Assembly (NCBI GenBank): GCA_048571215.1
Contig: CP182352.1
Coordinates: 2,048,001-2,112,000, forward strand
Direction of reading: 5' to 3'
Source of the DNA: Halarcobacter sp.
GTDB taxonomy: Bacteria > Campylobacterota > Campylobacteria > Campylobacterales > Arcobacteraceae
Length of the DNA stretch: 64,000 nucleotides
The translations under genes and the position numbers were made by a program. Below the pieces are notes generated by a model. The model was not told the DNA's origin and ran no database searches. It worked only from the letters and a program-made list of their open reading frames with translations. Numbering within the stretch: the stretch's first letter is position 1; each line of letters begins with the position of its first letter. Shown piece by piece: positions 1 through 64,000 of this stretch.

Positions 1-244
1 CTGAAAACATAGATTTTTTAATAAAAGAATCTTTCTTTAAAATTAAAAGATCACATTTTTTATATTCACCACTACTAAATAATTTTGATTTGATAATATT
101 TGTTGGAATATGATAAAAATCTCTGTTTTGATCACAAAAAATATATACTAGTTCATCTTTTAAAACATCTTTCATTGCAATTGCAGAAACTATTGAAATC
201 TCATGTTCATATGAAACTGCCCCAAAAACAATACCTATTTTCAA
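1..244 (-). CDS. ddl: D-alanine--D-alanine ligase, N-terminal part (runs off the window start)
   Basis: Manual translation from TTG at 244, preceded by AAGGAG: MKIGIVFGAVSYEHEISIVSAIAMKDVL..., the Ddl N-terminal motif GGxSxEHE(I/V)S. Not in the ORF track because it is truncated. Confidence 0.93.
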   Translation of the reverse strand, partial: MKIGIVFGAVSYEHEISIVSAIAMKDVLKDELVYIFCDQNRDFYHIPTNIIKSKLFSSGEYKKCDLLILKKDSFIKKSMFS

Positions 245-346
245 ATTTTTCTCCTTTTAATCTCTAACTTACAAAGAGACTATAACTTCTATGTTTTCTA
301 TCTTCTATTAAATAAAGAATATTTGTTTACTTTATATTATGATTAT

Positions 347-907
347 CTATTTTTGTAATTTTTTAAGTGCTTCTCTAACCAACTCACTAGTATTTGTTGC
401 ATTACAGGTTTTTAATACTTTTGAAATAACATCTTTCTTGAATCCCAAAGACTCCAATGCCAAAGAAGCTTCTAAAGACGAAGATACATCTTCTCCATCC
501 TCTTCAACACCATCAATAATAAAGCCAGAGAGTTCTACAAGTATTCTACTTGCACCTTTGGGACCAATTCCAGGAACTCTTTTTAACATAGATACATCAT
601 TTGAACTAACTATTTGTGCAAATGAACCTGGAGTAAAGGTTGAGCATATAGCAAGTGCTACTTTAGGACCAACTCCATTTATCTTAATAACAGTATCAAA
701 TAATTTTTTTTCATTGGAATCTAAAAAACCATATAAAGATTGAGAATCTTCTCTTATTATATGTGTTATATATAACTTTATCTTATTATTAGTTATTTTT
801 GAACTACAATTAACTGATACAAAAACTTCGTATATAACTCCACTCACATTAATGTTTAGTAGAGTTGGCTCCTTTTTCTCAATATTACCTTCTAAACCTA
901 CAATCAT
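347..907 (-). CDS. ruvA: Holliday junction branch migration protein RuvA
   Basis: MIVGLEG start at 907 (the ORF track extends to 979). Contains [16 protein letters not shown] and [16 protein letters not shown]hH motifs and a C-terminal ALESLGF. Confidence 0.96.
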
Positions 908-1017
908 AACTGTTACTCTAACTTCAAATATATTTTTATAAATTTTATTAATCTTTAATATACAATAAATAATATTCATTATATAATAATCAAACTTAAA
1001 GAATAAGGGTTGAATTA

Positions 1018-3207
1018 ATGTTTAAATTAATTACAAAAAAAATAAGTAATAAAATAATAGTTTCACTATTTATACTTATGTCGCTATCTAGTTTAATTAT
1101 AACATATTTTACTACAAAACAAGTAGAGAAAGACTCTATAATCTCTACAAAAGCCAACCTTGATATGCTAAATACAGCAATGTTTCAAAGTCTTAGAAAT
1201 GCTATGAATACAGGTGATCCTGCTCAAATAAAAAAAGCTGAAGATGAAGCAAAAACTATAAAAGGTGTAAAACATTTAACAGTTGCAAAAAGTAAATCAC
1301 TAATAGAAATGTATGCACCAGAAACAAAATATACAACAGATAAAGATATCTTAAAATCATTTAAAACGAAAAAAAATCAAATCTTAGAATATGACAAAAA
1401 TAATGGTCATGAGTTAAGGATGATTAAGCCAATGATTGCTTCACAAGAGTGTTTAATGTGTCATGCAAATCAACAAGTTGGTGATGTAATTGGAGTATTT
1501 GATTTAACTTTTTCTTTAGATGAATCTGATGATAGAATTGGTCAATTGGTTATTGATATTTTAACACTTTCAACAATATTTGGTTGGATTACTATTGGAC
1601 TAATATTTTTTATTGTTAAAAAAGCCACAAACCCTATTGGTACACTTAAAAAAGGTTTTGAGAACTTACTAACTTCAAATGATTCTAACATTAAACTAGA
1701 AGTTACATCTAAAGATGAGATTGGTGAAGTTGCAGCTTTATTTAACTCTTATATGGATAAAGTCAGAGATGGTTTAAAACAAGATGAAAGAGTTATTGAA
1801 GAAGCAAATGATATTTTAGAAAAAACTGGAAATGGTTTCTTTGTATATCAGGTTAGTTCAACAGCTGCTAATCCATATGTTGAAGATTTAAAAAATAAAC
1901 TTAACACAATGATAAATCATACAAAAGAGACTTTAGATAAGATAAACAATACTCTTAAAAACTATGCTGAATCAAAATTTGATTATAAAATAGATGATAC
2001 AGGTATTTATGGTGACTTAGGTTCACTAACAGCTGGAATTAAATTGGTTGGGAATAACACTTCTGAAATTTTAGCAATGATTATGAATACTGGTGATTCA
2101 TTAAATCAAAATACACAAACTTTATCAGAAGCATCAAATAATCTATCTACATCATCAAATCAACAAGCAGCTTCTTTAGAAGAGACTGCTGCTGCTTTGG
2201 AACAAATAACTGGTAATATTCAAGGAAATACACAAGCATCAACACAGATGGCAAACCTAGCAAATGAAGTAACTTCATCTGCAAAAAATGGTCAAGACCT
2301 TGCAAATAAAACTGCAACAGCAATGGATGAGATAAATACACAAGTAAGTTCTATAAATGAAGCTATTGAAATGATTGATCAAATTGCATTCCAAACTAAT
2401 ATTCTTTCACTAAATGCTGCTGTTGAAGCTGCAACTGCAGGTGAAGCAGGTAAAGGCTTTGCTGTTGTAGCACAAGAAGTTAGAAACCTTGCAAGTAGAA
2501 GTGCAGAGGCTGCCAAAGAGATTAAAAATATCGTTGAAAAAGCTACAAGTAAAGCAAATGATGGAAAAGAAATTTCTGATAATATGATTAAAGGATATTC
2601 AGAACTTAATAAGAATATTGAGTTAACAATTGAAAAAATAGAGTATGTGGCAAATGCTTCAAAAGAGCAAGAAAAAGGTATCACTCAAATCAATGATGCA
2701 GTTAACCTACTAGACCAAGCTACACAAAAAAATGCACAAACTGCAGATCAAATTTCAATAATGTCTACACAAATTGCAGATATGTCTAATTCTCTTGTAA
2801 CAGCTGCTTCTAGAGCTAGCTTTTTACAAGATGCTAGAGAAGAGGTTTGTAATGTAGACTTAGTATATGATACTGCTAAATTAAAAGTAAATGTACTTGA
2901 AGTAAAAGATAAAGTATATTCTAAACTTGGTGATTTCAAAAAATGGAATAGTACAAGTTGTGAAGCAATGAATAGTTGGATTGAAGAATATACTGAGATT
3001 AATCCAGATACAAACTATGATTCTCTTGATGAATTAAAAGTTTTAAATGTTAACCTAAAAACAAAACTGCAAGCTTTGATTGATGCAAATGCAAATAAAG
3101 AATCAAATGAAACCTTAAATGAAAAAGCAAAAGATCTAGAGGGTGAAACCCTTAAAATCTTTGCAGCATTAAACAAACTAAAAAAAGATGCATGTAGCCA
3201 AAACTAA
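1018..3207 (+). CDS. Methyl-accepting chemotaxis protein with periplasmic CxxCH (c-heme) sensor and degenerate C-terminal CZB-like domain
   Basis: Two TM segments, CLMCH in the periplasmic region, HAMP ([12 protein letters not shown]) and the MCP hairpin [37 protein letters not shown]. Confidence 0.95.
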
Positions 3208-3229
3208 AGAGAATCTCTTTTTAGTTTTG
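3199..3229. terminator. Probable bidirectional intrinsic terminator between the convergent MCP and cheZ-like genes
   Basis: CAAAACTAAAGAGA-ATC-TCTTTTTAGTTTTG hairpin that includes both stop codons. Confidence 0.6.
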
Positions 3230-3577
3230 CATGCTCTTGATTAATTCCTCTAACTCTTCATCACTAACAATATCTTCTTTATCACCAGCAATAAATTTAG
3301 CTGATGAAGCAAGACCAAAATTACTCACATCAATATCATTTCTTTGACATACATGATTTACAACTCTTTCTATCTTTTGTCTATGTAAATCTTGGTGTTG
3401 AAGTAAGCCAAATGAACTAGAGATTATATCATGGATTTTTTTTAACTCATGAGACGGTACATCAAGTTTTTCAAGTGAAGAATCAATGCTCTCCAAGTTT
3501 TCATATATGTTAATTGCATTTTTTTCTGATTCTTTTATAACATCACATAACTCTTTTATAAGCTCTTCATAAGTCAT
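3221..3577 (-). CDS. CheZ-like chemotaxis phosphatase (Campylobacterota type, short)
   Basis: LQHQDLHRQKIERV carries the DxxxQ phosphatase motif. C-terminal amphipathic tail VSDEELEELIKSM. Confidence 0.75.
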   Translation of the reverse strand: MTYEELIKELCDVIKESEKNAINIYENLESIDSSLEKLDVPSHELKKIHDIISSSFGLLQHQDLHRQKIERVVNHVCQRNDIDVSNFGLASSAKFIAGDKEDIVSDEELEELIKSMQN

Positions 3578-3669
3578 TTTTTTATCCCTTATTTAAAATA
3601 ATAATTATTTTAACTTATTTTAACTTAACAAATTAAGCTATATATAATAAAATTTTAAACTTTTTCTAA

Positions 3670-4734
3670 TCAATGGATAATTTCTGATATAAACTCAGTG
3701 GCATATGAACCTTTTGGTAAAGTAAATTGTAACTCCATCCAGTTTTTATCATCTTTATAGTTTGATTCTATATCTTGGGGAAATATCCAGGCAAATCTTC
3801 TTGCACCATCCTCTGTTAGTTCTCTATCAAACTCTTTTTCTATTGTTTGCGCTAAATCAACAGATCTTTTAACTCTTCTTCCACATAAAAGTCCTGTTGG
3901 AACCCTATCTTTTTCAAAAAACTTTAATGACTCAGCTTCTAAATCTTCCACATGAAAAATTTTTCCAAATGGGTAATGACTCATTAAATCACCAGGAACA
4001 AGCTTAAAAGGGTGCGCTTGCTTTTTCATCACTTTTACAACATCCAAAGGTAGATTTAATTTTTCATAAATCTCTTTTGGTTCAAAAGCATCAACTAATT
4101 TTGATATCTCTATTCTATTTGATAACCAAGAATTAAATAAATAACTTTGATATGAATTGATATACATCTGCTTTAGTTTTCTATTTTTCTCTTTTAGTTC
4201 ACCTTTAACTATAGCTTCACCCTTTTTATAATTGTCACCTTCTATTCCAAATCTTTGAAACCCAAAATAATTTGGCATACCATAAGTTGCTAGATGTGAT
4301 AAAACCTCTTCAATTTTTTTTGCTTCAACTTTTTTAACAAGTTTCAATCTAATAAAAAACTTATTACCTTTTAGGTGCCCTACTCTAATCTTATTGTTAT
4401 GTCTAGTTGTTTCTAAAATCTTGATTTTTTCATGGGAAAAATTTGATAACTTATCTTCAACACTTTTAGGTAAAGATATATGCTGAATTGTCATTGCATT
4501 TTTATCTTTCAAGCCTGCATAACCTATATCTCTAGATTTACATCCCAACTGTTCAGAAAATATCTGTACAGCATCCCAAGTTGTAAGTTCTTTTTTTCTA
4601 AACTTTATAATAATATGTTCACCCTCTCCACTAAATTCATATAATGGGATTTCTGTTACTACAAAATCATCTTTTGTTTGTTTAAATAGTACATCAATTT
4701 TAGAGTGAGTCAAATACTTTTGTAAATTTTCCAA
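3670..4734 (-). CDS. truD: tRNA pseudouridine(13) synthase TruD
   Basis: DFVVTE, GEGEH, YAGLKDKNAMTIQ (catalytic Asp), PNYFGFQRFG and FTLPKGSYAT. Confidence 0.96.
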   Translation of the reverse strand: MENLQKYLTHSKIDVLFKQTKDDFVVTEIPLYEFSGEGEHIIIKFRKKELTTWDAVQIFSEQLGCKSRDIGYAGLKDKNAMTIQHISLPKSVEDKLSNFSHEKIKILETTRHNNKIRVGHLKGNKFFIRLKLVKKVEAKKIEEVLSHLATYGMPNYFGFQRFGIEGDNYKKGEAIVKGELKEKNRKLKQMYINSYQSYLFNSWLSNRIEISKLVDAFEPKEIYEKLNLPLDVVKVMKKQAHPFKLVPGDLMSHYPFGKIFHVEDLEAESLKFFEKDRVPTGLLCGRRVKRSVDLAQTIEKEFDRELTEDGARRFAWIFPQDIESNYKDDKNWMELQFTLPKGSYATEFISEIIH

Positions 4735-4775
4735 TAATTTTCCTTTTTAAAATAGAACAAAGTTCACTTTTTTAT

Positions 4776-5603
4776 TTATTCAAAATGGTGATTTTTACAA
4801 TCACACTTATATTTACCTTTTATTGCTTTGGCAAAGATATTTAATCTTACATTATGTTTTTTTGCAATAGCTTTGATTTTTGCTTCATATTTTTTATTAA
4901 AACTAAACAAAAGTTCATACTCTTCCCCTGAACAACCTATATTTTTATCAATATTATAAAAAAATTCAAAACCAAGCTTACTACTTTTTGAGAGTCTTTC
5001 AAGTTCAAAAAATAAACCATCTGAGATATCCATAGAAGCATTAACATACTTTGAAACCTCATAAAAAAAATTTCCTTTTAATTTAGGTTCTATAAATTTT
5101 GATTTTTTAGATATTACACCACCTTTTAACAAGGTATTTAAATCCCTTTTACAAGTACCTAAACTACCTGTATAGCATACTAAATCATCTTTTTTTACAC
5201 CTGATCTAAGTTTTGGTTTTTTGCTTTTTGAGATAATAGTTATACTAATATCAAGTTTTACATTTGATATTGTATCTCCACCAATAATTTCAAGACCAAA
5301 CTCTTTTGCTGTATCATTAAAACCTTTTGATAGAGATTTTAAATCTTTTTTTGTAAAATATTTAGGAATTGCAACACTAAGTAGTGCATATTTTGGTTTT
5401 GCATTCATAGCAATAGCATCTGAGATATTGACTAACATAGCTTTTCTAGCTATTTCATATAAACTCATCCACTCTTTTTTAAAATGGATATTCTCAAAAA
5501 AAGCATCCATACTATAAATATACTTTCCAACAACTGCACCATCATCACCGATAATCTTTGAAGTTTTATCAAACTGTTTTATAAAAAAATCCTCTTTATT
5601 CAT
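4776..5603 (-). CDS. thiL: Thiamine-monophosphate kinase
   Basis: IGDDGAV, VNISDAIAMNAKP, IIGGDT, MDISDGL and GEEYELLF. Confidence 0.93.
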   Translation of the reverse strand: MNKEDFFIKQFDKTSKIIGDDGAVVGKYIYSMDAFFENIHFKKEWMSLYEIARKAMLVNISDAIAMNAKPKYALLSVAIPKYFTKKDLKSLSKGFNDTAKEFGLEIIGGDTISNVKLDISITIISKSKKPKLRSGVKKDDLVCYTGSLGTCKRDLNTLLKGGVISKKSKFIEPKLKGNFFYEVSKYVNASMDISDGLFFELERLSKSSKLGFEFFYNIDKNIGCSGEEYELLFSFNKKYEAKIKAIAKKHNVRLNIFAKAIKGKYKCDCKNHHFE

Positions 5604-5736
5604 GGCGTAATATTATCATAAATCTACTTTGTTTTCTGATTTTTAACTTAAAACTTTATTTTAGGATAAATATTATCCCATATTATTTAAAAAAATGTAG
5701 GTATAATACAGTAATTTTATTTTAAGGAGATTTATA

Positions 5737-6123
5737 ATGCCAAAGATTAACAAATATGTTGATATCGATACTGTTGAAAGAGAAGCAAAGAAAGATTTGA
5801 TTGATAGACACTCACCTTTCATCCACTGTGCAGAAACTGCAAAGCAAGGAGAGCCATTTGAGGTAACTGTAAAAATGGGTAACGAATATACTCATCCAGA
5901 TGATTTTGATCACTATATTGAGTCTGTTTCATTATTTAATGGAGAAACATTATTAGCAAAAGCTAGTTATGTTCCAGGTACATTAGGAAATGTTAAAGCT
6001 CATAATACTACAACATTTACTATTATCCCAACTGGTAAAAAACTTAACCTAGTAGCTCATGGTTACTGTACAAAACATGGTATCTGGGAAGGTACACCTG
6101 TAGAAGTAGCTGTAGAAGCTTAA
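5737..6123 (+). CDS. Class II superoxide-reductase-like (desulfoferrodoxin/neelaredoxin ferrous-binding) protein
   Basis: Metal ligand pattern RHSP...HPDDFDHYI...YCTKHGIW. Strong AAGGAG RBS. Confidence 0.85.
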   Translation: MPKINKYVDIDTVEREAKKDLIDRHSPFIHCAETAKQGEPFEVTVKMGNEYTHPDDFDHYIESVSLFNGETLLAKASYVPGTLGNVKAHNTTTFTIIPTGKKLNLVAHGYCTKHGIWEGTPVEVAVEA

Positions 6124-6144
6124 TCTATACATACCCTAATTTCG

Positions 6145-6184
6145 AAAAGGTAGAAGCTTTTTAAGCTTTTGCCTTTTTTTATTT
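6145..6184 (+). terminator. Rho-independent terminator of the SOR-like gene
   Basis: AAAAGGTAGAAGCTT-TTT-AAGCTTTTGCCTTTT stem followed by a T run. Confidence 0.85.
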
Positions 6185-6336
6185 TCTTGACTTCAGAAAA
6201 ACAACTATTTAAACTATCTATATATTGGAATTACTCCAAACTTCTAACTTCTTATATTTTGTTTTGTAAAATATTTCATAATAAAACAAGGTAAATTTAT
6301 GCATAATGTATCTATAAATCAAATTAAGGGAAAAAA

Positions 6337-6594
6337 ATGAAAAGATATATCATACTTTTAATGATTCCAGCAGCTTTCTTATTAGCTTCAAGTAAAAAAA
6401 ACTTTGGTGGTTGTGTAGAACAAAAACTTAATGAAAGAACAAGTCTATATTCTTGTCCACAAGCTCTTTTAGAGGTTACATTCAATATTAAACGTACAGG
6501 CAATGGATATGTTAGAGAACAAGATGAATCTCCAACTATAAAAATTTTGTCAGAAACAAAAGCTCAAATTATTAAAGTAAATGAAAAAAGATAG
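6337..6594 (+). CDS. Small secreted hypothetical protein (two Cys)
   Basis: AAGGG RBS, signal-peptide-like N-terminus MKRYIILLMIPAAFLLA, 85 aa. Confidence 0.7.
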   Translation: MKRYIILLMIPAAFLLASSKKNFGGCVEQKLNERTSLYSCPQALLEVTFNIKRTGNGYVREQDESPTIKILSETKAQIIKVNEKR

Positions 6595-6648
6595 TTTTAT
6601 AAAAATAAGATTTAGTTATTTAGAATTAATATAGAATATTTTAAGAAC

Positions 6649-6674
6649 AAATAGAAGACTCTAGTCTTCTATTT
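6649..6674. terminator. Probable bidirectional terminator between convergent genes
   Basis: Perfect inverted repeat AAATAGAAGACT-CT-AGTCTTCTATTT. Confidence 0.7.
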
Positions 6675-6677
6675 TAT

Positions 6678-6998
6678 TTATTGAAATTTAGTTTTTATAA
6701 AAGAACAACAATAATCAACTAAAGAAGTCACTTTTAGTTTATATTTACTATTTTGATCAATCTCAATTTCGGCTGGTGCAACATATTCTGCCCAATCTTC
6801 CGCTGGTAACATAATCTCTAATGTTCCTGAATTAATATGTAAAATTGTTTTATTTACTGTATTTAATTCATACTCACCTGGTAATATAATACCTAGTGTT
6901 TTTTTACTTCCATCTTCAAAAGTGATACTTCTACTTGTAATATTTCCATCATATAAAATGTTAGCTTGCTTTGCAATAGAGATATTAGTAAACTCCAT
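6678..6998 (-). CDS. ppnP: Pyrimidine/purine nucleoside phosphorylase PpnP (DUF1255 cupin)
   Basis: ANILYDGNITSRSITFEDGSKKTLGIILPGEYEL...DYCCSF. Confidence 0.85.
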   Translation of the reverse strand: MEFTNISIAKQANILYDGNITSRSITFEDGSKKTLGIILPGEYELNTVNKTILHINSGTLEIMLPAEDWAEYVAPAEIEIDQNSKYKLKVTSLVDYCCSFIKTKFQ

Positions 6999-7120
6999 TA
7001 GTCTTCCCTTTTTCTTTTTAATTTGAAGTATTCTACCATAAATATTATTTGAAGCAAATATCTAATTTTAATTTGTTATAATTTTTTGTAAATAAAATCA
7101 ATAAAAGTGCAAAAGGTAAT

Positions 7121-7738
7121 ATGCAAGGTTACATTATAGATATAAAAGCAGTAAAAGATGATGATTTGATAGTAGTAATACTAACAGAGAGTCACATCTA
7201 TACAACATATAGATTTTATGGAGCTAGACACTCAAACATAAATATAGGCTATAAAATTGATTTTGAATTAGAATCCAACCTTAAAAGTTCAATTCCAAGA
7301 CTAAAAGATGTTATTCAACTAGGATTTCAATGGATTTTTGATACAGAAAAACTATATTGTTGGCAAAGATATATAAAACTTTTTTATCCCCATTTAAAAG
7401 ATGTTGAGATAGTTGATGACTTTTATTTTAAACACTTAGATAGATTAACTCACAAAATGATAAAACAAAGTCCTAAAAGAGCTATTTGTAAAAGTTATCT
7501 AAAACTTTTACAATTTGAAGGTAGATTACATACTGAATTTAATTGTTTTTTATGTGAACAAGATATAAATGATGATATCTCTTTGGTTAGAAGTTTTATG
7601 CCAGTACATGCTAGTTGTACCTATAGTAGAAGTTTTGAATTTGAAAAAATACAAGATCTATTTTTAAATAAAAATATAATCAATCTTGAAGATGATGAGA
7701 TTGATTACTTATGGAATATACTACTTCAAGGATTATAG
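7121..7738 (+). CDS. recO: Recombination protein RecO (Campylobacterota type)
   Basis: MQGYII...YRFYGARHSNINIGYKIDFE, FEGRLH and zinc-finger residues CFLC...HASC. Confidence 0.88.
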   Translation: MQGYIIDIKAVKDDDLIVVILTESHIYTTYRFYGARHSNINIGYKIDFELESNLKSSIPRLKDVIQLGFQWIFDTEKLYCWQRYIKLFYPHLKDVEIVDDFYFKHLDRLTHKMIKQSPKRAICKSYLKLLQFEGRLHTEFNCFLCEQDINDDISLVRSFMPVHASCTYSRSFEFEKIQDLFLNKNIINLEDDEIDYLWNILLQGL

Positions 7739-7741
7739 TTA

Positions 7742-8554
7742 TTACTCATCTAGTAGTCTATCTTGTAGTTTAATAATAGCTTTTTGCAAACTTTCATAAT
7801 CAAGATTATACTCTTTTGCTTTTTTTAAACCTTCTTGAATATTTTTTTCACTTAAGGGGTCTATTATATTACATATAGTTTTTACAACATTTAAGATTTT
7901 TACTTTTTTTAGAATATTAGTATCTGTACACTCTTGTGGATTGTCCACATATTTTATAAGATTTATTAGATTGTTGCTTAATTGCCAATGTTCAAAAATG
8001 GCAGCAGTAACCTCAGCACTTGTCATATTTATAAAATTTTTTTCAACTTTAACTAAAGGCTTACCTTCTCTTATTTGTTTTTTAAATTCTTCTGCATCTT
8101 CATTACTCTCAACAATATCAGCAATAATAAACTTTCCAGTTTCTTGAAGAAGTGCAGGTAATACCAACTCCTCTTTAAGTTCATTTTTAAACCATAAAGA
8201 GACTAAACCAGATGAGAGATTTGAAGCTTTCATAAAGTCATCAGTATTGATAAGATATATAGATAAGTCACATCTTAAAAGATTGTTTATAGTTGAACTT
8301 ATAATTATGGAGATAGTAAAATTGATACCTAATAAATCTATTGCTTTACTTACAGTCTCAACTTTGCTTCTAAAACCAAACATTGCTGAGTTGGATATTT
8401 TTAATAGTGTAGATACAATCAATGCATCTTTTTCAACTATAGATACAAGCTCAGAAGATTCTTTATTTGGTTTATTTCTAAACTTTTCTATTTGTTCAAT
8501 AGTTTTAGGTAAAGGTGATATTGATTCAACTTTTTCAATGATATTATCTCTCAT
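7742..8554 (-). CDS. Stand-alone HDOD domain protein
   Basis: SPLPKT, DALIVSTLLKISNSAMFGF, AIDLLG, LLQETGK and AIFEHWQLS. Confidence 0.88.
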   Translation of the reverse strand: MRDNIIEKVESISPLPKTIEQIEKFRNKPNKESSELVSIVEKDALIVSTLLKISNSAMFGFRSKVETVSKAIDLLGINFTISIIISSTINNLLRCDLSIYLINTDDFMKASNLSSGLVSLWFKNELKEELVLPALLQETGKFIIADIVESNEDAEEFKKQIREGKPLVKVEKNFINMTSAEVTAAIFEHWQLSNNLINLIKYVDNPQECTDTNILKKVKILNVVKTICNIIDPLSEKNIQEGLKKAKEYNLDYESLQKAIIKLQDRLLDE

Positions 8555-8574
8555 ATTTTATACCTTAATAAATT

Positions 8575-9678
8575 TTATGTATTGAATCTAAAATGCATTA
8601 CATCACCATCTTTAACGATGTATTCCTTTCCTTCAAGTCTAAGTTTTCCAGCCTCTTTACATTTAGCTTCACCCCCAAGTGAAACAAAATCTTCATATGA
8701 AATAACCTCAGCTTTGATAAAACCTTTTTCAAAGTCATTATGTATTACAGCTGCTGCTTGTGGAGCTTTAGTATTTTTTCTAATAGTCCATGCTCTAACT
8801 TCAACTTTCCCTGCTGTGAAATATGATTGTAAACCTAACTTATCAAAGGCTTTATGGATAATTTGCTCTAAACCTGATTCTTCTACACCTAAATCAGTTA
8901 AGAACTCTATTGCTTCATCATCTTCTAAACCAACAAGTTCCTCTTCTATTTTAGCACAAAGCATAATCACATCAGCATCAACTTCACTTGCATGGGCTTT
9001 TAACTCATCAACATATTTATTTCCACCATCAGCTAAAGAGTCTTCATCAACATTTGCTCCATAAATCACATCTTTATTTGATAAAAATCTAAGCTCTTTA
9101 TCAAGTGAAATAAATAAATCATTCTCTTTATCTTCATATGTCTTAACAGGTTGTAACTCTTCAACATGTTTATATAAATCTTCAGCTACAACTAACATAG
9201 CAGCGGCTTCTTTAGAACCTTTTGATTGTTTTTTCAATCTTTCAATTTTCTTTTCAAGTTGAGTAATATCTGCATAAATCAATTCAGTTTCAATAATCTC
9301 AATATCTCTTAAAGGGTTTACATCACCTTCCACATGAACGATATTTCCATCTTCAAAACATCTAACCATATGTAAGATAACTTCAACTTCTCTAATATTT
9401 GATAAAAATTGATTTCCTAAACCTTCACCCTTACTTGCACCTCTAACTAAACCAGCAATATCAACAAAATCTATTGTTGAGTGTTGAATTTTATCTGGAA
9501 TTACAATTTTTGCTAATTCATCTAATCTTTTATCAGGAACTGGAACTATCGCTTTATTTGGTTCAATCGTACAAAATGGATAGTTTTGAGCCTCCGCATT
9601 TTGTGCTTTTGTCAATGCATTAAAAGTTGTTGATTTTCCTACATTTGGTAATCCTACTATACCTACACCTAAACCCAT
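8575..9678 (-). CDS. ychF: Redox-regulated ATPase YchF (Obg family)
   Basis: GIVGLPNVGKST, NYPFCTIEPN, DIAGLVRGASKGEGLGNQFL and a C-terminal TGS domain. Confidence 0.98.
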   Translation of the reverse strand: MGLGVGIVGLPNVGKSTTFNALTKAQNAEAQNYPFCTIEPNKAIVPVPDKRLDELAKIVIPDKIQHSTIDFVDIAGLVRGASKGEGLGNQFLSNIREVEVILHMVRCFEDGNIVHVEGDVNPLRDIEIIETELIYADITQLEKKIERLKKQSKGSKEAAAMLVVAEDLYKHVEELQPVKTYEDKENDLFISLDKELRFLSNKDVIYGANVDEDSLADGGNKYVDELKAHASEVDADVIMLCAKIEEELVGLEDDEAIEFLTDLGVEESGLEQIIHKAFDKLGLQSYFTAGKVEVRAWTIRKNTKAPQAAAVIHNDFEKGFIKAEVISYEDFVSLGGEAKCKEAGKLRLEGKEYIVKDGDVMHFRFNT

Positions 9679-9742
9679 TATTAACCTTTTTTATGTTTTA
9701 AATTTGTTGGGATAATACCCTTATTTTCATTAATATACAAAT

Positions 9743-10738
9743 TTACCCTAGTTTACAACTAAGGTTTTTTTCTATTAGTTTTCTATCTAAATATGTTTGA
9801 TCTGATTGTATCTCATCTATAGATACCGTTGCACTTCCAGATTTTCTTAGAACTACACCACTTGCTAAATTTGCAAACTCAACTGCATCATAAATAGTAT
9901 TATCTAAAGCTAAAGCAAAACCTAAAGAGGCAAGTACCGTATCACTAGCTCCTGTTACATCATAAACCTCTAATGGAACAGTTGGCATAACAGATAGTTT
10001 ATCATCTCTTAAGATAGCTATTCCATCTTCTGCTAAAGTAATAATAGAAAGTTGTGTTTCATTTTGCTCTTTTAAAGTAATTAATGCATCTAGTAACTTA
10101 TCATCACTATCAATTGTAATTCCAGTTGCATTTTGTGCTTCTGTTTTATTTGCTATTAGTAAATATGCATTTTTGTATTTGCTATAATCTTTTCCAAATG
10201 GATCAACAACTACTTTTACACTGTTTTTATTTGCATATGAGATGATTTTTTTAGTAAAGTCTTTTGTTAAAACACCTTTCCCATAATCAGCAAGTAATAT
10301 TATATCGTATGCATTTATCTTCTCTTGTAATTTTGAATAAAGTTTTTCAACATTATCAAAAGAGATATTGTTTCTACTCTCATGGTCAAATCTAAAAACC
10401 TGAGTTCTACCATCAACCATAACTCTAGTTTTTCTTGATGTTTTTCTACCTTTTTGCTCTAAAAGAAAAGATTTAGTTTCAATCTCATCAAGCATATGTT
10501 TTAATAATCTTGCATCATCATCACTACCAACAACTGACATTACACTAACTTTTGCTCCAAGTGAAGCTAAATTTCTAATAACATTTCCAGCTCCACCTAA
10601 AAAGTTTTTTTCCTCTTTTATATCTACAACAGGTACAGGAGCATCTAAAGCTATCCTGTCACAATTTCCAACTAAAAAAGTATCAATCATCAAATCACCG
10701 ATTACTAATATCTTTGGTTTTTTTTCAATATTAATCAT
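9743..10738 (-). CDS. Kinase-only HldE/RfaE paralogue (PfkB family, heptose-7-phosphate kinase-like)
   Basis: [10 protein letters not shown]...DAPVPVV...LGGAGNV...VYDVTGASDT, with no nucleotidyltransferase domain. Start at 10738 follows AGGA. Confidence 0.85.
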   Translation of the reverse strand: MINIEKKPKILVIGDLMIDTFLVGNCDRIALDAPVPVVDIKEEKNFLGGAGNVIRNLASLGAKVSVMSVVGSDDDARLLKHMLDEIETKSFLLEQKGRKTSRKTRVMVDGRTQVFRFDHESRNNISFDNVEKLYSKLQEKINAYDIILLADYGKGVLTKDFTKKIISYANKNSVKVVVDPFGKDYSKYKNAYLLIANKTEAQNATGITIDSDDKLLDALITLKEQNETQLSIITLAEDGIAILRDDKLSVMPTVPLEVYDVTGASDTVLASLGFALALDNTIYDAVEFANLASGVVLRKSGSATVSIDEIQSDQTYLDRKLIEKNLSCKLG

Positions 10739-10768
10739 ATTATTTCCTAATTGCATTATAAATCTATT

Positions 10769-12178
10769 CTAATTTGCTAGTGATTTTAAAAAATCAAGAG
10801 TCATTCTAACACCTGCACCACTAGCACCATAAGGATTATATCCCCACTCTTTTTCTACATATGCAGGTCCTGCTATATCAAAATGAACCCATTTTTGTTT
10901 ATTATCTTCATAGATAAAATTTTCCAAAAATAAACCTGCTGTAATAGAACCACCATATCTTGTGTTTGCAATATTACAAATATCTGCAATCTCTGATTTT
11001 ATAGTTTTTTTCAAAAATCTATTAAATGGTAAAGAGCTAGCATATTCTCCTGCATTTAAAGCACTTGACACAACATCTTCTTTAAGATTTGCATTATTTC
11101 CCATAATACCTGTTGTATACTCACCAAGTCCAACTACACAAGCACCTGTTAAGGTTGCAAAATCAAAAATATAATCTATATCTTTTATCTCATCTTGGGC
11201 ATAACATAAACAATCTGCTAAAACAAGTCTACCCTCGGCATCTGTGTTTCTTATCTCAATCGTTTTACCATTTTTTGCTGTTAAGATATCATCAGGTTTA
11301 TAAGCATCTCCACCAATCATATTTTCAACAGCACCAACGATACCATGTATCTCTATTGGTAAATTTAGTTTAGCAACTGCACTCATTATTCCTAAGACTG
11401 CACTTCCTCCACTTTTGTCACTTTTCATAGTTACCATATAATCAGCTGGCTTTAAAGATAATCCACCCGAATCGTATGTTAAACCTTTACCAACTAAGAC
11501 AACTTTTTTCTTTGCATTTTTAGGTTTATATGAAAGATGAATTAGCTTTGATTCATGAATTGAAGCTCTTCCAACACTATTCATTGCATTCATACCATTT
11601 TTTTCTAAATACTTTTCACCCTCAACTTTTATCATCAAATCTGATTCTTTTGCAATATCTTTTGCTAAATCTGCCATAACTTGTGGATAAAAATCTTGTG
11701 GAGCTGTATTTACCATGTCTCTGGTTTTATTTACTGCTTTTGCAACTAAAATTGCTTCATCAAAAGTTTTTTCTAATTCTTTTGTTAATTTATTTGTACA
11801 TATAAATAATTGTTGTTTTTTATCTTTTTTCTTATCTGATTTATATTTTGTAAATTTATAAGCCCCTAAAAGTGTCCCTTCTACTAAAGCTTTTAAATCT
11901 AAATTATCAAGTTTTAGTTTTGCATCTTTAAATTTAGTTGATTTTAATTTTTTTATAGCTGCTGCTATTGCTATTGCTATACTATCATAAGAGTTTTCTT
12001 CATATCCAGCATAAATTTTCTTTGATTCTGCAAGCATAATTACTGCTTCATCTTTTGCTTCAAAACCTAAGTTTTCTAAAATCTCTTTATCTTCTATATT
12101 ATCAATTGAATTTATAAGTATAATTTCAAAATCACTTTTTACTTTTTTTATATCTTTTTCTACTATATTAACTTTCAA
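10769..12178 (-). CDS. pepA: Leucyl aminopeptidase (M17)
   Basis: VGKGLTYDSGGLSLKP, MKSDKSG and NTDAEGRLVLAD. TTG start at 12178 after AGGAG. Confidence 0.96.
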   Translation of the reverse strand: MKVNIVEKDIKKVKSDFEIILINSIDNIEDKEILENLGFEAKDEAVIMLAESKKIYAGYEENSYDSIAIAIAAAIKKLKSTKFKDAKLKLDNLDLKALVEGTLLGAYKFTKYKSDKKKDKKQQLFICTNKLTKELEKTFDEAILVAKAVNKTRDMVNTAPQDFYPQVMADLAKDIAKESDLMIKVEGEKYLEKNGMNAMNSVGRASIHESKLIHLSYKPKNAKKKVVLVGKGLTYDSGGLSLKPADYMVTMKSDKSGGSAVLGIMSAVAKLNLPIEIHGIVGAVENMIGGDAYKPDDILTAKNGKTIEIRNTDAEGRLVLADCLCYAQDEIKDIDYIFDFATLTGACVVGLGEYTTGIMGNNANLKEDVVSSALNAGEYASSLPFNRFLKKTIKSEIADICNIANTRYGGSITAGLFLENFIYEDNKQKWVHFDIAGPAYVEKEWGYNPYGASGAGVRMTLDFLKSLAN

Positions 12179-12863
12179 TTTTTTTCTCCTTTTTCTTAGT
12201 AACTTTATTGAAATAGTATAAAATACTACCACCAATAATAACACCAAATGGTGCAGCAAAGTACCAGTGTTCTTTAACCCAAGTTAGTACAACTAAAATC
12301 TCTTCTCCAAAATACCAAGCTGGAAGTATAGTAATGGCTGCCCAACACCAAGCACTAATAAGATTGATAAATGCAAACATCTTACCACTATATCTTGTAA
12401 GACCAATTGATATAGGTATAATTGTTCTCATACCATACATATATCTTTGCATAAAAATTATTGGCCACCCATATTTTATCAATAATAAATGGGCAAGTGC
12501 AAATTTTCTTCTTTGACCTTTAAAGTTTTTATGAACATAAGATTTATTGAATCTTCCAATATAAAAATATATTTGATCCCCTGCAAATCCACCAAGACCT
12601 GCTATAAATATAGCCATATATAGATTCATATGTCCAGTATGAGATAAAAGCCCAGCCATGATAAGACCTGCTTCCCCCTCTAAAATACTCCAAGCAAATA
12701 AAATTATATAGCCATATTCTTTTAATAGATATACAAACTTATTTTCTATCCCTTCAACAGGAGCATGATATAAACTATATATTAAAAAAGAAAAGAATAT
12801 TGCAACAACAACAAAAAGTATTTTTCCCGAATTGTTTTGAAGTTTTCTAAAAAAGCTACCCAT
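12168..12863 (-). CDS. DedA family membrane protein
   Basis: ILEGEAGLIMAG...GDQIYFYIGR...QRYMYGMRTIIP. Confidence 0.9.
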   Translation of the reverse strand: MGSFFRKLQNNSGKILFVVVAIFFSFLIYSLYHAPVEGIENKFVYLLKEYGYIILFAWSILEGEAGLIMAGLLSHTGHMNLYMAIFIAGLGGFAGDQIYFYIGRFNKSYVHKNFKGQRRKFALAHLLLIKYGWPIIFMQRYMYGMRTIIPISIGLTRYSGKMFAFINLISAWCWAAITILPAWYFGEEILVVLTWVKEHWYFAAPFGVIIGGSILYYFNKVTKKKEKKIES

Positions 12864-12871
12864 CTCTTTCC

Positions 12872-14110
12872 TTAGTCAAAGTGCAAAATTTCTTTTGCTT
12901 GTACCATATCTTTATCACCTCGGCCAGAAAGATTTATTATTATAATTTTATCTTTTAATTTATCTTTTGCTTTTTTTAAATATGCTATTGCATGAGAGCT
13001 TTCAAAGGCTGGAATAATTCCCTCTTTTTGAGATAACCATACAAAGGCATCTATTGCTTCTTGGTCTGTAATAGAATCATACTCTACACTTTTATTATCT
13101 TTGTGAAATGAATGTTCTGGTCCAATACCTGGATAATCCAACCCTGCACTAATAGAGTGTGCTTCTAAAACCTGTCCATTTTCATCTTGTAAAAGATATG
13201 AACACTGCCCATGTAAAACTCCAGGACTTCCCTTTTCTAAAGAACACCCATGTTTATCCGTATCAAGTCCTAATCCACCAGCTTCAATACCAACACAAGT
13301 CACCTCTTTATCTTCTAAAAAGTGTGAAAAGATACCTATAGCATTTGAGCCACCACCAATACATGCAAGAACATAATCAGGCAATCTACCCTCTTTTTCT
13401 TGTATTTGTCTTCTTGCTTCCCAACCAATGATTGATTGAAAATCCCTTACCATCATAGGATATGGATGGGGACCTGCAACAGTACCTATGATATAAAATG
13501 TATCTCTTGCATTTGTAACCCAATATCTAATAGCATCATTCATAGCATCTTTTAAAGTTTTACTTCCACTTTCAACTGATACTACTTTTGCACCTAGAAG
13601 CTTCATTCTAAATACATTTAACTCTTGTCTAGCTACATCTTTTGCACCCATAAAAACCGTACACTCTAAACCTAAAAGTGCTGCAATAGTTGCACTTGCT
13701 ACCCCATGCTGTCCAGCACCAGTTTCAGCTATAACTTTTGTTTTACCAAGTTTTTTTGCTAATAACCCCTGTGCAATAACATTATTTACTTTATGAGCTC
13801 CTGTATGGTTTAGATCTTCCCTTTTTAAATAAACCTTTGCACCAACCTCATCACTAATATTTTTTGCAAAATATAGTGGGTTTTCTCTACCTACATAATC
13901 TTTTAAAAGAAGTGAAACCTCATACCAAAACTCTTTATCAAATCTATATTTTTTGTATTCATCTTCAAGCTCTTTTAGTATAGGCATTAAAGTTTCAGGA
14001 ACAAACCTACCTCCAAATTCTCCAAAGTGACCATTCTCATCAGGGTCAAATTTTGAAGGTTTTGGAATATAATATGAGTTATTAAAATTGTCTACTTTAT
14101 TATTTTTCAT
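12872..14110 (-). CDS. trpB: Tryptophan synthase beta subunit
   Basis: [15 protein letters not shown] (PLP Lys), [17 protein letters not shown] and [13 protein letters not shown]. Confidence 0.98.
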
Positions 14111-14131
14111 TATTATCCTATCTATTTTTAT

Positions 14132-14680
14132 CTATTCACTAATCTCAATCACCGAATAAACTGGTGCATGTTTACTTACTCTTTTTTCACCTTCTAAGAA
14201 TGTTAAGTTCAATAAAAAACATGATTCAACTAAATTTGCTCCAACATCTTTTACTAATTTAGCAGCAGCATTTGCCGTTCCACCTGTTGCAATTAAATCA
14301 TCTATTAATAAAACCCTAGCATTTTTTTTAGCAAATGCATCTAAGTGTATTTCAACTTCATCAAAGCCATACTCTAACTCGTATTTTTCACATACAGTAG
14401 TACCAGGTAACTTACCTTTTTTTCTTATTGGAACAAAACCTATATTAAGTCTATCTGCTAGCATAGCCCCAAAAATAAAACCTCGAGAGTCAATACCAGC
14501 TACATAATCTAAATCATAAGTTTTATATCTAGCTTCAAAATGGTTCATCAAAGTCTGAAGTGCTTCTTTATTGTTTAGTAGTGTGGTAATATCTTTAAAA
14601 ACAATCCCCTCTTTGGGAAAATCTTTTATATCTCTGATTGAATCATATATTATTTTTTTATCTTCATCACTTAAATTCAT
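14132..14680 (-). CDS. apt: Adenine phosphoribosyltransferase
   Basis: [26 protein letters not shown] and [13 protein letters not shown]. Confidence 0.97.
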
Positions 14681-14733
14681 ACATAGTCCTATTTACAATT
14701 TTCAAAAGTAAATACATTCTATCGAAAAAAATA

Positions 14734-15258
14734 TTATGATATTATAATTTCAGGCACATCTTTAATGCTTTGACAAACATAATTAGCAAGAGATTTTTTC
14801 TCATCAAAACTGTGTCCAGTTTTAACTTGAATAGTATTTTTTATATTTGCATTTATTGCACACTTTATATCAGAAGATTTATCACCTATTAACCAAGAAT
14901 TTTCCAAGTCAATTGAAAAATTTTTTAAGATATTATCAATCATACCAGTTTTAGGTTTACGGCAAGAACAATTATCTTCTGGTACATGGGGGCAAAACTC
15001 AACTTGAGATATCTTTACGCCATTTTCATCAAACTTATCAAGCATCCAAGAATTTAGCCTTTTAAAGTCATCATAGCTATAATATCCCCTTGCAATTCCC
15101 GATTGATTTGTAATAATAAAAAGCAAATAACCCTCTTTTTGTAATATCTTAAGAGTATCAATTAGTCCTTCTATAAATTCAAACTCTTCTATTGTATGAA
15201 GGTACTCTTTTTCAATATTTACCACACCATCTCTATCTAAGAATATAGCTTTTTGCAT
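14734..15258 (-). CDS. gmhB: D-glycero-D-manno-heptose 1,7-bisphosphate phosphatase
   Basis: FLDRDGV, ITNQSGIARG, CPH...CSCRKP and IGDKSSD. Lies next to gmhA/hldE. Confidence 0.93.
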   Translation of the reverse strand: MQKAIFLDRDGVVNIEKEYLHTIEEFEFIEGLIDTLKILQKEGYLLFIITNQSGIARGYYSYDDFKRLNSWMLDKFDENGVKISQVEFCPHVPEDNCSCRKPKTGMIDNILKNFSIDLENSWLIGDKSSDIKCAINANIKNTIQVKTGHSFDEKKSLANYVCQSIKDVPEIIIS

Positions 15259-15300
15259 AATATTATCCTAAAAAAATTTATAGGAAATATTTTAGCCAAA

Positions 15301-15690
15301 TTATATTAAATCAAAATTTTGGGAAGTTATTCCTAAATCAAATAAAGTTTCACATACTGAACCTACATCTTTTTGAATCTTAAGTTCTATGTTTTTATCT
15401 TTTACTTCCAGAGTTACACAAGTTTTTTCTTGATCATTAAAAATAACTTTTTTATCTTCTACCTTCCAATTAGTAGTATTTAGTGTAATTGCATCTGAAA
15501 TTTTATCAATTTTTCTATTTATTAAATAGTGTCTTTGTATAGAGGTTATTGTTGAGACAATATCCCTTTCAATAGTTGATGCCAAAGCAGCATCTCTTGT
15601 ATCCATATATTTTGGTATAGCAAAAGAAGCTATGATACCTATAATTACAATTGAGAATATTAGTTCAAGCAAAGAAAAAGCATTTTTCAT
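15301..15690 (-). CDS. Prepilin-type N-terminal cleavage/methylation domain protein (pseudopilin/pilin)
   Basis: Class III signal MKNA|FSLLELIFSIVIIGIIASFAIPK and a C-terminal Cys pair. Confidence 0.88.
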   Translation of the reverse strand: MKNAFSLLELIFSIVIIGIIASFAIPKYMDTRDAALASTIERDIVSTITSIQRHYLINRKIDKISDAITLNTTNWKVEDKKVIFNDQEKTCVTLEVKDKNIELKIQKDVGSVCETLFDLGITSQNFDLI

Positions 15691-15761
15691 AGTTACAACC
15701 TTTTAATAATAAAAAAGATTATAACTATATTATTCTTAAAGATAATTTATTTTATTATATA

Positions 15762-16328
15762 TCAACTCAATTCATTATCAATAATCTGACAAATTGTATG
15801 ACCAAACAAAATATGCATCTCTTGGATTCTTGGGGTATTATCTGAGGGTACTATTAGGTTTACATCACAGTACTTATCCATCTGCCCTCCATCTCTTCCT
15901 GAAAAACCTATTATTTTACAAGCTAACTCTTTTCCTATTTTAAAGGCATTTATTACATTTTTTGAGTTACCTGAGGTTGATATCCCTATTAGTACATCAC
16001 CTTTATTAGCTAGGGCTTCTACTTGTCTATCAAACACTCTATCATATCCATAATCATTTCCTATTGCTGTTAGGGCTGATGTATCTGTTGTTAGGGCAAG
16101 TCCAGGCAATCCTCTTCTTTCTGTTTTATATCTTCCTGTTAATTCTGCTGCTATATGTTGTGCATCTGCTGCGCTTCCACCATTTCCAAAGAGTATTATT
16201 TTATTTCCATTCTTTAGGGCATCTACTGCTAGTTGTGAGGCTACTTGCAGGGGAGCATCCATTTTATCTATTACTTTTTGTATTATTTCTAGGTGTGATT
16301 GTAACTCTTTATATATTGTATCTTTCAT
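15762..16328 (-). CDS. gmhA: D-sedoheptulose 7-phosphate isomerase
   Basis: [27 protein letters not shown] and RIQEMH. Confidence 0.97.
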
Positions 16329-16333
16329 ATAAA

Positions 16334-17764
16334 CTACCCTTGAATCTTTTCAATTATTTTACTCGTACTTCTACCCTCTACAAAATTAATTAATTTTGTT
16401 TCTTTTGCTATATCAGAACCTATCACTTCTTTTCCTTCATAATCTGCACCTTTTGCAAGGATATCTGGTTGTACTACTTTAATCAATTCATAGGGTGTAT
16501 CTTCATCAAAGATTACTACATAATCTACACATTCCAAGGCTGAAAGGACATAGGCTCTATCATCTTGGGTATTTACTGGTCTTGATTCCCCTTTTAATCT
16601 TTTTACTGAATCATCAGAGTTTAATCCAAGTATTAGTACATCACCATATGACTTTGCTATATTTAGGTAACTTACATGACCTTTATGAAGGATATCAAAG
16701 CAGCCATTTGTAAACACTATTTTTTTATTTTGTTGTTTCAATCTGTTTGATATTTTTTCTATTTCTTGGAAATCTTTTATATGAAGTTCAATTGAGCTTT
16801 TATGTAAGCTTGCTTTATATTCTTCTATTTCATCTAAGGTAACTGTTGCGCTTCCTAATTTCCCTACTACTACACCTGCTGCTAGGTTTGCAAATTTTAT
16901 TGCTTTATTAATATCATAATCTAAAGACAGTGCATATCCCAAAGAGGCTAGGACGGTATCCCCTGCTCCTGTTACATCATATACTTCTCTTGCAACAGTT
17001 GGGTGGGTTATTACTTTATCATCATCTAAGACAGCTATTCCATTTTCACTTAAGGTTATTAAAGAGATACTTAAGTTTGATTGTTCTTTTAATTTTTTCA
17101 ATACTTTTTTTAGGCTTTCTTGATCTTCTATTTGTATATTTGAGGCTAATTGTGCTTCTTTTTTATTTGGAGTTAGAAGGTAAGCGTTTTTATATTTAGT
17201 AAAATCATTACCTTTTGGGTCTACTAATACTTTTATCTTATGATTATTTGCAAGATTTATTATCTTTTCAACTAAAGAGCTAGTTAATACTCCTTTATTA
17301 TAATCTGATAAGAGTATCACTTCTATATTTTTATTATGTTGTATACTTATTTGAAATTTATCAAATAGAAGTTCTTGACTTTGTTTTGAGATATCCTCTT
17401 TACTCTCTTTATCATATCTAACTACTTGGGAATTAGATGCCATAAGTCTTGTTTTTCTTGAGGTTTTTCTATTTTCTTGTTCTACGAGGTAAGATTTTAC
17501 ATCTATATTTTCAAGCATTGACTTTATCTCATCACCTACTGGGTCATCTCCTATTACTGAGATAACTTCAACATCTACTCCTAAGGATACTAGGTTATTT
17601 ATTACATTCCCTGCTCCACCTAACAGTTTTGTTTCTTTTTTTACATCTACTATTTGCACAGGGGCTTCAGGGGAGATTCTTTCACAGTTTCCCCAAAGGT
17701 ATTCATCTATCATCAAATCTCCTATTACTAGGATATTTGGTTTTTCATTTATATTTTTTGTCAT
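16334..17764 (-). CDS. hldE: Bifunctional heptose 7-phosphate kinase / heptose 1-phosphate adenylyltransferase
   Basis: Kinase domain ([16 protein letters not shown]) followed by the adenylyltransferase domain [13 protein letters not shown]. Confidence 0.97.
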
Positions 17765-18776
17765 TATTTTTCACTTCTATTTCAAACAATCTTTTTATCT
17801 CTGGCACATATGCTTTTATACCATCTTCTAGGGAGTATTGGGGTTCATAATCTAGGTTTTCTTTTGTTGTATCTATATTTGCTTGGGTAAAAAACTGGTA
17901 TTGTCCCACATATGGGTTAGGGATATATTCTTTACCATTATCTATATTTAGCTCTTTTTGCAGTACATTTACTATATCTTCGAAGCTTCTTGCTTTACCT
18001 GTCCCCACATTATACACACCACTTCTTTTAGGATTACACGCTTTTATATTTGCTTGGATTACATCATCTATATATACAAAGTCTCTTAGGATTTTATCAC
18101 TTCCTTCAAACAGTTTTGGGGTTTGTTCATTTAGGATTTGGTGTCCAAACTGTACTACCATTGAGGCTGTTTTATTTTTATAATATTCTCTTGGTCCATA
18201 CACATTAAAGTATTTTAATCCTACTATATTTATATCTACTACACCCTCTTTTAGATATTTATAGGTTATATTATCCATCATCACTTTTGAGAAACCATAT
18301 ACATTATTTGGTTGTTCATATCCTATTTCAAAGGTATCACTATCTCCATATGTAGCGGCACTACTTGCGTATATCATATTTGCTTTATGTTTTATTGCGA
18401 TTTTTAACAAATCTTCATAGGCATTTACATTTGTTTTTATCATCAAATCTTGTTCTTGTGCTGTTGTATCTGAGATAGCTGCTTGGTGGAATATATAATC
18501 AAATTTATATTTTTCTTCTAAGTTTTTTAATAATTGTTTATCATTTATATCACCACTTATTACTACACCATTAAATCCTATTAGATTTTTAAAGTGTCCG
18601 AAGCTTTTTAGGTTTTCATTTGTAAATGTTTCACCACTTCGAAAACAATCTAAGGCTATTATATTTGCTTCTGGGTAATTTTCTTGGAAATAAAAACACA
18701 GGTTACTTCCTATGAAGCCTGCTGCTCCTGTTATTAATATTGTCTTTTTATTATAGTCTATATTATTGTGGGTCAT
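17745..18776 (-). CDS. hldD: ADP-glyceromanno-heptose 6-epimerase
   Basis: TGAAGFIGSN, HQAAISDTT, YASSAATYG, YGFSK and YQFFTQA. Confidence 0.95.
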   Translation of the reverse strand: MTHNNIDYNKKTILITGAAGFIGSNLCFYFQENYPEANIIALDCFRSGETFTNENLKSFGHFKNLIGFNGVVISGDINDKQLLKNLEEKYKFDYIFHQAAISDTTAQEQDLMIKTNVNAYEDLLKIAIKHKANMIYASSAATYGDSDTFEIGYEQPNNVYGFSKVMMDNITYKYLKEGVVDINIVGLKYFNVYGPREYYKNKTASMVVQFGHQILNEQTPKLFEGSDKILRDFVYIDDVIQANIKACNPKRSGVYNVGTGKARSFEDIVNVLQKELNIDNGKEYIPNPYVGQYQFFTQANIDTTKENLDYEPQYSLEDGIKAYVPEIKRLFEIEVKNNDKKYK

Positions 18777-18834
18777 TTCTTCTCTTTTTTTTATTTAAGA
18801 AAGTATATCTAAAATAGATTTATGATTTATTTTA

Positions 18835-20547
18835 TTAAAAAGGGAAAATAAAAGGCACAAATACTATCACCACAATTGAATAAACAATAGAAATAATCCA
18901 ACCTATTTTAAAAAAATCTTTTATTTTATAATTTCCCAAAGAACTAACCATAAGGTTTGTTTGATACCCATAAGGTAACATAAAACTTGCACTAGCTCCA
19001 AATGCTACAGCAAAAACAAATGGCAATATATTTACATCTAAATTTACAGCAGTAGCAAATGCAATAGGAAAACTTAAAGCTGCTGCTGCATTGTTAGTAA
19101 TCAATTCTGTTAAAAAAAATGTTAAAAGATATATTCCAATAAAACTTCCATAAACTCCATATATACCAAAACTGTTTATTATAATATCTGCAAAATCTTT
19201 TGCTAATCCAGAAGTTATTAGAACTTTTGAGACAACTAAAGAGGAACCAATTATCAAAAATATATCGTAGGGAAACCTTCTTTTAATCTCGTCTATTTTT
19301 ATTATCTTAAATAAAATTAAAATAAATAGATATATTAATAAAAGTTTAAAAAGTGACAAAAAACCAACAGCAGATAGAAAAATAGAAAAAACAAAGCCTA
19401 AAAATATTGTTAAACTTTTTTCAATACCAAATTTTTTTGTTTGGTTAATCTTAGAAAGTGTATAAAAATTTTTGTTTATATTATCCCTAGTATCAAAATC
19501 TTTTCCTACTGAAAGTACAAGTCTATCACCTGCTTGCAAAATCTCATCACCTATTTTTGATATACAAAGAGAACCTCTCTTTAAAGAGATAATTACTGCA
19601 TTAAACTTTGACCTAAAATTTGCATCTTTTACTTTTTTATTTACTAAATTTGAATCTGGAGTTATTATCACATCGACTAAAGTTAGTTTTCCAATCTCTG
19701 TATCATCTACTAAGTTTAATCCACTGAATCTTTTTAATACCTCAATATGATGAATATCCCCACTAAAAAGCAAGCTATCATCTTTTTCTATAATTTCTGT
19801 AGGAGGAACAGGAGATATAATCTTGCCATTTCTATTTATTTCTATTAAAAATAGATACTCTAAATTTCTAAGACCATTATCTATAATACTTTTATTTATC
19901 ATGGTACTAGTTGGTGATATTTTTGCTTCTATTAAATGTTCTTGAATCTCATCTTTTTCTATTTCATAGCTAGGAAGTAAAAAACTAAAAATATATATGC
20001 TTAGCACACCAAATAATGTTATAAAAAATCCCACATAAAAGAAATCAAAAATTTCTAAACTCGGAATTCCATTTTGTATCACAAAACTATTAACTAAAAG
20101 ATTTGTAGATGTACCTATCAATGTCATCGTACCACCAAAAATTGCAAAGTAAGATAAAGGAATCAAAAGTTTGGAAGGGTTATGATATTTATTATTTTTA
20201 ATCACTCCCATCAAGCTTGCTACGACAGCTGTGTTATTTAAAAAAGCAGAAAAAACTGAAGTTACAAGCCCCAATTTCAAAAGTGTAGTTTTGTAATTTT
20301 TTTTGATTATTGCTTTAGAAAAATACTCTAAAAATATTGTCTTTTCTAAAGCTATGGAAACAATCAAAAGTAAAACTAAAGTTAAAAGTGAACTATTTAC
20401 AAAACTTATTGCAAATTTTTCAAATGATATAAAGTCCAAAATCAAATAAATAGAAGCCAAAGAAGTAAATAATATCGATGGCTTATATTTATTTTGAATA
20501 AGTAAAATTAAAAGTACTAACAAAGATAATAAAACAATTATCTTCAT
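18835..20547 (-). CDS. SLC13/TrkA-C permease, probable sulfate (di-anion) transporter
   Basis: SAFLNNTAVV, GGTMTLIGTSTNL, two RCK_C repeats, TELITNNAAAA and PYGYQTNLMV. Lies beside the cys genes. Confidence 0.88.
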   Translation of the reverse strand: MKIIVLLSLLVLLILLIQNKYKPSILFTSLASIYLILDFISFEKFAISFVNSSLLTLVLLLIVSIALEKTIFLEYFSKAIIKKNYKTTLLKLGLVTSVFSAFLNNTAVVASLMGVIKNNKYHNPSKLLIPLSYFAIFGGTMTLIGTSTNLLVNSFVIQNGIPSLEIFDFFYVGFFITLFGVLSIYIFSFLLPSYEIEKDEIQEHLIEAKISPTSTMINKSIIDNGLRNLEYLFLIEINRNGKIISPVPPTEIIEKDDSLLFSGDIHHIEVLKRFSGLNLVDDTEIGKLTLVDVIITPDSNLVNKKVKDANFRSKFNAVIISLKRGSLCISKIGDEILQAGDRLVLSVGKDFDTRDNINKNFYTLSKINQTKKFGIEKSLTIFLGFVFSIFLSAVGFLSLFKLLLIYLFILILFKIIKIDEIKRRFPYDIFLIIGSSLVVSKVLITSGLAKDFADIIINSFGIYGVYGSFIGIYLLTFFLTELITNNAAAALSFPIAFATAVNLDVNILPFVFAVAFGASASFMLPYGYQTNLMVSSLGNYKIKDFFKIGWIISIVYSIVVIVFVPFIFPF

Positions 20548-21308
20548 ATATTTTTACTCTTAGAAAAAGTATTTATATCTTCCTTTTTATCCTCAATATA
20601 ATGACTAATTGCTTCTTTTATATTTTCAAGTTTATTTGGATTGCCTTGAAGGTTTTTAAAGTGGGCTGAGATTTCACTATTTTCTTGTATTTTTAAGTCA
20701 GCTATTTTTGAACAAATATCTAAAAAAACAGAATAAGGAACATCATCTCCTCTTTTTAAAAAATGTATCGCTCTTTGAAGTGATACGAAAGGGTTTAAAC
20801 TAACTCTTGATAGATTATTTACTCTTGTATTTATATAATCAATGAATTCCATTCTTAAATCACATTTCACAACTGTAAAAAGCCTTTTTTTTGTGTTGTA
20901 TATACATTCAAAGGCAACTTTTGTTGAATCAAAATCAAAACCATCAACCAGCTGTTCTAGGGTAGCATCTTTGAATTTTTCTCTAAAAACTAGTTGATAA
21001 ATATCATTTTTATATCTATAAGTATAAGAGTTATTTTCATATTCAAAATAGTCTTTATTTAAAGCATTGTTTATAAGTTCTCTATCTGAGCTTTCAGGAA
21101 ATATCATGTCCAAATCTCTAAAAACATCAGATTTGATACAAGAACCTGCAAGATAGAATCTAATCTCTTCTTTTTCTATATGATTTACAAGCAATCTTTG
21201 AAAAAATTCATTTAATTTTATAACAATATTGTCAAGCCTATAATCAAAAGCCAAAGATTGATCGTAAGAAAGAAGCTCTTGATAGTTTTTCCAAAAATCA
21301 TAAATCAT
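20544..21308 (-). CDS. Hypothetical protein with Pol-beta-like nucleotidyltransferase motifs
   Basis: FYLAGSCIKSDVFRDLDMIF (hG[GS]...DxD), then YQLV, FDF and SLQRAIHFLKRG. GGGGAG RBS. ATGA overlap with the permease. Confidence 0.6.
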   Translation of the reverse strand: MIYDFWKNYQELLSYDQSLAFDYRLDNIVIKLNEFFQRLLVNHIEKEEIRFYLAGSCIKSDVFRDLDMIFPESSDRELINNALNKDYFEYENNSYTYRYKNDIYQLVFREKFKDATLEQLVDGFDFDSTKVAFECIYNTKKRLFTVVKCDLRMEFIDYINTRVNNLSRVSLNPFVSLQRAIHFLKRGDDVPYSVFLDICSKIADLKIQENSEISAHFKNLQGNPNKLENIKEAISHYIEDKKEDINTFSKSKNI

Positions 21309-21459
21309 ATAATAAATTCTCCCCTAATAGTAATATTTATACTATTATATGAAAGTAAAGTTTAAAGCTTGTTTGTGCAAAAAAATATACTATTTATTAT
21401 ATCTACTAAATCAAATTCATATTTATTTAAAGTTCCAAAAAACCTATCAAGCTATAAAC

Positions 21460-22491
21460 TTACTCTTCATAACCCTTTGGATTAAAACTTTGCCATCTCC
21501 AACTATCTTCACACATATCATCTAACCCTTTTTTGGCTTCCCAATCTAAGACTTTTTTTGCATAATTTGGATTGGCAAAACATTTGGCTATATCTCCTGC
21601 TCTTCTATCTACTATCTTATAAGGTATCTTCACATTTGAAGCTTTTTCAAAAGCTTTTACTACATCTAAAACAGAATACCCATTACCCGTACCTAAATTT
21701 ACCGTTAGAACTTCAGATATATTTGAGATTTTTTCAAGAGCTTTTACATGTCCTTGAGCTAAATCAACAACATGTATATAGTCTCTAACACCAGTACCAT
21801 CAGGAGTATCATAATCACCACCAAAAACAGAAAGAAATTCTCTTTTTCCAACTGCAACTTGAGTAATAAATGGCATAAGATTATTTGGTATACCATTTGG
21901 ATTTTCACCTATAGTACCACTTTTATGAGCCCCCACAGGATTGAAATATCTTAAAATAACAATTTTAAAATCATTATCACTAATATACAAATCTCTTAAA
22001 ATCTCTTCTATAAAATATTTAGTTCTACCATATGGATTAGTTGTAGCCCCCACAGAAAATTCTTCGCTAATTCCACTATCCACTTTATCATCTAACTTAG
22101 GATCCCCATACACAGTAGCAGAAGAGCTAAATACAATCTTTTTACAATTGTTATTTCTCATAACTTCTAACAAACACAAAGTACCATTGATATTATTATC
22201 ATAATACTCCAAAGGTTTTTCAACAGATTCACCCACAGCTTTAAGACCTGCAAAATGTATTACACTATCTATTTCATACTTTTCAAATACTTTTTGTAAA
22301 GATTCTTTATCTCTAATATCACCCTCAATAAACTCAATACTTTTGCCAATAATTTTTTCAACTCTTTTTAAACTCTCTTTAGAAGAGTTACAAAGATTAT
22401 CAAAAACTACAAAATCAAATCCAGCCTCATGTAAACTAATACAAGTATGAGACCCAATATAACCTGCACCACCGGTAACTAATATTTTCAA
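21460..22491 (-). CDS. galE: UDP-glucose 4-epimerase
   Basis: GGAGYIGSHT, HFAGLKAVGES, SSSATVYG, YGRTK, LRYFNPVGAH and GVRDYIHV. Confidence 0.97.
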   Translation of the reverse strand: MKILVTGGAGYIGSHTCISLHEAGFDFVVFDNLCNSSKESLKRVEKIIGKSIEFIEGDIRDKESLQKVFEKYEIDSVIHFAGLKAVGESVEKPLEYYDNNINGTLCLLEVMRNNNCKKIVFSSSATVYGDPKLDDKVDSGISEEFSVGATTNPYGRTKYFIEEILRDLYISDNDFKIVILRYFNPVGAHKSGTIGENPNGIPNNLMPFITQVAVGKREFLSVFGGDYDTPDGTGVRDYIHVVDLAQGHVKALEKISNISEVLTVNLGTGNGYSVLDVVKAFEKASNVKIPYKIVDRRAGDIAKCFANPNYAKKVLDWEAKKGLDDMCEDSWRWQSFNPKGYEE

Positions 22492-22508
22492 ATTTTTCCT
22501 TTACCTAT

Positions 22509-23234
22509 TTACCTAATATACTTACTTTTAATAAACTTAACAATTATTTCACTAGCTTCCTCAACTGAAAGATTATCACTAGCTATAATTATCTCAGCAT
22601 GTTGTGGTTCTTCATACACATCATTTACACCAGTAAAGTTTTTATACTCACCAGCGAGTGCTTTCTCATATTTTCCTGATTTATCTCTTTTTTTACAAGT
22701 CTCTATATCAGCTTTTACATATACAACTATATTGTTTTTAACCATTTCTCTTATAGCTTTTCTTGACTCTTTATATGGAGATACAAAAGAAGCTACTGTT
22801 GAAATAGAATTGTTTTGAAGTGTTTTAATAAGATGTCCAACCCTATGCATATGTCTATTTCTATCTTCTCTACTATATCCAATATCTGGGATTAAGTCTC
22901 TTACATCTTTACTATCTATTCTCTCAATAGGTATATCTAACTTTTCTAACTCTTTAAAAACTGCATCTGCAATTGTTGTTTTACCTGAAAGAGGAAGTCC
23001 GGTAAACCACAAGTTAAATGGTTCTATTCTTTTTCTTCCCCACTTTACTTTAAACCAAGCTCGTTCATGAGCCCAATAAAGCCCAACTTTTAAGATAGTT
23101 TCAATAAGTCCAGCAGCAATTGCTAAGTCTAATCTTCCGAAAAAGACATAAACAATTATAATAGTTGTTGTTGTTGCAACTGCTCTCCATGAAATACCTT
23201 TTACTATTGATCTTATATTTGTATCTTTGTACAT
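22509..23234 (-). CDS. DUF2061 membrane domain fused to an adenylyl-sulfate kinase-like domain
   Basis: N-terminal RSIVKGISWR...YWAHERAW (DUF2061), then WFTGLPLSGKTT...FVSPY...NFTGVNDVYEEP (CysC fold). Confidence 0.85.
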   Translation of the reverse strand: MYKDTNIRSIVKGISWRAVATTTTIIIVYVFFGRLDLAIAAGLIETILKVGLYWAHERAWFKVKWGRKRIEPFNLWFTGLPLSGKTTIADAVFKELEKLDIPIERIDSKDVRDLIPDIGYSREDRNRHMHRVGHLIKTLQNNSISTVASFVSPYKESRKAIREMVKNNIVVYVKADIETCKKRDKSGKYEKALAGEYKNFTGVNDVYEEPQHAEIIIASDNLSVEEASEIIVKFIKSKYIR

Positions 23235-23237
23235 TTA

Positions 23238-24692
23238 TTATATAACCTTACAACCCCACTCAGGGAAGTTTTCTCTAATATAAGCATTTAATGCAATCTC
23301 AGCTTGTGTATATTCTTTTTGTGGAACAGTCTCTTCTGAACTTTGAACACTATCTATAATCATACCAGCACCAACAGTTGAGTTTGTATATCTATCTATG
23401 ATAATAAAACTTCCTGTATGTCTATTTTCATTATATGGATCAACTGCAATTTGTCTATCTAGTGATAATGTACATTTTGCAATATCATTTAACTCTAAAG
23501 AGTTAGTTGCTAGCTCTTCAAATGTATTTACTTCTTTTTTATACTCTATTGATTTAAATGTACCATTGATAACAGAAGTTGCTCTTTTAATAATATAATT
23601 ACTATTAAGTTCAAGCTTTTTCTCATCCATCCAAACAACCATCACTTCAAGCTTATTTGATACTTGTGGGATAGAGTTTGATTTTACAATCATATCACCT
23701 CTACTGATATCTATCTCATCTTTTAGTGTAATAGTTGTAGCCATTGGTGCAAAGGCTGTTTCTATAGTTTCAACTGTTTCATCTTTTCCTATTGGTCTTA
23801 AATCTTTAATCTCATTTGAAACAATAGATTTTACAACTGAAGTTTTACGTGAAGGTAAAATTGTAATCTCATCACCTACACTAATACTTCCACTTGCAAT
23901 TGTTCCAGAAAATCCTCTAAAGTTTAGATGAGGTCTTGATACATATTGAACTGGTAATCTAAAATCATGATTTTCAGCTTTATGAATATCAATAGTATCT
24001 AATAATTCCATAAGTGGAAGACCTTTATACCAAGTTGATTTTGGTGAATTTGTAAGGATATTATCTCCATCTAATGCAGAGATTGGGATATACTCAAAAT
24101 TGATATCTTCATTATGTGGAAGATTAGGAATAATTGTTTCATAATCTTTTTTTATCTCTTCAAATCTATCTTTGCTAAAATCAACCAAATCCATTTTATT
24201 TATAGCAACAATAAGATTTTTAATCCCAAGAAGAGAAGCTATAAAAGAGTGTCTTTTTGTTTGTGTTAAAACCCCTTGTCTTGCATCAATTAAGATAATA
24301 GCCACATCAGCTGTACTAGCACCCGTTGCCATATTTCTTGTGTATTGTTCATGTCCTGGAGTATCTGCTATGATAAATTTTCTTTTTTCAGTTGAAAAGA
24401 ATCTATAAGCAACATCAATAGTAATACCTTGTTCTCTCTCACTAGCTAATCCATCAACTAAAAGTGCTAAGTCAATTTTATCTCCAGTGGTTCCACTTTT
24501 TTTACTATCTTTTTCAATTGCAGCTAATTGGTCTTCAAAAATCATTTTTGAATCATAAAGTAATCTTCCTATTAGAGTACTTTTCCCATCATCAACTGAA
24601 CCACATGTTATAAATCTTAGTATCTCTTTATTTTCATGTTCTTTTAAATATTGTTCAATATTCTCAGCTATTAAATCTGATTGGTGTGCCAT
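23238..24692 (-). CDS. cysN: Sulfate adenylyltransferase subunit 1
   Basis: TCGSVDDGKSTLIGRLL, EREQGITIDVAYR, DTPGHEQYTRNM and NKMD. Confidence 0.97.
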   Translation of the reverse strand: MAHQSDLIAENIEQYLKEHENKEILRFITCGSVDDGKSTLIGRLLYDSKMIFEDQLAAIEKDSKKSGTTGDKIDLALLVDGLASEREQGITIDVAYRFFSTEKRKFIIADTPGHEQYTRNMATGASTADVAIILIDARQGVLTQTKRHSFIASLLGIKNLIVAINKMDLVDFSKDRFEEIKKDYETIIPNLPHNEDINFEYIPISALDGDNILTNSPKSTWYKGLPLMELLDTIDIHKAENHDFRLPVQYVSRPHLNFRGFSGTIASGSISVGDEITILPSRKTSVVKSIVSNEIKDLRPIGKDETVETIETAFAPMATTITLKDEIDISRGDMIVKSNSIPQVSNKLEVMVVWMDEKKLELNSNYIIKRATSVINGTFKSIEYKKEVNTFEELATNSLELNDIAKCTLSLDRQIAVDPYNENRHTGSFIIIDRYTNSTVGAGMIIDSVQSSEETVPQKEYTQAEIALNAYIRENFPEWGCKVI

Positions 24693-24713
24693 AAAATTCT
24701 ACTCCATTAAATT

Positions 24714-24748
24714 TTTAGTATTCAGTACTCAGAGTTCAGTGTTCAGAA
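24714..24748. repeat. Degenerate 7-bp tandem array (YTCAGTR family), downstream arm of the four-helix-bundle remnant
   Basis: + strand: TTTAGTA TTCAGTA CTCAGAG TTCAGTG TTCAGAA. Confidence 0.85.
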
Positions 24749-24898
24749 CTATGAGTTTATTTTTTGTTGTAAACCAACAATCATTTTTAGTATCTCTTCA
24801 ATCTCTTTTTTCCAAGATAAACCTATTTGTTTCTCTATATATGATATTTCTATACCTATATAGATTTGTGTTATGAGTTCAGCAGAAGATTCTTTGCC
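24749..24898 (-). pseudogene. C-terminal remnant of a four-helix-bundle (23S rRNA IVS / Avd-like) protein gene
   Basis: Manual translation: GKESSAELITQIYIGIEISYIEKQIGLSWKKEIEEILKMIVGLQQKINS*. This matches the family C-terminal pattern (KG)SxxELxTQxYIxxEIGYI...E..EI.KML. No start codon, and the N-terminal part is missing. Confidence 0.8.
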
Positions 24899-24932
24899 TC
24901 TGAATTCTGATTACTAAACTCTGAACACTATT
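24898..24932. repeat. Degenerate 7-bp tandem array, inverted relative to 24714-24748
   Basis: + strand: CTCTGAA TTCTGAT TACTAAA CTCTGAA CACTATT (reverse-complement type of YTCAGTR/TTCAGAG). Confidence 0.85.
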
Positions 24933-24944
24933 TTTAGTCTTTGA

Positions 24945-25886
24945 CTAAAAATACCCCTCTTGTTTTTTCTTCTCCATTGATGCTTCACCATCACTATCTA
25001 TAAGTCTTCCTTGTCTCTCACTAGTTGTACAAATCAACATCTCTTGAATAATCTCAGGGAGTGTTGTTGCTTCACTATTTACTGCACCTGTTAAGGGATA
25101 ACAACCTAGTGTTCTAAATCTAACTTTCTCTTTTTTTGCAGTTTTTCGCAATTCTTCAGGCATTCTATCATCATCAACCATGATTTTTGTGCCCATATAT
25201 TCTACTACTTCACGCTCTTTTGAGAAGTATAAATCAGGAATAGAAATCTCTTCTATATAGATATATTGCCAGATATCAAGTTCTGTCCAGTTTGATATTG
25301 GAAAAACTCTAATAGATTCACCTTTTGTGTGTCTTCCATTATATATATTCCATAACTCTGGTCTTTGGTTTTTTGGATCCCATCTATGGTTTTCATCTCT
25401 AAAAGAGTAGATTCTCTCCTTTGCTCTTGATTTCTCTTCATCCCTTCTTGCTCCACCAAATACTGCATCAAATTTTTGCATATCTAGCATTTGTTTTAGA
25501 CCTTCAGTTTTCATAATATCAGTATGAACAGCACTTCCATGAGTAAAAGGGGAGATATTCATCTCTAAACCTTTTGGATTAGAATAAACAATAAGTTCCA
25601 TTCCAACTTCTTTTGCACGTCTATCTCTAAACTCTATCATCTCTTTAAACTTCCAAGTTGTATCAACATGTACTAATGGAAGGGGTGGAGGAGCTGGATA
25701 AAAGGCTTTTTGTAATATGTGTAGCATTACAGAAGAATCTTTTCCTACTGAGTACAGCATTGCTGGGTTTTGAAACTCTGCTATTACTTCTCTCATTATA
25801 TGTATTGATTCTGCTTCTAGCTGTTTTAAATGGGTAAGTCGATTAGCACTTAATCTTAAGTGCTCAGTGCTCAGTTTTTTTTTCAA
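24945..25886 (-). CDS. cysD: Sulfate adenylyltransferase subunit 2
   Basis: [46 protein letters not shown] and KKQEGYF. TTG start. Confidence 0.97.
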
Positions 25887-25898
25887 ATATATTCCTTT

Positions 25899-26717
25899 TT
25901 ACTTTACTATAAACCAGGGGTTTAAAAGATTAGCTTTGTTATAAACAACAGCTTGCTCTAATATTGAATTTTCAATATTGAATTTTGAATGAAACTGATA
26001 AGCCAGTTTACCACTTTCTCTTACTATTGCATCTGCTGCTGCTGTATCCCACTCCATAGTAGGAGCAAGTCTTGGGTAAATATCAGCTTCACCAGTTGCT
26101 ACCATGCAAAGTTTAAGGCTAGAGCCTTTTGAAACTAGTATTAAGTGTTCAGTTTTTAGTGCTAAGTTATCTATGAAGTTTTGTGTTTCTATAGAAAGGT
26201 GTGATTTACTTGCTACTACTGAAATATTTTCTTTTATATCATTATTTGTATAAATTGGAAGCTTTTCTTTACTGAGAACTGAATACTGAGTACTGATAAC
26301 TTCTTTAAATGCCCCATCACCTTTTTTTGCATAATACATATCACCTAAAGCTGGTGCATATACTACACCTAAAATAGGAGTGTTTTTATATATCAAGGCA
26401 ATATTTACTGTAAACTCATCATTTTTTTTAATAAACTCTTTTGTGCCATCTATTGGATCTATACAAAAGTAGTATTCCCAGTCTTTTCTTATACTATATT
26501 CTGTTTGCTTATTCTCTTCACTCATCAACGGAATCTCTGGATACAATCTATTTAACTCAAAACATATTAATTGGTTTGATTTAGTGTCAGCTTCAGTTAA
26601 AGGTGATTTATCATCCTTATACTCAACACTAAAATCTCTTTTATAAATATCCATTATCAAACTACCAGCTTTTAAAGCAATCTTTTTTATATCTTCAATA
26701 TTTATCTTCTCTATCAA
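25899..26717 (-). CDS. cysQ: 3'(2'),5'-bisphosphate nucleotidase CysQ
   Basis: SPLTEAD, IDPIDGTKEF, VASKSH, GSSLK and PTMEWDTAA. Confidence 0.95.
   Translation of the reverse strand: MIEKINIEDIKKIALKAGSLIMDIYKRDFSVEYKDDKSPLTEADTKSNQLICFELNRLYPEIPLMSEENKQTEYSIRKDWEYYFCIDPIDGTKEFIKKNDEFTVNIALIYKNTPILGVVYAPALGDMYYAKKGDGAFKEVISTQYSVLSKEKLPIYTNNDIKENISVVASKSHLSIETQNFIDNLALKTEHLILVSKGSSLKLCMVATGEADIYPRLAPTMEWDTAAADAIVRESGKLAYQFHSKFNIENSILEQAVVYNKANLLNPWFIVK
26134..26297. repeat. Pair of inverted 7-bp arrays inside cysQ (26134-26168 and 26270-26297)
   Basis: ACTAGTA TTAAGTG TTCAGTT TTTAGTG CTAAGTT, and TACTGAG AACTGAA TACTGAG TACTGAT. Confidence 0.75.
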
Positions 26718-26757
26718 CTTATCCCTTTCATATTTTCAAATAACTAATAACTATTTA

Positions 26758-27381
26758 CTAAATAGCATAATCGTTTTCATCACCTTGTATATATCCATAT
26801 TTTATCAAATGAGTCACTACCAATTCTGCACATTGTTGAATTGTATGCTTGTTGGTTTCTATATGTATTTGTGGGGCTTCGGGAGCTTCATAAGGAGAAT
26901 CTATCCCTGTGAAATTTTTGATAGCACCTTCTCTTGCTTTTTTATATAATCCTTTAGGATCTCTACTTTCACAAATTTCAAGTGGAGTATCAATAAATAC
27001 TTCAATAAATTCATCATATCTAACTAAGCTTCTAGCAATTTGTCTATCTGATTTAAAAGGACTAATAAAAGCTGTCAAAGTTATTAGACCACTATCAACA
27101 AAAAGTTTACTAACCTCTCCAATTCTTCTAATATTTTCTATTCTATCAATTTCTGAAAAACCCAAATCCTTATTTAAACCATGCCTTACATTATCCCCAT
27201 CAAGAAGATATGTTTTAATACCTCTTTTGAAAAGCTCAACTTCAACAGCATTTGCAATAGTAGATTTTCCTGAGCCACTTAATCCTGTAAACCATAAAAT
27301 GCATGGTTTTTGATTAAGTAAACTTAGCCTTTTTTCTTTTGTTATATGTTGTTCATGCCAAACTATATTTTCATCTTTCAA
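26758..27381 (-). CDS. cysC: Adenylyl-sulfate kinase
   Basis: [39 protein letters not shown] and FTGIDSPYE. Confidence 0.97.
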
Positions 27382-27580
27382 TACTTTCCTTTAATAGTAA
27401 ATTATTCAAAACTTAACCAATAATTCCATTATGATAATTCGTGCAATTATAATAAAAACAAGCTTATAAACATAATTTATACCTATCATAAATAACTTTT
27501 TATAAAATTTATTAGTAATAATTATACAAGTTAAGTATTATTTTTATATAATAATGTCAATTTATCAAGGTAAGGATATC

Positions 27581-28507
27581 ATGTTAATTTTAGGTAAAAA
27601 ATACAAGTTTACAAAATTTGAAAAGCAAAGACTAAAGAAAAGAAATATAAAAACAACAGTTATACGTTATATAGATAGAGATTCAAAAGATGTATTAAAA
27701 GAGATAAAAGAAACTATTGAAAAAAAAGATTGTAAAACTATTGTACTAAATACTAAAATAGCAATTGATGATGAAATCATAAAATATCTTACAAACTTAC
27801 AATTCAAAGAAAATGTAGCCATGATTAGTATAGAAAAATTTATGGAAAAATATCTTCAAAAATGTTATATTCCAGATGATCATATGAATTTAAGCTACCT
27901 AGAAAATATAAAACCTTTTAATAGTTTTGAGTATATTCAAAAAAGAATTATAGACTATATGGGAGCTATTATACTACTTCTTATATCTTGGCCTGTACTT
28001 TTATATGCAAGAAACAAAATCAAAAAACAATCCCCTGGAACTAGTATGTTCAAACAAAAAAGAGTAGGACTAAATAACAAAGAATTTAAGTGTATAAAAT
28101 TTAGGTCTATGAGACTAGATGCAGAAAAAGATGGTGCACAATTTGCTTCTACAAATGACCCAAGAATTTTTGCTTGGGGTGAAACTATGAGAAAGACAAG
28201 AATAGATGAAATACCCCAAATATTAAATGTCCTAAAAGGTGAGATGCATTTCATAGGACCAAGACCTGAAAGAAGATACTGGATAGAGCAGTTTGAAAAA
28301 GAAATACCATACTACAATGAAAGACATCTTGTAAGACCTGGAATCACTGGATGGGCACAAGTGATGTATCCATATGGAGCAAATGCAGAAGATGCAAAAC
28401 AAAAGCTTATGTATGATTTATATTATATAAAATACTGGAATATTTGGTTGGAAATAAAAATAGTATGGAAGACTATTTTGATTGTTTTAAGAAAAAGAGG
28501 AATTTAA
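27581..28507 (+). CDS. Priming (polyprenyl-phosphate) sugar transferase, WcaJ/WbaP family
   Basis: KRIIDY, QKRVG, KFRSM, RIDEIPQ, GPRPE, RPGITGWAQV and YDLYYIK. AAGGA RBS before the ATG at 27581. Confidence 0.93.
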   Translation: MLILGKKYKFTKFEKQRLKKRNIKTTVIRYIDRDSKDVLKEIKETIEKKDCKTIVLNTKIAIDDEIIKYLTNLQFKENVAMISIEKFMEKYLQKCYIPDDHMNLSYLENIKPFNSFEYIQKRIIDYMGAIILLLISWPVLLYARNKIKKQSPGTSMFKQKRVGLNNKEFKCIKFRSMRLDAEKDGAQFASTNDPRIFAWGETMRKTRIDEIPQILNVLKGEMHFIGPRPERRYWIEQFEKEIPYYNERHLVRPGITGWAQVMYPYGANAEDAKQKLMYDLYYIKYWNIWLEIKIVWKTILIVLRKRGI

Positions 28508-29265
28508 TCTTTTTTCTTTCTTCTAACAAGTTGTAATACCTTTGATAATGGTTTTAATAAAAACATTAAAGGGTTTATATACAATTCATTTACGTTCCAT
28601 GCTTTATAGCTTTCAAAGTTTGCTTTTAAAATATTAGATAAATTTCGATTACTCTCTCCTCCTACTCTCATTTTTACAAATGTTTTATTAATATAAGAAG
28701 ATTTGAATTTGTAGCGTTCCAAAAAACGTAACATAATCTCATAATCAGCAGAAATCTTAAAGTCTAAATTAAAGACTCCATACTTATCATAACATTCTCT
28801 TTTTATAAAAAAAGTAGGATGTGCTGGGTGCCAACCTTTTTGAAAAAGACCATACTCGAACTCTTTTGACTTCCAATATCTAACTATTTTATCTGTGTTA
28901 TTAGCATCTACATATTCGAGGTCTCCATAAAGACAATCTATATCTTTATTTTTAAACTCTTTACTTACTATTTCTAAAATATCATTAGATTTATAAAAAT
29001 CATCACTATTTAATATCCCTACTATATCTCCAGTAGCTAGTCTTATACCTTTATTCATAGCATCATAAAGACCTTTATCTTTTTCACTAATAAATTTATC
29101 TATTTTATCTCCATAACTTTTTATTATATTTACTGTACCATCTGTACTTTCACCATCAATAATTATATATTCAATATTATCATATGTTTGTGATAAGACA
29201 GATTCTATACACTCATTTATTGTTCTTTTATTATTCCAAACAACAGTTATAATTGAAACTTTCAA
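28504..29265 (-). CDS. Glycosyltransferase family 2 (WcaE-like)
   Basis: IIDGESTDGT, SEKDKGLYDAMNKG, LNSDD, HPTFF and ADYE. Confidence 0.92.
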   Translation of the reverse strand: MKVSIITVVWNNKRTINECIESVLSQTYDNIEYIIIDGESTDGTVNIIKSYGDKIDKFISEKDKGLYDAMNKGIRLATGDIVGILNSDDFYKSNDILEIVSKEFKNKDIDCLYGDLEYVDANNTDKIVRYWKSKEFEYGLFQKGWHPAHPTFFIKRECYDKYGVFNLDFKISADYEIMLRFLERYKFKSSYINKTFVKMRVGGESNRNLSNILKANFESYKAWNVNELYINPLMFLLKPLSKVLQLVRRKKKD

Positions 29266-29267
29266 AT

Positions 29268-30413
29268 CTAATTCTCCAAAATTTTTTGATATAACTCTAA
29301 TTGTAAATTTGTCACATATTCATTTTCATATTTTTTTGACATAATAATAGCATTCTTAGATAAAAACTCATAATTTTGATAATCAAATGAATATTCAACA
29401 ATTTTTTTTAATTCATTTTTATTAACTATAAATCCATTCTCTTCATGTTTTATTAAGTCATTTCTTGTACCAATATTAAATCCTATCACTGGTGTACCTA
29501 ATGTCATAGCTTCAATAATTGTAAGTCCAAAAGTTTCATACATTAATGATGATTGAATAAGATACTTTGAACAAGATATAACTTCTAATGTTTCCTTTCT
29601 AGAAAGTTTCCCTTTAAATATAATATTATTTTTTTTATACTTTTCTTTTAATTCATTTTCCAAATCTCCACCACCAACAATATTCAAAATATATTTATTA
29701 TCTAATAATAACCATGTATCTAATAGATTATAAATACCTTTTGATTCTTCCAATCTACCAACATATACATAATTTTCTTTTTTCATACTTTTTGATTTGT
29801 TAATAAAAAGACTATTTGGTTTAAAAAGTATTTTTGATTCATCAATACCTAGTTCCATTATTTTGTATTTTTGAAATTTTGTTAAAACAAAAAAATAATC
29901 TATATTATCAAATATTTTTATTACTTTATAAAACCAAAAAACCATTTGTGTTAAAAAACTCTGAGAAAAAGACTTTCTAAAACATTTATTTCTTATTCCA
30001 GCAAACGATATTTTATTGTTTATACAATCTTCACAAATTCCAACTAAATCTCTATAAAATATCCCTGAAATGCACCACATCCTATAGTTATGTAATGTAT
30101 GAATAACCTTTGCTCCTCCATCCTTTGCTCCCTTAAACACACTTGGTGTTAACAATGGATAAAAATTATGAACATGCACTATATCAATATTATGTTCTTT
30201 TACAATTTTTTTTATATTTTTATAATGATTCCAAGAAAACCAAATATCAAATAATAACTTAAACTTATCAATTTTATCATTAGAAACTTCGTATGAAAAT
30301 ATGTTTTCTTCATTAAAATGATTTTTTAATGATTTTAATTCATTTTTATAAACTATATCTTCTCCACCAATATTTTGAGATTGATAAAAATTATGAACAA
30401 TTAAGATTTTCAA
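29268..30413 (-). CDS. Glycosyltransferase family 4
   Basis: GGED, VHVHN, HTLHNYR, YVGRLEESKG and ETFGLTIIEAMTLGTPVI. Confidence 0.92.
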   Translation of the reverse strand: MKILIVHNFYQSQNIGGEDIVYKNELKSLKNHFNEENIFSYEVSNDKIDKFKLLFDIWFSWNHYKNIKKIVKEHNIDIVHVHNFYPLLTPSVFKGAKDGGAKVIHTLHNYRMWCISGIFYRDLVGICEDCINNKISFAGIRNKCFRKSFSQSFLTQMVFWFYKVIKIFDNIDYFFVLTKFQKYKIMELGIDESKILFKPNSLFINKSKSMKKENYVYVGRLEESKGIYNLLDTWLLLDNKYILNIVGGGDLENELKEKYKKNNIIFKGKLSRKETLEVISCSKYLIQSSLMYETFGLTIIEAMTLGTPVIGFNIGTRNDLIKHEENGFIVNKNELKKIVEYSFDYQNYEFLSKNAIIMSKKYENEYVTNLQLELYQKILEN

Positions 30414-31588
30414 AATTTTTCCTTATGATTTAACTTATACAATAATATTCCAATCACAAACCCAATATATGGGAATGTTAAAGGAACACTTGTATTTAAA
30501 ATAATCATTAAATATAAAAAAAGAAACATTGCTTTAGTAAAGTTTTTTTCTGCTTGTTTAATGAGTAAAAAAAAGAAAAAGATATATATAAACCCCATAA
30601 AACCTAATTCAAAAAATATACCGCCAATGCCACTCATAATAGTTCTTGTAGGCTTAATCAATTCTGTATATGGATAATAAATTGGTAAATTTTCTGTCAA
30701 ATATAACTTAAATGAAGTAAAGCCATTAGGTAAACCATAATTATCAAAAAACCCTTTATAAGCAAAAAAAACGTGAAATAGCCTTTCACTTACACTTTCA
30801 TCTCTAGTCATTAAATATAATGGATCTTCTAAAATTCCACGCAAAACCCCATAAAATCTATTTCCTTGAAACAAATACAAATAATCAATAATAAAAAAAT
30901 AAAAACTTATTGCTCCTACTATGTATAAAATTATTGTTTTAAATTTTAAATTTAATATCCCATAAATAAATATCAAAACCAATACTAGTAAAATTGCTGT
31001 TGAAGATTTAGATAAAAAAACAACTTCAATTAAGCTGATAAAAAAAATTAATTTTACTCTATAATTTATAATAACTGAGATAAAAAATATAAATAGAGCA
31101 ACTGTACCATAATATGTTGGTTCTGGAGCTAAACCAGTAACTCCTCTTCCTCCCCCTGACCTATATCTATCTAATAAGAATGTCATAAATGACTCATCAA
31201 TAAATAATTGAACTAAGCCAACAAAAAACCACAAATATACAAAAAAGATAAATAATTTATAATTAAAACCATTATTCTTTTTTAATACAAAATATGTAGA
31301 AGAAGAAATAATAAATAATGAAAAATATCCTAAAAATGAACGAATAGATAATAATTCTATGTGAGTAATAAAAATAATTAAAAAAGCAAAAAAACTTCCA
31401 AATAATAAAATATAAGAATGATAAGGTAAACTTTTATTTTTTATTAAGATAAATATATAAGTTGAAATTATTAATGCATAAGGTGAAGTATCAATTTGTT
31501 TTGTAAACACTGACAAATATGGTACTAATATAAAAAGATAGAAAAAAAATTCTTCAAAAACTTTTCTTTTTACAATAAGATTAAACAT
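30410..31588 (-). CDS. wzy: Probable polysaccharide polymerase Wzy
   Basis: About 10 TM segments, RGVTGLAPEPTY and SVSER loop motifs, position among GT genes. Start uncertain (31588 or 31627). Confidence 0.7.
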   Translation of the reverse strand: MFNLIVKRKVFEEFFFYLFILVPYLSVFTKQIDTSPYALIISTYIFILIKNKSLPYHSYILLFGSFFAFLIIFITHIELLSIRSFLGYFSLFIISSSTYFVLKKNNGFNYKLFIFFVYLWFFVGLVQLFIDESFMTFLLDRYRSGGGRGVTGLAPEPTYYGTVALFIFFISVIINYRVKLIFFISLIEVVFLSKSSTAILLVLVLIFIYGILNLKFKTIILYIVGAISFYFFIIDYLYLFQGNRFYGVLRGILEDPLYLMTRDESVSERLFHVFFAYKGFFDNYGLPNGFTSFKLYLTENLPIYYPYTELIKPTRTIMSGIGGIFFELGFMGFIYIFFFFLLIKQAEKNFTKAMFLFLYLMIILNTSVPLTFPYIGFVIGILLYKLNHKEKF

Positions 31589-31598
31589 ACAATTAATT

Positions 31599-32453
31599 TT
31601 ATAATCGTTTCCAATTAACAGGAACAATATTTTTTGATAATTTTTGTAATTTTTTATCGTTAAACCAATTTATTGGTGCTATAACTTCTTTTGCAATATT
31701 TAAATTCATCCATGCACCCCACCAACTGAAGCTACTATTTGCAATAATATTATGATGACATAAACTCATTAAATAAATATCTTCATGTGGCAACCGTTTT
31801 TCTACAGAATCTATATAAATAAAATTATATTTTTTAAAATTATTTTGTACCCACTTTATATCATCTGAAAAAATATAATACTTGATATCACGATATTGAT
31901 TTGAAAAATATTTTATTGCATCTTCATAATATTTCAATGAACATGTCCCATGAATATTATTAGTATTATTATCTTTTATATAATCACCTCTTCTAATATG
32001 CAAAGAAATTGCTACATCACTATTTCTAATTTGTTGTTCAATCCTATAAGTATATTCTGACATCCGTTCAATCTGAACAAATTCATTCATAATATCATCT
32101 CTAAACTCTTTAAAATAATCCTCACATTGAAAATAGCCCTCAATAAACGAATTATCATTTGGACTTAAATTTTTTTCATCAAATAGCAGGTTTTTTTCTG
32201 AAATATAGTTTATAAAAGGTAGAAATGACAATTTCTTTTTTATTTTTGTAATATTTAATTTTTTTATTTCATGAATATCTGCAACTTGTAAAGAAATCTT
32301 ATACTTATCTAATACAAAACCATCATGAAGATTATAATTTGTAAAATCACTAATTACTAATTTTACATCAAATCCTCTTTTTTTCAATGCATATGCATAT
32401 GCATATTGAAACATTTGGTTTCCTAATCCTCCTATTATGTTAACTAATATCAT
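31599..32453 (-). CDS. Alpha-1,2-fucosyltransferase family (GT11)
   Basis: GGLGNQMFQYA, GYFQCE, SLHIRRGDY, IFSDD and IIANSSFSWWGAW. Confidence 0.93.
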   Translation of the reverse strand: MILVNIIGGLGNQMFQYAYAYALKKRGFDVKLVISDFTNYNLHDGFVLDKYKISLQVADIHEIKKLNITKIKKKLSFLPFINYISEKNLLFDEKNLSPNDNSFIEGYFQCEDYFKEFRDDIMNEFVQIERMSEYTYRIEQQIRNSDVAISLHIRRGDYIKDNNTNNIHGTCSLKYYEDAIKYFSNQYRDIKYYIFSDDIKWVQNNFKKYNFIYIDSVEKRLPHEDIYLMSLCHHNIIANSSFSWWGAWMNLNIAKEVIAPINWFNDKKLQKLSKNIVPVNWKRL

Positions 32454-33456
32454 TAAAGTCCTTCAAAATTTCCTTAACAATTGTATCAGCAAAAAACTCA
32501 GCCCGAAATGGATTAGCCTGGTTACTATTAAGAAATTTTTCAATATTATCCAAATATTCAAAATAACTATCTTCTTCCATACTATTGATAAAAGCATATA
32601 ATTCTTCAAAACTTTTAAAATTTCTTTTATCAATAAAACAATTGGCTGGAATATGGTCTGAAATATTATTTGCACCCCAGTATATTGGAATACACCCTGC
32701 AAAAAATGTATCAAAAATTTTTTCCGTTATATATCCTGGTTGATCTTTAATATTTTCATAGCATATAGCAAATTTATAATTAACAAGTGTTTCAAACTTT
32801 GAACTAACTGTTCCTTTATAAGAAGGAAAAGGTTTGTAAAATATCTTTTTTAATGGAGAAATTTTATTTAGAAATTTACCTAATAAATTTGAACCAAAAT
32901 CTCTTTGTTCCCAACCCATACCAAATAAGTCAAAATCATCTATATGATTATCTTCAAACCATCTTATTAACTCAATTCTTTTTGTGTATAATTCATCTTT
33001 ATGATTTGCAGTTTTGTTCCCAGCAATAGTGGTACACAATTTTTTACCCTCATATAATTTAGGAATTGAATTTGGAATATTAAATGAATAGTTTACCTTA
33101 AAATATTTAATATTATCAATTAATCTATCATCCCATGTAAATATTTTATTAAAATATTTATGATTTTCTTTTTTATTAAAAGATACATCAACATGAGGAC
33201 TTTCTAAAGCAAGAAGATAACTTTTATGAGTTTTATAATGAACAATTTTTTGAGTTAAACCATTAAAAAATATAATATCAGATTCCTCCGGTTTATTGAG
33301 ATCAGATGTTGATAAATCTAATCCATTATTTAAAAAAGTTTCACGTAATTTGTAGTAAAAAAAGCCAAAATTATCTCTATTAATTGTTTGATCATTAATA
33401 TCAAATATTTTATTATTCAAATTATAATTTTGTACAAATGAAATTTTTTTATTCAT
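32440..33456 (-). CDS. Glycosyltransferase family 10 (alpha-1,3-fucosyltransferase-like)
   Basis: YKFAICYEN...GYITEKIFD...AGCIPIYWG. Confidence 0.85.
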   Translation of the reverse strand: MNKKISFVQNYNLNNKIFDINDQTINRDNFGFFYYKLRETFLNNGLDLSTSDLNKPEESDIIFFNGLTQKIVHYKTHKSYLLALESPHVDVSFNKKENHKYFNKIFTWDDRLIDNIKYFKVNYSFNIPNSIPKLYEGKKLCTTIAGNKTANHKDELYTKRIELIRWFEDNHIDDFDLFGMGWEQRDFGSNLLGKFLNKISPLKKIFYKPFPSYKGTVSSKFETLVNYKFAICYENIKDQPGYITEKIFDTFFAGCIPIYWGANNISDHIPANCFIDKRNFKSFEELYAFINSMEEDSYFEYLDNIEKFLNSNQANPFRAEFFADTIVKEILKDFNDIS

Positions 33457-34009
33457 AAACTTCCAATTTTTTTATAATTTTCTCTGCATCTATTTTGTCA
33501 AATTCCCACCACTTAGTTTTTAGAATGCGATTAATCATTTCATCTTTAAACCTATACTTTATCACTTTTGCTGGTACACCAACTACTATAGAATAAGGAG
33601 GCACATCTTTTGTAACAACTGAATTAGCTCCTATTATTGAACCTGTTCCAATTTTTACACCACGTAAAATTATGCTATCAGTACCAATCCAAACATCATG
33701 TCCAATAGTACATTCTTTTTGTGTAAGTTCTTCATAACTATTATGGTAAAAAAATGAACTTGTTGATATATTAAACAAATTATGTTCACCTTGTCCAATT
33801 GAAACATTATTGGCTATAGAACAATAATTTCCTATTGAAACTTTTGTTAAATTACAATTTCTTCCTATATATGAATATTTTCCAATAATACAATTTTGAT
33901 CTATGTGAGTTTGTTCCAAGATATTAGTGAACTGCCCAATTCTTGCCTTATCAGAGATTGGTTTATTTAATTTAAAAACTTTCAAAATAATCTTTTTTAG
34001 TATTTTCAT
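33449..34009 (-). CDS. Hexapeptide-repeat (LbH) O-acetyltransferase, CatB/Vat-like
   Basis: IGNYCSIA, IGHDVWIG, IIGANSVVTKDVPPYSIVVGVPAKVIKYRF and KWWE. Confidence 0.9.
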   Translation of the reverse strand: MKILKKIILKVFKLNKPISDKARIGQFTNILEQTHIDQNCIIGKYSYIGRNCNLTKVSIGNYCSIANNVSIGQGEHNLFNISTSSFFYHNSYEELTQKECTIGHDVWIGTDSIILRGVKIGTGSIIGANSVVTKDVPPYSIVVGVPAKVIKYRFKDEMINRILKTKWWEFDKIDAEKIIKKLEVYE

Positions 34010-34836
34010 TTGATAATTCTTCTATATAATTGTTTTATCTTAAATTTTAAAAATTTATTTAAAGTTTCTTGTTTCTTATCATAATAATTTGTTGTATATC
34101 CCAATAAATCATTTGCTTTTTTAAGATATTCATCATTATTGATTTTTTTAATCTGAAAACTAAATGCAAACTTTCTTGGTAAAATTTTGATTTCATTTGT
34201 TTCATTTCCTCTTGATAGGTTAATGTCTCCAATCACTTTATCACTATTGAAAGAATATGCATGTACTTCTAAATCTTCTAAATTCAATGCCTCTAATATA
34301 CTTAAAGAAAGTTCATGGAAGTTTTCACAAAAATTTTCATATTTAAATACAGGAATACCCAAGTTTACTATATAGTGCACAAAATTAAGATAATCATAAG
34401 CAAACTGTTTAGGGGACTGTCCTTGAGACAAACATATATCTATTCCATTTCGAACATAAGCGATTTTATTAACTATAAAACCATTACTTTCCAGTAGTTT
34501 TAAATTAGTTGATGTACCAATGGGTTGATTTTTATTTAGATAACTTTTAGCAAAATCTATATAAGACCAATCTCTTATTATTAAATGTTTTCCATTAACA
34601 TTACACCATTCAACTACTTCATGAATTTGATCAATATATTCTTCAGATACAATGTCAACACCATACCATTTTTTCATTTGCCCTTTTACAGAATGTATTC
34701 CACCTTTTTTATTGTGAAGAGGGTGTGCTTCAGATAATATAACCAATTCATCAAAACCATTTAAAAACTTATTTAAGAATGTTCCTCCTGATCTTGCATA
34801 ACAAAATATTATTGAAACATTTTTAGTATTATCCAC
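34006..34836 (-). CDS. Sulfotransferase-like protein (divergent)
   Basis: 5'-PSB-like FCYARSGGTFL, LSEAHP, YVRNGID and FKYENF. GTG start. Confidence 0.7.
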   Translation of the reverse strand: MDNTKNVSIIFCYARSGGTFLNKFLNGFDELVILSEAHPLHNKKGGIHSVKGQMKKWYGVDIVSEEYIDQIHEVVEWCNVNGKHLIIRDWSYIDFAKSYLNKNQPIGTSTNLKLLESNGFIVNKIAYVRNGIDICLSQGQSPKQFAYDYLNFVHYIVNLGIPVFKYENFCENFHELSLSILEALNLEDLEVHAYSFNSDKVIGDINLSRGNETNEIKILPRKFAFSFQIKKINNDEYLKKANDLLGYTTNYYDKKQETLNKFLKFKIKQLYRRIIK

Positions 34837-34848
34837 TTAATCTACCTT

Positions 34849-35619
34849 CTATTTTTTTAAATAATTAAATTTTAACATATTTACACAATGTGTATTTTCA
34901 ATATTTTTTTGATTCTTTTTATCTAGAAATTGTTTCCAATCATCTTTCTTACCACTTCTTAAAAAAGCAGCATTAGTAAAATCTTTGTTCTGAATAAATT
35001 GATTTTTTTTACTCTCAAAGGATTCATTTTGAATAATTTGTCTTAACTCATCTATATCAAAACTAATATCCAATTCATTTAATATTCTAACTAATTCTTT
35101 TTCAGTATTATCATGTAAATCTTCATATCTTACAATTACCATATTATCTAAGGATGTCCAAAAATTTACATGATGACTCCAACTTCCAACATTTATTTTT
35201 TCAAATGATTTCAATTGATTTTTGAATCTATTCCAACGAGCAACTAGTGTATTATTCCAACTATTATTAATATTTCCTACTTCAAAATTAAAAAATAAAT
35301 TAACCAATTTATTAGATAAAACTTTTTTCTTTGAAAATCTTCTATAATTATGGAAAAAACCTGATACAAAAACAGCTCTAGGGTCTCTTAATATATATAC
35401 TTTTTTGGAGTTTTCAATTTTATCAATTTCATTAGAACCATGAATTTTATAAATTATATATCTACCATTTTTATTTTTACAATTTTCTGAATTATTTATT
35501 AAGTCATCCTTAGAGTTTACATGAATTTTTGAACTAGTAACATTTGCGATTAATCTAGCTAACCATGTATTACCTGACTTTGGAAATCCTACAACATATA
35601 AACTTTCTAATTTATTCAA
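34849..35619 (-). CDS. PAPS-dependent sulfotransferase (Sulfotransfer_1 family)
   Basis: GFPKSGNTW (5'-PSB), LRDPRAVFVS (3'-PB), SWSHH, RYEDL and FLRSGKKDDWK. Confidence 0.9.
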   Translation of the reverse strand: MNKLESLYVVGFPKSGNTWLARLIANVTSSKIHVNSKDDLINNSENCKNKNGRYIIYKIHGSNEIDKIENSKKVYILRDPRAVFVSGFFHNYRRFSKKKVLSNKLVNLFFNFEVGNINNSWNNTLVARWNRFKNQLKSFEKINVGSWSHHVNFWTSLDNMVIVRYEDLHDNTEKELVRILNELDISFDIDELRQIIQNESFESKKNQFIQNKDFTNAAFLRSGKKDDWKQFLDKKNQKNIENTHCVNMLKFNYLKK

Positions 35620-37106
35620 TTTAATTTTCTCCTATTTAAAATAAAACTTTTAATTGAAGTATAAAAAAATATTACTTCCAATACAACTATTAAAATAAAG
35701 GTTACTATAATTTTTATAAAAAATATCTCCCAACTATGTTTATCAAAATATTCTATTATGAAATACAAACATATAAATGATGTAATAAACAAACTAAAAA
35801 TATTAAAAAATACTTTTAACTCTAAATTATAATTAATCTCGTTAAATAGTTTTATACTAAATCTTATTATTACTACAAAATTCACAATAAATAATGATAT
35901 TGGAATAGCAATCATACCTAAAAAAGGAAGTAGAATTATAGCAAAAAACACATAACTAATACCTTCAAAATAGACCTTTGATGTTGCAAACAATAAAAGT
36001 TCTTTTCCTAAGAGTAAATTTCTAAAAAGTCTTGACATTGCAAAAAATATTGAACCTAATCCAATTGCAATTACTATATTATTATCTAATTTAATATCTT
36101 CTCCAATCCAAAGATAAATAAAAGTATTGTTTGTTGCAATATAGATACTATAACACAAAAATGAAAATAACAAACTTGAAAAAACTATTTTTAAAGTAAC
36201 TTGTTTTATTTTATCATGATTTGATTCTCCTATTAGATGAGAATAAGGTCCTAATAATGAAGCATTAAATACATTAAGCGCTTTCAAAATAATTTCTGAT
36301 GCTTTTCTTAAGATATCATATATAGTAGTTGATTCGGGACCAATGAAAAAAGTTAATAAAATTGAATGAGAATTTTCTAATATTCGATTACTAATTACCA
36401 AACTAAATAAATTTGGAATAGTTTTATAATATTCTAAACATATTTCTTTTTTTAACTGTAGTTTTATTTTAAATTTTTTAATTAATGTTCTTACTTGCAT
36501 AGCACAAAAAAAGACAATTAATACTTCTGTAATAAAAAAACTAATGGGTATTGATATTAAATGATATCCCTCTGATAATAAATATATTACCATAATAATG
36601 CCTATAATATTTGATAATATCATAACTATTGTACTAAATAATGGATTAAGTAATGATTGAGCAAATCCTCTAAATATACTTGAAAAAAAACTTAAAGACA
36701 TAGTAATTAATGTAATATAATATGCATTAAGCAATATTTCATTCTTATCACTAGAGTATTGCATAATTTCTTGTAAAAAAAAAGAAACCCCCAATCCTAA
36801 AAATAGGAACAATAAAGTTATTATTATATAAAAAATTAAACTATTGGCAAAATAAATTCCGATAAGATTATAGTTGTTTTTTGCATAGGCATTAGATATT
36901 TTCTGAACAACTATATTATTTAAACCAAAATTCATAAAACTTAATATTCCAATTATACTATTAATTGTAATTAAATACCCATACATAGAATATTCAATAT
37001 ATTTAAAATAATATGGCAAGAGTACAAGCCCCTTTAACATTGAAATAATGGTTAAAAATATTCCACCAACTGCTTGTATTTTAAAAGCTTTTTTTCTACT
37101 TTTCAT
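35616..37106 (-). CDS. wzx: Polysaccharide flippase Wzx (MOP family)
   Basis: 496 aa, about 12-14 TM segments, YG...NFGL pattern in the N-terminal part, position in the locus. Confidence 0.8.
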   Translation of the reverse strand: MKSRKKAFKIQAVGGIFLTIISMLKGLVLLPYYFKYIEYSMYGYLITINSIIGILSFMNFGLNNIVVQKISNAYAKNNYNLIGIYFANSLIFYIIITLLFLFLGLGVSFFLQEIMQYSSDKNEILLNAYYITLITMSLSFFSSIFRGFAQSLLNPLFSTIVMILSNIIGIIMVIYLLSEGYHLISIPISFFITEVLIVFFCAMQVRTLIKKFKIKLQLKKEICLEYYKTIPNLFSLVISNRILENSHSILLTFFIGPESTTIYDILRKASEIILKALNVFNASLLGPYSHLIGESNHDKIKQVTLKIVFSSLLFSFLCYSIYIATNNTFIYLWIGEDIKLDNNIVIAIGLGSIFFAMSRLFRNLLLGKELLLFATSKVYFEGISYVFFAIILLPFLGMIAIPISLFIVNFVVIIRFSIKLFNEINYNLELKVFFNIFSLFITSFICLYFIIEYFDKHSWEIFFIKIIVTFILIVVLEVIFFYTSIKSFILNRRKLN

Positions 37107-38017
37107 TTTATGAAACTTAAATATTGTTTAATATAACTTAAAAAAGATATTAACACATTCAAAATTGAAATCTTTTGGAAACTTGTGAATAAAAACTTAT
37201 AGTTTCCAGAAATAAAAGAATAACGAATACAAGACTTTAAAAATATTTTCTCAAATCTACTTGGAATATCATTTTTTGATAATATTTTAGATAAAGCTTG
37301 TTCAAATATTTTTTGATTATCAAATATGAATTTCTTTAATTGAATGTTAGTTTCTTTCATGATTTTTACATGATTTTTTCTTGATAAAGAACTATTAAGA
37401 ACTCTATAGTGTAATAATGTTTTTTTTACATTCCCAAAGTTTGCACCTTTTGTATGACACTTTAACCATAAATCCAAATCTTCTGCATTTTGATAACCAT
37501 CTAACCCATACATTAATCTATGTTCAATTATAAACTGCTTTCTTATCATTACACTTGGATGAGCAAAAGGTACTGTAATCCCTAAAGTAATTAATATTTC
37601 ATCCTTTGTTAATGGAACTTCAATTAATTTTTTAATATTATTCTCTTCATCAATTATATTGTAATTACAACCACATAAATCTAAGCTATTGTTTTTCATA
37701 AAATTGTATTGTAATTCTAATCTATTTTTTAACGAAATATCATCTTGATCCATTCTTGCTATATAATCACCTTGAGATAAAGATAAGCCTTTATTTAATG
37801 TAGCAATTAAACCAATATTTTTCTGTTCTATAACCTTAATTCGATTATCTATCAATTTATATTTATTTATTATTTCAATTGAATTATCAGTTGAGCCATC
37901 ATCCAAAATTATCAATTCAAAATTTTCGTATGTCTGAAATAATATACTTTCAATTGCTTCAGCTAAATACTTTCTTCCATTGTATACAGGTAGTACTACA
38001 CTTATTAAATCACTCAC
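37103..38017 (-). CDS. Glycosyltransferase family 2
   Basis: SVVLPVYNG, LDDGSTD, ARMDQDD, HPSVMIRK and AEDLDLW. Confidence 0.92.
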   Translation of the reverse strand: MSDLISVVLPVYNGRKYLAEAIESILFQTYENFELIILDDGSTDNSIEIINKYKLIDNRIKVIEQKNIGLIATLNKGLSLSQGDYIARMDQDDISLKNRLELQYNFMKNNSLDLCGCNYNIIDEENNIKKLIEVPLTKDEILITLGITVPFAHPSVMIRKQFIIEHRLMYGLDGYQNAEDLDLWLKCHTKGANFGNVKKTLLHYRVLNSSLSRKNHVKIMKETNIQLKKFIFDNQKIFEQALSKILSKNDIPSRFEKIFLKSCIRYSFISGNYKFLFTSFQKISILNVLISFLSYIKQYLSFIK

Positions 38018-38690
38018 TATAATACTTTCTTAATAATTTTTCCACATAGTTCTCTTTACATATATTCAATTTTTCTATAATATTATTAATCTTTTCAACA
38101 TCAATATTAAAATCACCTGGCATAGTTATTAAATTGTATTTAGGTTCTATATTCAATATAATACTAATTTGCTCTACAAGTGTTTTTACTTTAATATTTG
38201 AAGGATAAGCAATATTTATAATACTATTATTATATGATTCATCAACAATAAGATTTTTAACTATATTCTTCATATCACTTACATCTATCAAATTTCTCTC
38301 TATATCATATAAATCAAAAGAATCTTTATTTTTAATTTTATTATATAAATATCCAACCAATTGATTTTTATTATTAAATCCTACAATTTGAGGTACTCTA
38401 AAAATATTATAATTATTTGATTTTTTTATAATAATATTTTCCATTTTTAATTTGTGCTGGCAATATTTTGAACTTTCAAAATAATTATCATATATAGAAC
38501 AAGTGCTAAAGTAAATAAATTTAATATTTTTATTCTCTTCTAATTTTTTTCTCAATAGATTTTCTTCTCTCAGAAATTCATCAACTCGCTCTTCTTTCGA
38601 GTTTGAAACACCCGATGCAAATATTAAAATATTTTTTGAATTACTATATTCTAAAAATTCTTTTGCAATTAAACCATTACCTACTATCAT
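38010..38690 (-). CDS. fcd: dTDP-4-dehydro-6-deoxyglucose reductase, Fcd-like (dTDP-D-fucose synthase)
   Basis: [12 protein letters not shown]...IFASGVSNS...YFSTCSIYD...YCQHKLKME...RVPQIVG...RNLID resembles Aggregatibacter Fcd (recalled, not searched). Follows rmlA-rmlB directly, with no rmlC/rmlD. Confidence 0.7.
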   Translation of the reverse strand: MIVGNGLIAKEFLEYSNSKNILIFASGVSNSKEERVDEFLREENLLRKKLEENKNIKFIYFSTCSIYDNYFESSKYCQHKLKMENIIIKKSNNYNIFRVPQIVGFNNKNQLVGYLYNKIKNKDSFDLYDIERNLIDVSDMKNIVKNLIVDESYNNSIINIAYPSNIKVKTLVEQISIILNIEPKYNLITMPGDFNIDVEKINNIIEKLNICKENYVEKLLRKYYSE

Positions 38691-39747
38691 AACTAACCTT
38701 ATATTTTCCCAAATACCACACAATAGTCTTAACTATGCCAGTATCAAAGTTCTCATCTGCTTTCCATCCAAGTTCATTTTCCAATTTACTTGCATCTATT
38801 GCATATCTTCTATCATGTCCTGCTCTATCTTCTACAAATGTTATTAACTCTTTGTAGGATTGTAATTGGTTATTTGTTATTTGTATATTAGTAGAGATTG
38901 GTTTAACTTCATCCAATATTTCACAAATTCTGTTTACTATTTGCAGATTTGTTCTTTCATTTCTTCCACCTATATTATAGGTTTGCCCTTTTAATCCCTT
39001 ATGGAAAACTAAGTCTATACCTTTACAATGATCTAGTACATACAACCAATCTCTTATATTTTTTCCATCTCCATATATTGGTATAGGATTTCCTTGTAGA
39101 GCATTTCTTATAATTGTTGGTATTAATTTCTCATCATGTTGTTTTGGTCCATAATTATTTGAGCAGTTTGTGATTACTGCGTTTAGTCCAAAGGTTTCTA
39201 CATAAGATCTTACTATCATATCACTTGATGCTTTTGAAGCAGAGTATGGAGAATTTGGTGCATATGGTGTAGACTCATGGAAAAGATCATTTGGGTCTTC
39301 ACTTAAGGTTCCATACACTTCATCTGTTGAGATATGATGAAATCTACAATCTTGGTACTTTTTTTTATATTCAAAGGGTTTATTCATCCAATATTTATAT
39401 GCCACATCTACTAAGGTATATGTTCCATTTACATTTGTTTCTATAAATACTCCTGGATTTTTTATACTATTATCCACATGTGATTCTGCTGCGAAGTGAA
39501 TTACACCTCTTATATCATATTCAGAAAAAATAAATTCAACTAATTCTCTATTACAGATATCACCTTTTATAAATTTATATCTCGGATGATTTTCAACTTC
39601 TTTTAGGTTTTCTAAATCACCTGCGTATGTTAGAAGATCTAGGTTTATTATATTACAATCTTGATATTTTTCTAAAAAATATGGCACGAAGTTACTTCCT
39701 ATAAAGCCTGCGCATCCTGTTACTAATATTGTTTTATTATTAAACAT
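38677..39747 (-). CDS. rfbB: dTDP-glucose 4,6-dehydratase
   Basis: [35 protein letters not shown] and [12 protein letters not shown]. Confidence 0.97.
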
Positions 39748-40615
39748 CTATCTCTTTCACCAAGTTATACAAATATTGACCATACCCATTTTTAGATAAG
39801 GGTTTTGCTATTTCTAATATTTTCTCTTTTGTTATCCATTTATTATTATATGCAATCTCTTCTAAACAAGCTATTTTATACCCTTGTCTATGCTCTATTG
39901 TTTGTACAAATTGTCCTGCTTCTAACAGGCTATCATGAGTTCCTGTATCAAGCCATGCAAATCCACGACCTAGAAGTTCAACTTTCAAGTTCCCTTTTTT
40001 TAGATATGCTTCATTTATTGAAGTGATTTCAAATTCACCTCGTTCACTTAAGTTTACATTTTTTGCTATATTTACTACCTCATTATCATAAAAATACAAA
40101 CCAGTAACTGCAAAATTTGATTTTGGTTTTTTTGGTTTTTCTTCAATACTTATTGCATTTTTATCTTTATCAAACTCTACTACTCCAAATCTATCTGGAT
40201 CTTTTACTTGATATCCAAATACTACAGCTCCCTCTTTTATTAAAGCAGCATTTTTTACCATTAGACTCAATCCACTTCCATAGAAAATATTATCTCCTAA
40301 AATCAAACAAACACTATCATCTCCTATAAAATCTTCACCTAAGATAAATGCTTGGGCTAATCCATCTGGGCTTGGTTGTATTTTATATTCTAGATTAATA
40401 CCCCATTGACTACCATCGCCTAAAAGTTCTTTAAACTTATGGTTATCTTCTGGAGTGGTTATTATCAAGATGTTTCTAATCCCTGCTAACATTAAAACTG
40501 ATAAGGGATAATATATCATTGGTTTATCATATATTGGCAAAAGCTGTTTACTTGATGACTTTGTTATGGGATAAAGTCTTGTTCCAGAACCTCCTGCTAG
40601 TACTATACCTTTCAT
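39740..40615 (-). CDS. rfbA: Glucose-1-phosphate thymidylyltransferase
   Basis: [38 protein letters not shown] and [11 protein letters not shown]. Confidence 0.97.
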
Positions 40616-40716
40616 TTAAATATACCTTTAACAAAGTTTTTTATTCTCCAATTAGCAAAAGTTATAAACTCTAGAGGATTAATTGTTCTCATGAATCTTC
40701 TTTATTAATATTAAGA

Positions 40717-41784
40717 TTATCTATCATTGCTTAGATACCAGTTATATATTTTTTCTATACCTTGTTGTAATTCTATTGTATGTTTCCACCCTAAGCTATT
40801 TAATTTGCTTACATCTGTAAGCTTTTTCATAGTCCCATCTGGTTTATTAGTATTAAATACAAGTTCACCTTTAAATCCAATAATATCTTTTATAAGAGTT
40901 GCCAACTCTTTTATTGATATATCTACACCTGTTCCAATATTTATATGAGTATTTCTAATCTCTTTTTCATTTTCACCAAATGTATCTTTAAAATCTCTAT
41001 TTTCTAAAAGAAATACACATGCATCTGCCATATCTTCTGAGTAAAGAAACTCTCTTCTTGGTTTCCCTGAACCCCAGATCTCAACTGAATCTTTATTTAC
41101 ACCAAATTTATTTAGATATTCTAAGGCTTCATCCAAAGAAGATAGATTTAAATCTTTTAATACTTCTTCTATTTTTTCTTCATTTAAAAGTTTAGCAAGA
41201 TATATTTTTCGTATAAGTGCTGGTAGTACATGTGACTTTTCCAAATCAAAGTTATCATTTGGTCCATATAGGTTTGTTGGCATTACTGATATAAAGTTTG
41301 TATTATATTGCAAGTTATATGATTCACACATTTTTATACCTGCTATTTTTGCTATTGCGTATGGTTCATTTGTATATTCTAGTGGACTTGTTAATAAACA
41401 ATCTTCACTCATTGGTTGCGGTGCTTCTTTTGGGTATATACAAGTACTTCCTAAAAATAGCAATTTTTTTACTTTATATTTATAGGCATTATGGATTACA
41501 TTATTTTGAATGGCTAAGTTCTCATATATAAAATCAGCTCTATAGGTATTATTTGCAATTATTCCACCAACTTTTGCTGCTGCTAGTATTACATATTCTG
41601 GTTTTTCTAGTTTAAAGAACTCATCTACTTCATTTTGATTTGTTAGATTTAATTCCTTATGAGTTCTATATACTAAATTTGTATAACCCTTTGATTGTAA
41701 ATTTTTTACAATTGCAGAACCTACTAATCCTCTATGACCAGCTACATATATTTTACTATTTTTATTCATAATCATTTTACTCAA
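40717..41784 (-). CDS. fcl: GDP-L-fucose synthase
   Basis: [39 protein letters not shown] and SHVLPALI. The true start may be 41775 or 41769. Confidence 0.95.
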
Positions 41785-42922
41785 AATAACTCATAATTTT
41801 ATATCCACCATCTTTTAGATAAGTGTCTTTTTTCATTAGTTTTAAATCACTTGCCATCATATCATTTACTAAGTCTTGAAGTTTATACTCTCTATTCCAT
41901 CCTAATTTAGTTTCAGCTTTTGTAGGGTCTCCTAGTAGCAAGTCTACTTCTGTTGGTCTAAAGTACCTTGAGTCTACTTCTACTACAACAGTGTTCAGTA
42001 CTAAGTGTTCAATGCTCAGCCCTAATGATTTTACTTTCTCTTCATCTATACTATCAATAATACCTTTTTCATCTACACCTTTTCCTTCAAATCTTAGCTT
42101 TATCCCTACGTAGGCAAAAGCGAATTTTACGAAGTCTCTTACAGTTGTTGTTTGTCCTGTTGCTATTACCCAATCTTCTGGTTCATCTGCTTGAAGAATC
42201 ATCCACATCATCTTTACATAATCTTTTGCATGTCCCCAGTCTCTTTTTGCATCTAAGTTTCCAAGGTATAATTTATCTTGAAGGTTTAGTGCTATTTTAG
42301 AAGCTGCTCTTGTAATTTTTCTTGTAACAAAAGTTTCACCTCTTACTGGGCTTTCATGGTTAAAAAGGATTCCATTACAAGCGAACATACCATATGCTTC
42401 TCTATAATTTACTGTTATCCAGTATGCGTACATTTTAGCAACTGCATATGGACTTCTTGGGTAAAAAGGAGTTGTTTCACTTTGAGGTGTTTCTTGTACT
42501 TTTCCATATAATTCAGAGGTACTTGCTTGATATATTTTTGTTTTATTAGCAAGTCCTAATAATTTTACTGCTTCAAGGATTCTAAGTGTTCCTGTTCCAT
42601 CTGCGTTTGCTACATATTCTGGTGTCTCAAAAGAAACTGCTACATGAGACATTGCAGCTAAATTATAGATTTCATCTGGTTGTGTCTCTTGAATAATTCT
42701 TGTTAGGTTCATAGAATCTGTCATATCACCATAATGAAGTATTAGATTTCTATTTTCTACATGTGGATCTTGGTAAAGGTGATCTATTCTATCTGTATTA
42801 AACAAAGAACTTCTTCTTTTTATACCATGTACTATATATCCTTTTTTTAGCAAAAACTCTGCTAAATAGCTTCCATCTTGTCCTGTTATCCCTGTTATTA
42901 AGGCTACTTTTTGTTCTGCCAT
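41777..42922 (-). CDS. gmd: GDP-mannose 4,6-dehydratase
   Basis: [32 protein letters not shown] and [17 protein letters not shown]. Confidence 0.98.
41987..42021. repeat. 7-bp array (YTCAGTR family) in frame inside gmd
   Basis: AACAGTG TTCAGTA CTAAGTG TTCAATG CTCAGCC, encoding [12 protein letters not shown]. Confidence 0.75.
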
Positions 42923-42923
42923 T

Positions 42924-43403
42924 TTATTTGTTTTCTCCTGTTATTAATTCTAAATTTTTAAAGTAATCTTTTACATAAGTATGAACTTCATTTGATTTTA
43001 AGAGTTCATCTATTGTAAACCAATTATATTCACTATGTTGCTCTTTGGGAAGATTTATTAACTCATCTTTTAATTCTAATAAATATCCATGATTTGCATA
43101 GTGCGTTGAGATATTTTCAAATATACTATCTTCATAAAAGTGTTCAAATACTCCTAAAAATTTTACTTTATTAATATCTATTATTATACCTAATTCATTT
43201 TTGCTGATACGTTTGATAGCATCTTTAAATGATTCATTTTTTCTTACAATTCCACCTGTAGTAAACCAAAAATCTTTTGCTGGTTTATTTACTCGTTTAC
43301 CTAATAGAACTTTATCTTTATACATTGTAATCAAATCAATAGATATAAGTGGTGTATGTTCTACGACTACTTTAAATTGTTCTTTTGGTATAAGTTTACT
43401 CAT
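42924..43403 (-). CDS. gmm: GDP-mannose mannosyl hydrolase (Nudix)
   Basis: [19 protein letters not shown], modified Nudix box GGIVRKNE...ELG, FEHFY, THY and QH. Confidence 0.9.
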
Positions 43404-44848
43404 AAAATAATCTTTTTTATACTAGATAAAACTTGCTTCACTAAACTATCAGAAAGCTCTTGACTATTGGTTTCTACATAACATCTTAATTCTGGAGCAT
43501 TACCTGATGGTCTTAAGTGTATGATATTATCATTATCAAGTGTAATTCTTAATCCATCTATTTGATTTATATCTACTACTTTTTCTTCTATTTTAAACTG
43601 TTTTAATAAAGATTCAGGGGCTGAAGCACCAATTTCAATAAGCTTCATACTATTAACTCTTGGAAACTCTTGTATTCTATCACTTGAAGTAAATCTTTGT
43701 GGTAAGTTTTCTACTAGTTTTGATAAGGTTGTTTGCTCTTTAACTGTATTGCTAGCTAATACAATAAAAGGTAGTAGTGCATCTCTTGTTGGTAAAGCAT
43801 CTAGTATATTTCCATTTTGATTTAAAGTTGAACCTAAAAGAAAACCACCATTTGCTTCAAATCCTGCAAAGGATTTATATGCCTGGGACAAATCACCAGT
43901 TCCAGAAGTTTTTAACTTTTCAAAAGCTTCTATCACATAAGGTGATCCTATTTTAGTTCTAAAAGTTTTTTTAAAAAGATTTGATTTTTCAATAGCTGTA
44001 TTACAACTAACTGGAACTGCTAATGCTTCTATATCTAGAAGATTAGAAGTTAAAAGGCCTACTATATCACCTCTTAGCCAATTACCATTTTCATCTGATA
44101 TTAAAGGTCTATCACCGTCTCCATCTGTTGAGAATATCATATCAAAGCTATATTCTTTTACCCAGTCTTTTGCTCTTTTTTTATCTATATTAGCAACTGC
44201 TTCAGTATCTATTGGAACAAAGTCATCAGATCTACCTAATGAGGTTACATGTGCACCTAAAGATTTAAAAAGATTCGCATATAAATCTCTTCCTGCACTT
44301 GAGTGTTCATAGATACCAATTTTAAGATTGGACAAACATTTATCTCCAAAAAAGTTTGCATATCTATTCATATAGTTTTGTGAAGCTTTATTATTAATTT
44401 TAGGTAGATTACTTTTTACAAGTTTTATTTGCTTTTGATTATTTACAATATCTTTTTCATCAACTTTTAATATTTCTCCAAGGGGGCTATAAAACTTAAT
44501 ACCATTTCTATCATATGGAATATGACTACCTGTTATCATAATAGATGGATTACTTTCACTCATAGCTTGTAATGCAAGAGCAGGTGTTGGTAGTACACCA
44601 TAAAAGTCTACTCCAAATTCACTGTCTTCAATAACACCACATACAAAAGCAGATATATCAGGACTACTTTGACGATTATCCATAGCGACAGATACTTTTT
44701 TAAAATTAAATCTACTTTTCATAGCATCTAGAAAAGATAATGTAAAAGCGGTACAAACTTCTTGTGTAAAATCACTTACTAATCCTCTTGCACCGCTAGT
44801 ACCAAATTTTATACCACTTTGTTCAATAATTTCTTTTATATTTGACAT
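43400..44848 (-). CDS. manB: Phosphomannomutase
   Basis: FGTSGARG, ITGSHIP (phospho-Ser), TDGDGDRP, GFEANGG and RPSGNAPELR. Confidence 0.95.
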   Translation of the reverse strand: MSNIKEIIEQSGIKFGTSGARGLVSDFTQEVCTAFTLSFLDAMKSRFNFKKVSVAMDNRQSSPDISAFVCGVIEDSEFGVDFYGVLPTPALALQAMSESNPSIMITGSHIPYDRNGIKFYSPLGEILKVDEKDIVNNQKQIKLVKSNLPKINNKASQNYMNRYANFFGDKCLSNLKIGIYEHSSAGRDLYANLFKSLGAHVTSLGRSDDFVPIDTEAVANIDKKRAKDWVKEYSFDMIFSTDGDGDRPLISDENGNWLRGDIVGLLTSNLLDIEALAVPVSCNTAIEKSNLFKKTFRTKIGSPYVIEAFEKLKTSGTGDLSQAYKSFAGFEANGGFLLGSTLNQNGNILDALPTRDALLPFIVLASNTVKEQTTLSKLVENLPQRFTSSDRIQEFPRVNSMKLIEIGASAPESLLKQFKIEEKVVDINQIDGLRITLDNDNIIHLRPSGNAPELRCYVETNSQELSDSLVKQVLSSIKKIIL

Positions 44849-44851
44849 ATA

Positions 44852-46231
44852 TTAATTTCTCTTAAAGTCATCATCAAGTCTAACAATATCATCTTCACCT
44901 GTATATTCTCCAACTTGTGCTTCTATTAATACTACTGGTATTTTACCCTCATTTGATAGTCTATGAACTTCTCCCATTTTTATATAAGTACTTTCATTTG
45001 GTCTTACTGTAAAGGTTTTTTCTCCTACTGTTACTGTTGCTGTTCCACTTACTACTATCCAGTGTTCATTTCTATGGAAATGTTTTTGCAAAGACAATCT
45101 TGAGTTTGGTTTTACTTCTATTCTTTTTATTTTATAACCAGGGCTATCTTCTAGTACAGTATATGTTCCCCATGGTCTATGACCTGTTAAATGTATATTA
45201 TGTAGTTCAGAGTTTGATTCTTTTAATTTTTCTACTACTTTTTTTACTTTTTGACTAGAACCTTTTTTTGATACTAAAAGGGCATCTCCTGTATCTACTA
45301 CTATTAAATCTTCTACATCTATTGTAGCTATTGTTCTTTCATCACCATAAACTAAATTATTTGATGAGTCTATTGAGATATGATTAGGGTTTTGTGTATT
45401 ATTGTTTTCATCTTTTGGAAGTTCATCATATAGTGAATCAAAGCTTCCCAAGTCTGACCAATTTATATCAGATGGAATTACTTTTACTTTATTTGATTTT
45501 TCCATTACTGCATAATCAATTGAATCCTCTGGAATATTTATCATATCATCATGGGTAATTCTTAGTTGATTATTTGCTATCTTTTGTTTATTTTCAAAAG
45601 CTATTTTAGAAGTTTCATAGATATTTGAAGAGTATTTTTTTAATTCATCTAAAAATACCCCTGCTTTAAAGCAAAACATTCCAGAGTTCCAGTAATAACT
45701 TTTCTCTTCTAAATATCTTTTTGCAGTATCTAAATCTGGTTTTTCATGGAAAGCTTTTACATCATCTTTATTTTCACTCTCAATATATCCATATCCAATT
45801 TCTGCATATGTTGGAGTTATACCAAAGGTTACTAAATAATTTTCTTGAGCTAATTGTTTTGCTTGTTTTACAACTTTTTCATATTCTATTTCATTTTTTA
45901 TTAGATGATCACTTGGGGTAACTAAAACTAATTCTTCAGGGTCTAGGGCTAAACAAGCCAAAGCTATTGCTGGTGCTGTATTTCTTCCTACTGGTTCTAG
46001 AAGACACAAATTATCATTTTTATTTAATTCAGCTAATTGATCTACTGCTAGAAAATATTGTTCTATATTTGAAACAATTAATTGCTTATCACAAGTTATT
46101 GAATTTCTTTGAACTGTTAATTGGAATAATGATTTATTATCAAACAATTTTACAAACTGTTTTGGCATAAGGCTTCTACTTATTGGCCACAATCTTGTTC
46201 CACTTCCTCCGCATAGGATTAGGTTTGTCAT
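44852..46231 (-). CDS. manC: Mannose-1-phosphate guanylyltransferase / mannose-6-phosphate isomerase
   Basis: LCGGSGTRLWPISR, EPVGRNTAPAI, SIDYAVME, WSDLGS and a C-terminal cupin (RPWG...LQKHFHRNEHW). Confidence 0.96.
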   Translation of the reverse strand: MTNLILCGGSGTRLWPISRSLMPKQFVKLFDNKSLFQLTVQRNSITCDKQLIVSNIEQYFLAVDQLAELNKNDNLCLLEPVGRNTAPAIALACLALDPEELVLVTPSDHLIKNEIEYEKVVKQAKQLAQENYLVTFGITPTYAEIGYGYIESENKDDVKAFHEKPDLDTAKRYLEEKSYYWNSGMFCFKAGVFLDELKKYSSNIYETSKIAFENKQKIANNQLRITHDDMINIPEDSIDYAVMEKSNKVKVIPSDINWSDLGSFDSLYDELPKDENNNTQNPNHISIDSSNNLVYGDERTIATIDVEDLIVVDTGDALLVSKKGSSQKVKKVVEKLKESNSELHNIHLTGHRPWGTYTVLEDSPGYKIKRIEVKPNSRLSLQKHFHRNEHWIVVSGTATVTVGEKTFTVRPNESTYIKMGEVHRLSNEGKIPVVLIEAQVGEYTGEDDIVRLDDDFKRN

Positions 46232-46244
46232 CTTTTATTTCCTT

Positions 46245-47474
46245 TTAACTATCACTATTAAAAATATCTCTAGTAAAGATTTTATCTTTTACATCTCGGA
46301 TATTATCACTTAATCTATTTGTAACTATTACATCTGAAATAGATTTAAATTTATCTAAGTCTTTTATTACTCTTGAGTTAAAAAATTCATCATCTTTTAA
46401 ATTTGGCTCATAAACTACTACTTCTATACCTTTTGCTTTTATTCTTTTCATTATACCTTGAATGGCAGAACTTCTAAAGTTATCAGAACCTTCTTTCATT
46501 ACAAGCCTGTGAATTCCTACAATTTTTTTAGTTTTTACATTATCTGTCATTTTAAAATTTAATTTTTCGATAATTGATTTAGCAATAAAATCTTTTCTAG
46601 TATTATTTGCATTTACTATTGCTTCTATCATATTTGATGGTACATCTTCATAGTTAGCTAAAAGTTGTTTTGTATCTTTTGGTAAACAATAACCACCATA
46701 TCCAAAGCTTGGATTATTGTAATGCATTCCTATTCTAGGATCCAATCCAACACCTTTTATAATTTGTTCTGTATTTAAGTTGTGAGATTGTGCGTATGAG
46801 TCTAACTCATTGAAATATGCTACTCTCATTGCTAGATATGTATTAGCAAACAATTTTATAGCTTCCGCTTCAGTAGAATCAGTAAATAAAATATCTATAT
46901 TTTTTTTGATAGCACCTTGAGCTAATAAACTTGCAAATACATTTGCTCTTTTTGATTGTTCACCAACTATTATTCTACTTGGATATAGATTATCATAAAG
47001 TGCTTTTCCTTCTCTTAAAAACTCAGGAGAGAATATAATATTTTCAGTGTTAAATTTGTCTCTTATAGTTTTTGTATATCCTACTGGAATTGTTGATTTT
47101 ATCACCATAGTTGTATTTGGATTTATCTGCAATACATCTTGCACTACATACTCTATACTTTTTGTATTAAAGTAGTTTGTTTCAGGGTCATAATCAGTTG
47201 GGGTTGAAATAATTACAAAATCAGCATTTTCATAAGCTTCTTTTTTATCTAATGTTGCTCTAAAGTTTATATCATCTCTTATTAAGTATTTTTCTATCTC
47301 TTTATCTTCTATAGGAGATACTTTTTTATTAATTAGTTCTACTTTTTCTGGAATAATATCTAATGCTACCACTTCATTATTTTGTGCCAAAAGCAAGCCA
47401 TTTGATAACCCTACATATCCTGTTCCCGCAATTGCTATTTTATACGAATTATTCTCTAACATTTTATCTTTCAT
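46245..47474 (-). CDS. ugd: UDP-glucose 6-dehydrogenase
   Basis: [27 protein letters not shown] and FTRDIF. The start may be 47462. Confidence 0.95.
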
Positions 47475-47506
47475 TCTTAGTTATTATGTTTTAATTAAAG
47501 TGAAGG

Positions 47507-47515
47507 ATTATAACA
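47507..47515 (-). promoter_or_regulatory. Extended -10 sigma70 promoter for the ugd-manC-...-GT operon
   Basis: TGTTATAAT on the minus strand, ~33 nt upstream of ugd and downstream of a terminator hairpin. Confidence 0.7.
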
Positions 47516-47583
47516 AATTTTTTTATAAAATATCCTTATAACAGAAAGTGTATTGATGAGTTTAAATTAATGTGATAATTTGA

Positions 47584-47616
47584 TGATAAATAAGAAGAAA
47601 ATCTTCTTATTTATTA
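47584..47616 (-). terminator. Terminator-like hairpin ending the export operon
   Basis: TGATAAATAAGAAGA-AAA-TCTTCTTATTTATTA, overlapping the stop codon of the Ala/Thr-rich gene. Confidence 0.7.
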
Positions 47617-48042
47617 GTGATGTGAGTGAGTTGTAGTTGATCCACCTGAAGCACCTATTGCTACTGCTGTTAAAACAGCTGCTGCTGCTGCAGTTAATGT
47701 ACCAGTAGAAATAGCTGCTGTAGCTGCTGCTACACTAACACCTTGTGCTTCAAGTGCTGCTGCAACTTGTGGATTGTTTGTCATAATAGTAACTATTTTA
47801 GAGATATTAGCTGCTTGAGTTGCTGTAACTGTTGTACCAGCTTCTGCCCCAACTACATCTAAACCACTTGCTTTTAGTTCTCCAACTAAACCTTGAACTT
47901 GACTTAACTCTTCAGCTGTTAGCTTTGCAATATTTTGTTTAACAATTGTAGCCGCTTGTGCTGCTGTAACTGCCTCTGCAAATACAGAAGTTGTTAAAAG
48001 TGTAACCACTGATAATGACGCGATAAATTTTGAAAATTTCAT
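47614..48042 (-). CDS. Secreted Ala/Thr-rich small protein, GfcA/YjbE-like
   Basis: Signal peptide MKFSKFIASLSVVTLLTTSVFA, C-terminal hydrophobic Ala stretch then GGSTTTHSHH. Adjacent to the YjbH-like gene. Confidence 0.65.
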   Translation of the reverse strand: MKFSKFIASLSVVTLLTTSVFAEAVTAAQAATIVKQNIAKLTAEELSQVQGLVGELKASGLDVVGAEAGTTVTATQAANISKIVTIMTNNPQVAAALEAQGVSVAAATAAISTGTLTAAAAAVLTAVAIGASGGSTTTHSHH

Positions 48043-48103
48043 ACTCAATTCCCTTTAGTGTTTTTATTTTGTAATATTATACCTAATTTTTTTTTAAATC
48101 TAA

Positions 48104-50224
48104 CTAATCTTTTAATTTTTCTATATATTTTTTCATTATTTGAGTATTGTTTTCATTACTATTTAACTTATATAACTCATATGAACTTCCTGCATATTGC
48201 CCCACATCTCTAGTCCATGGGCTTATTCCATAATCTAAAATTCCTTTTAAATTTTTATATGTAAAAACCTCTAAAGGTACCTTTAGATATATCCCTTTGT
48301 CTATGTAACCTTTGTTCTGAGAATTTGTAAATACTTCATTTGAGTTGGTAAATGTTGTAAATGCACCAAGAGTGAAGTTCTTATAACTTCTTGTAATATC
48401 TACTCGCACACCTCTATCTCCAGCTAAAAACTCTCCATACTTTAATCCTAAAAAGATATTGTATTTAGGAGAGATTAAAAAAGAGGCATTTATAAATTTG
48501 GCATCATAAGTATTATCATTATAAACTTCAAAAAGGTTATCCACAACTCTTTTTTTCATCTTTTGGTATTGTAAACCTAAGCTAACTCTTTCATCAAAAA
48601 AGCTTTTCGCAACTTCTAAATCAATACCTGCAAAAGCATAATCAAAATATCCTAATTCGATTTTTCCTAAAGAATTGAAAGGAAGATTTCGTACATAAGT
48701 TAAAGTTAGTTTTTCTAACTGGGTATCATCATATTTAAAATAGTCAATCATACCAGATCTTATAGATAATCTATCATTTGTTTCTAAAGATGAACTTGGA
48801 ATTTCATCTATGTTATTATAAATTGGCTGTTCTAGGTTCCCATTTATATAAAATCCATTTCCGAGATCCACATCAACTTTTGCTTGAACTGATACTTTCA
48901 TAGCAAGAGGTTTGTCTGGACTATTTAAATATGTTTTAAACTTAGGACCAACATAATATTCAAATCTATGAAAACCATTTTTTTCTGTCTTATAAACCTT
49001 TTTGCCTTCACTAAACTCTTCATGTAACTTTTCACTGTTATTATCTATAACAATAGCCTTTTTCATATAGCTATTACTTAATTTATAGTTTTCAAATAGA
49101 TTGAACTCTTTTCTATTAACTTTGATAGTTTTTAGTTTGGCATTTTTGTCTTTTAAGGTCATATAAATAGTTTCATAGTTTTCAGGAGCAACTTCATCTA
49201 TCGTTGATATAGCTCGTCCTAAAGCTTGTAAATCATTGTTATATCTACTATTATCTATCTCAGCCCAAATTTTGTTTTTATATACAGAAGTTTGAACATC
49301 TCTAAAATTTTCTGCTGCTACTTCATTTGCTAATTTATCACTTAGCTCTTTTTCACTTAAGTTTTTATACTCTTCTTTCTTTTTAAAGTCAGCTTTCCAT
49401 TTTGGATCAGGTGTATGTTCAAAAGCGCCTGTCCTATCAAAACCAAATTGATAGTTATATCCAAAAGAAAAAGTATTCCCCCTCTGATAAGATAAAGTTA
49501 AACTAGAGTTATCAGATACCTTATATTTTGCACCAAAGTTAAAATTTGAATCTGGTAATTCATACTTATCTCCACTAGTAAAAGGATTAACTTTGTCTTT
49601 TTTATAATCAATCGATGAATACTCTGCCATAATAGACAAATCAGGTGTAGCATGGAAAACTACACTTCCAAAAGGTTTTCCACCCATAAGGTCAGTATCT
49701 TTCATAAAGTTAAAAGCACTGTTACTACTACTGCCAGAATTAGAACCAGATTTTGAAACTATTTTTTCACCTCCTAGTCTTCCTTTAGCATAACCTATAG
49801 TAAAATCAAAATATGAGATAGTCTTTGAAGCCACTAAGTATTTTGAAGTATATAAAGCTGTTCCCCAGATATCATCTCCACCTATTGCAATAGCTGGTAA
49901 TATATCTGTTTCTTCATTTAATAATAACTTTACATTGAGTGCTTTATCTTTATAGTCTCCATACCCTGATGAGTTTGCAAAACCTGCTACTCCATCAAGT
50001 TGAGTCACATGAAAATTAGCTTCCAAAAAAGGTAATGGTGTTCCACCAAATCCATAATAAGTATATGGTTTGTCCATATTGAAAAAAACTCTCATGTGCC
50101 AGTCAGGCATTATCCTAGCATTTGGTGTTTCTAATACTCCTGTATTACCATTATATGAAGGTAAGTCATCTGATGCAAAAAGCGTACAAATTACTAAAAT
50201 AAATAAACTAAGCTTTTGCTTCAT
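48104..50224 (-). CDS. YjbH/GfcD-family outer-membrane polysaccharide export protein
   Basis: NGNTGVLETPNAR, YKDKALNVKL, GEFLAGDRG, DKGIYLKVPL and PWTRDVGQ. 706 aa with a signal peptide. Confidence 0.88.
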   Translation of the reverse strand: MKQKLSLFILVICTLFASDDLPSYNGNTGVLETPNARIMPDWHMRVFFNMDKPYTYYGFGGTPLPFLEANFHVTQLDGVAGFANSSGYGDYKDKALNVKLLLNEETDILPAIAIGGDDIWGTALYTSKYLVASKTISYFDFTIGYAKGRLGGEKIVSKSGSNSGSSSNSAFNFMKDTDLMGGKPFGSVVFHATPDLSIMAEYSSIDYKKDKVNPFTSGDKYELPDSNFNFGAKYKVSDNSSLTLSYQRGNTFSFGYNYQFGFDRTGAFEHTPDPKWKADFKKKEEYKNLSEKELSDKLANEVAAENFRDVQTSVYKNKIWAEIDNSRYNNDLQALGRAISTIDEVAPENYETIYMTLKDKNAKLKTIKVNRKEFNLFENYKLSNSYMKKAIVIDNNSEKLHEEFSEGKKVYKTEKNGFHRFEYYVGPKFKTYLNSPDKPLAMKVSVQAKVDVDLGNGFYINGNLEQPIYNNIDEIPSSSLETNDRLSIRSGMIDYFKYDDTQLEKLTLTYVRNLPFNSLGKIELGYFDYAFAGIDLEVAKSFFDERVSLGLQYQKMKKRVVDNLFEVYNDNTYDAKFINASFLISPKYNIFLGLKYGEFLAGDRGVRVDITRSYKNFTLGAFTTFTNSNEVFTNSQNKGYIDKGIYLKVPLEVFTYKNLKGILDYGISPWTRDVGQYAGSSYELYKLNSNENNTQIMKKYIEKLKD

Positions 50225-51146
50225 CTTTATCCTGTCTTATAAATTCATAAAAGAAAACTAAAAATATAGCTAAAATAAAAGATGTTACAAATGACACAAC
50301 TAAAATTAGTCCTCTTTTTGGTTTGGTTTTCTCTTTTATATTTGCCACTCTACTATCTGTAATCTTACTTACAAAGTAGTAATCATTTGCCAAAGAAAAA
50401 ACCTTTTTTTGCATAAGTGAAGATAAAGACTTACTTAACTGCTCTTTTAGTGATACATCATAGGTATTTGCTAATTCTTTGTTATAGTAGATAATTTGTT
50501 TATCTATCTCTTTCATATCTTGCTGTTTTATTTTTTCTATACTTTCATTTAGATAGATGTCTACTAACTGCTTTGCTAAAACTCTATCATTTAGCTCAGC
50601 ACTTAAGGTTATAAGTGAACTTTTTTTATCACTACTTACTGATATTATCTTTTTGAGTTTTAAATATGTATTGAAAATAGTTTGTTCATCACTTTTATCT
50701 TCCAACTCTTTTGCATCTGGTTTAAAAAAATCAAAACCAAAAGCATAGACTAAATTTTTTTGATTTGCTAACTTTTTTGCCAAATCATATTTTTTTATAA
50801 CATAAGAATTAAATTCATAATCTTTTATCATAGTTTGTATCATTACAAAAGGATCTTTTACACTACCTCCACCACCTAATGATATACCAGCAAATGAAGC
50901 TAATGTAGACAATCCACCACCAACTTTATTATTATCACTGCTTTGAGGAGCTAAGATAACTTCTGATTTATACGAATTAGGTATAGACAATACATACCAT
51001 AAAGTACAAAAAGAAACAAGAAACACAAAAATAACAATCTTATACTTGTACTTCAAAATAGTTAGAAACAACTCTTTTAAATCTATCTCATCCTCTTGAA
51101 TTTGATTATGATTTATAGTTTCATCATTTTTTATTAATTCAGACAT
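50208..51146 (-). CDS. wzz: Polysaccharide chain-length determinant Wzz
   Basis: EDEIDLKEL, TM1, LSTLASFAGISLG, and KPKRGLILVV before TM2. Confidence 0.9.
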   Translation of the reverse strand: MSELIKNDETINHNQIQEDEIDLKELFLTILKYKYKIVIFVFLVSFCTLWYVLSIPNSYKSEVILAPQSSDNNKVGGGLSTLASFAGISLGGGGSVKDPFVMIQTMIKDYEFNSYVIKKYDLAKKLANQKNLVYAFGFDFFKPDAKELEDKSDEQTIFNTYLKLKKIISVSSDKKSSLITLSAELNDRVLAKQLVDIYLNESIEKIKQQDMKEIDKQIIYYNKELANTYDVSLKEQLSKSLSSLMQKKVFSLANDYYFVSKITDSRVANIKEKTKPKRGLILVVSFVTSFILAIFLVFFYEFIRQDKDEAKA

Positions 51147-53776
51147 TATAAACTTCCTAGAGTCTTAAGTGATGCTGCTGTTACTGCTATTTGGTATACT
51201 ATTTGCGTAACATCTTTTGCAAAGGCAACATCTGACATAGTATCAAGTTTTACAGGTACTACTATAGTATCTCCTTTGAAGATATCAACACTGTTTTGCC
51301 AAAAGAAGTTTTTCTCGTATTTTACAGCTTCACCATTTGCTTTTACCACATAGATAAACTCATCATCAGCACCAGTTTTTAGTCCACCAGCTTTTGATAT
51401 ATAATCATCTATATCAAGTTTATCATCATATACAAAGGTATTTTGATTTAGTACTTCTCCAACTACTGATACTGTATCATTTATAGACGGTACACTCAAT
51501 ACATCTCCATCTTTTAAGATAATATCATAATTGCTATCTTGGAACCTATTCAAATCATAATAAAGATTTAAAGATACTCTACCTATAGGTCTATTTGCTG
51601 CTGCTTGTTTTTCTAAAGCATTTAAAGTTGCAAGCATTTTTGCTTTATCACCACTATTTTCACCTACTTTATCGGCAGTTAGATTTTCTGAAAACATTTG
51701 CATCTTTAATCTATCTATAGACTCATCAAGTCTCTTTTGCTGCAACTCTTGAACCTCAACTCTTGTAAATACTGCTCCTTCTATAAAAGCATTTGGCAAG
51801 AAACCACCAGCTCTTTGAAGTACACTTGATAGTTTTTCACCATCAACTATAGGGTATTTGCCAGGGAATCTAACTAAACCTTTTAGCTCCACATACATCT
51901 TATCATTCCAATTTACAATTGGGAAAATAGTAATCTCATCATCAGGATGTACTTCAAAATCCATAGCAACTGGATTGTCTAGATTCATAGATAATATTTC
52001 TCTTGTTCTTTCATTTGAATGAACTGTGTACCGTACAATTTCAAACTTTGATTTTAAAGCTTTTTTAGTTAAACCACCAGCTAAGTCTATCATGTCTTTG
52101 ATTTTTACATTATTCGTTATATAATAACTACCAGGGATAAATACTTCACCTTTTATTGTAGCTTTTTCTATTTCATTAACTTTAGAGTATTCAAAAAATG
52201 TTATTTCATCAAATGGTTTTAAACTAAAGCTATTCATCTCTTTTTTTTCAACTAAAATTGTCTGTTTTTTATTATTTTGAATTCTATTAATTTGAATTTT
52301 AGATTTATCTACTCTTATAGAAACTCTACCTTGATCATTTTCTTTTTCAGTTTTAAACTTTACAAAATCAAATAAATCTTTTGCTTTCATTCCATCATAA
52401 AAATCATATTTTCTTTTTATATTATCTACTATCTCACCATTTACATAAAGATAAGGTTTATCTTGCAATTCTTCTTTTTTATAAATAATTATTTTATCTC
52501 TATTATTCAAAGAAATATCTTCTTTACCATCTAATACTTTTTTTAAATTAAAACTTTTTATATTATTATCATTTATTACAACTGCATACTTATAGTTTGT
52601 GTCAAGTTTAAAATAACCTTTTTTACCAAATTTTTTTAATTCGTCTTGTAAAAGAGTTGAAAGTTTTTTATCTTTTGGTATCTCTTTTTCTCCTATTGCA
52701 ACTACATTACCTTTGATTTCAACAAACTTTGCATTTAAATCACTTGTACTATATACATAAATTTCATCCCCATTTTTAGGTTTCATTTTATAAAGTTCAT
52801 TACTTGTAACTGTATAAACCTTTACACTATTATTTTCAAATCTTTTAAGTTTGATAGCATTTTTATTTGCGCTTGCTTTAAAGCCTGAAGCAAAATCTAT
52901 CAAATCACTAAATCTTTCACTATTTTTTAATTCAAATATTGCATTGAAGTTTACACCACCTGTTAGTTTTATCTCTTTATTTATAGGTTTTACTAAAATC
53001 ACATCACCATTTTGAAGTATCTTATCACTATTTGTATCACCATATCTAACTAAGGAATACAAATCAAAAGTGCTTATTGTTTTACCACCTCGTTTTAGTA
53101 GTATATTTCTATATGAACCATTTTCTAGTATGCCACCACTTGAGATAAGTGCATCTTTTATAGTAGAAAATGAAGATAGATTTATAATCCCTGGGTTTGA
53201 CACAAGACCAGAAACAGTAACTTGGATAGAGGTAAACTCTGTCATATCTACTAAAATATTTGTACTATTTGGATAAGCTTTTTTTGTTTCTGCAAGAATC
53301 AACTCTTTTGTATCAGAAAAATTCAGTCCAATAACTTTTTTTTCTCCAACTTGAGGAAGTGTTATATTACCATTTTTATCTACTTGTAATACAAAGTTTT
53401 CATTTGTAGCCCCATATATAGTTAGGGTCATTTTATCCCCAAAATTTAGTTTATAGTTTGAGGGAGTAGGGATAGAGTAAGGGTTTATTTTATTTTTATT
53501 ATTAAAAAAATGTGAAGCGTATCTTTTTATATCTTTTGAGGTTTTATCTTTGTTATTTGCTAGTTTGAAAAGATTGTTAGCTTTATCATCTATATTATTT
53601 TCAACTTTTTGTTCAGCTGGGACTTTTTCTACTTTTTGTTCTGTTTTAGATATCTGTTCATTTATCTGACTTTCACTTATACCAGCAGCTTTTGCCATAT
53701 CCAACTGTTCTTGACTTAAACTTACTGAAAACAGTAAGGTTAGAGAGATTAATAATAAAGAGACTACTCTTATCAT
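51146..53776 (-). CDS. Large SLBB-repeat polysaccharide export protein (Wza/KpsD/OtnA-like)
   Basis: Signal peptide, Poly_export domain (YKLNFGD...GNITLPQVG), several SLBB repeats (GEVFIPG, GLVRFPG, GEVLNQ) and a C-terminal TQIVYQIAVTAA. Confidence 0.9.
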   Translation of the reverse strand: MIRVVSLLLISLTLLFSVSLSQEQLDMAKAAGISESQINEQISKTEQKVEKVPAEQKVENNIDDKANNLFKLANNKDKTSKDIKRYASHFFNNKNKINPYSIPTPSNYKLNFGDKMTLTIYGATNENFVLQVDKNGNITLPQVGEKKVIGLNFSDTKELILAETKKAYPNSTNILVDMTEFTSIQVTVSGLVSNPGIINLSSFSTIKDALISSGGILENGSYRNILLKRGGKTISTFDLYSLVRYGDTNSDKILQNGDVILVKPINKEIKLTGGVNFNAIFELKNSERFSDLIDFASGFKASANKNAIKLKRFENNSVKVYTVTSNELYKMKPKNGDEIYVYSTSDLNAKFVEIKGNVVAIGEKEIPKDKKLSTLLQDELKKFGKKGYFKLDTNYKYAVVINDNNIKSFNLKKVLDGKEDISLNNRDKIIIYKKEELQDKPYLYVNGEIVDNIKRKYDFYDGMKAKDLFDFVKFKTEKENDQGRVSIRVDKSKIQINRIQNNKKQTILVEKKEMNSFSLKPFDEITFFEYSKVNEIEKATIKGEVFIPGSYYITNNVKIKDMIDLAGGLTKKALKSKFEIVRYTVHSNERTREILSMNLDNPVAMDFEVHPDDEITIFPIVNWNDKMYVELKGLVRFPGKYPIVDGEKLSSVLQRAGGFLPNAFIEGAVFTRVEVQELQQKRLDESIDRLKMQMFSENLTADKVGENSGDKAKMLATLNALEKQAAANRPIGRVSLNLYYDLNRFQDSNYDIILKDGDVLSVPSINDTVSVVGEVLNQNTFVYDDKLDIDDYISKAGGLKTGADDEFIYVVKANGEAVKYEKNFFWQNSVDIFKGDTIVVPVKLDTMSDVAFAKDVTQIVYQIAVTAASLKTLGSL

Positions 53777-53846
53777 ATAAACACCTTTTAATAGTTTTTA
53801 AAATGCTAAGATTTTATCTAAATAATAATAAATATTTTATAAGTTA

Positions 53847-55286
53847 CTACAAAATATCAGGAATATCTATATTTGCCTCTTTATTTGTATCTGCTACAGT
53901 TTCAAAAACAACCTCAATAGGTGCTTCATTTGAGTTTTCTTTATCCACAAATCTAGTAAATTGTTTTTGGAAATCCAATCTTACAGTACCTATTGGTCCA
54001 TTTCTTTGTTTTCCTATGATTATTTCTGCTTCTTCTACAGGTTTGTTTATAAAAGTTGATTTATACTCTTCACCTTTATCTTTTGCTTCTTTTTCTTTTC
54101 TTGCTTCATCTCTTTCTTTATATACATCATCTCTATATACAAACATAATGATATCCGCATCTTGTTCTATAGCACCTGATTCTCTAAGGTCACTTAGCAT
54201 TGGTCTTTTATCTGGTCTATTTTCAAGTCCTCTGTTTAACTGTGATAGTGCAATAATTGGGATTTTCATCTCCCTTGCAAGCATTTTAAGTCCCCTAGAG
54301 ATATCAGAAACTTCTTGGTGTCTATCTTTGTTTCCTGTACCTTGCATAAGTTGTAAATAATCAATTACTACTAGTGAGATTTTATTATCTTCATTTTGAG
54401 CTAGTTTTCTAACCCTTGCCCTTAGTTGGTTGATATTTACACTTCCCCCATCATCAACAAAAAGTTTCTTTTGGTTTAAATCTTCAAAAGCTCTTGTAAG
54501 ATTTGACCATTGGTTATCATCCATATCACCTTTTCTAAGGTTTTGTAATGGTATAGAGGTTTTTGCAGCAAGCATTCTTAGCATAAGTTGCTCTGCTGGC
54601 ATCTCTAGTGAGAAAAATATAACACCCTTACCTGCTTCAACATTTTTTAATGCCATATTTAAAACTAAAGCTGTTTTACCCATGGCTGGTCTAGCTGCAA
54701 TGATTACTAAATCCCCAGCATTAAAACCTGTTGTTCTTTTATCTAGGTCATAAAATCCTGTGGTTTCCCCAATTAGGTGTTTATTACCTAGCTTTTTCAT
54801 TTTTTCAATGTATGCTAAGGTATCTCCTGTTACTACTTCCATATCTTTTAGTTCAGAAGTTGCACTATCTGTTGAGATTTTATAAAGTTCACCTTGAACT
54901 ACATCTAAGGCATCATTTGCACTTACCTCTTCTTCTAAAGAGACTTTTTTTATTGTTGTTGCAAGTGTTGCTAACTCTCTTTTTACTGAGCCATCTTTTA
55001 TCTCTCTTACATATGCTAAAGTATTAGTAATAGGATTAGCTGAAAGAATCTCAAGTAAGATTGAATCATCAACCTCTTTTTCATTTACTCTTTTTTTAAT
55101 AAACTCTTCATCAATAGGCATATCATCATTATGAAGTTTAACCATAACTTCAAAAATCTTTTGATGTGCTGGAAGATAAAAATCCTTAGGTTTTAAAACT
55201 CCTAAAACATCTTCTAACTCTTCTGGGTTGAAAAGAATAGAACTTAAAACTGCTCTTTCTATATTTATACTATATACGCTATCCAT
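53847..55286 (-). CDS. dnaB: Replicative DNA helicase
   Basis: AARPAMGKT, FFSLEM, IDYLQLM, LSQLNR, DLRESGAIEQDAD and KQRNGP. Confidence 0.98.
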   Translation of the reverse strand: MDSVYSINIERAVLSSILFNPEELEDVLGVLKPKDFYLPAHQKIFEVMVKLHNDDMPIDEEFIKKRVNEKEVDDSILLEILSANPITNTLAYVREIKDGSVKRELATLATTIKKVSLEEEVSANDALDVVQGELYKISTDSATSELKDMEVVTGDTLAYIEKMKKLGNKHLIGETTGFYDLDKRTTGFNAGDLVIIAARPAMGKTALVLNMALKNVEAGKGVIFFSLEMPAEQLMLRMLAAKTSIPLQNLRKGDMDDNQWSNLTRAFEDLNQKKLFVDDGGSVNINQLRARVRKLAQNEDNKISLVVIDYLQLMQGTGNKDRHQEVSDISRGLKMLAREMKIPIIALSQLNRGLENRPDKRPMLSDLRESGAIEQDADIIMFVYRDDVYKERDEARKEKEAKDKGEEYKSTFINKPVEEAEIIIGKQRNGPIGTVRLDFQKQFTRFVDKENSNEAPIEVVFETVADTNKEANIDIPDIL

Positions 55287-55293
55287 GATTTTG

Positions 55294-55328
55294 AATGAAA
55301 AATGAAAAGTGAAAAATGAAAAATGATA
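55294..55328. repeat. 7-bp tandem array (AATGAAA) in the dnaB leader
   Basis: AATGAAA AATGAAA AGTGAAA AATGAAA AATGATA, followed by the complementary TTCATTTTCAAATTCACT. Confidence 0.9.
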
Positions 55329-55380
55329 ACTTCATTTTCAAATTCACTAGACACAAAACACCTCTTCTCCTTTAAACTTT

Positions 55381-56442
55381 TTAACTATTTTTTTTAGCTT
55401 CTTGCTCAACCTCTTGTAAAAATCTATCAAGTAATTTATCTGTTGGAAGTTTTGCTATTGTCTCACCTTTTTTTATAATAAGACCTGTTCCTTTTCCATA
55501 TGCAATTGCTACATCTGCTGCTTTTGCTTCACCTAAGGCATTTACTACACATCCCATTACTGAAACATTTAATGGTGTTTTTATATGTTTTGTTTTTTCT
55601 TCTACAAGGGCTACTGCACTTACTAAGTCAGCTTCAATTCTTCCACAAGTTGGGCATGAGATTATATTTAATCCCTCTTTTGTTAATCCTGCATCTTTTA
55701 ATATGGCACGACCCACTTCTATCTCTTTTTCTAATTCACCTGTAATAGAGATTCTCATAGTATCCCCAATACCATCAAGAAGTAAACTTCCTAAGGCAAT
55801 AGAGGATTTGATAGTTGAATGAAAAAGTGTTCCAGCCTCTGTTACCCCTAGATGAAAAGGATAATTATTCATAGTTCTTAGCATCCTATAAGCTTCAACT
55901 GTTCTTTGTACATCACTAGCTTTTAGTGAGATTTTTATATCTTCAAAACCTAAATCCTCTAAGAACTTTATATTATAATCTGCACTTTCTACCATTCCAC
56001 GTGCCGTTTGACCATATTTGTCTTCAAACTGAGATTCTAATGAACCACAGTTTACCCCAATTCTTATTGGAAGATTTCTTTCTTTGCAAGCTTTTACAAC
56101 CTCTTTAACTCGCTCTTTATTTCCAATATTTCCAGGATTTATTCTAATACAATCTACAACTTCAGCAGCTATCAATGCTAATTTGTAATTAAAATGTATA
56201 TCAGCAACCAAAGGCAATGATGTTTGCTCTTTTATTTGCTTTAAGGCATTTGCAGCTTCCATATCTGGCACAGCAACTCTTACTATATCTGCACCTGCAA
56301 AGTGTAAAGCTCTTATTTGTTCAACTGTAGTTTTAATATCACTTGTTTTACTATATGTCATAGATTGAACAGATATTGGAGCATCACCACCAATGGCAAC
56401 ATCACCTACGAAAATTTTTTTTGTTGGGTATCTTTTTATCAT
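55381..56442 (-). CDS. ispG: 4-hydroxy-3-methylbut-2-en-1-yl diphosphate synthase
   Basis: [26 protein letters not shown] and 4Fe-4S ligands SCPTCGR...MGCVVN. Start at MIKR (56442). Confidence 0.97.
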
Positions 56443-56568
56443 AAGAGGAATTTTATCCAAAAAAGATTAATTATTCGTAAATATTGGATTTAAAATTTAT
56501 CTTAATTTATATTATTAGTTTTTTAATAAAAAAATCTTATAATATAAATATAAAGAAGGGCTATAATA

Positions 56569-58800
56569 ATGAAAAATAAAAAATTTATTTATATGTTTTT
56601 ATTCTATATCTTAATATCTATTTCTATATACTTTTTATCTATAAATTATATACATAAAGAGGAACAAAAACTTCTTGATCAAAAATATATTTCAGTTACA
56701 AAACAGATAAATAAAAACCTTAATACCCTGATTCAAGATAAACAAAATGCAACTTTAGTTTTTGCCATATCTGTAGCAAGGGATACTAGTATAAGAAACT
56801 CCTTATTGCAAAACAATCCATCCCTTTTAGATTTAGATAACTTTTCTAATACTTTAAAAATAAATAGTGACTTTAAAAATATTTGGTTTCAAATCATCAC
56901 AAAAGAGGGAAAAAGTTTTTATAGAAGTTGGTCAAAAGAAAATGGCGATTCATTATTATTTAGAGATGATATAGAACAAATTCTAAAAAATAAGAAAATA
57001 TTATCAACTATTAGTGTGGGAAGATATGATATGACTTTTAAGTCAATGATACCAATATTTCACCAAAATAAATTTATAGGAATCTTTGAAATAATCTCAC
57101 ACTTTAATTCTATTTCTAAAATCTTAGAAGCAGATGGGATTGATAATATTTTTCTAGCTGATAAGAGATTTAAATCTTATATAAAACTACCATTTACAAA
57201 GAAGTTTATAGGTGATTATTATATTGCAAATCTAAATGCAAAAGATTATCTAATCGATTCTATCAAAAGTTATGGAATTGAAAAAATACTCAACTCATCA
57301 AACACTTTTTTAATCATAGATAAACAATTGGTAAGTACTCATAAAATATCAAATCAACATGGATTAGTTGGATTTTCTATTAGTTCTAAAAACTTGTCTA
57401 CAATTGATATATCAAATATAAACTCCTTTAAAAGAACAGCTATCATATATGTTTCATTATCTATAGTACTAATAGGTTTTATAATTGGAATAATCAATTA
57501 TTCTTTATATTCTAACAAAATCAATAGATTAAATAAAAAACTAAAAAGAAATATTAAATTATCCAAAATAGAAAAAGAAAAAACTCAAACTATACTTGAT
57601 TCCCAAGAAAATATTATTGTACTTACTGATGGAAAAAATCTTAATAATGCAAATAATGCTTTATTTAAATTCTTTTCCCAATACAAAAATCTAGAAGAGT
57701 TTAAAAAAGAGCATGAATGTATTTGTGAAACTTTTATCGATATGGAAAATGATGATTATGTTTTAGATATAGATTACAATGGTAAAAATTGGGCAGAATA
57801 TATACTAGAAAACTCCCATAAAAACTTTAAAGCGGCGATTAAAAAAGATGATATAATACATCACTTTACTCTAAATGTAAATCTAACACAATTTGAAGGT
57901 GAACTTAGTCCTTATATTATTGTAACTCTAACAGATATAACCCAAGAGATACAGCAACAAAAACTTCTTAAAAACCTTAATGAAAATCTAGAACATTTAG
58001 TTGATGAGAAAACAAAAGAACTAAAAGATTTAAATGAGTCCTTAGAAGAAAGGATAAATAAAGAGATTCAAAAAAGTAAAGAGAAAGACAATATTCTTTT
58101 CCAACAAAATAAAATGCTTGCAATTGGGGAGATGTTATCAAATATTGCCCACCAATGGAGACAACCTCTAAGTTGCATAACAACAGCAGCTAGCTCTTTG
58201 CAAATTCAAAATGACTTAAAAACATTAAACGATGAAGAGTTACATTCAACATGTGATTATATTATAGAGAGTTCTAAATATCTTTCAAAAACAATAGAAG
58301 ATTTTAAAAGTTTTTTTAGACATGAAAATAAACAGCAAGATTTTTTAATAAAAGATACTATAAACAACAATTTAAATCTTTTAAAAGAGAATTTAAGAAT
58401 CAATAATATTGAAGTAGTTTTAGATATTGATGAAAATCAATCTATTTTTGGTTTTAAAAATGAATTTCAACAAGCAATTCTAAATATATTTAACAACTCT
58501 GTAGATGCTTTTTTAGATAAAAAAATTCAAAATAGAAGATTGATTTTAATACAACTTAATAAACACAATCTAATTATCAAAGATAGTGCCCATGGAGTTG
58601 ATGAAACAATTATAGATAAAATATTTGAACCATACTTTACAACAAAACATCAAAGTCAAGGAACAGGACTTAGTTTGTATATGACCAGAGAGATATTAAC
58701 AAACCATTTAAACTGTTCAATAGATGTTTACAATGTCAATTTTACTTATGAAAAAAAAGAGTACAAAGGATTAGAGTTTTCAATCAATTTCAATCAATAA
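56569..58800 (+). CDS. Membrane sensor histidine kinase (Cache-like periplasmic domain, PAS-like domain, HisKA, HATPase)
   Basis: Two TM segments, IAHQWRQPL H-box, ILNIFNNSVDA N-box and IFEPYFTTK. Confidence 0.92.
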   Translation: MKNKKFIYMFLFYILISISIYFLSINYIHKEEQKLLDQKYISVTKQINKNLNTLIQDKQNATLVFAISVARDTSIRNSLLQNNPSLLDLDNFSNTLKINSDFKNIWFQIITKEGKSFYRSWSKENGDSLLFRDDIEQILKNKKILSTISVGRYDMTFKSMIPIFHQNKFIGIFEIISHFNSISKILEADGIDNIFLADKRFKSYIKLPFTKKFIGDYYIANLNAKDYLIDSIKSYGIEKILNSSNTFLIIDKQLVSTHKISNQHGLVGFSISSKNLSTIDISNINSFKRTAIIYVSLSIVLIGFIIGIINYSLYSNKINRLNKKLKRNIKLSKIEKEKTQTILDSQENIIVLTDGKNLNNANNALFKFFSQYKNLEEFKKEHECICETFIDMENDDYVLDIDYNGKNWAEYILENSHKNFKAAIKKDDIIHHFTLNVNLTQFEGELSPYIIVTLTDITQEIQQQKLLKNLNENLEHLVDEKTKELKDLNESLEERINKEIQKSKEKDNILFQQNKMLAIGEMLSNIAHQWRQPLSCITTAASSLQIQNDLKTLNDEELHSTCDYIIESSKYLSKTIEDFKSFFRHENKQQDFLIKDTINNNLNLLKENLRINNIEVVLDIDENQSIFGFKNEFQQAILNIFNNSVDAFLDKKIQNRRLILIQLNKHNLIIKDSAHGVDETIIDKIFEPYFTTKHQSQGTGLSLYMTREILTNHLNCSIDVYNVNFTYEKKEYKGLEFSINFNQ

Positions 58801-58866
58801 AAGATTATTAAACTTTTATTTTGAAAACCTTAGATATAATTGCGCCAGTTTATATAAAGGTTTTGT

Positions 58867-59637
58867 ATGCAGAATATAGCTATCTTTGATATTGTAATCG
58901 TGAGTATTACAATTCTTCTTGGTCTAAAAGGTTTATTAAGAGGTTTTATAAAAGAGGTTTTTGGTTTATTGTCTATTGTTGGTGGGATTTTTATTGCATC
59001 AAGAATTGCAAGTGATACTGGGAATCTAATCGCTCCTATATTAGCTTTAGAAAATAGTGCAACAATAAAACTAATCGGTTTTATAATTAGTCTTATTGCT
59101 GTTTGGGCAGTAATTTATCTACTTGGTGTGATAATTAGTAAAATCTTTTCTGTAAGTGGGTTAGGACTTTTTGATAGAATTTTTGGTTTCCTATTTGGTA
59201 GTGCAAAAATATTTCTTATCCTTTCAATTATCACCTACTCTTTGTATCAAATCCAATCTTTTAAGAATTTAATGGATGAAAAGTTTTCACAAACAATGGT
59301 ATTTCCCCTTTTAGTTGAAAGTGGTGGATTTATTATAAAACTTGATCCAAAAGATTTTATGAAAAATATTCCTGAAGATAAAAAAGAAGAAGTGGATATG
59401 GAAGATCCAAATATCAAAGATGAAAAAGAAAGTTTTGTTAATGATATAAAAAATACTGTAAATGAAGTAAAAGACACAACTGTAAAATCAGGCTCAGAAG
59501 TTATCGATGCAGTAAAAAATACTATAAATAAAAGCATAGATGCAACATCAGAAAAGATAAAACAGGACACTAATCAAATGATTGATAAAGCTACTTCAAC
59601 AGATGAAAATAGCCAAAACGAAGAAAAAGGAAATTAA
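58867..59637 (+). CDS. cvpA: CvpA (colicin V production) family protein
   Basis: [13 protein letters not shown]...[14 protein letters not shown], followed by a hydrophilic tail. Confidence 0.9.
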
Positions 59638-59639
59638 TA

Positions 59640-61157
59640 TTGTTTGAAAATAAATATATACAACAAAGAATTGAAAAAGCAAATGTTTTAAGAGAAAGTG
59701 GAGTTAACCCATATTCAAATGAGAGTTCAAGAAATACAACAATATCAAAATATCTAAATGTAAATAGTGATTTATTCCAAAAGGAAGACAAAAGAGATGA
59801 AAAAAGACATTATATAGTTGCAGGTAGAATCAAATTTTTTAGACTTATGGGAAAAGCTTCTTTTTTAAAAATAGAAGATGAAAGTGGTATTTTACAAATC
59901 TATGTTACAAGAGATAATCTACCAGAAGGATTCTATAATACAATTTTCAAAAAAAATATTGAAGTTGGAGATATAATAGAAGTTGGAGGATATCCTTTTG
60001 TTACAAATAAAGGTGAATTATCACTTCATGTACATGAACTTAAAATTTTAACAAAATCTATCTCACCACTTCCAGAAAAATATCATGGGATTCAAGATAA
60101 AGAGTTAAGATATAGACAAAGATATTTAGATTTAATCATGAACTCACAAGTTAGAAAAACTTTTCATGTAAGAAGTAGAGTTATAAGCCTTACTAGAAGA
60201 TTTTTTGAAAATAAAGGCTTCTTAGAAGTTGAAACACCAATGATGCACCCAATAGCAGGTGGAGCAAATGCAAAACCATTTACTACACATCATAATGCAC
60301 TTGGGGTTGATAGATTTTTAAGAATTGCACCAGAGCTGTATCTAAAAAGACTTATTGTGGGTGGATTTGAAGCAGTATTTGAGATAAATAGAAACTTTAG
60401 AAATGAAGGTATGGATGCAACACACAATCCAGAGTTTACCTCTATTGAATTTTATTGGGCTTATAAAACATATAAAGACCTAATTAATATCACAAAAGAG
60501 TATTTTGAGTTTTTATTTGAACATCTAGATTTGCCAAAAATCTTACCTTATGGGGAATTGGAGATTGATTTTGATAAATTTTTAGAAGTTCCATTAATCG
60601 AGTCTTTATCAACTATTGGTGGTGTGCCAGCAGATATTGCAGAAGACAAAGATAAAATTATCGCATTTTTAAAAGAGAATAACCTTGAAGTAAATGAAAA
60701 TATGAATTTAGGACAACTTCAAGGGGAGCTTTTTGATGAGTTTGTTGAAGCTAAACTTATCAACCCAACATTTATCACTGAGTATCCTGTAGATATTTCA
60801 CCTTTAGCAAGAAGAAATGATGAGAAACCACATTTAACTGATAGATTTGAGCTATTTATTGCAGGAAAAGAGATAGCAAATGCCTTTAGTGAGTTAAATG
60901 ATCCATTAGATCAATTAGGAAGATTTCAAGGACAAATGGAAGCAAAAGATAGTGGTGATGATGAAGCACATGAGATGGATGAAGATTTTGTAAATGCTCT
61001 ATCTTATGGTATGGCACCATGTGCAGGTCAAGGTATTGGTATTGATAGATTAGTTATGATGTTAACAAATCAACACAGTATTAGAGATGTACTACTTTTC
61101 CCAGCTATGAAACCTATTTCAAAAGAGATAGATTTACATGCTGATGAAGAAAACTAA
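59640..61157 (+). CDS. lysS: Lysine--tRNA ligase (class II)
   Basis: [31 protein letters not shown] and GIGIDRL. Confidence 0.98.
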
Positions 61158-61180
61158 AATTTATAAAAGGATTTATTTAT

Positions 61181-62443
61181 ATGAGCTACATAAGTGAACA
61201 AACACTAGAAGAAGCAGATAAAGAGCTATTTGATATAATAGAAGATGAATTGCAAAGACAAACAGATCACCTAGAGATGATAGCAAGTGAGAACTTCACA
61301 AGCCCAGCAGTAATGCAAACAATGGGTTCTGTATTTACAAATAAATATGCAGAAGGATACCCAGCAAAAAGATATTATGGTGGATGTGAATTTGCAGATA
61401 AAGCAGAACAATTAGCAATAGATAGAGCGTGTAAAATATTTAACTGTAATTACGCAAATGTACAACCTCACGCAGGGTCTCAAGCAAATGGAGCAGTATA
61501 TGCAGCATTGTTAAAAGCTGGTGATAAAATTCTTGGTATGGATCTTTCCCATGGTGGACATTTAACCCATGGTTCTAAACCATCTTTCTCTGGTAAAAAT
61601 TACTCTGCTTTTTATTATGGTGTAGAATTAGATGGTAGAATAAATTATGATAGAGTAATGGATATAGCAAAAATCACTCAACCAAAAATTATAGTTTGTG
61701 GTGCTAGTGCATATGCAAGAGAAATAGATTTTAAAAAATTTAGAGAAATAGCTGATGCAGTTGGAGCTTACCTTTTTGCAGATATAGCACATATTGCAGG
61801 ATTAGTAGCAGCTGGTGAACATATGTCTCCTTTCCCTTATGCAGATGTAGTAACAACAACTACCCATAAAACACTAAGAGGTCCAAGAGGTGGTATGATA
61901 TTAACTAATGATGAAGAGATAGCAAAAAAAATAAACTCTGCAATCTTCCCAGGACTTCAAGGTGGACCATTAGTACATGTAATGGCAGCAAAAGCAGTAG
62001 CCTTTAAAGAGATACTAGATCCTTCTTGGAAAGATTACGCAAAACAAGTAAAAGCAAACGCAAAAGTGTTAGCAGAAGTTTTAATGAAAAGAGGATATGA
62101 TATAGTTTCAGATGGGACAGATAATCACCTAATCTTAGTATCTTTCTTAAATAAAGAGTTTTCAGGTAAAGATGCAGATGCAGCTTTAGGTAATGCAGGG
62201 ATTACTGTAAATAAAAATACAGTGCCAGGTGAGACAAGAAGCCCCTTTGTAACAAGTGGTATAAGAGTAGGATCACCTGCTTTAACAGCAAGAGGGATGA
62301 AAGAAAAAGAGTTTGAATTGATAGCAAATAAAATATGTGATGTATTAGATGATATCAATAATACAGATTTACAAGCTAAGATAAAAGAAGAGTTAAAGCA
62401 GTTAGCTAGAGGTTTTGTGATATACAACAAATCAACTTACTAA
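61181..62443 (+). CDS. glyA: Serine hydroxymethyltransferase
   Basis: [22 protein letters not shown] and [14 protein letters not shown]. Confidence 0.98.
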
Positions 62444-62464
62444 ACTTTTAATTAAGGATATTTC

Positions 62465-63355
62465 ATGGAAATTAAAGGCGAAGATTTTATAAAAAAAGTT
62501 CAATTAAAACAAGAAAAAGATGAAATTGAACAAAGATTAAATGAGTTACATAATCAAGAAGCTCAATACGAAGAGATACAACAACAAGCTGCTCCTAGAA
62601 GTAGTAGAAATGTGGAAATCGAAGAGGAGATGGAGTATTCTGATTTAAGACTAGGGGAAGGTTCTCAAAGAAATGAAGCAAATAAGAAAAAATATCTTAT
62701 TTTAGGACTGGTCTTAGTTATACTTTTTTTATTGACAATTATAATTATTCGTCTTTTAACTAATGACTCAGTAGAAAACGATTCTTTCTCAAAAACTACT
62801 GAGCAAAATAAAGTCTTAGAAAATGAAAATATTGAAGAACAGTATCAGAAAATCATCAATGAAAAACTTAAAAATATAAAAGAAGAGAAAGAACAAAATA
62901 TACTTGCTGATAAACAAATAGATGATAAACTTGACTTAAAAAAGATAGAAGAGAAAGAGACTGTTGAAAAACCAAAAAAGGTTAAACCTGATTTCTATGA
63001 GGTTAAAAAAACCAAACCAGTTGAAACAAAAAAAGAACCAGTTGTTAAAAAACAAGTAGTAAAACAAGCAACTAAAAAAGTTATTCCTAAAAAATCTACA
63101 AATGGTACAATCACCTCGAAACCTAGTGGTACATTTGTACAAGTTGGGGCATTTACAAAAATGCCAAGTGATGAATACTTGAATTCTATAAGTAAAAAAG
63201 GGTTCAACTACAAAGTATATAAGGTTTCAATAAACAATAAAATGTTCCATAAAGTATTGATTGGCCCATACAAATCAAGAGGTCAAGCAAGTTTAAATAT
63301 CAATAGCATTAAGAAAAAACTTAATGTAAGTGGTGCATTTATTTTAACATTTTAA
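62465..63355 (+). CDS. SPOR-domain cell-division protein (FtsN/DedD-like)
   Basis: Single TM, Lys/Glu-rich linker and C-terminal FVQVGAF...KVLIGPY. Confidence 0.88.
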   Translation: MEIKGEDFIKKVQLKQEKDEIEQRLNELHNQEAQYEEIQQQAAPRSSRNVEIEEEMEYSDLRLGEGSQRNEANKKKYLILGLVLVILFLLTIIIIRLLTNDSVENDSFSKTTEQNKVLENENIEEQYQKIINEKLKNIKEEKEQNILADKQIDDKLDLKKIEEKETVEKPKKVKPDFYEVKKTKPVETKKEPVVKKQVVKQATKKVIPKKSTNGTITSKPSGTFVQVGAFTKMPSDEYLNSISKKGFNYKVYKVSINNKMFHKVLIGPYKSRGQASLNINSIKKKLNVSGAFILTF

Positions 63356-63370
63356 TAAGGTATATTATTG

Positions 63371-64000
63371 ATGCAATTTTATTCTAAAGAGCTATTTTTA
63401 GATCAGTTCACACCTGTTTCTATTTATGAAAAAATTAAAAATTTGTATAAAGATGAGTTAACTTTTCTTTTTGAAAGTACAGTTAACTCAAGTGAAGGAA
63501 ACTACTCATATATAATTATAGGTGTAAGAGAAAGAGTTTGGTATGAAAATGGTACTTGTTATTATAAAAATGAAGCCAATGAAGTAAAACAAGTAGAATC
63601 AAATCCTTTAAAGTTTTTACAAAAATATTATAAAACAATTGATAAGAAATATTATAAAGAAAAATCTAATGAATTAGGAATTGGTCTTATTGATGGTTTT
63701 ATTGGAAATGTGGGATATGATATAGGAAAAGAGTTTGAACCTGTACTTAAAAAATATATGGAAAACTTGAAAGATCAATTAAACATTCCTGATTTAGACT
63801 TAGTTAGACCAAAAATAATTTTAGGATTTTCACACAAAACATCTAAACTTGTAATGGTAACTTCTATTGAAGATAAAAAAGAGGATTTAGAGCTTATAAA
63901 AAAAGAGCTTTTTAAATCATATGAATATACTCCTCTAAAAAAAGCGACTATTTTAGATGAAGGAAAATTCAACTATACAAAAGAGGAATTTTTTGAGATG
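63371..64000 (+). CDS. trpE: Anthranilate synthase component I family protein, N-terminal part (runs off the window end)
   Basis: Manual translation: MQFYSKELFLDQFTPVSIYEK...FLFESTVNSSEGNYSYIIIG...GFIGNVGYD. Confidence 0.8.
   Translation, partial: MQFYSKELFLDQFTPVSIYEKIKNLYKDELTFLFESTVNSSEGNYSYIIIGVRERVWYENGTCYYKNEANEVKQVESNPLKFLQKYYKTIDKKYYKEKSNELGIGLIDGFIGNVGYDIGKEFEPVLKKYMENLKDQLNIPDLDLVRPKIILGFSHKTSKLVMVTSIEDKKEDLELIKKELFKSYEYTPLKKATILDEGKFNYTKEEFFEM

Follow-up and report, generated by a model that had tools for sequence, protein, structure and literature searches.

The protein encoded by the cassette described here has a four-helix fold related to that of Avd, known from diversity-generating retroelements (DGRs). 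The closest described system shares the protein family itself. ORF-bearing intervening sequences (IVS) of 23S rRNA, exemplified by helix 45 of Coxiella burnetii, encode S23p proteins of the PF05635 family, and there, as in our cassette, the ORF occupies the loop of a terminal stem (PMC4990558, in the portion of its text available). The same portion places tandem heptamers just upstream of the S23p start codon and has RNase III cutting the stem. The cassette differs in lying at mRNA operon junctions, where it often overlaps the next start codon, in being under purifying selection, and in having gene-less and in-frame derivatives of its arms; the same phylum also has an armed copy within 23S rRNA (L155, see below). 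The cassette is, in its workings, like an ORF-bearing IVS moved into mRNA, and by location it is not a member of that class. Avd is described as a pentameric, basic, RNA-binding barrel in the accessible part of PMC6182149.

Several families of heptamer repeats have a comparable layout. As far as the available text of each source goes, the GGGAATC repeats of Xanthomonas (PMC4692102), the TAACTGA repeats of Beggiatoaceae (PMC4679880) and the class I and II repeats of the Nostoc trnL intron P6b (PMC4476775) likewise come in about four units, in inverted pairs and at operon junctions, and by inspection their motifs fit the nnnARTk core defined below. In the portions consulted, P6b motifs are reported to swap wholesale while the stem is retained (PMC4476775), and a stop-rich orientation is reported to keep repeats out of reading frames (PMC4679880). 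The text available for PMC4692102 and PMC4679880 makes no mention of a helix-bundle or intervening-sequence gene, and complementary in-frame pairs within enzyme cores, which we report below, are not seen in these accounts of the Xanthomonas, Beggiatoaceae and Nostoc repeats. Rickettsia palindromic and Correia elements are likewise small repeats fused in frame into unrelated enzymes, and RNase III cuts at mRNA inverted repeats of elements of this type (PMC10969869, in part). They are MITE-like single-piece units of about 150 bp in that account, whereas the arrays considered here are heptamer runs of 20-40 bp in many families, some of them in two pieces around native sequence. Terminal inverted repeats are a feature shared with MITEs and insertion sequences. 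A search of the openly accessible literature found no description of the cassette class; the nearest mention was of heptamers in the Coxiella IVS.

The stretch of DNA analysed, hereafter the window, comprises 64,000 nucleotides (C1:2048001-2112000) of a complete Halarcobacter genome (G000; 3.61 Mb, 28.5% G+C). Its genes run along the minus strand in the order ispG, dnaB, export and chain-length genes, manC, gmd, rmlB, transferases and sulfotransferases, and then cysC, cysQ, cysD and cysN. Names are based on Pfam for 21 proteins, and those of the remaining genes are putative. All features below lie on the minus strand unless stated otherwise. Between cysD (24945-25886) and cysN, the large subunit gene of sulfate adenylyltransferase (23238-24692), a cassette remnant (24693-24944) interrupts a junction that is empty and tightly coupled, stop to start, in relatives. 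Inverted arrays bracketing a four-helix-bundle remnant had been predicted at this place, and the anatomy bears this out. The 5' arm consists of TCAG-type heptamers with nnnARTk grammar (24898-24929), the 3' arm is the reverse complement of the same family (24714-24748; predicted fold z -4.6), and the enclosed PF05635/TIGR02436 gene (24749-24895) lacks its start and 5' two thirds, so that only the C-terminal third matches PF05635 (E 1.6e-5, under the curated cut-off). The remnant is 95% identical to an intact gene of another genome (L126, G009) over 43 columns. A perfect 11-bp hairpin (24929-24953, no strand assigned) spans the cysD stop codon, and its right arm follows, as a mirror image, whichever stop-codon variant a relative has. 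cysN itself contains a weak in-frame 5'-type array at 23334-23351.

TIGR02436/PF05635 matches number two in the genome, the window remnant and an intact paralogue of 117 residues (E 4e-34) that fills the paralogous cysD-cysN junction of a second cys operon, its cassette lying at G000:3266929-3267405. The arms of the paralogue are built from a different heptamer, which is absent from the window locus, and its 3' arm makes the first codons of CysN. The closest solved relatives of the intact protein, 2GSC (E 1e-14) and 2RLD, have five chains each. Filled and empty sites, whose definition had been proposed as a check, could be told apart: the counterpart of the window's junction is joined directly (24692-24946) in public contigs from DNA runs X3 and X15 and RNA run X5, at 85% likeness, and with eight cassettes queried the genome proved empty at five junctions that relatives have filled. 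No direct target-site duplication was seen when filled and empty junctions were compared, and no mobilising enzyme came to light. Loci L001 and L002 gave no Rfam match and lie outside 23S rRNA genes.

The gene is patchily distributed, occurring in 38 of 151 genomes of the family and 18 of 201 of the phylum, and it is missing from most of the campylobacter- and helicobacter-sized groups sampled. Two weak TIGR02436 matches adjoin reverse transcriptases. Our survey of arms kept 70 intact genes, 69 of them with flanks, from the subset of listed places that was fetched; partial, stop-containing and start-less matches were dropped. The predicted co-localisation of period-7 arrays with these genes is borne out in 62 of the 69, whose flanks exceed the 95th percentile of controls, and inverted complementary arms exceed theirs in 55. 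Where both arms score well (56 genes), the two cognate arms agree at 5.8 of 7 positions, compared with 4.0 after shuffling. All arm families phase onto an nnnARTk core on the 5' arm (score 2.75; the highest null score in 20 permutations was 2.04), and substitutions in the arms are of mixed types. On a tree of 122 columns with many weak forks, arm family tracks protein clade while one family recurs at unrelated junctions, and the cysD-cysN junction hosts at least five sublineages with differing arms. Nine of ten pairs of cassette genes have dN/dS of 0.04-0.16, indicating purifying selection. By eye, the gene overlaps the next start codon in 31 of 70 cases, and consequently the 3' arm forms the first codons of the next gene. 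One armed gene, and only one, lies within 23S (LSU) rRNA (L155 in G174). Stop-codon hairpins accompany 11 of 66 cassettes, compared with 6% of 558 control junctions; since most come from two junction lineages, we do not treat them as general. Solo arrays of one arm family, among the matches listed, were present in 11 of 13 genomes with the cognate clade, in 5 of 25 with another clade and in 21 of 113 without the gene (26 of 138 non-cognate genomes in all), with status judged by eye and kin not independent.

That arrays and protein form one system, as originally predicted, is supported by the period-7 and inverted arms, the shared core, the tracking of clade by family, the 23S copy and the solo arrays, and an orphan protein family is thereby tied to unexplained heptamer repeats of bacteria. 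Our preferred explanation, which we hold with about equal measures of belief and doubt, is that the window contains a decayed copy of a cassette, one gene with inverted heptamer arms, which is gained and lost at operon junctions. On this view the cassette is likely a selfish relative, without a transposase, of the ORF-bearing 23S rRNA IVS, and solo and in-frame arrays are likely its by-products. Together, the remnant, its mirror-image arms and the enzyme-borne repeats likely mark a little-studied selfish element that rewrites host genes. An IVS-like mobile cassette was the first option of the original prediction, and the unit of gene plus arms stands on the filled and empty junctions, the several lineages per junction and the 23S rRNA copy; the accompanying idea that arms are left behind as scars does not, as in-frame pairs enclose native coding sequence.

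Under this preferred explanation, the arms would pair in RNA, and RNase III would cut the resulting stem in the manner of the Coxiella IVS, splitting or punctuating the transcript; a gene for RNase III is present in the genome. If such stems are sites of RNase III or of the protein, operons for sulfated surface polysaccharide would be punctuated by them. The shared ARU core, repeated every 7 nt, would be the binding site of the pentamer, which may help the unit or its arms to spread. Permissive loops, signal-like N-termini and junctions would be the places where arrays settle, and there another family could overwrite them through recombination between shared-core arrays, and polymerase template switching across the stem could re-match the arms. 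The stop-rich 5'-type arms would stay mostly untranslated, and the stop-free 3'-type arms would be tolerated in frame. Short perfect hairpins beside arrays, stop-codon hairpins that mirror the host and a fold-back contig of run X5 hint at template switching. Damage to the host gene, to be expected if RNase III cut within cysQ or across a start codon, counts against the explanation.

The arrays themselves are real and concentrated. At least ten had been predicted between 24.7 and 55.4 kb, and all 11 of those listed were found in place. At 16 or more matches in 21, the window holds nine clusters of period 7 (three of them low-complexity A/T tracts), compared with 0-3 for periods 5, 6, 8-11 and 14. 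A genome-wide log-odds scan, of the kind proposed as a check, returned 98 period-7 segments, seven of them at 24-56 kb against about 0.9 expected by length, and no segment there for periods 4, 5, 8 and 13; the arrays at 24898, 26134, 41987 and 45552, the last of which is weak, fall under its threshold. With the shared core built into the scan, the genome gave 29 matches, and the region six (five distinct arrays) against 0.26 expected. A codon-shuffled control had likewise been proposed, and in this grammar-aware scan 10 coding matches stood against 3, 4 and 3 after three separate shuffles of synonymous codons, and 28 against 18-22 when the threshold was loosest. A phase-variable simple sequence repeat is rejected as an identity for the arrays, which are degenerate and hold frame and near-constant length at orthologous sites. 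Comparisons with public contigs gave no 7-base change among the indels listed.

Two statements about placement had to be given up. The arrays do not extend across the polysaccharide locus: seven of the 11 lie in a 2.1-kb cys cluster and three in rmlB, gmd and manC, with none of the listed arrays in the transferase, flippase and export genes of the window. Nor is housekeeping DNA free of them, as ispG and dnaB have the array at 55294 between them and the genome has similar arrays at further housekeeping loci. The arrays are therefore enriched in the region and not confined to polysaccharide genes. The ispG-dnaB array is a gene-less AAAAATG-family run with a short hairpin (55288-55345), which could be read as a frame of 18 codons that overlaps the start of dnaB. 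A solo 5'-type array (26737-26764) begins at the cysC stop, upstream of the cysQ ribosome-binding site. For this array and those in RmlB, Gmd and ManC, no convincing partner arm was found within 3 kb.

In-frame arrays in enzymes, which the original prediction had also noted, were found in CysD, CysQ, RmlB, Gmd and ManC. Near its N-terminus, CysD carries an in-frame 3'-type array with a 9-bp hairpin (25845-25876) and is 9 residues longer there than its paralogue. CysQ (gene at 25899-26717) carries three. Site 1, a 5'-type array (26270-26301), adds 10 residues and lengthens a confident beta hairpin of the predicted structure. Site 2, a complementary 3'-type array (26134-26167) some 100 nt of native coding sequence downstream, adds 2 residues and lies across a helix end and a strand in the predicted structure. 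Site 3, a TTGAAT-family array with a 9-bp hairpin (25960-25991), adds 9 residues in a predicted loop of lower confidence. Insertions at up to three such fixed sites occur in 6 of 26 aligned orthologues, and the cassette gene is present in 5 of the 6 genomes concerned against 8 of 31 with a short or distant form of CysQ (p 0.014). Sites 1 and 2 thus form 5'-type and 3'-type arms around native sequence, and four families are represented. Each gene's own pair is the best match (permutation p 0.007 over six genes, or 0.042, the minimum possible, over four families), with the pair of L042 degenerate among the six and the window's own pair weak, folding no better than shuffles (z -0.66). A tree of CysQ fits single and multiple origins alike (p-AU 0.316).

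ManC repeats the pattern. The window's manC has one weak in-frame 3'-type array (45552-45595; 4 residues longer than most orthologues), while the arm pair is found in the second manC of the genome. Across 50 sequences, with two skipped, both sites are occupied in eight, site 1 alone in three and site 2 alone in none (co-variation p 0.015), and two of the three with site 1 only are unrelated palindromes. The most informative addition of this analysis is that in two enzymes, CysQ and ManC, native coding sequence lies between in-frame arms that match. RmlB has a solo 3'-type array (38859-38889) in a loop of 18 residues, compared with 8-10 in empty orthologues. From 30 loci we parsed 25 such loops, of which seven hold arrays of four families at 18-20 residues (six in cassette genomes), four hold unrelated palindromes and 14 are short (two in cassette genomes). 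Gmd has a solo 3'-type array of the TCAG family (41987-42022), and 17 parsed orthologues divide into eight with clear arrays (seven in cassette genomes), six equally long without clear repeats and three short. Loops of the same length without periodicity had been named in advance as evidence against the association; they were found in those six of the 17 Gmd orthologues, at 27 residues. Judged by eye, the in-frame family equals the arm family of the genome's own cassette in G137, G128, G101, G023, G072 and largely G009, and differs from it in G073, G104, G070, G091 and most of G000.

Because the in-frame pairs enclose native coding sequence and switch family together, they are not scars of excision. 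Their co-variation points instead to joint editing of the two flanks of a host coding segment, which would be a route to new protein loops. That array lengths stay near-constant from family to family suggests a single insertion whose sequence was later replaced where it stood. A bolder proposal, which we put forward tentatively and think rather unlikely to be right, is that the PF05635 pentamer serves a system not described before, free of transposase and reverse transcriptase, that writes or converts heptamer arrays at new sites, in inverted pairs that match and some of which flank native coding segments. If true, such a system would lengthen the loops of enzymes and would explain why bacteria have too many 7-base repeats, an excess long noted and so far unexplained. 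Exact test substrates are available in an intact gene flanked by its own arms, in junctions that are empty, and in enzyme orthologues of which some have matched in-frame arms and others do not.

TRAP and Hfq read short RNA repeats, and the second option of the original prediction was TRAP-like control of surface-polysaccharide transcripts. In this reading the pentamer recognises some three to five ARU-core heptamers, whether the mRNA is nascent or mature, and adjusts how transcripts of long operons are processed, elongated or coupled in translation; arrays in frame would be retained because they are binding sites. Like the sites of TRAP- or Hfq-like rings, the nnnARTk arrays combine an invariant short core with variable spacers at a fixed period of 7, and a core common to all families is the part of this option that stands, together with purifying selection on the protein. 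The five-chained structures of the nearest solved relatives, the overlap with the next start codon (31 of 70, by eye) and the constancy of array position and length while the family changes agree with it, as do, in the parts of these papers available, the binding of a specific RNA segment by Avd (PMC6182149) and a translational role proposed for TAACTGA repeats (PMC4679880). Against it stands the patchy occurrence of the gene (38 of 151 and 18 of 201 genomes). The genome has at least five array families and a single intact cassette gene, whose own family is off the locus, it has 13 matches of one family with the cognate clade absent, and, among the matches listed, 26 of 138 genomes hold arrays without the cognate gene. 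The listed arrays also avoid the transferase and export genes (0 of 11). We consequently regard host regulation as doubtful.

A neutral origin of the arrays, in which slippage makes them, quasi-palindrome correction matches them and the four-helix gene merely hitch-hikes without acting on them, appears improbable. Arrays do occur in 21 of 113 genomes that have no cassette gene, among the matches listed, and the RmlB loop holds unrelated palindromes in 4 of 25 orthologues. A bias towards G-U wobble on the mRNA strand was likewise absent (108 against 120, p 0.47, a crude count from alignments that include flank matches), so that selection on an RNA duplex is not supported. In the available portions of the sources, PMC4692102 cites the hypothesis that heptamers arise by polymerase slippage, and the Coxiella ORF is argued to be probably unexpressed in PMC4990558. 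Neutral drive, however, leaves aside the arms that are near-universal around the gene family and whose family tracks protein clade, the strong purifying selection on a gene with no fixed host locus, and the single fixed polarity and core of all families.

Still less probable is that the enclosed segment is precisely taken out under the guidance of the arms, from mRNA by splicing or from DNA by excision or inversion, and that the flanking genes are recoupled in this way. The anatomy is intron-like and the joined cysD-cysN form was found in an RNA run, but the same form is present in DNA runs with two other letters, and it is therefore the empty allele of relatives. No joint on an intact cassette was found in the contigs of four runs at 95% likeness. 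Removal would delete the start of the next gene in overlap cases and essential-looking CysQ or ManC sequence between in-frame pairs, and with each of the 70 intact genes turned to its own strand, the flanking frames found were co-oriented. A single contig from RNA run X5 is exact to 24924-25190 and then continues, in a by-eye comparison, as the reverse complement of 24868-24885, a fold-back of the 5' arm. It could represent a 51-nt inversion; as a lone contig it may reflect an artefact of the library or variation between strains. DNA run X1 contains the reference arrangement in one 349-nt contig.

A DGR like that of Avd, or other retro-mobility, is rejected, as the genome has no reverse transcriptase (no RVT_1 match at E 1e-8) and over 151 genomes reverse transcriptases are not enriched with the cassette (16 of 38 against 38 of 113, p 0.43); nor was a template or variable repeat noticed.

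Finally, the 2.1-kb cys cluster contains three perfect hairpins of at least 9 bp, compared with 0.6 expected in a post hoc count.

Two sets of genes in the window are found in near-identical duplicate elsewhere on the same contig (C1) of the source genome, G000: cysDN, at window positions 23238-25886 and at G000:C1:3265499-3268314, and the gmd/manC/rmlB genes, at window positions 38677-46231 and at G000:C1:685507-693374. The arrays constitute the main difference between the copies of both sets. A weak in-frame array was also located near the C-terminus of CysN (window 23334-23351), and this same stretch is the point at which a related strain in the public RNA sequencing run X5 diverges, with an array-like end. 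In other genomes, the RmlB loop that accepts heptamer arrays holds REP-like palindromes in frame (L095, L097, L100 and L106), as does the ManC loop that accepts such arrays (L203 and L207).

The window harbors two APS kinases in one cluster (22509-23234 and 26758-27381), one of which carries an N-terminal DUF2061 domain fusion. Sulfotransferases adjoin this cluster, which is likely a sulfated polysaccharide locus.

Arrays of the downstream-arm type belonging to the AAAAATG family, the family of the window array between ispG and dnaB, were present at G000:C1:831381, 2857488 and 346990. All are read in frame, their products being hydrophobic, signal-peptide-like N-termini or a short frame that bridges two genes. 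A heptamer hairpin lacking the cassette gene, followed by a short G+C palindrome, lies between grpE-like and dnaK-like genes (G000:C1:3528732-3528810). Outside the window, the trailer end of a CRISPR array of about 30 spacers (G000:C1:1585479-1587680) exhibits a gene-less heptamer hairpin (x3) in place of a repeat end and spacer. A second CRISPR-like repeat array, recognized from repeating translations, is found near the intact cassette (G000:C1:3255873-3258001).

The arms of a few cassettes from relatives (L008, L015, L143 and L149) seemingly have a period of 8 or 9 rather than 7. One weak TIGR02436 match, L156, is devoid of heptamer arms, and two others (G114:C88 and G063:C37) adjoin reverse transcriptases and probably represent true DGR Avd genes.

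Follow-up and report, generated by a model that had tools for sequence, protein, structure and literature searches.

Why should cysD and cysN, genes that are normally adjacent, lie far apart in a Halarcobacter sp., and what is the sequence that separates them? We examined a window of 64,000 nt (C1:2048001-2112000) of the complete, 3.61-Mb genome of this strain (G000, 28.5% G+C). On the minus strand the gene order was cysC-cysQ-cysD-[insert]-cysN-cysC-like-galE, within a surface-glycan cluster. The spacing from the cysD stop (24945) to the cysN start (24692) was 252 nt, in line with the ~250 bp given by a first-pass annotation of this DNA, and the junctions of relatives were mostly empty. A promoter and terminator scan gave no signal above shuffles. 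The insert and its two host genes contained the following features:

24945..25886, minus strand: cysD, the upstream host gene (NCBIfam match above cut-off; NF009214, 513.5 bits, cut-off 413)
24929..24953, minus strand: perfect 11-bp hairpin spanning the cysD stop, loop AAA on the mRNA (sequence)
24898..24932, minus strand: left arm, five TTCAGAG-type heptamers (sequence, complementarity, fold)
24893..24898, minus strand: junction of a 202-bp deletion, with 1-3 nt of ambiguity (alignment with G061, G169 and G033; contig of run X6)
24749..24898, minus strand: remnant of a four-helix-bundle gene, 49 codons plus TAG (profile matches, frame reading, orthologue model)
24714..24748, minus strand: right arm, five CTCTGAA/TACTGAA-type heptamers, complement of the left arm (sequence, complementarity, fold)
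24702..24705, minus strand: GGAG, putative cysN ribosome-binding site, outside the long stem (sequence)
23238..24692, minus strand: cysN, the downstream host gene (NCBIfam match above cut-off)

The hairpin over the cysD stop had the perfect 11-bp stem described in the annotation, but TTT is the plus-strand reading of its loop. The stem's 5' strand is the final 9 nt of cysD, and its 3' strand repeats the cysD end in inverted orientation. In orthologues the stem was kept with altered pairs, and the loops were TTT, GGA, GGAA and GAAA. The two five-unit arrays were complementary, as had been claimed (best ungapped: 75% over 32 nt and 86% over 21 nt). When 24690-24970 was folded as RNA, the arms were predicted to pair stably over 17 bp, a 2x2 loop and 8 bp (-63.5 kcal/mol, z -5.8, 0/200 shuffles equally stable), and an intact copy in a relative (G033) also gave a predicted arm stem (z -4.7). 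The arms have the form of terminal inverted repeats, as in MITEs and insertion sequences, and of complementary termini in a long stem around an ORF, as in the intervening sequences (IVS) of rRNA. Separately, sequence within the remnant at 24873-24924 was a 12/15 quasi-palindromic partner of the left arm, and a single contig of RNA run X5 folded back exactly at this quasi-palindrome.

The stop-to-stop frame between the arms (24749-24910, 53 codons) had no start codon at its 5' end, which bears out the start-less 49-codon frame first reported. Its identity as a four-helix-bundle fragment was supported by profile search. The remnant matched positions 62-108 of 109 of TIGR02436 (E 3.5e-6, 27.2 bits, cut-off 24) and 66-105 of 106 of PF05635 at 25.5 bits, which is below the gathering threshold of 33.8. 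The intact orthologue scored 109 bits with TIGR02436 and 175 with PRK12275.1-6 (cut-off 124) and was modelled as four helices, of which the remnant represents the last two; the window copy has neither the complete fold nor a start. Three relatives with the intact gene (G033, G061 and G169) and a marine contig (run X6, ~94% identical, gene intact) differed from the window by one 202-nt block. The deletion begins directly after the left arm and removed the ribosome site, the start codon and ~65 of the 115-117 codons.

A 349-nt contig with 0 differences spanned the deletion junction in runs X1, X3 and X2, all from one study that is possibly the source of the assembly, and an assembly error as the cause of the remnant was rejected on these contigs. 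The remnant showed no internal stop and a dN/dS of 0.06-0.09 against intact copies, and the deletion is therefore recent, too recent for the remnant to show relaxed selection. Intact copies had dN/dS values of 0.03-0.05, a purifying selection as strong as that on cysD and cysN. The annotation had stated that most of the ORF was deleted while the arms were kept. This describes the window, but arm retention was not a rule, as remnants at another site had lost one or both arms, and with so recent a deletion it cannot be taken as a sign of selection. Apart from its stem the remnant is probably inert. It is probably also harmless, since cysN has a ribosome site of its own and the genome contains a further, near-identical cysDN copy.

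Contigs of RNA run X5 covered 24702-24890 at a depth of 3-8 and cannot show transcription or transcript ends; the fold-back contig of this run touches the deletion junction. The intact paralogous cassette gene lay outside the contigs of RNA runs X5 and X16, which carries no weight. Splicing or precise excision was rejected as an explanation of an X5 joint that skips 24693-24945. This joint had 11 differences in 75 nt and was also present in DNA run X3, and it therefore comes from the empty allele of another organism.

Comparison of the cysD-cysN junction across relatives showed intact, remnant and empty states, all three of which the annotation had envisaged. In a first search, 28 of 29 junctions were empty, with the two genes overlapping or a few bases apart, and the remaining one (G033) held an intact 117-aa gene between the same arms. 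G061 and G169 carried an intact orthologue at the same junction. Matches to cysD and cysN were obtained in 131 of 184 family genomes; inserts were found in at least 8 of these 131 (G000 twice, G033, G061, G169, G186, G149, G162 and G111). G111 was an independent remnant, in which both arms and the initial 26 codons of the gene survive. Inserts at this junction were also seen in two genomes from another family, one intact (G477) and one with the left arm only (G041). Of the outcomes that would have spoken against the annotation, namely no four-helix match, no stable arm pairing or intact homologues without arrays, none was seen.

Cross-pairing of the arms of nine cysD-cysN cassettes gave a block-diagonal pattern with four arm types and the best pairing within each type. 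The second cysDN pair of G000 (97% and 99% identical) carried a different, intact cassette with TAGTCGA/TCGACTA arms (G000:C1:3266929-3267405; L031, L095); it lies in a sulfate-assimilation operon, and its right arm encodes the CysN N-terminus. The 5' parts of the two G000 cysN copies showed no synonymous difference over 120 codons, which suggests gene conversion between them. The cysD and cysN of the window differed from the empty allele of G110 by a dS of 0.18-0.23 and from the cassette-sharing alleles of G033 and G061 by 0.6-0.9. The window flanks are nearer to an empty allele than to those sharing the cassette, and cassette and flanks therefore differ in history. As to a possible target-site duplication, the 12 nt ahead of the cysN start resembled the cysD end on visual inspection (10/12 in G186, 9/12 in G149, with gaps in the window), a likeness that a ribosome site with an A+T spacer would show anyway.

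We then took the cassette design across the family, where TIGR02436 matches were present in 45 of 184 genomes. Period-7 arrays (>=10 bits) were found upstream of 46/56 family genes, downstream of 49/56 and on both sides of 47/56, compared with at most 3 (upstream) and 10 (downstream) of 56 genes for control periods 4-12. The consensus heptamers of the two sides were complementary (6 or 7 of 7) in 32/47 cassettes, against 10% of mismatched pairs, and 34/47 had 4-5 units on each side. More distant loci had both arrays in 38/58 cases, complementary in 23/38. The family counts leave out the weak Avd-like L089-L092 and the fragments L087, L088, L093 and the second half of L041; the near-duplicates L048 and L061 were dropped from the array, right-arm-in-coding-sequence and hairpin counts. 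A perfect hairpin of >=8 bp over the upstream stop was present in 13/50 cassettes (mostly from two sites) and in 108/2310 ordinary genes. The 3' strand of these hairpins was the inverted end of the host gene and tracked host substitutions.

The cassettes occupied many different junctions, many of them in glycan clusters. The sites include what we take, from the sequences, to be murF-HIT, pdxA, ychF, hypC and an rRNA trailer. A second site in the genus, presumably the murF-HIT junction, was again found empty, intact (G017, G005, G019) and decayed (G024, G012; one or both arms lost). In a 25-row protein tree the cysD-cysN cassettes did not form one group, the junction requiring 4 changes, and the arm type followed the protein clade. 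Proteins ~70% identical carried many different heptamers, and 81% identical proteins were named from Francisella. The four-helix protein was the only cargo of the cassette, and each cassette type was usually single-copy. No transposase, recombinase or reverse transcriptase was found in the ORF lists of the two G000 cassette loci, and an Rfam scan of the cassette loci L002, L031, L049 and L095 gave no match.

The intact orthologue was modelled as a four-helix bundle with a pLDDT of 95 (60-row alignment). It shares sequence and fold with XCC0516 (PDB 2GSC; E 2.9e-15), BT_0352 (2RLD) and the TIGR02436 / PRK12275 proteins, with a TM of about 0.85 for 2GSC and 2RLD, both of which contain five chains; unlike these, the window copy is a start-less C-terminal half. 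The same fold is found in Avd of diversity-generating retroelements (4DWL, 8UB7; TM 0.77-0.78, 13% identity), to which PF05635 has been linked (PMC10053308). Avd is described as a pentamer that binds RNA, with flipped-out bases lodged in the crevices that separate its five protomers (10.1101/2023.10.23.563531). However, in contrast to a diversity-generating retroelement, neither a reverse transcriptase nor a template or variable repeat was seen next to the gene in the ORF lists, and a crude reverse transcriptase motif scan of G000 gave one implausible match.

Heptamer arrays without a four-helix gene were also present in the window, and four of them lie within coding sequences of the same operon:

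25842..25877, minus strand: right-arm-type heptamers, in frame, in a 10-residue N-terminal extension of CysD (translation)
26262..26303, minus strand: in-frame cysQ insert of 10 aa, left-arm-type (TCAG) heptamers (cysQ allele comparison)
26133..26168, minus strand: cysQ right-arm-type run that replaces host codons (+2 aa; cysQ allele comparison)
25956..25991, minus strand: second in-frame cysQ insert (+9 aa), ATTCAAA type (cysQ allele comparison)

The window CysD has 313 aa and that of the paralogue 303 aa. In cysQ, the right-arm-type run lies ~100 nt downstream of the complementary insert. The insert was present in 6 of 40 family alleles; both runs were of one type within an allele, and the type varied between alleles (TCAG in G000 and G033, TTAG in G117, TTTGAA in G187, TAGT in G149). 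In four of the six inserted alleles, with three different heptamers, the two runs paired at z -3.1 to -4.5 when compared with synonymous-codon shuffles. Pairing had decayed in the window (-1.1) and in G186 (+1.8), and 0/24 uninserted alleles fell below -2.3, the test taking in 30 of the 40 alleles. A cognate cassette was clear in three of the six genomes (G000, G033, G149), partial in G186 and not found in G117 or G187; the cysQ runs of G149 matched two of its own cassettes and those of G033 two of its own. The cysQ arms enclose host codons and are therefore not simple cassette leftovers. In a tree of 40 rows with the insert columns removed, the insert required 5 changes for 6 rows, and a single clade was not rejected (AU p 0.208). 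A long-range fold that paired the cysQ insert with the cassette right arm 1.5 kb away was not trusted.

Arrays away from the cassette were enriched in genomes with the cognate gene. TTTTCAT-type arrays occurred in 10/15 cognate genomes and 3/25 with other four-helix types, and CTGA/CTTA-type arrays in 6/10 cognate genomes and 1/13 without that type; the Fisher values (0.001 and 0.019) come from a hand tally and overstate the case, since the groups were defined post hoc, related genomes are not independent of one another and a good many of the genomes are incomplete. Reversed control patterns gave few matches in most genomes. TTTTCAT-type arrays were also present in 24 of 169 other genomes, including G000, and CTGA/CTTA-type arrays in seven genomes in which no cognate gene was found (G205, G120, G147, G149, G117, G156 and G187). 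The orphan arrays were located behind 5S rRNA (G061), at junctions of convergent genes and, read in frame, within the genes of sugar enzymes.

We read the locus as a recently broken copy of a foldback cassette, the intact form of which is likely to be a selfish, self-recognising element that has no transposase and whose pentameric product would bind the heptamers. We give this reading a probability of about 0.55. An intact gene at the same spot in relatives and same-type runs elsewhere in several of the carriers point to a four-helix family that likely recognises its own repeats and possibly spreads them. The patchy, cross-phylum distribution, the frequent decay and the gene-less arms alongside of the cassette's own type all speak for a selfish cassette. 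Signs of mobility in the sequences are the many junctions occupied, the split protein tree, the similarity to Francisella proteins, the dS mismatch of flanks and cassette and the paralogue with a different cassette. On the other side, an arm type that follows the protein clade is expected from linkage alone, proteins ~70% identical differ widely in their heptamers, orphan arrays also occur in genomes without a detectable cognate gene, the ORF lists of the two loci showed no mobility enzymes, target duplication was not clear, and the types are usually single-copy.

The 7-nt period of the arms does not fit the pitch of duplex DNA. By analogy with 2GSC and 2RLD the four-helix protein would act as a pentamer, and from five subunits, arms of 4-5 units and the 7-nt period we infer that one heptamer may be bound per subunit on single-stranded nucleic acid. 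The protein would bind its own arms, and binding might help to place new copies of the arms, or of entire cassettes, at other stop/start junctions, a placement that would let the neighbouring genes survive. The inverted host-gene end at the left boundary hints at a template-switch step in this copying. Between cysDN alleles, cassettes could move by ordinary recombination in the conserved flanks. After the 202-bp deletion, the remaining arms are predicted to pair in the operon mRNA.

The cassette could instead benefit its host as a post-transcriptional regulator, with the pentamer on the left arm blocking the stem and tuning RNase III cleavage or the translation of genes downstream, and with the other arrays forming a regulon under selection in long glycan and sulfur operons. 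The strength of selection on the intact gene, the constancy of 4-5 units per arm, the pairing of cysQ arrays in inserted alleles only and the many sites in glycan clusters would all suit such a role, as would the downstream start codons, which often overlap the cassette stop. However, family matches were confined to a minority of the genomes, the sites were functionally arbitrary, loss and decay were common, and the cysQ stem of G186 had decayed although its cognate gene was intact. We consider regulation improbable.

The annotation had likened the insert to an rRNA IVS, and this kinship of design held. In the IVS of Coxiella burnetii, RNase III cleaves a stem of 28 bp, tandem heptamers precede the ORF, and one strain has a 176-bp deletion in the ORF (PMC4990558). 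S23p-bearing 23S rRNA IVSs (Coxiella burnetii, Leptospira) likewise place a PF05635 ORF inside complementary arms, and they share with the cassettes a patchy distribution, tandem heptamers ahead of the ORF and, in some strains, deletions within it (PMC4990558). In contrast to an rRNA IVS, the cassette lies in a protein-coding operon, between cysD and cysN, and has five-unit arrays on both sides, a right arm that is often translated and, where intact, a strongly conserved ORF.

If the insert were the mRNA counterpart of such an IVS, RNase III would cut both arms, loop out a dispensable ORF and split the cysD and cysN messages. The predicted stem of 17 + 8 bp, an RNase III-like gene in G000 (motif match), the separate cysN ribosome site in the window arm type, a hairpin at the cysD stop that could protect a processed 3' end and the retention of both arms in the two cysD-cysN remnants are consistent with this, and there is a precedent in Correia-element repeats, which RNase III cleaves within mRNA (PMC10969869). 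However, in 18 of 47 cassettes, including the second one of G000, the right arm was the start of the next coding sequence, whose only start codon lies in the loop, and excision would therefore behead that gene (this count also leaves out L057, arrays <10 bits and two loci without a downstream ORF). Arm duplexes had z < -3 in 32/57 loci with no preference for the transcribed strand (34/57), so that strand bias gave no signal by which to decide between pairing as RNA and as DNA. The ORF is under strong purifying selection and hence not dispensable cargo, remnants elsewhere (G024, G012) had lost arms, and the contigs gave no readable processing signal. Excision by RNase III is quite unlikely as the explanation of the cassettes and unlikely to be their general rule; cutting of the window stem as a side effect is possible.

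The selfish-cassette reading also has to be set beside known repeats. MITE-like repeats (Correia, ERIC, Rickettsia palindromic elements) are described as gene-less hairpins after stop codons and as in-frame insertions in enzymes, with possible RNase processing of the host mRNA (PMC10969869), and the arrays resemble them in these respects. Unlike MITEs, however, the cassettes have arms built of heptamer arrays, the form that looks autonomous codes for a four-helix bundle and no transposase, and no clear target duplication was seen at the cassettes. Tandem heptamers such as TAACTGA have been reported from Beggiatoaceae, Cyanobacteria and Bacteroidetes, in runs of 2-6 upstream of starts and inside ORFs and patchy across phyla, much as here, with S1, Csp or CsrA as proposed binders (PMC4679880). 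That paper leaves the binder open, and the terms 'helix bundle', 'intervening' and 'S23' do not occur in it. No account of such cassettes outside rRNA was found in the literature searched, which covered few subscription journals.

A neutral by-product of slippage or template switching near an old inserted gene, with no protein partner and with the type match due to shared horizontal transfer of the glycan cluster, is very unlikely: the X5 fold-back contig at the left arm marks a region that invites template switching, hairpin loops flip between AAA and TTT among orthologues, pure slippage arrays exist (G020, G121) and the cysQ inserts may have one origin, but the units, though degenerate, stay in phase, the two arms switch type in concert, arrays of matching type are found at a distance from the cluster (behind 5S rRNA in G061, at many G033 loci) and the reversed control patterns gave few matches in most genomes.

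By itself the remnant is an ordinary pseudogene, and its value is as an entry point to a class. Under the selfish-cassette reading this class links a large protein family whose function is unknown with two further puzzles, the excess of heptamers in bacteria and the origin of rRNA IVSs. The locus is a compact natural experiment: a single junction offers four arm types together with empty, intact and twice-deleted alleles, one genome contains cassettes of two types, and the neighbouring gene has matched in-frame arrays. It also illustrates how enzymes can gain short peptides. What is new here is the series of alleles at a single junction, the in-frame pair of matching type that surrounds native cysQ codons, and the reciprocal counts of gene type and orphan type. 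More speculatively, PF05635 pentamers in general might read 5 x 7-nt single-stranded arrays sequence-specifically and drive a family of elements that lack a transposase and write matched arm pairs into host genes, in cysQ even on either side of native codons, with rRNA IVSs as one landing site. We regard this as doubtful; were it true, the heptamer repeats of each genome would be a record of the four-helix cassettes it once carried.

Several further arrays were observed. In the window, a lone left-arm-type (TTAGTTA-like) array stood directly after the cysC stop and before cysQ (26737-26760), and G033 had a longer similar run at the same position. In-frame runs of CTGA type in gmd (41984-42028) and ACAAATA type in rfbB (38857-38889) recurred in a second copy of each gene, near C1:686 kb and 693 kb. 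An orphan AATGAAA x5 array (55294-55329), between genes that we take to be ispG and dnaB, had 13 matches of its type in G000 and no cognate gene. G061 (L145, L175-L178) carried near-identical CTGA arrays at five places, one ~110 nt behind a 5S rRNA (Rfam), whose flanks the other four share. CTGA arrays in G149 (L139, L184, L185, L186), followed by a CC-AAA-GG hairpin, lay directly upstream of small two-gene units that look like toxin-antitoxin pairs, an arrangement that resembles a cassette array.

At the second genus site, where relatives have a TTTTCAT-type cassette, L273 (G000:C1:2045049-2045067) had no more than five bases that match the beginning of the cassette hairpin. These may be a scar left when such a cassette was cleanly lost; other relatives had an unrelated palindromic repeat there. 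The unrelated four-helix proteins of L083 and L086 shared an 8-residue insertion at the conserved S-N-I-A-E segment, which may be an assembly or adapter artefact. A CRISPR array of at least 28 repeats in G000 (L274, C1:1585500-1587680) had three gene-less heptamer hairpins fused to partial repeats at its trailer end. These were rejected as insertions with a 19-bp duplication, since G017 had the same hairpin and left flank in a stretch without a CRISPR array, and microhomology with the repeat explains them. Finally, two adenylyl-sulfate kinase genes (22509-23234 and 26758-27381) bracket the cys block of the window. One of them has an additional N-terminal domain of ~65 aa, and the junction upstream of this extended gene was a further cassette site in relatives (L046, L053, L062).
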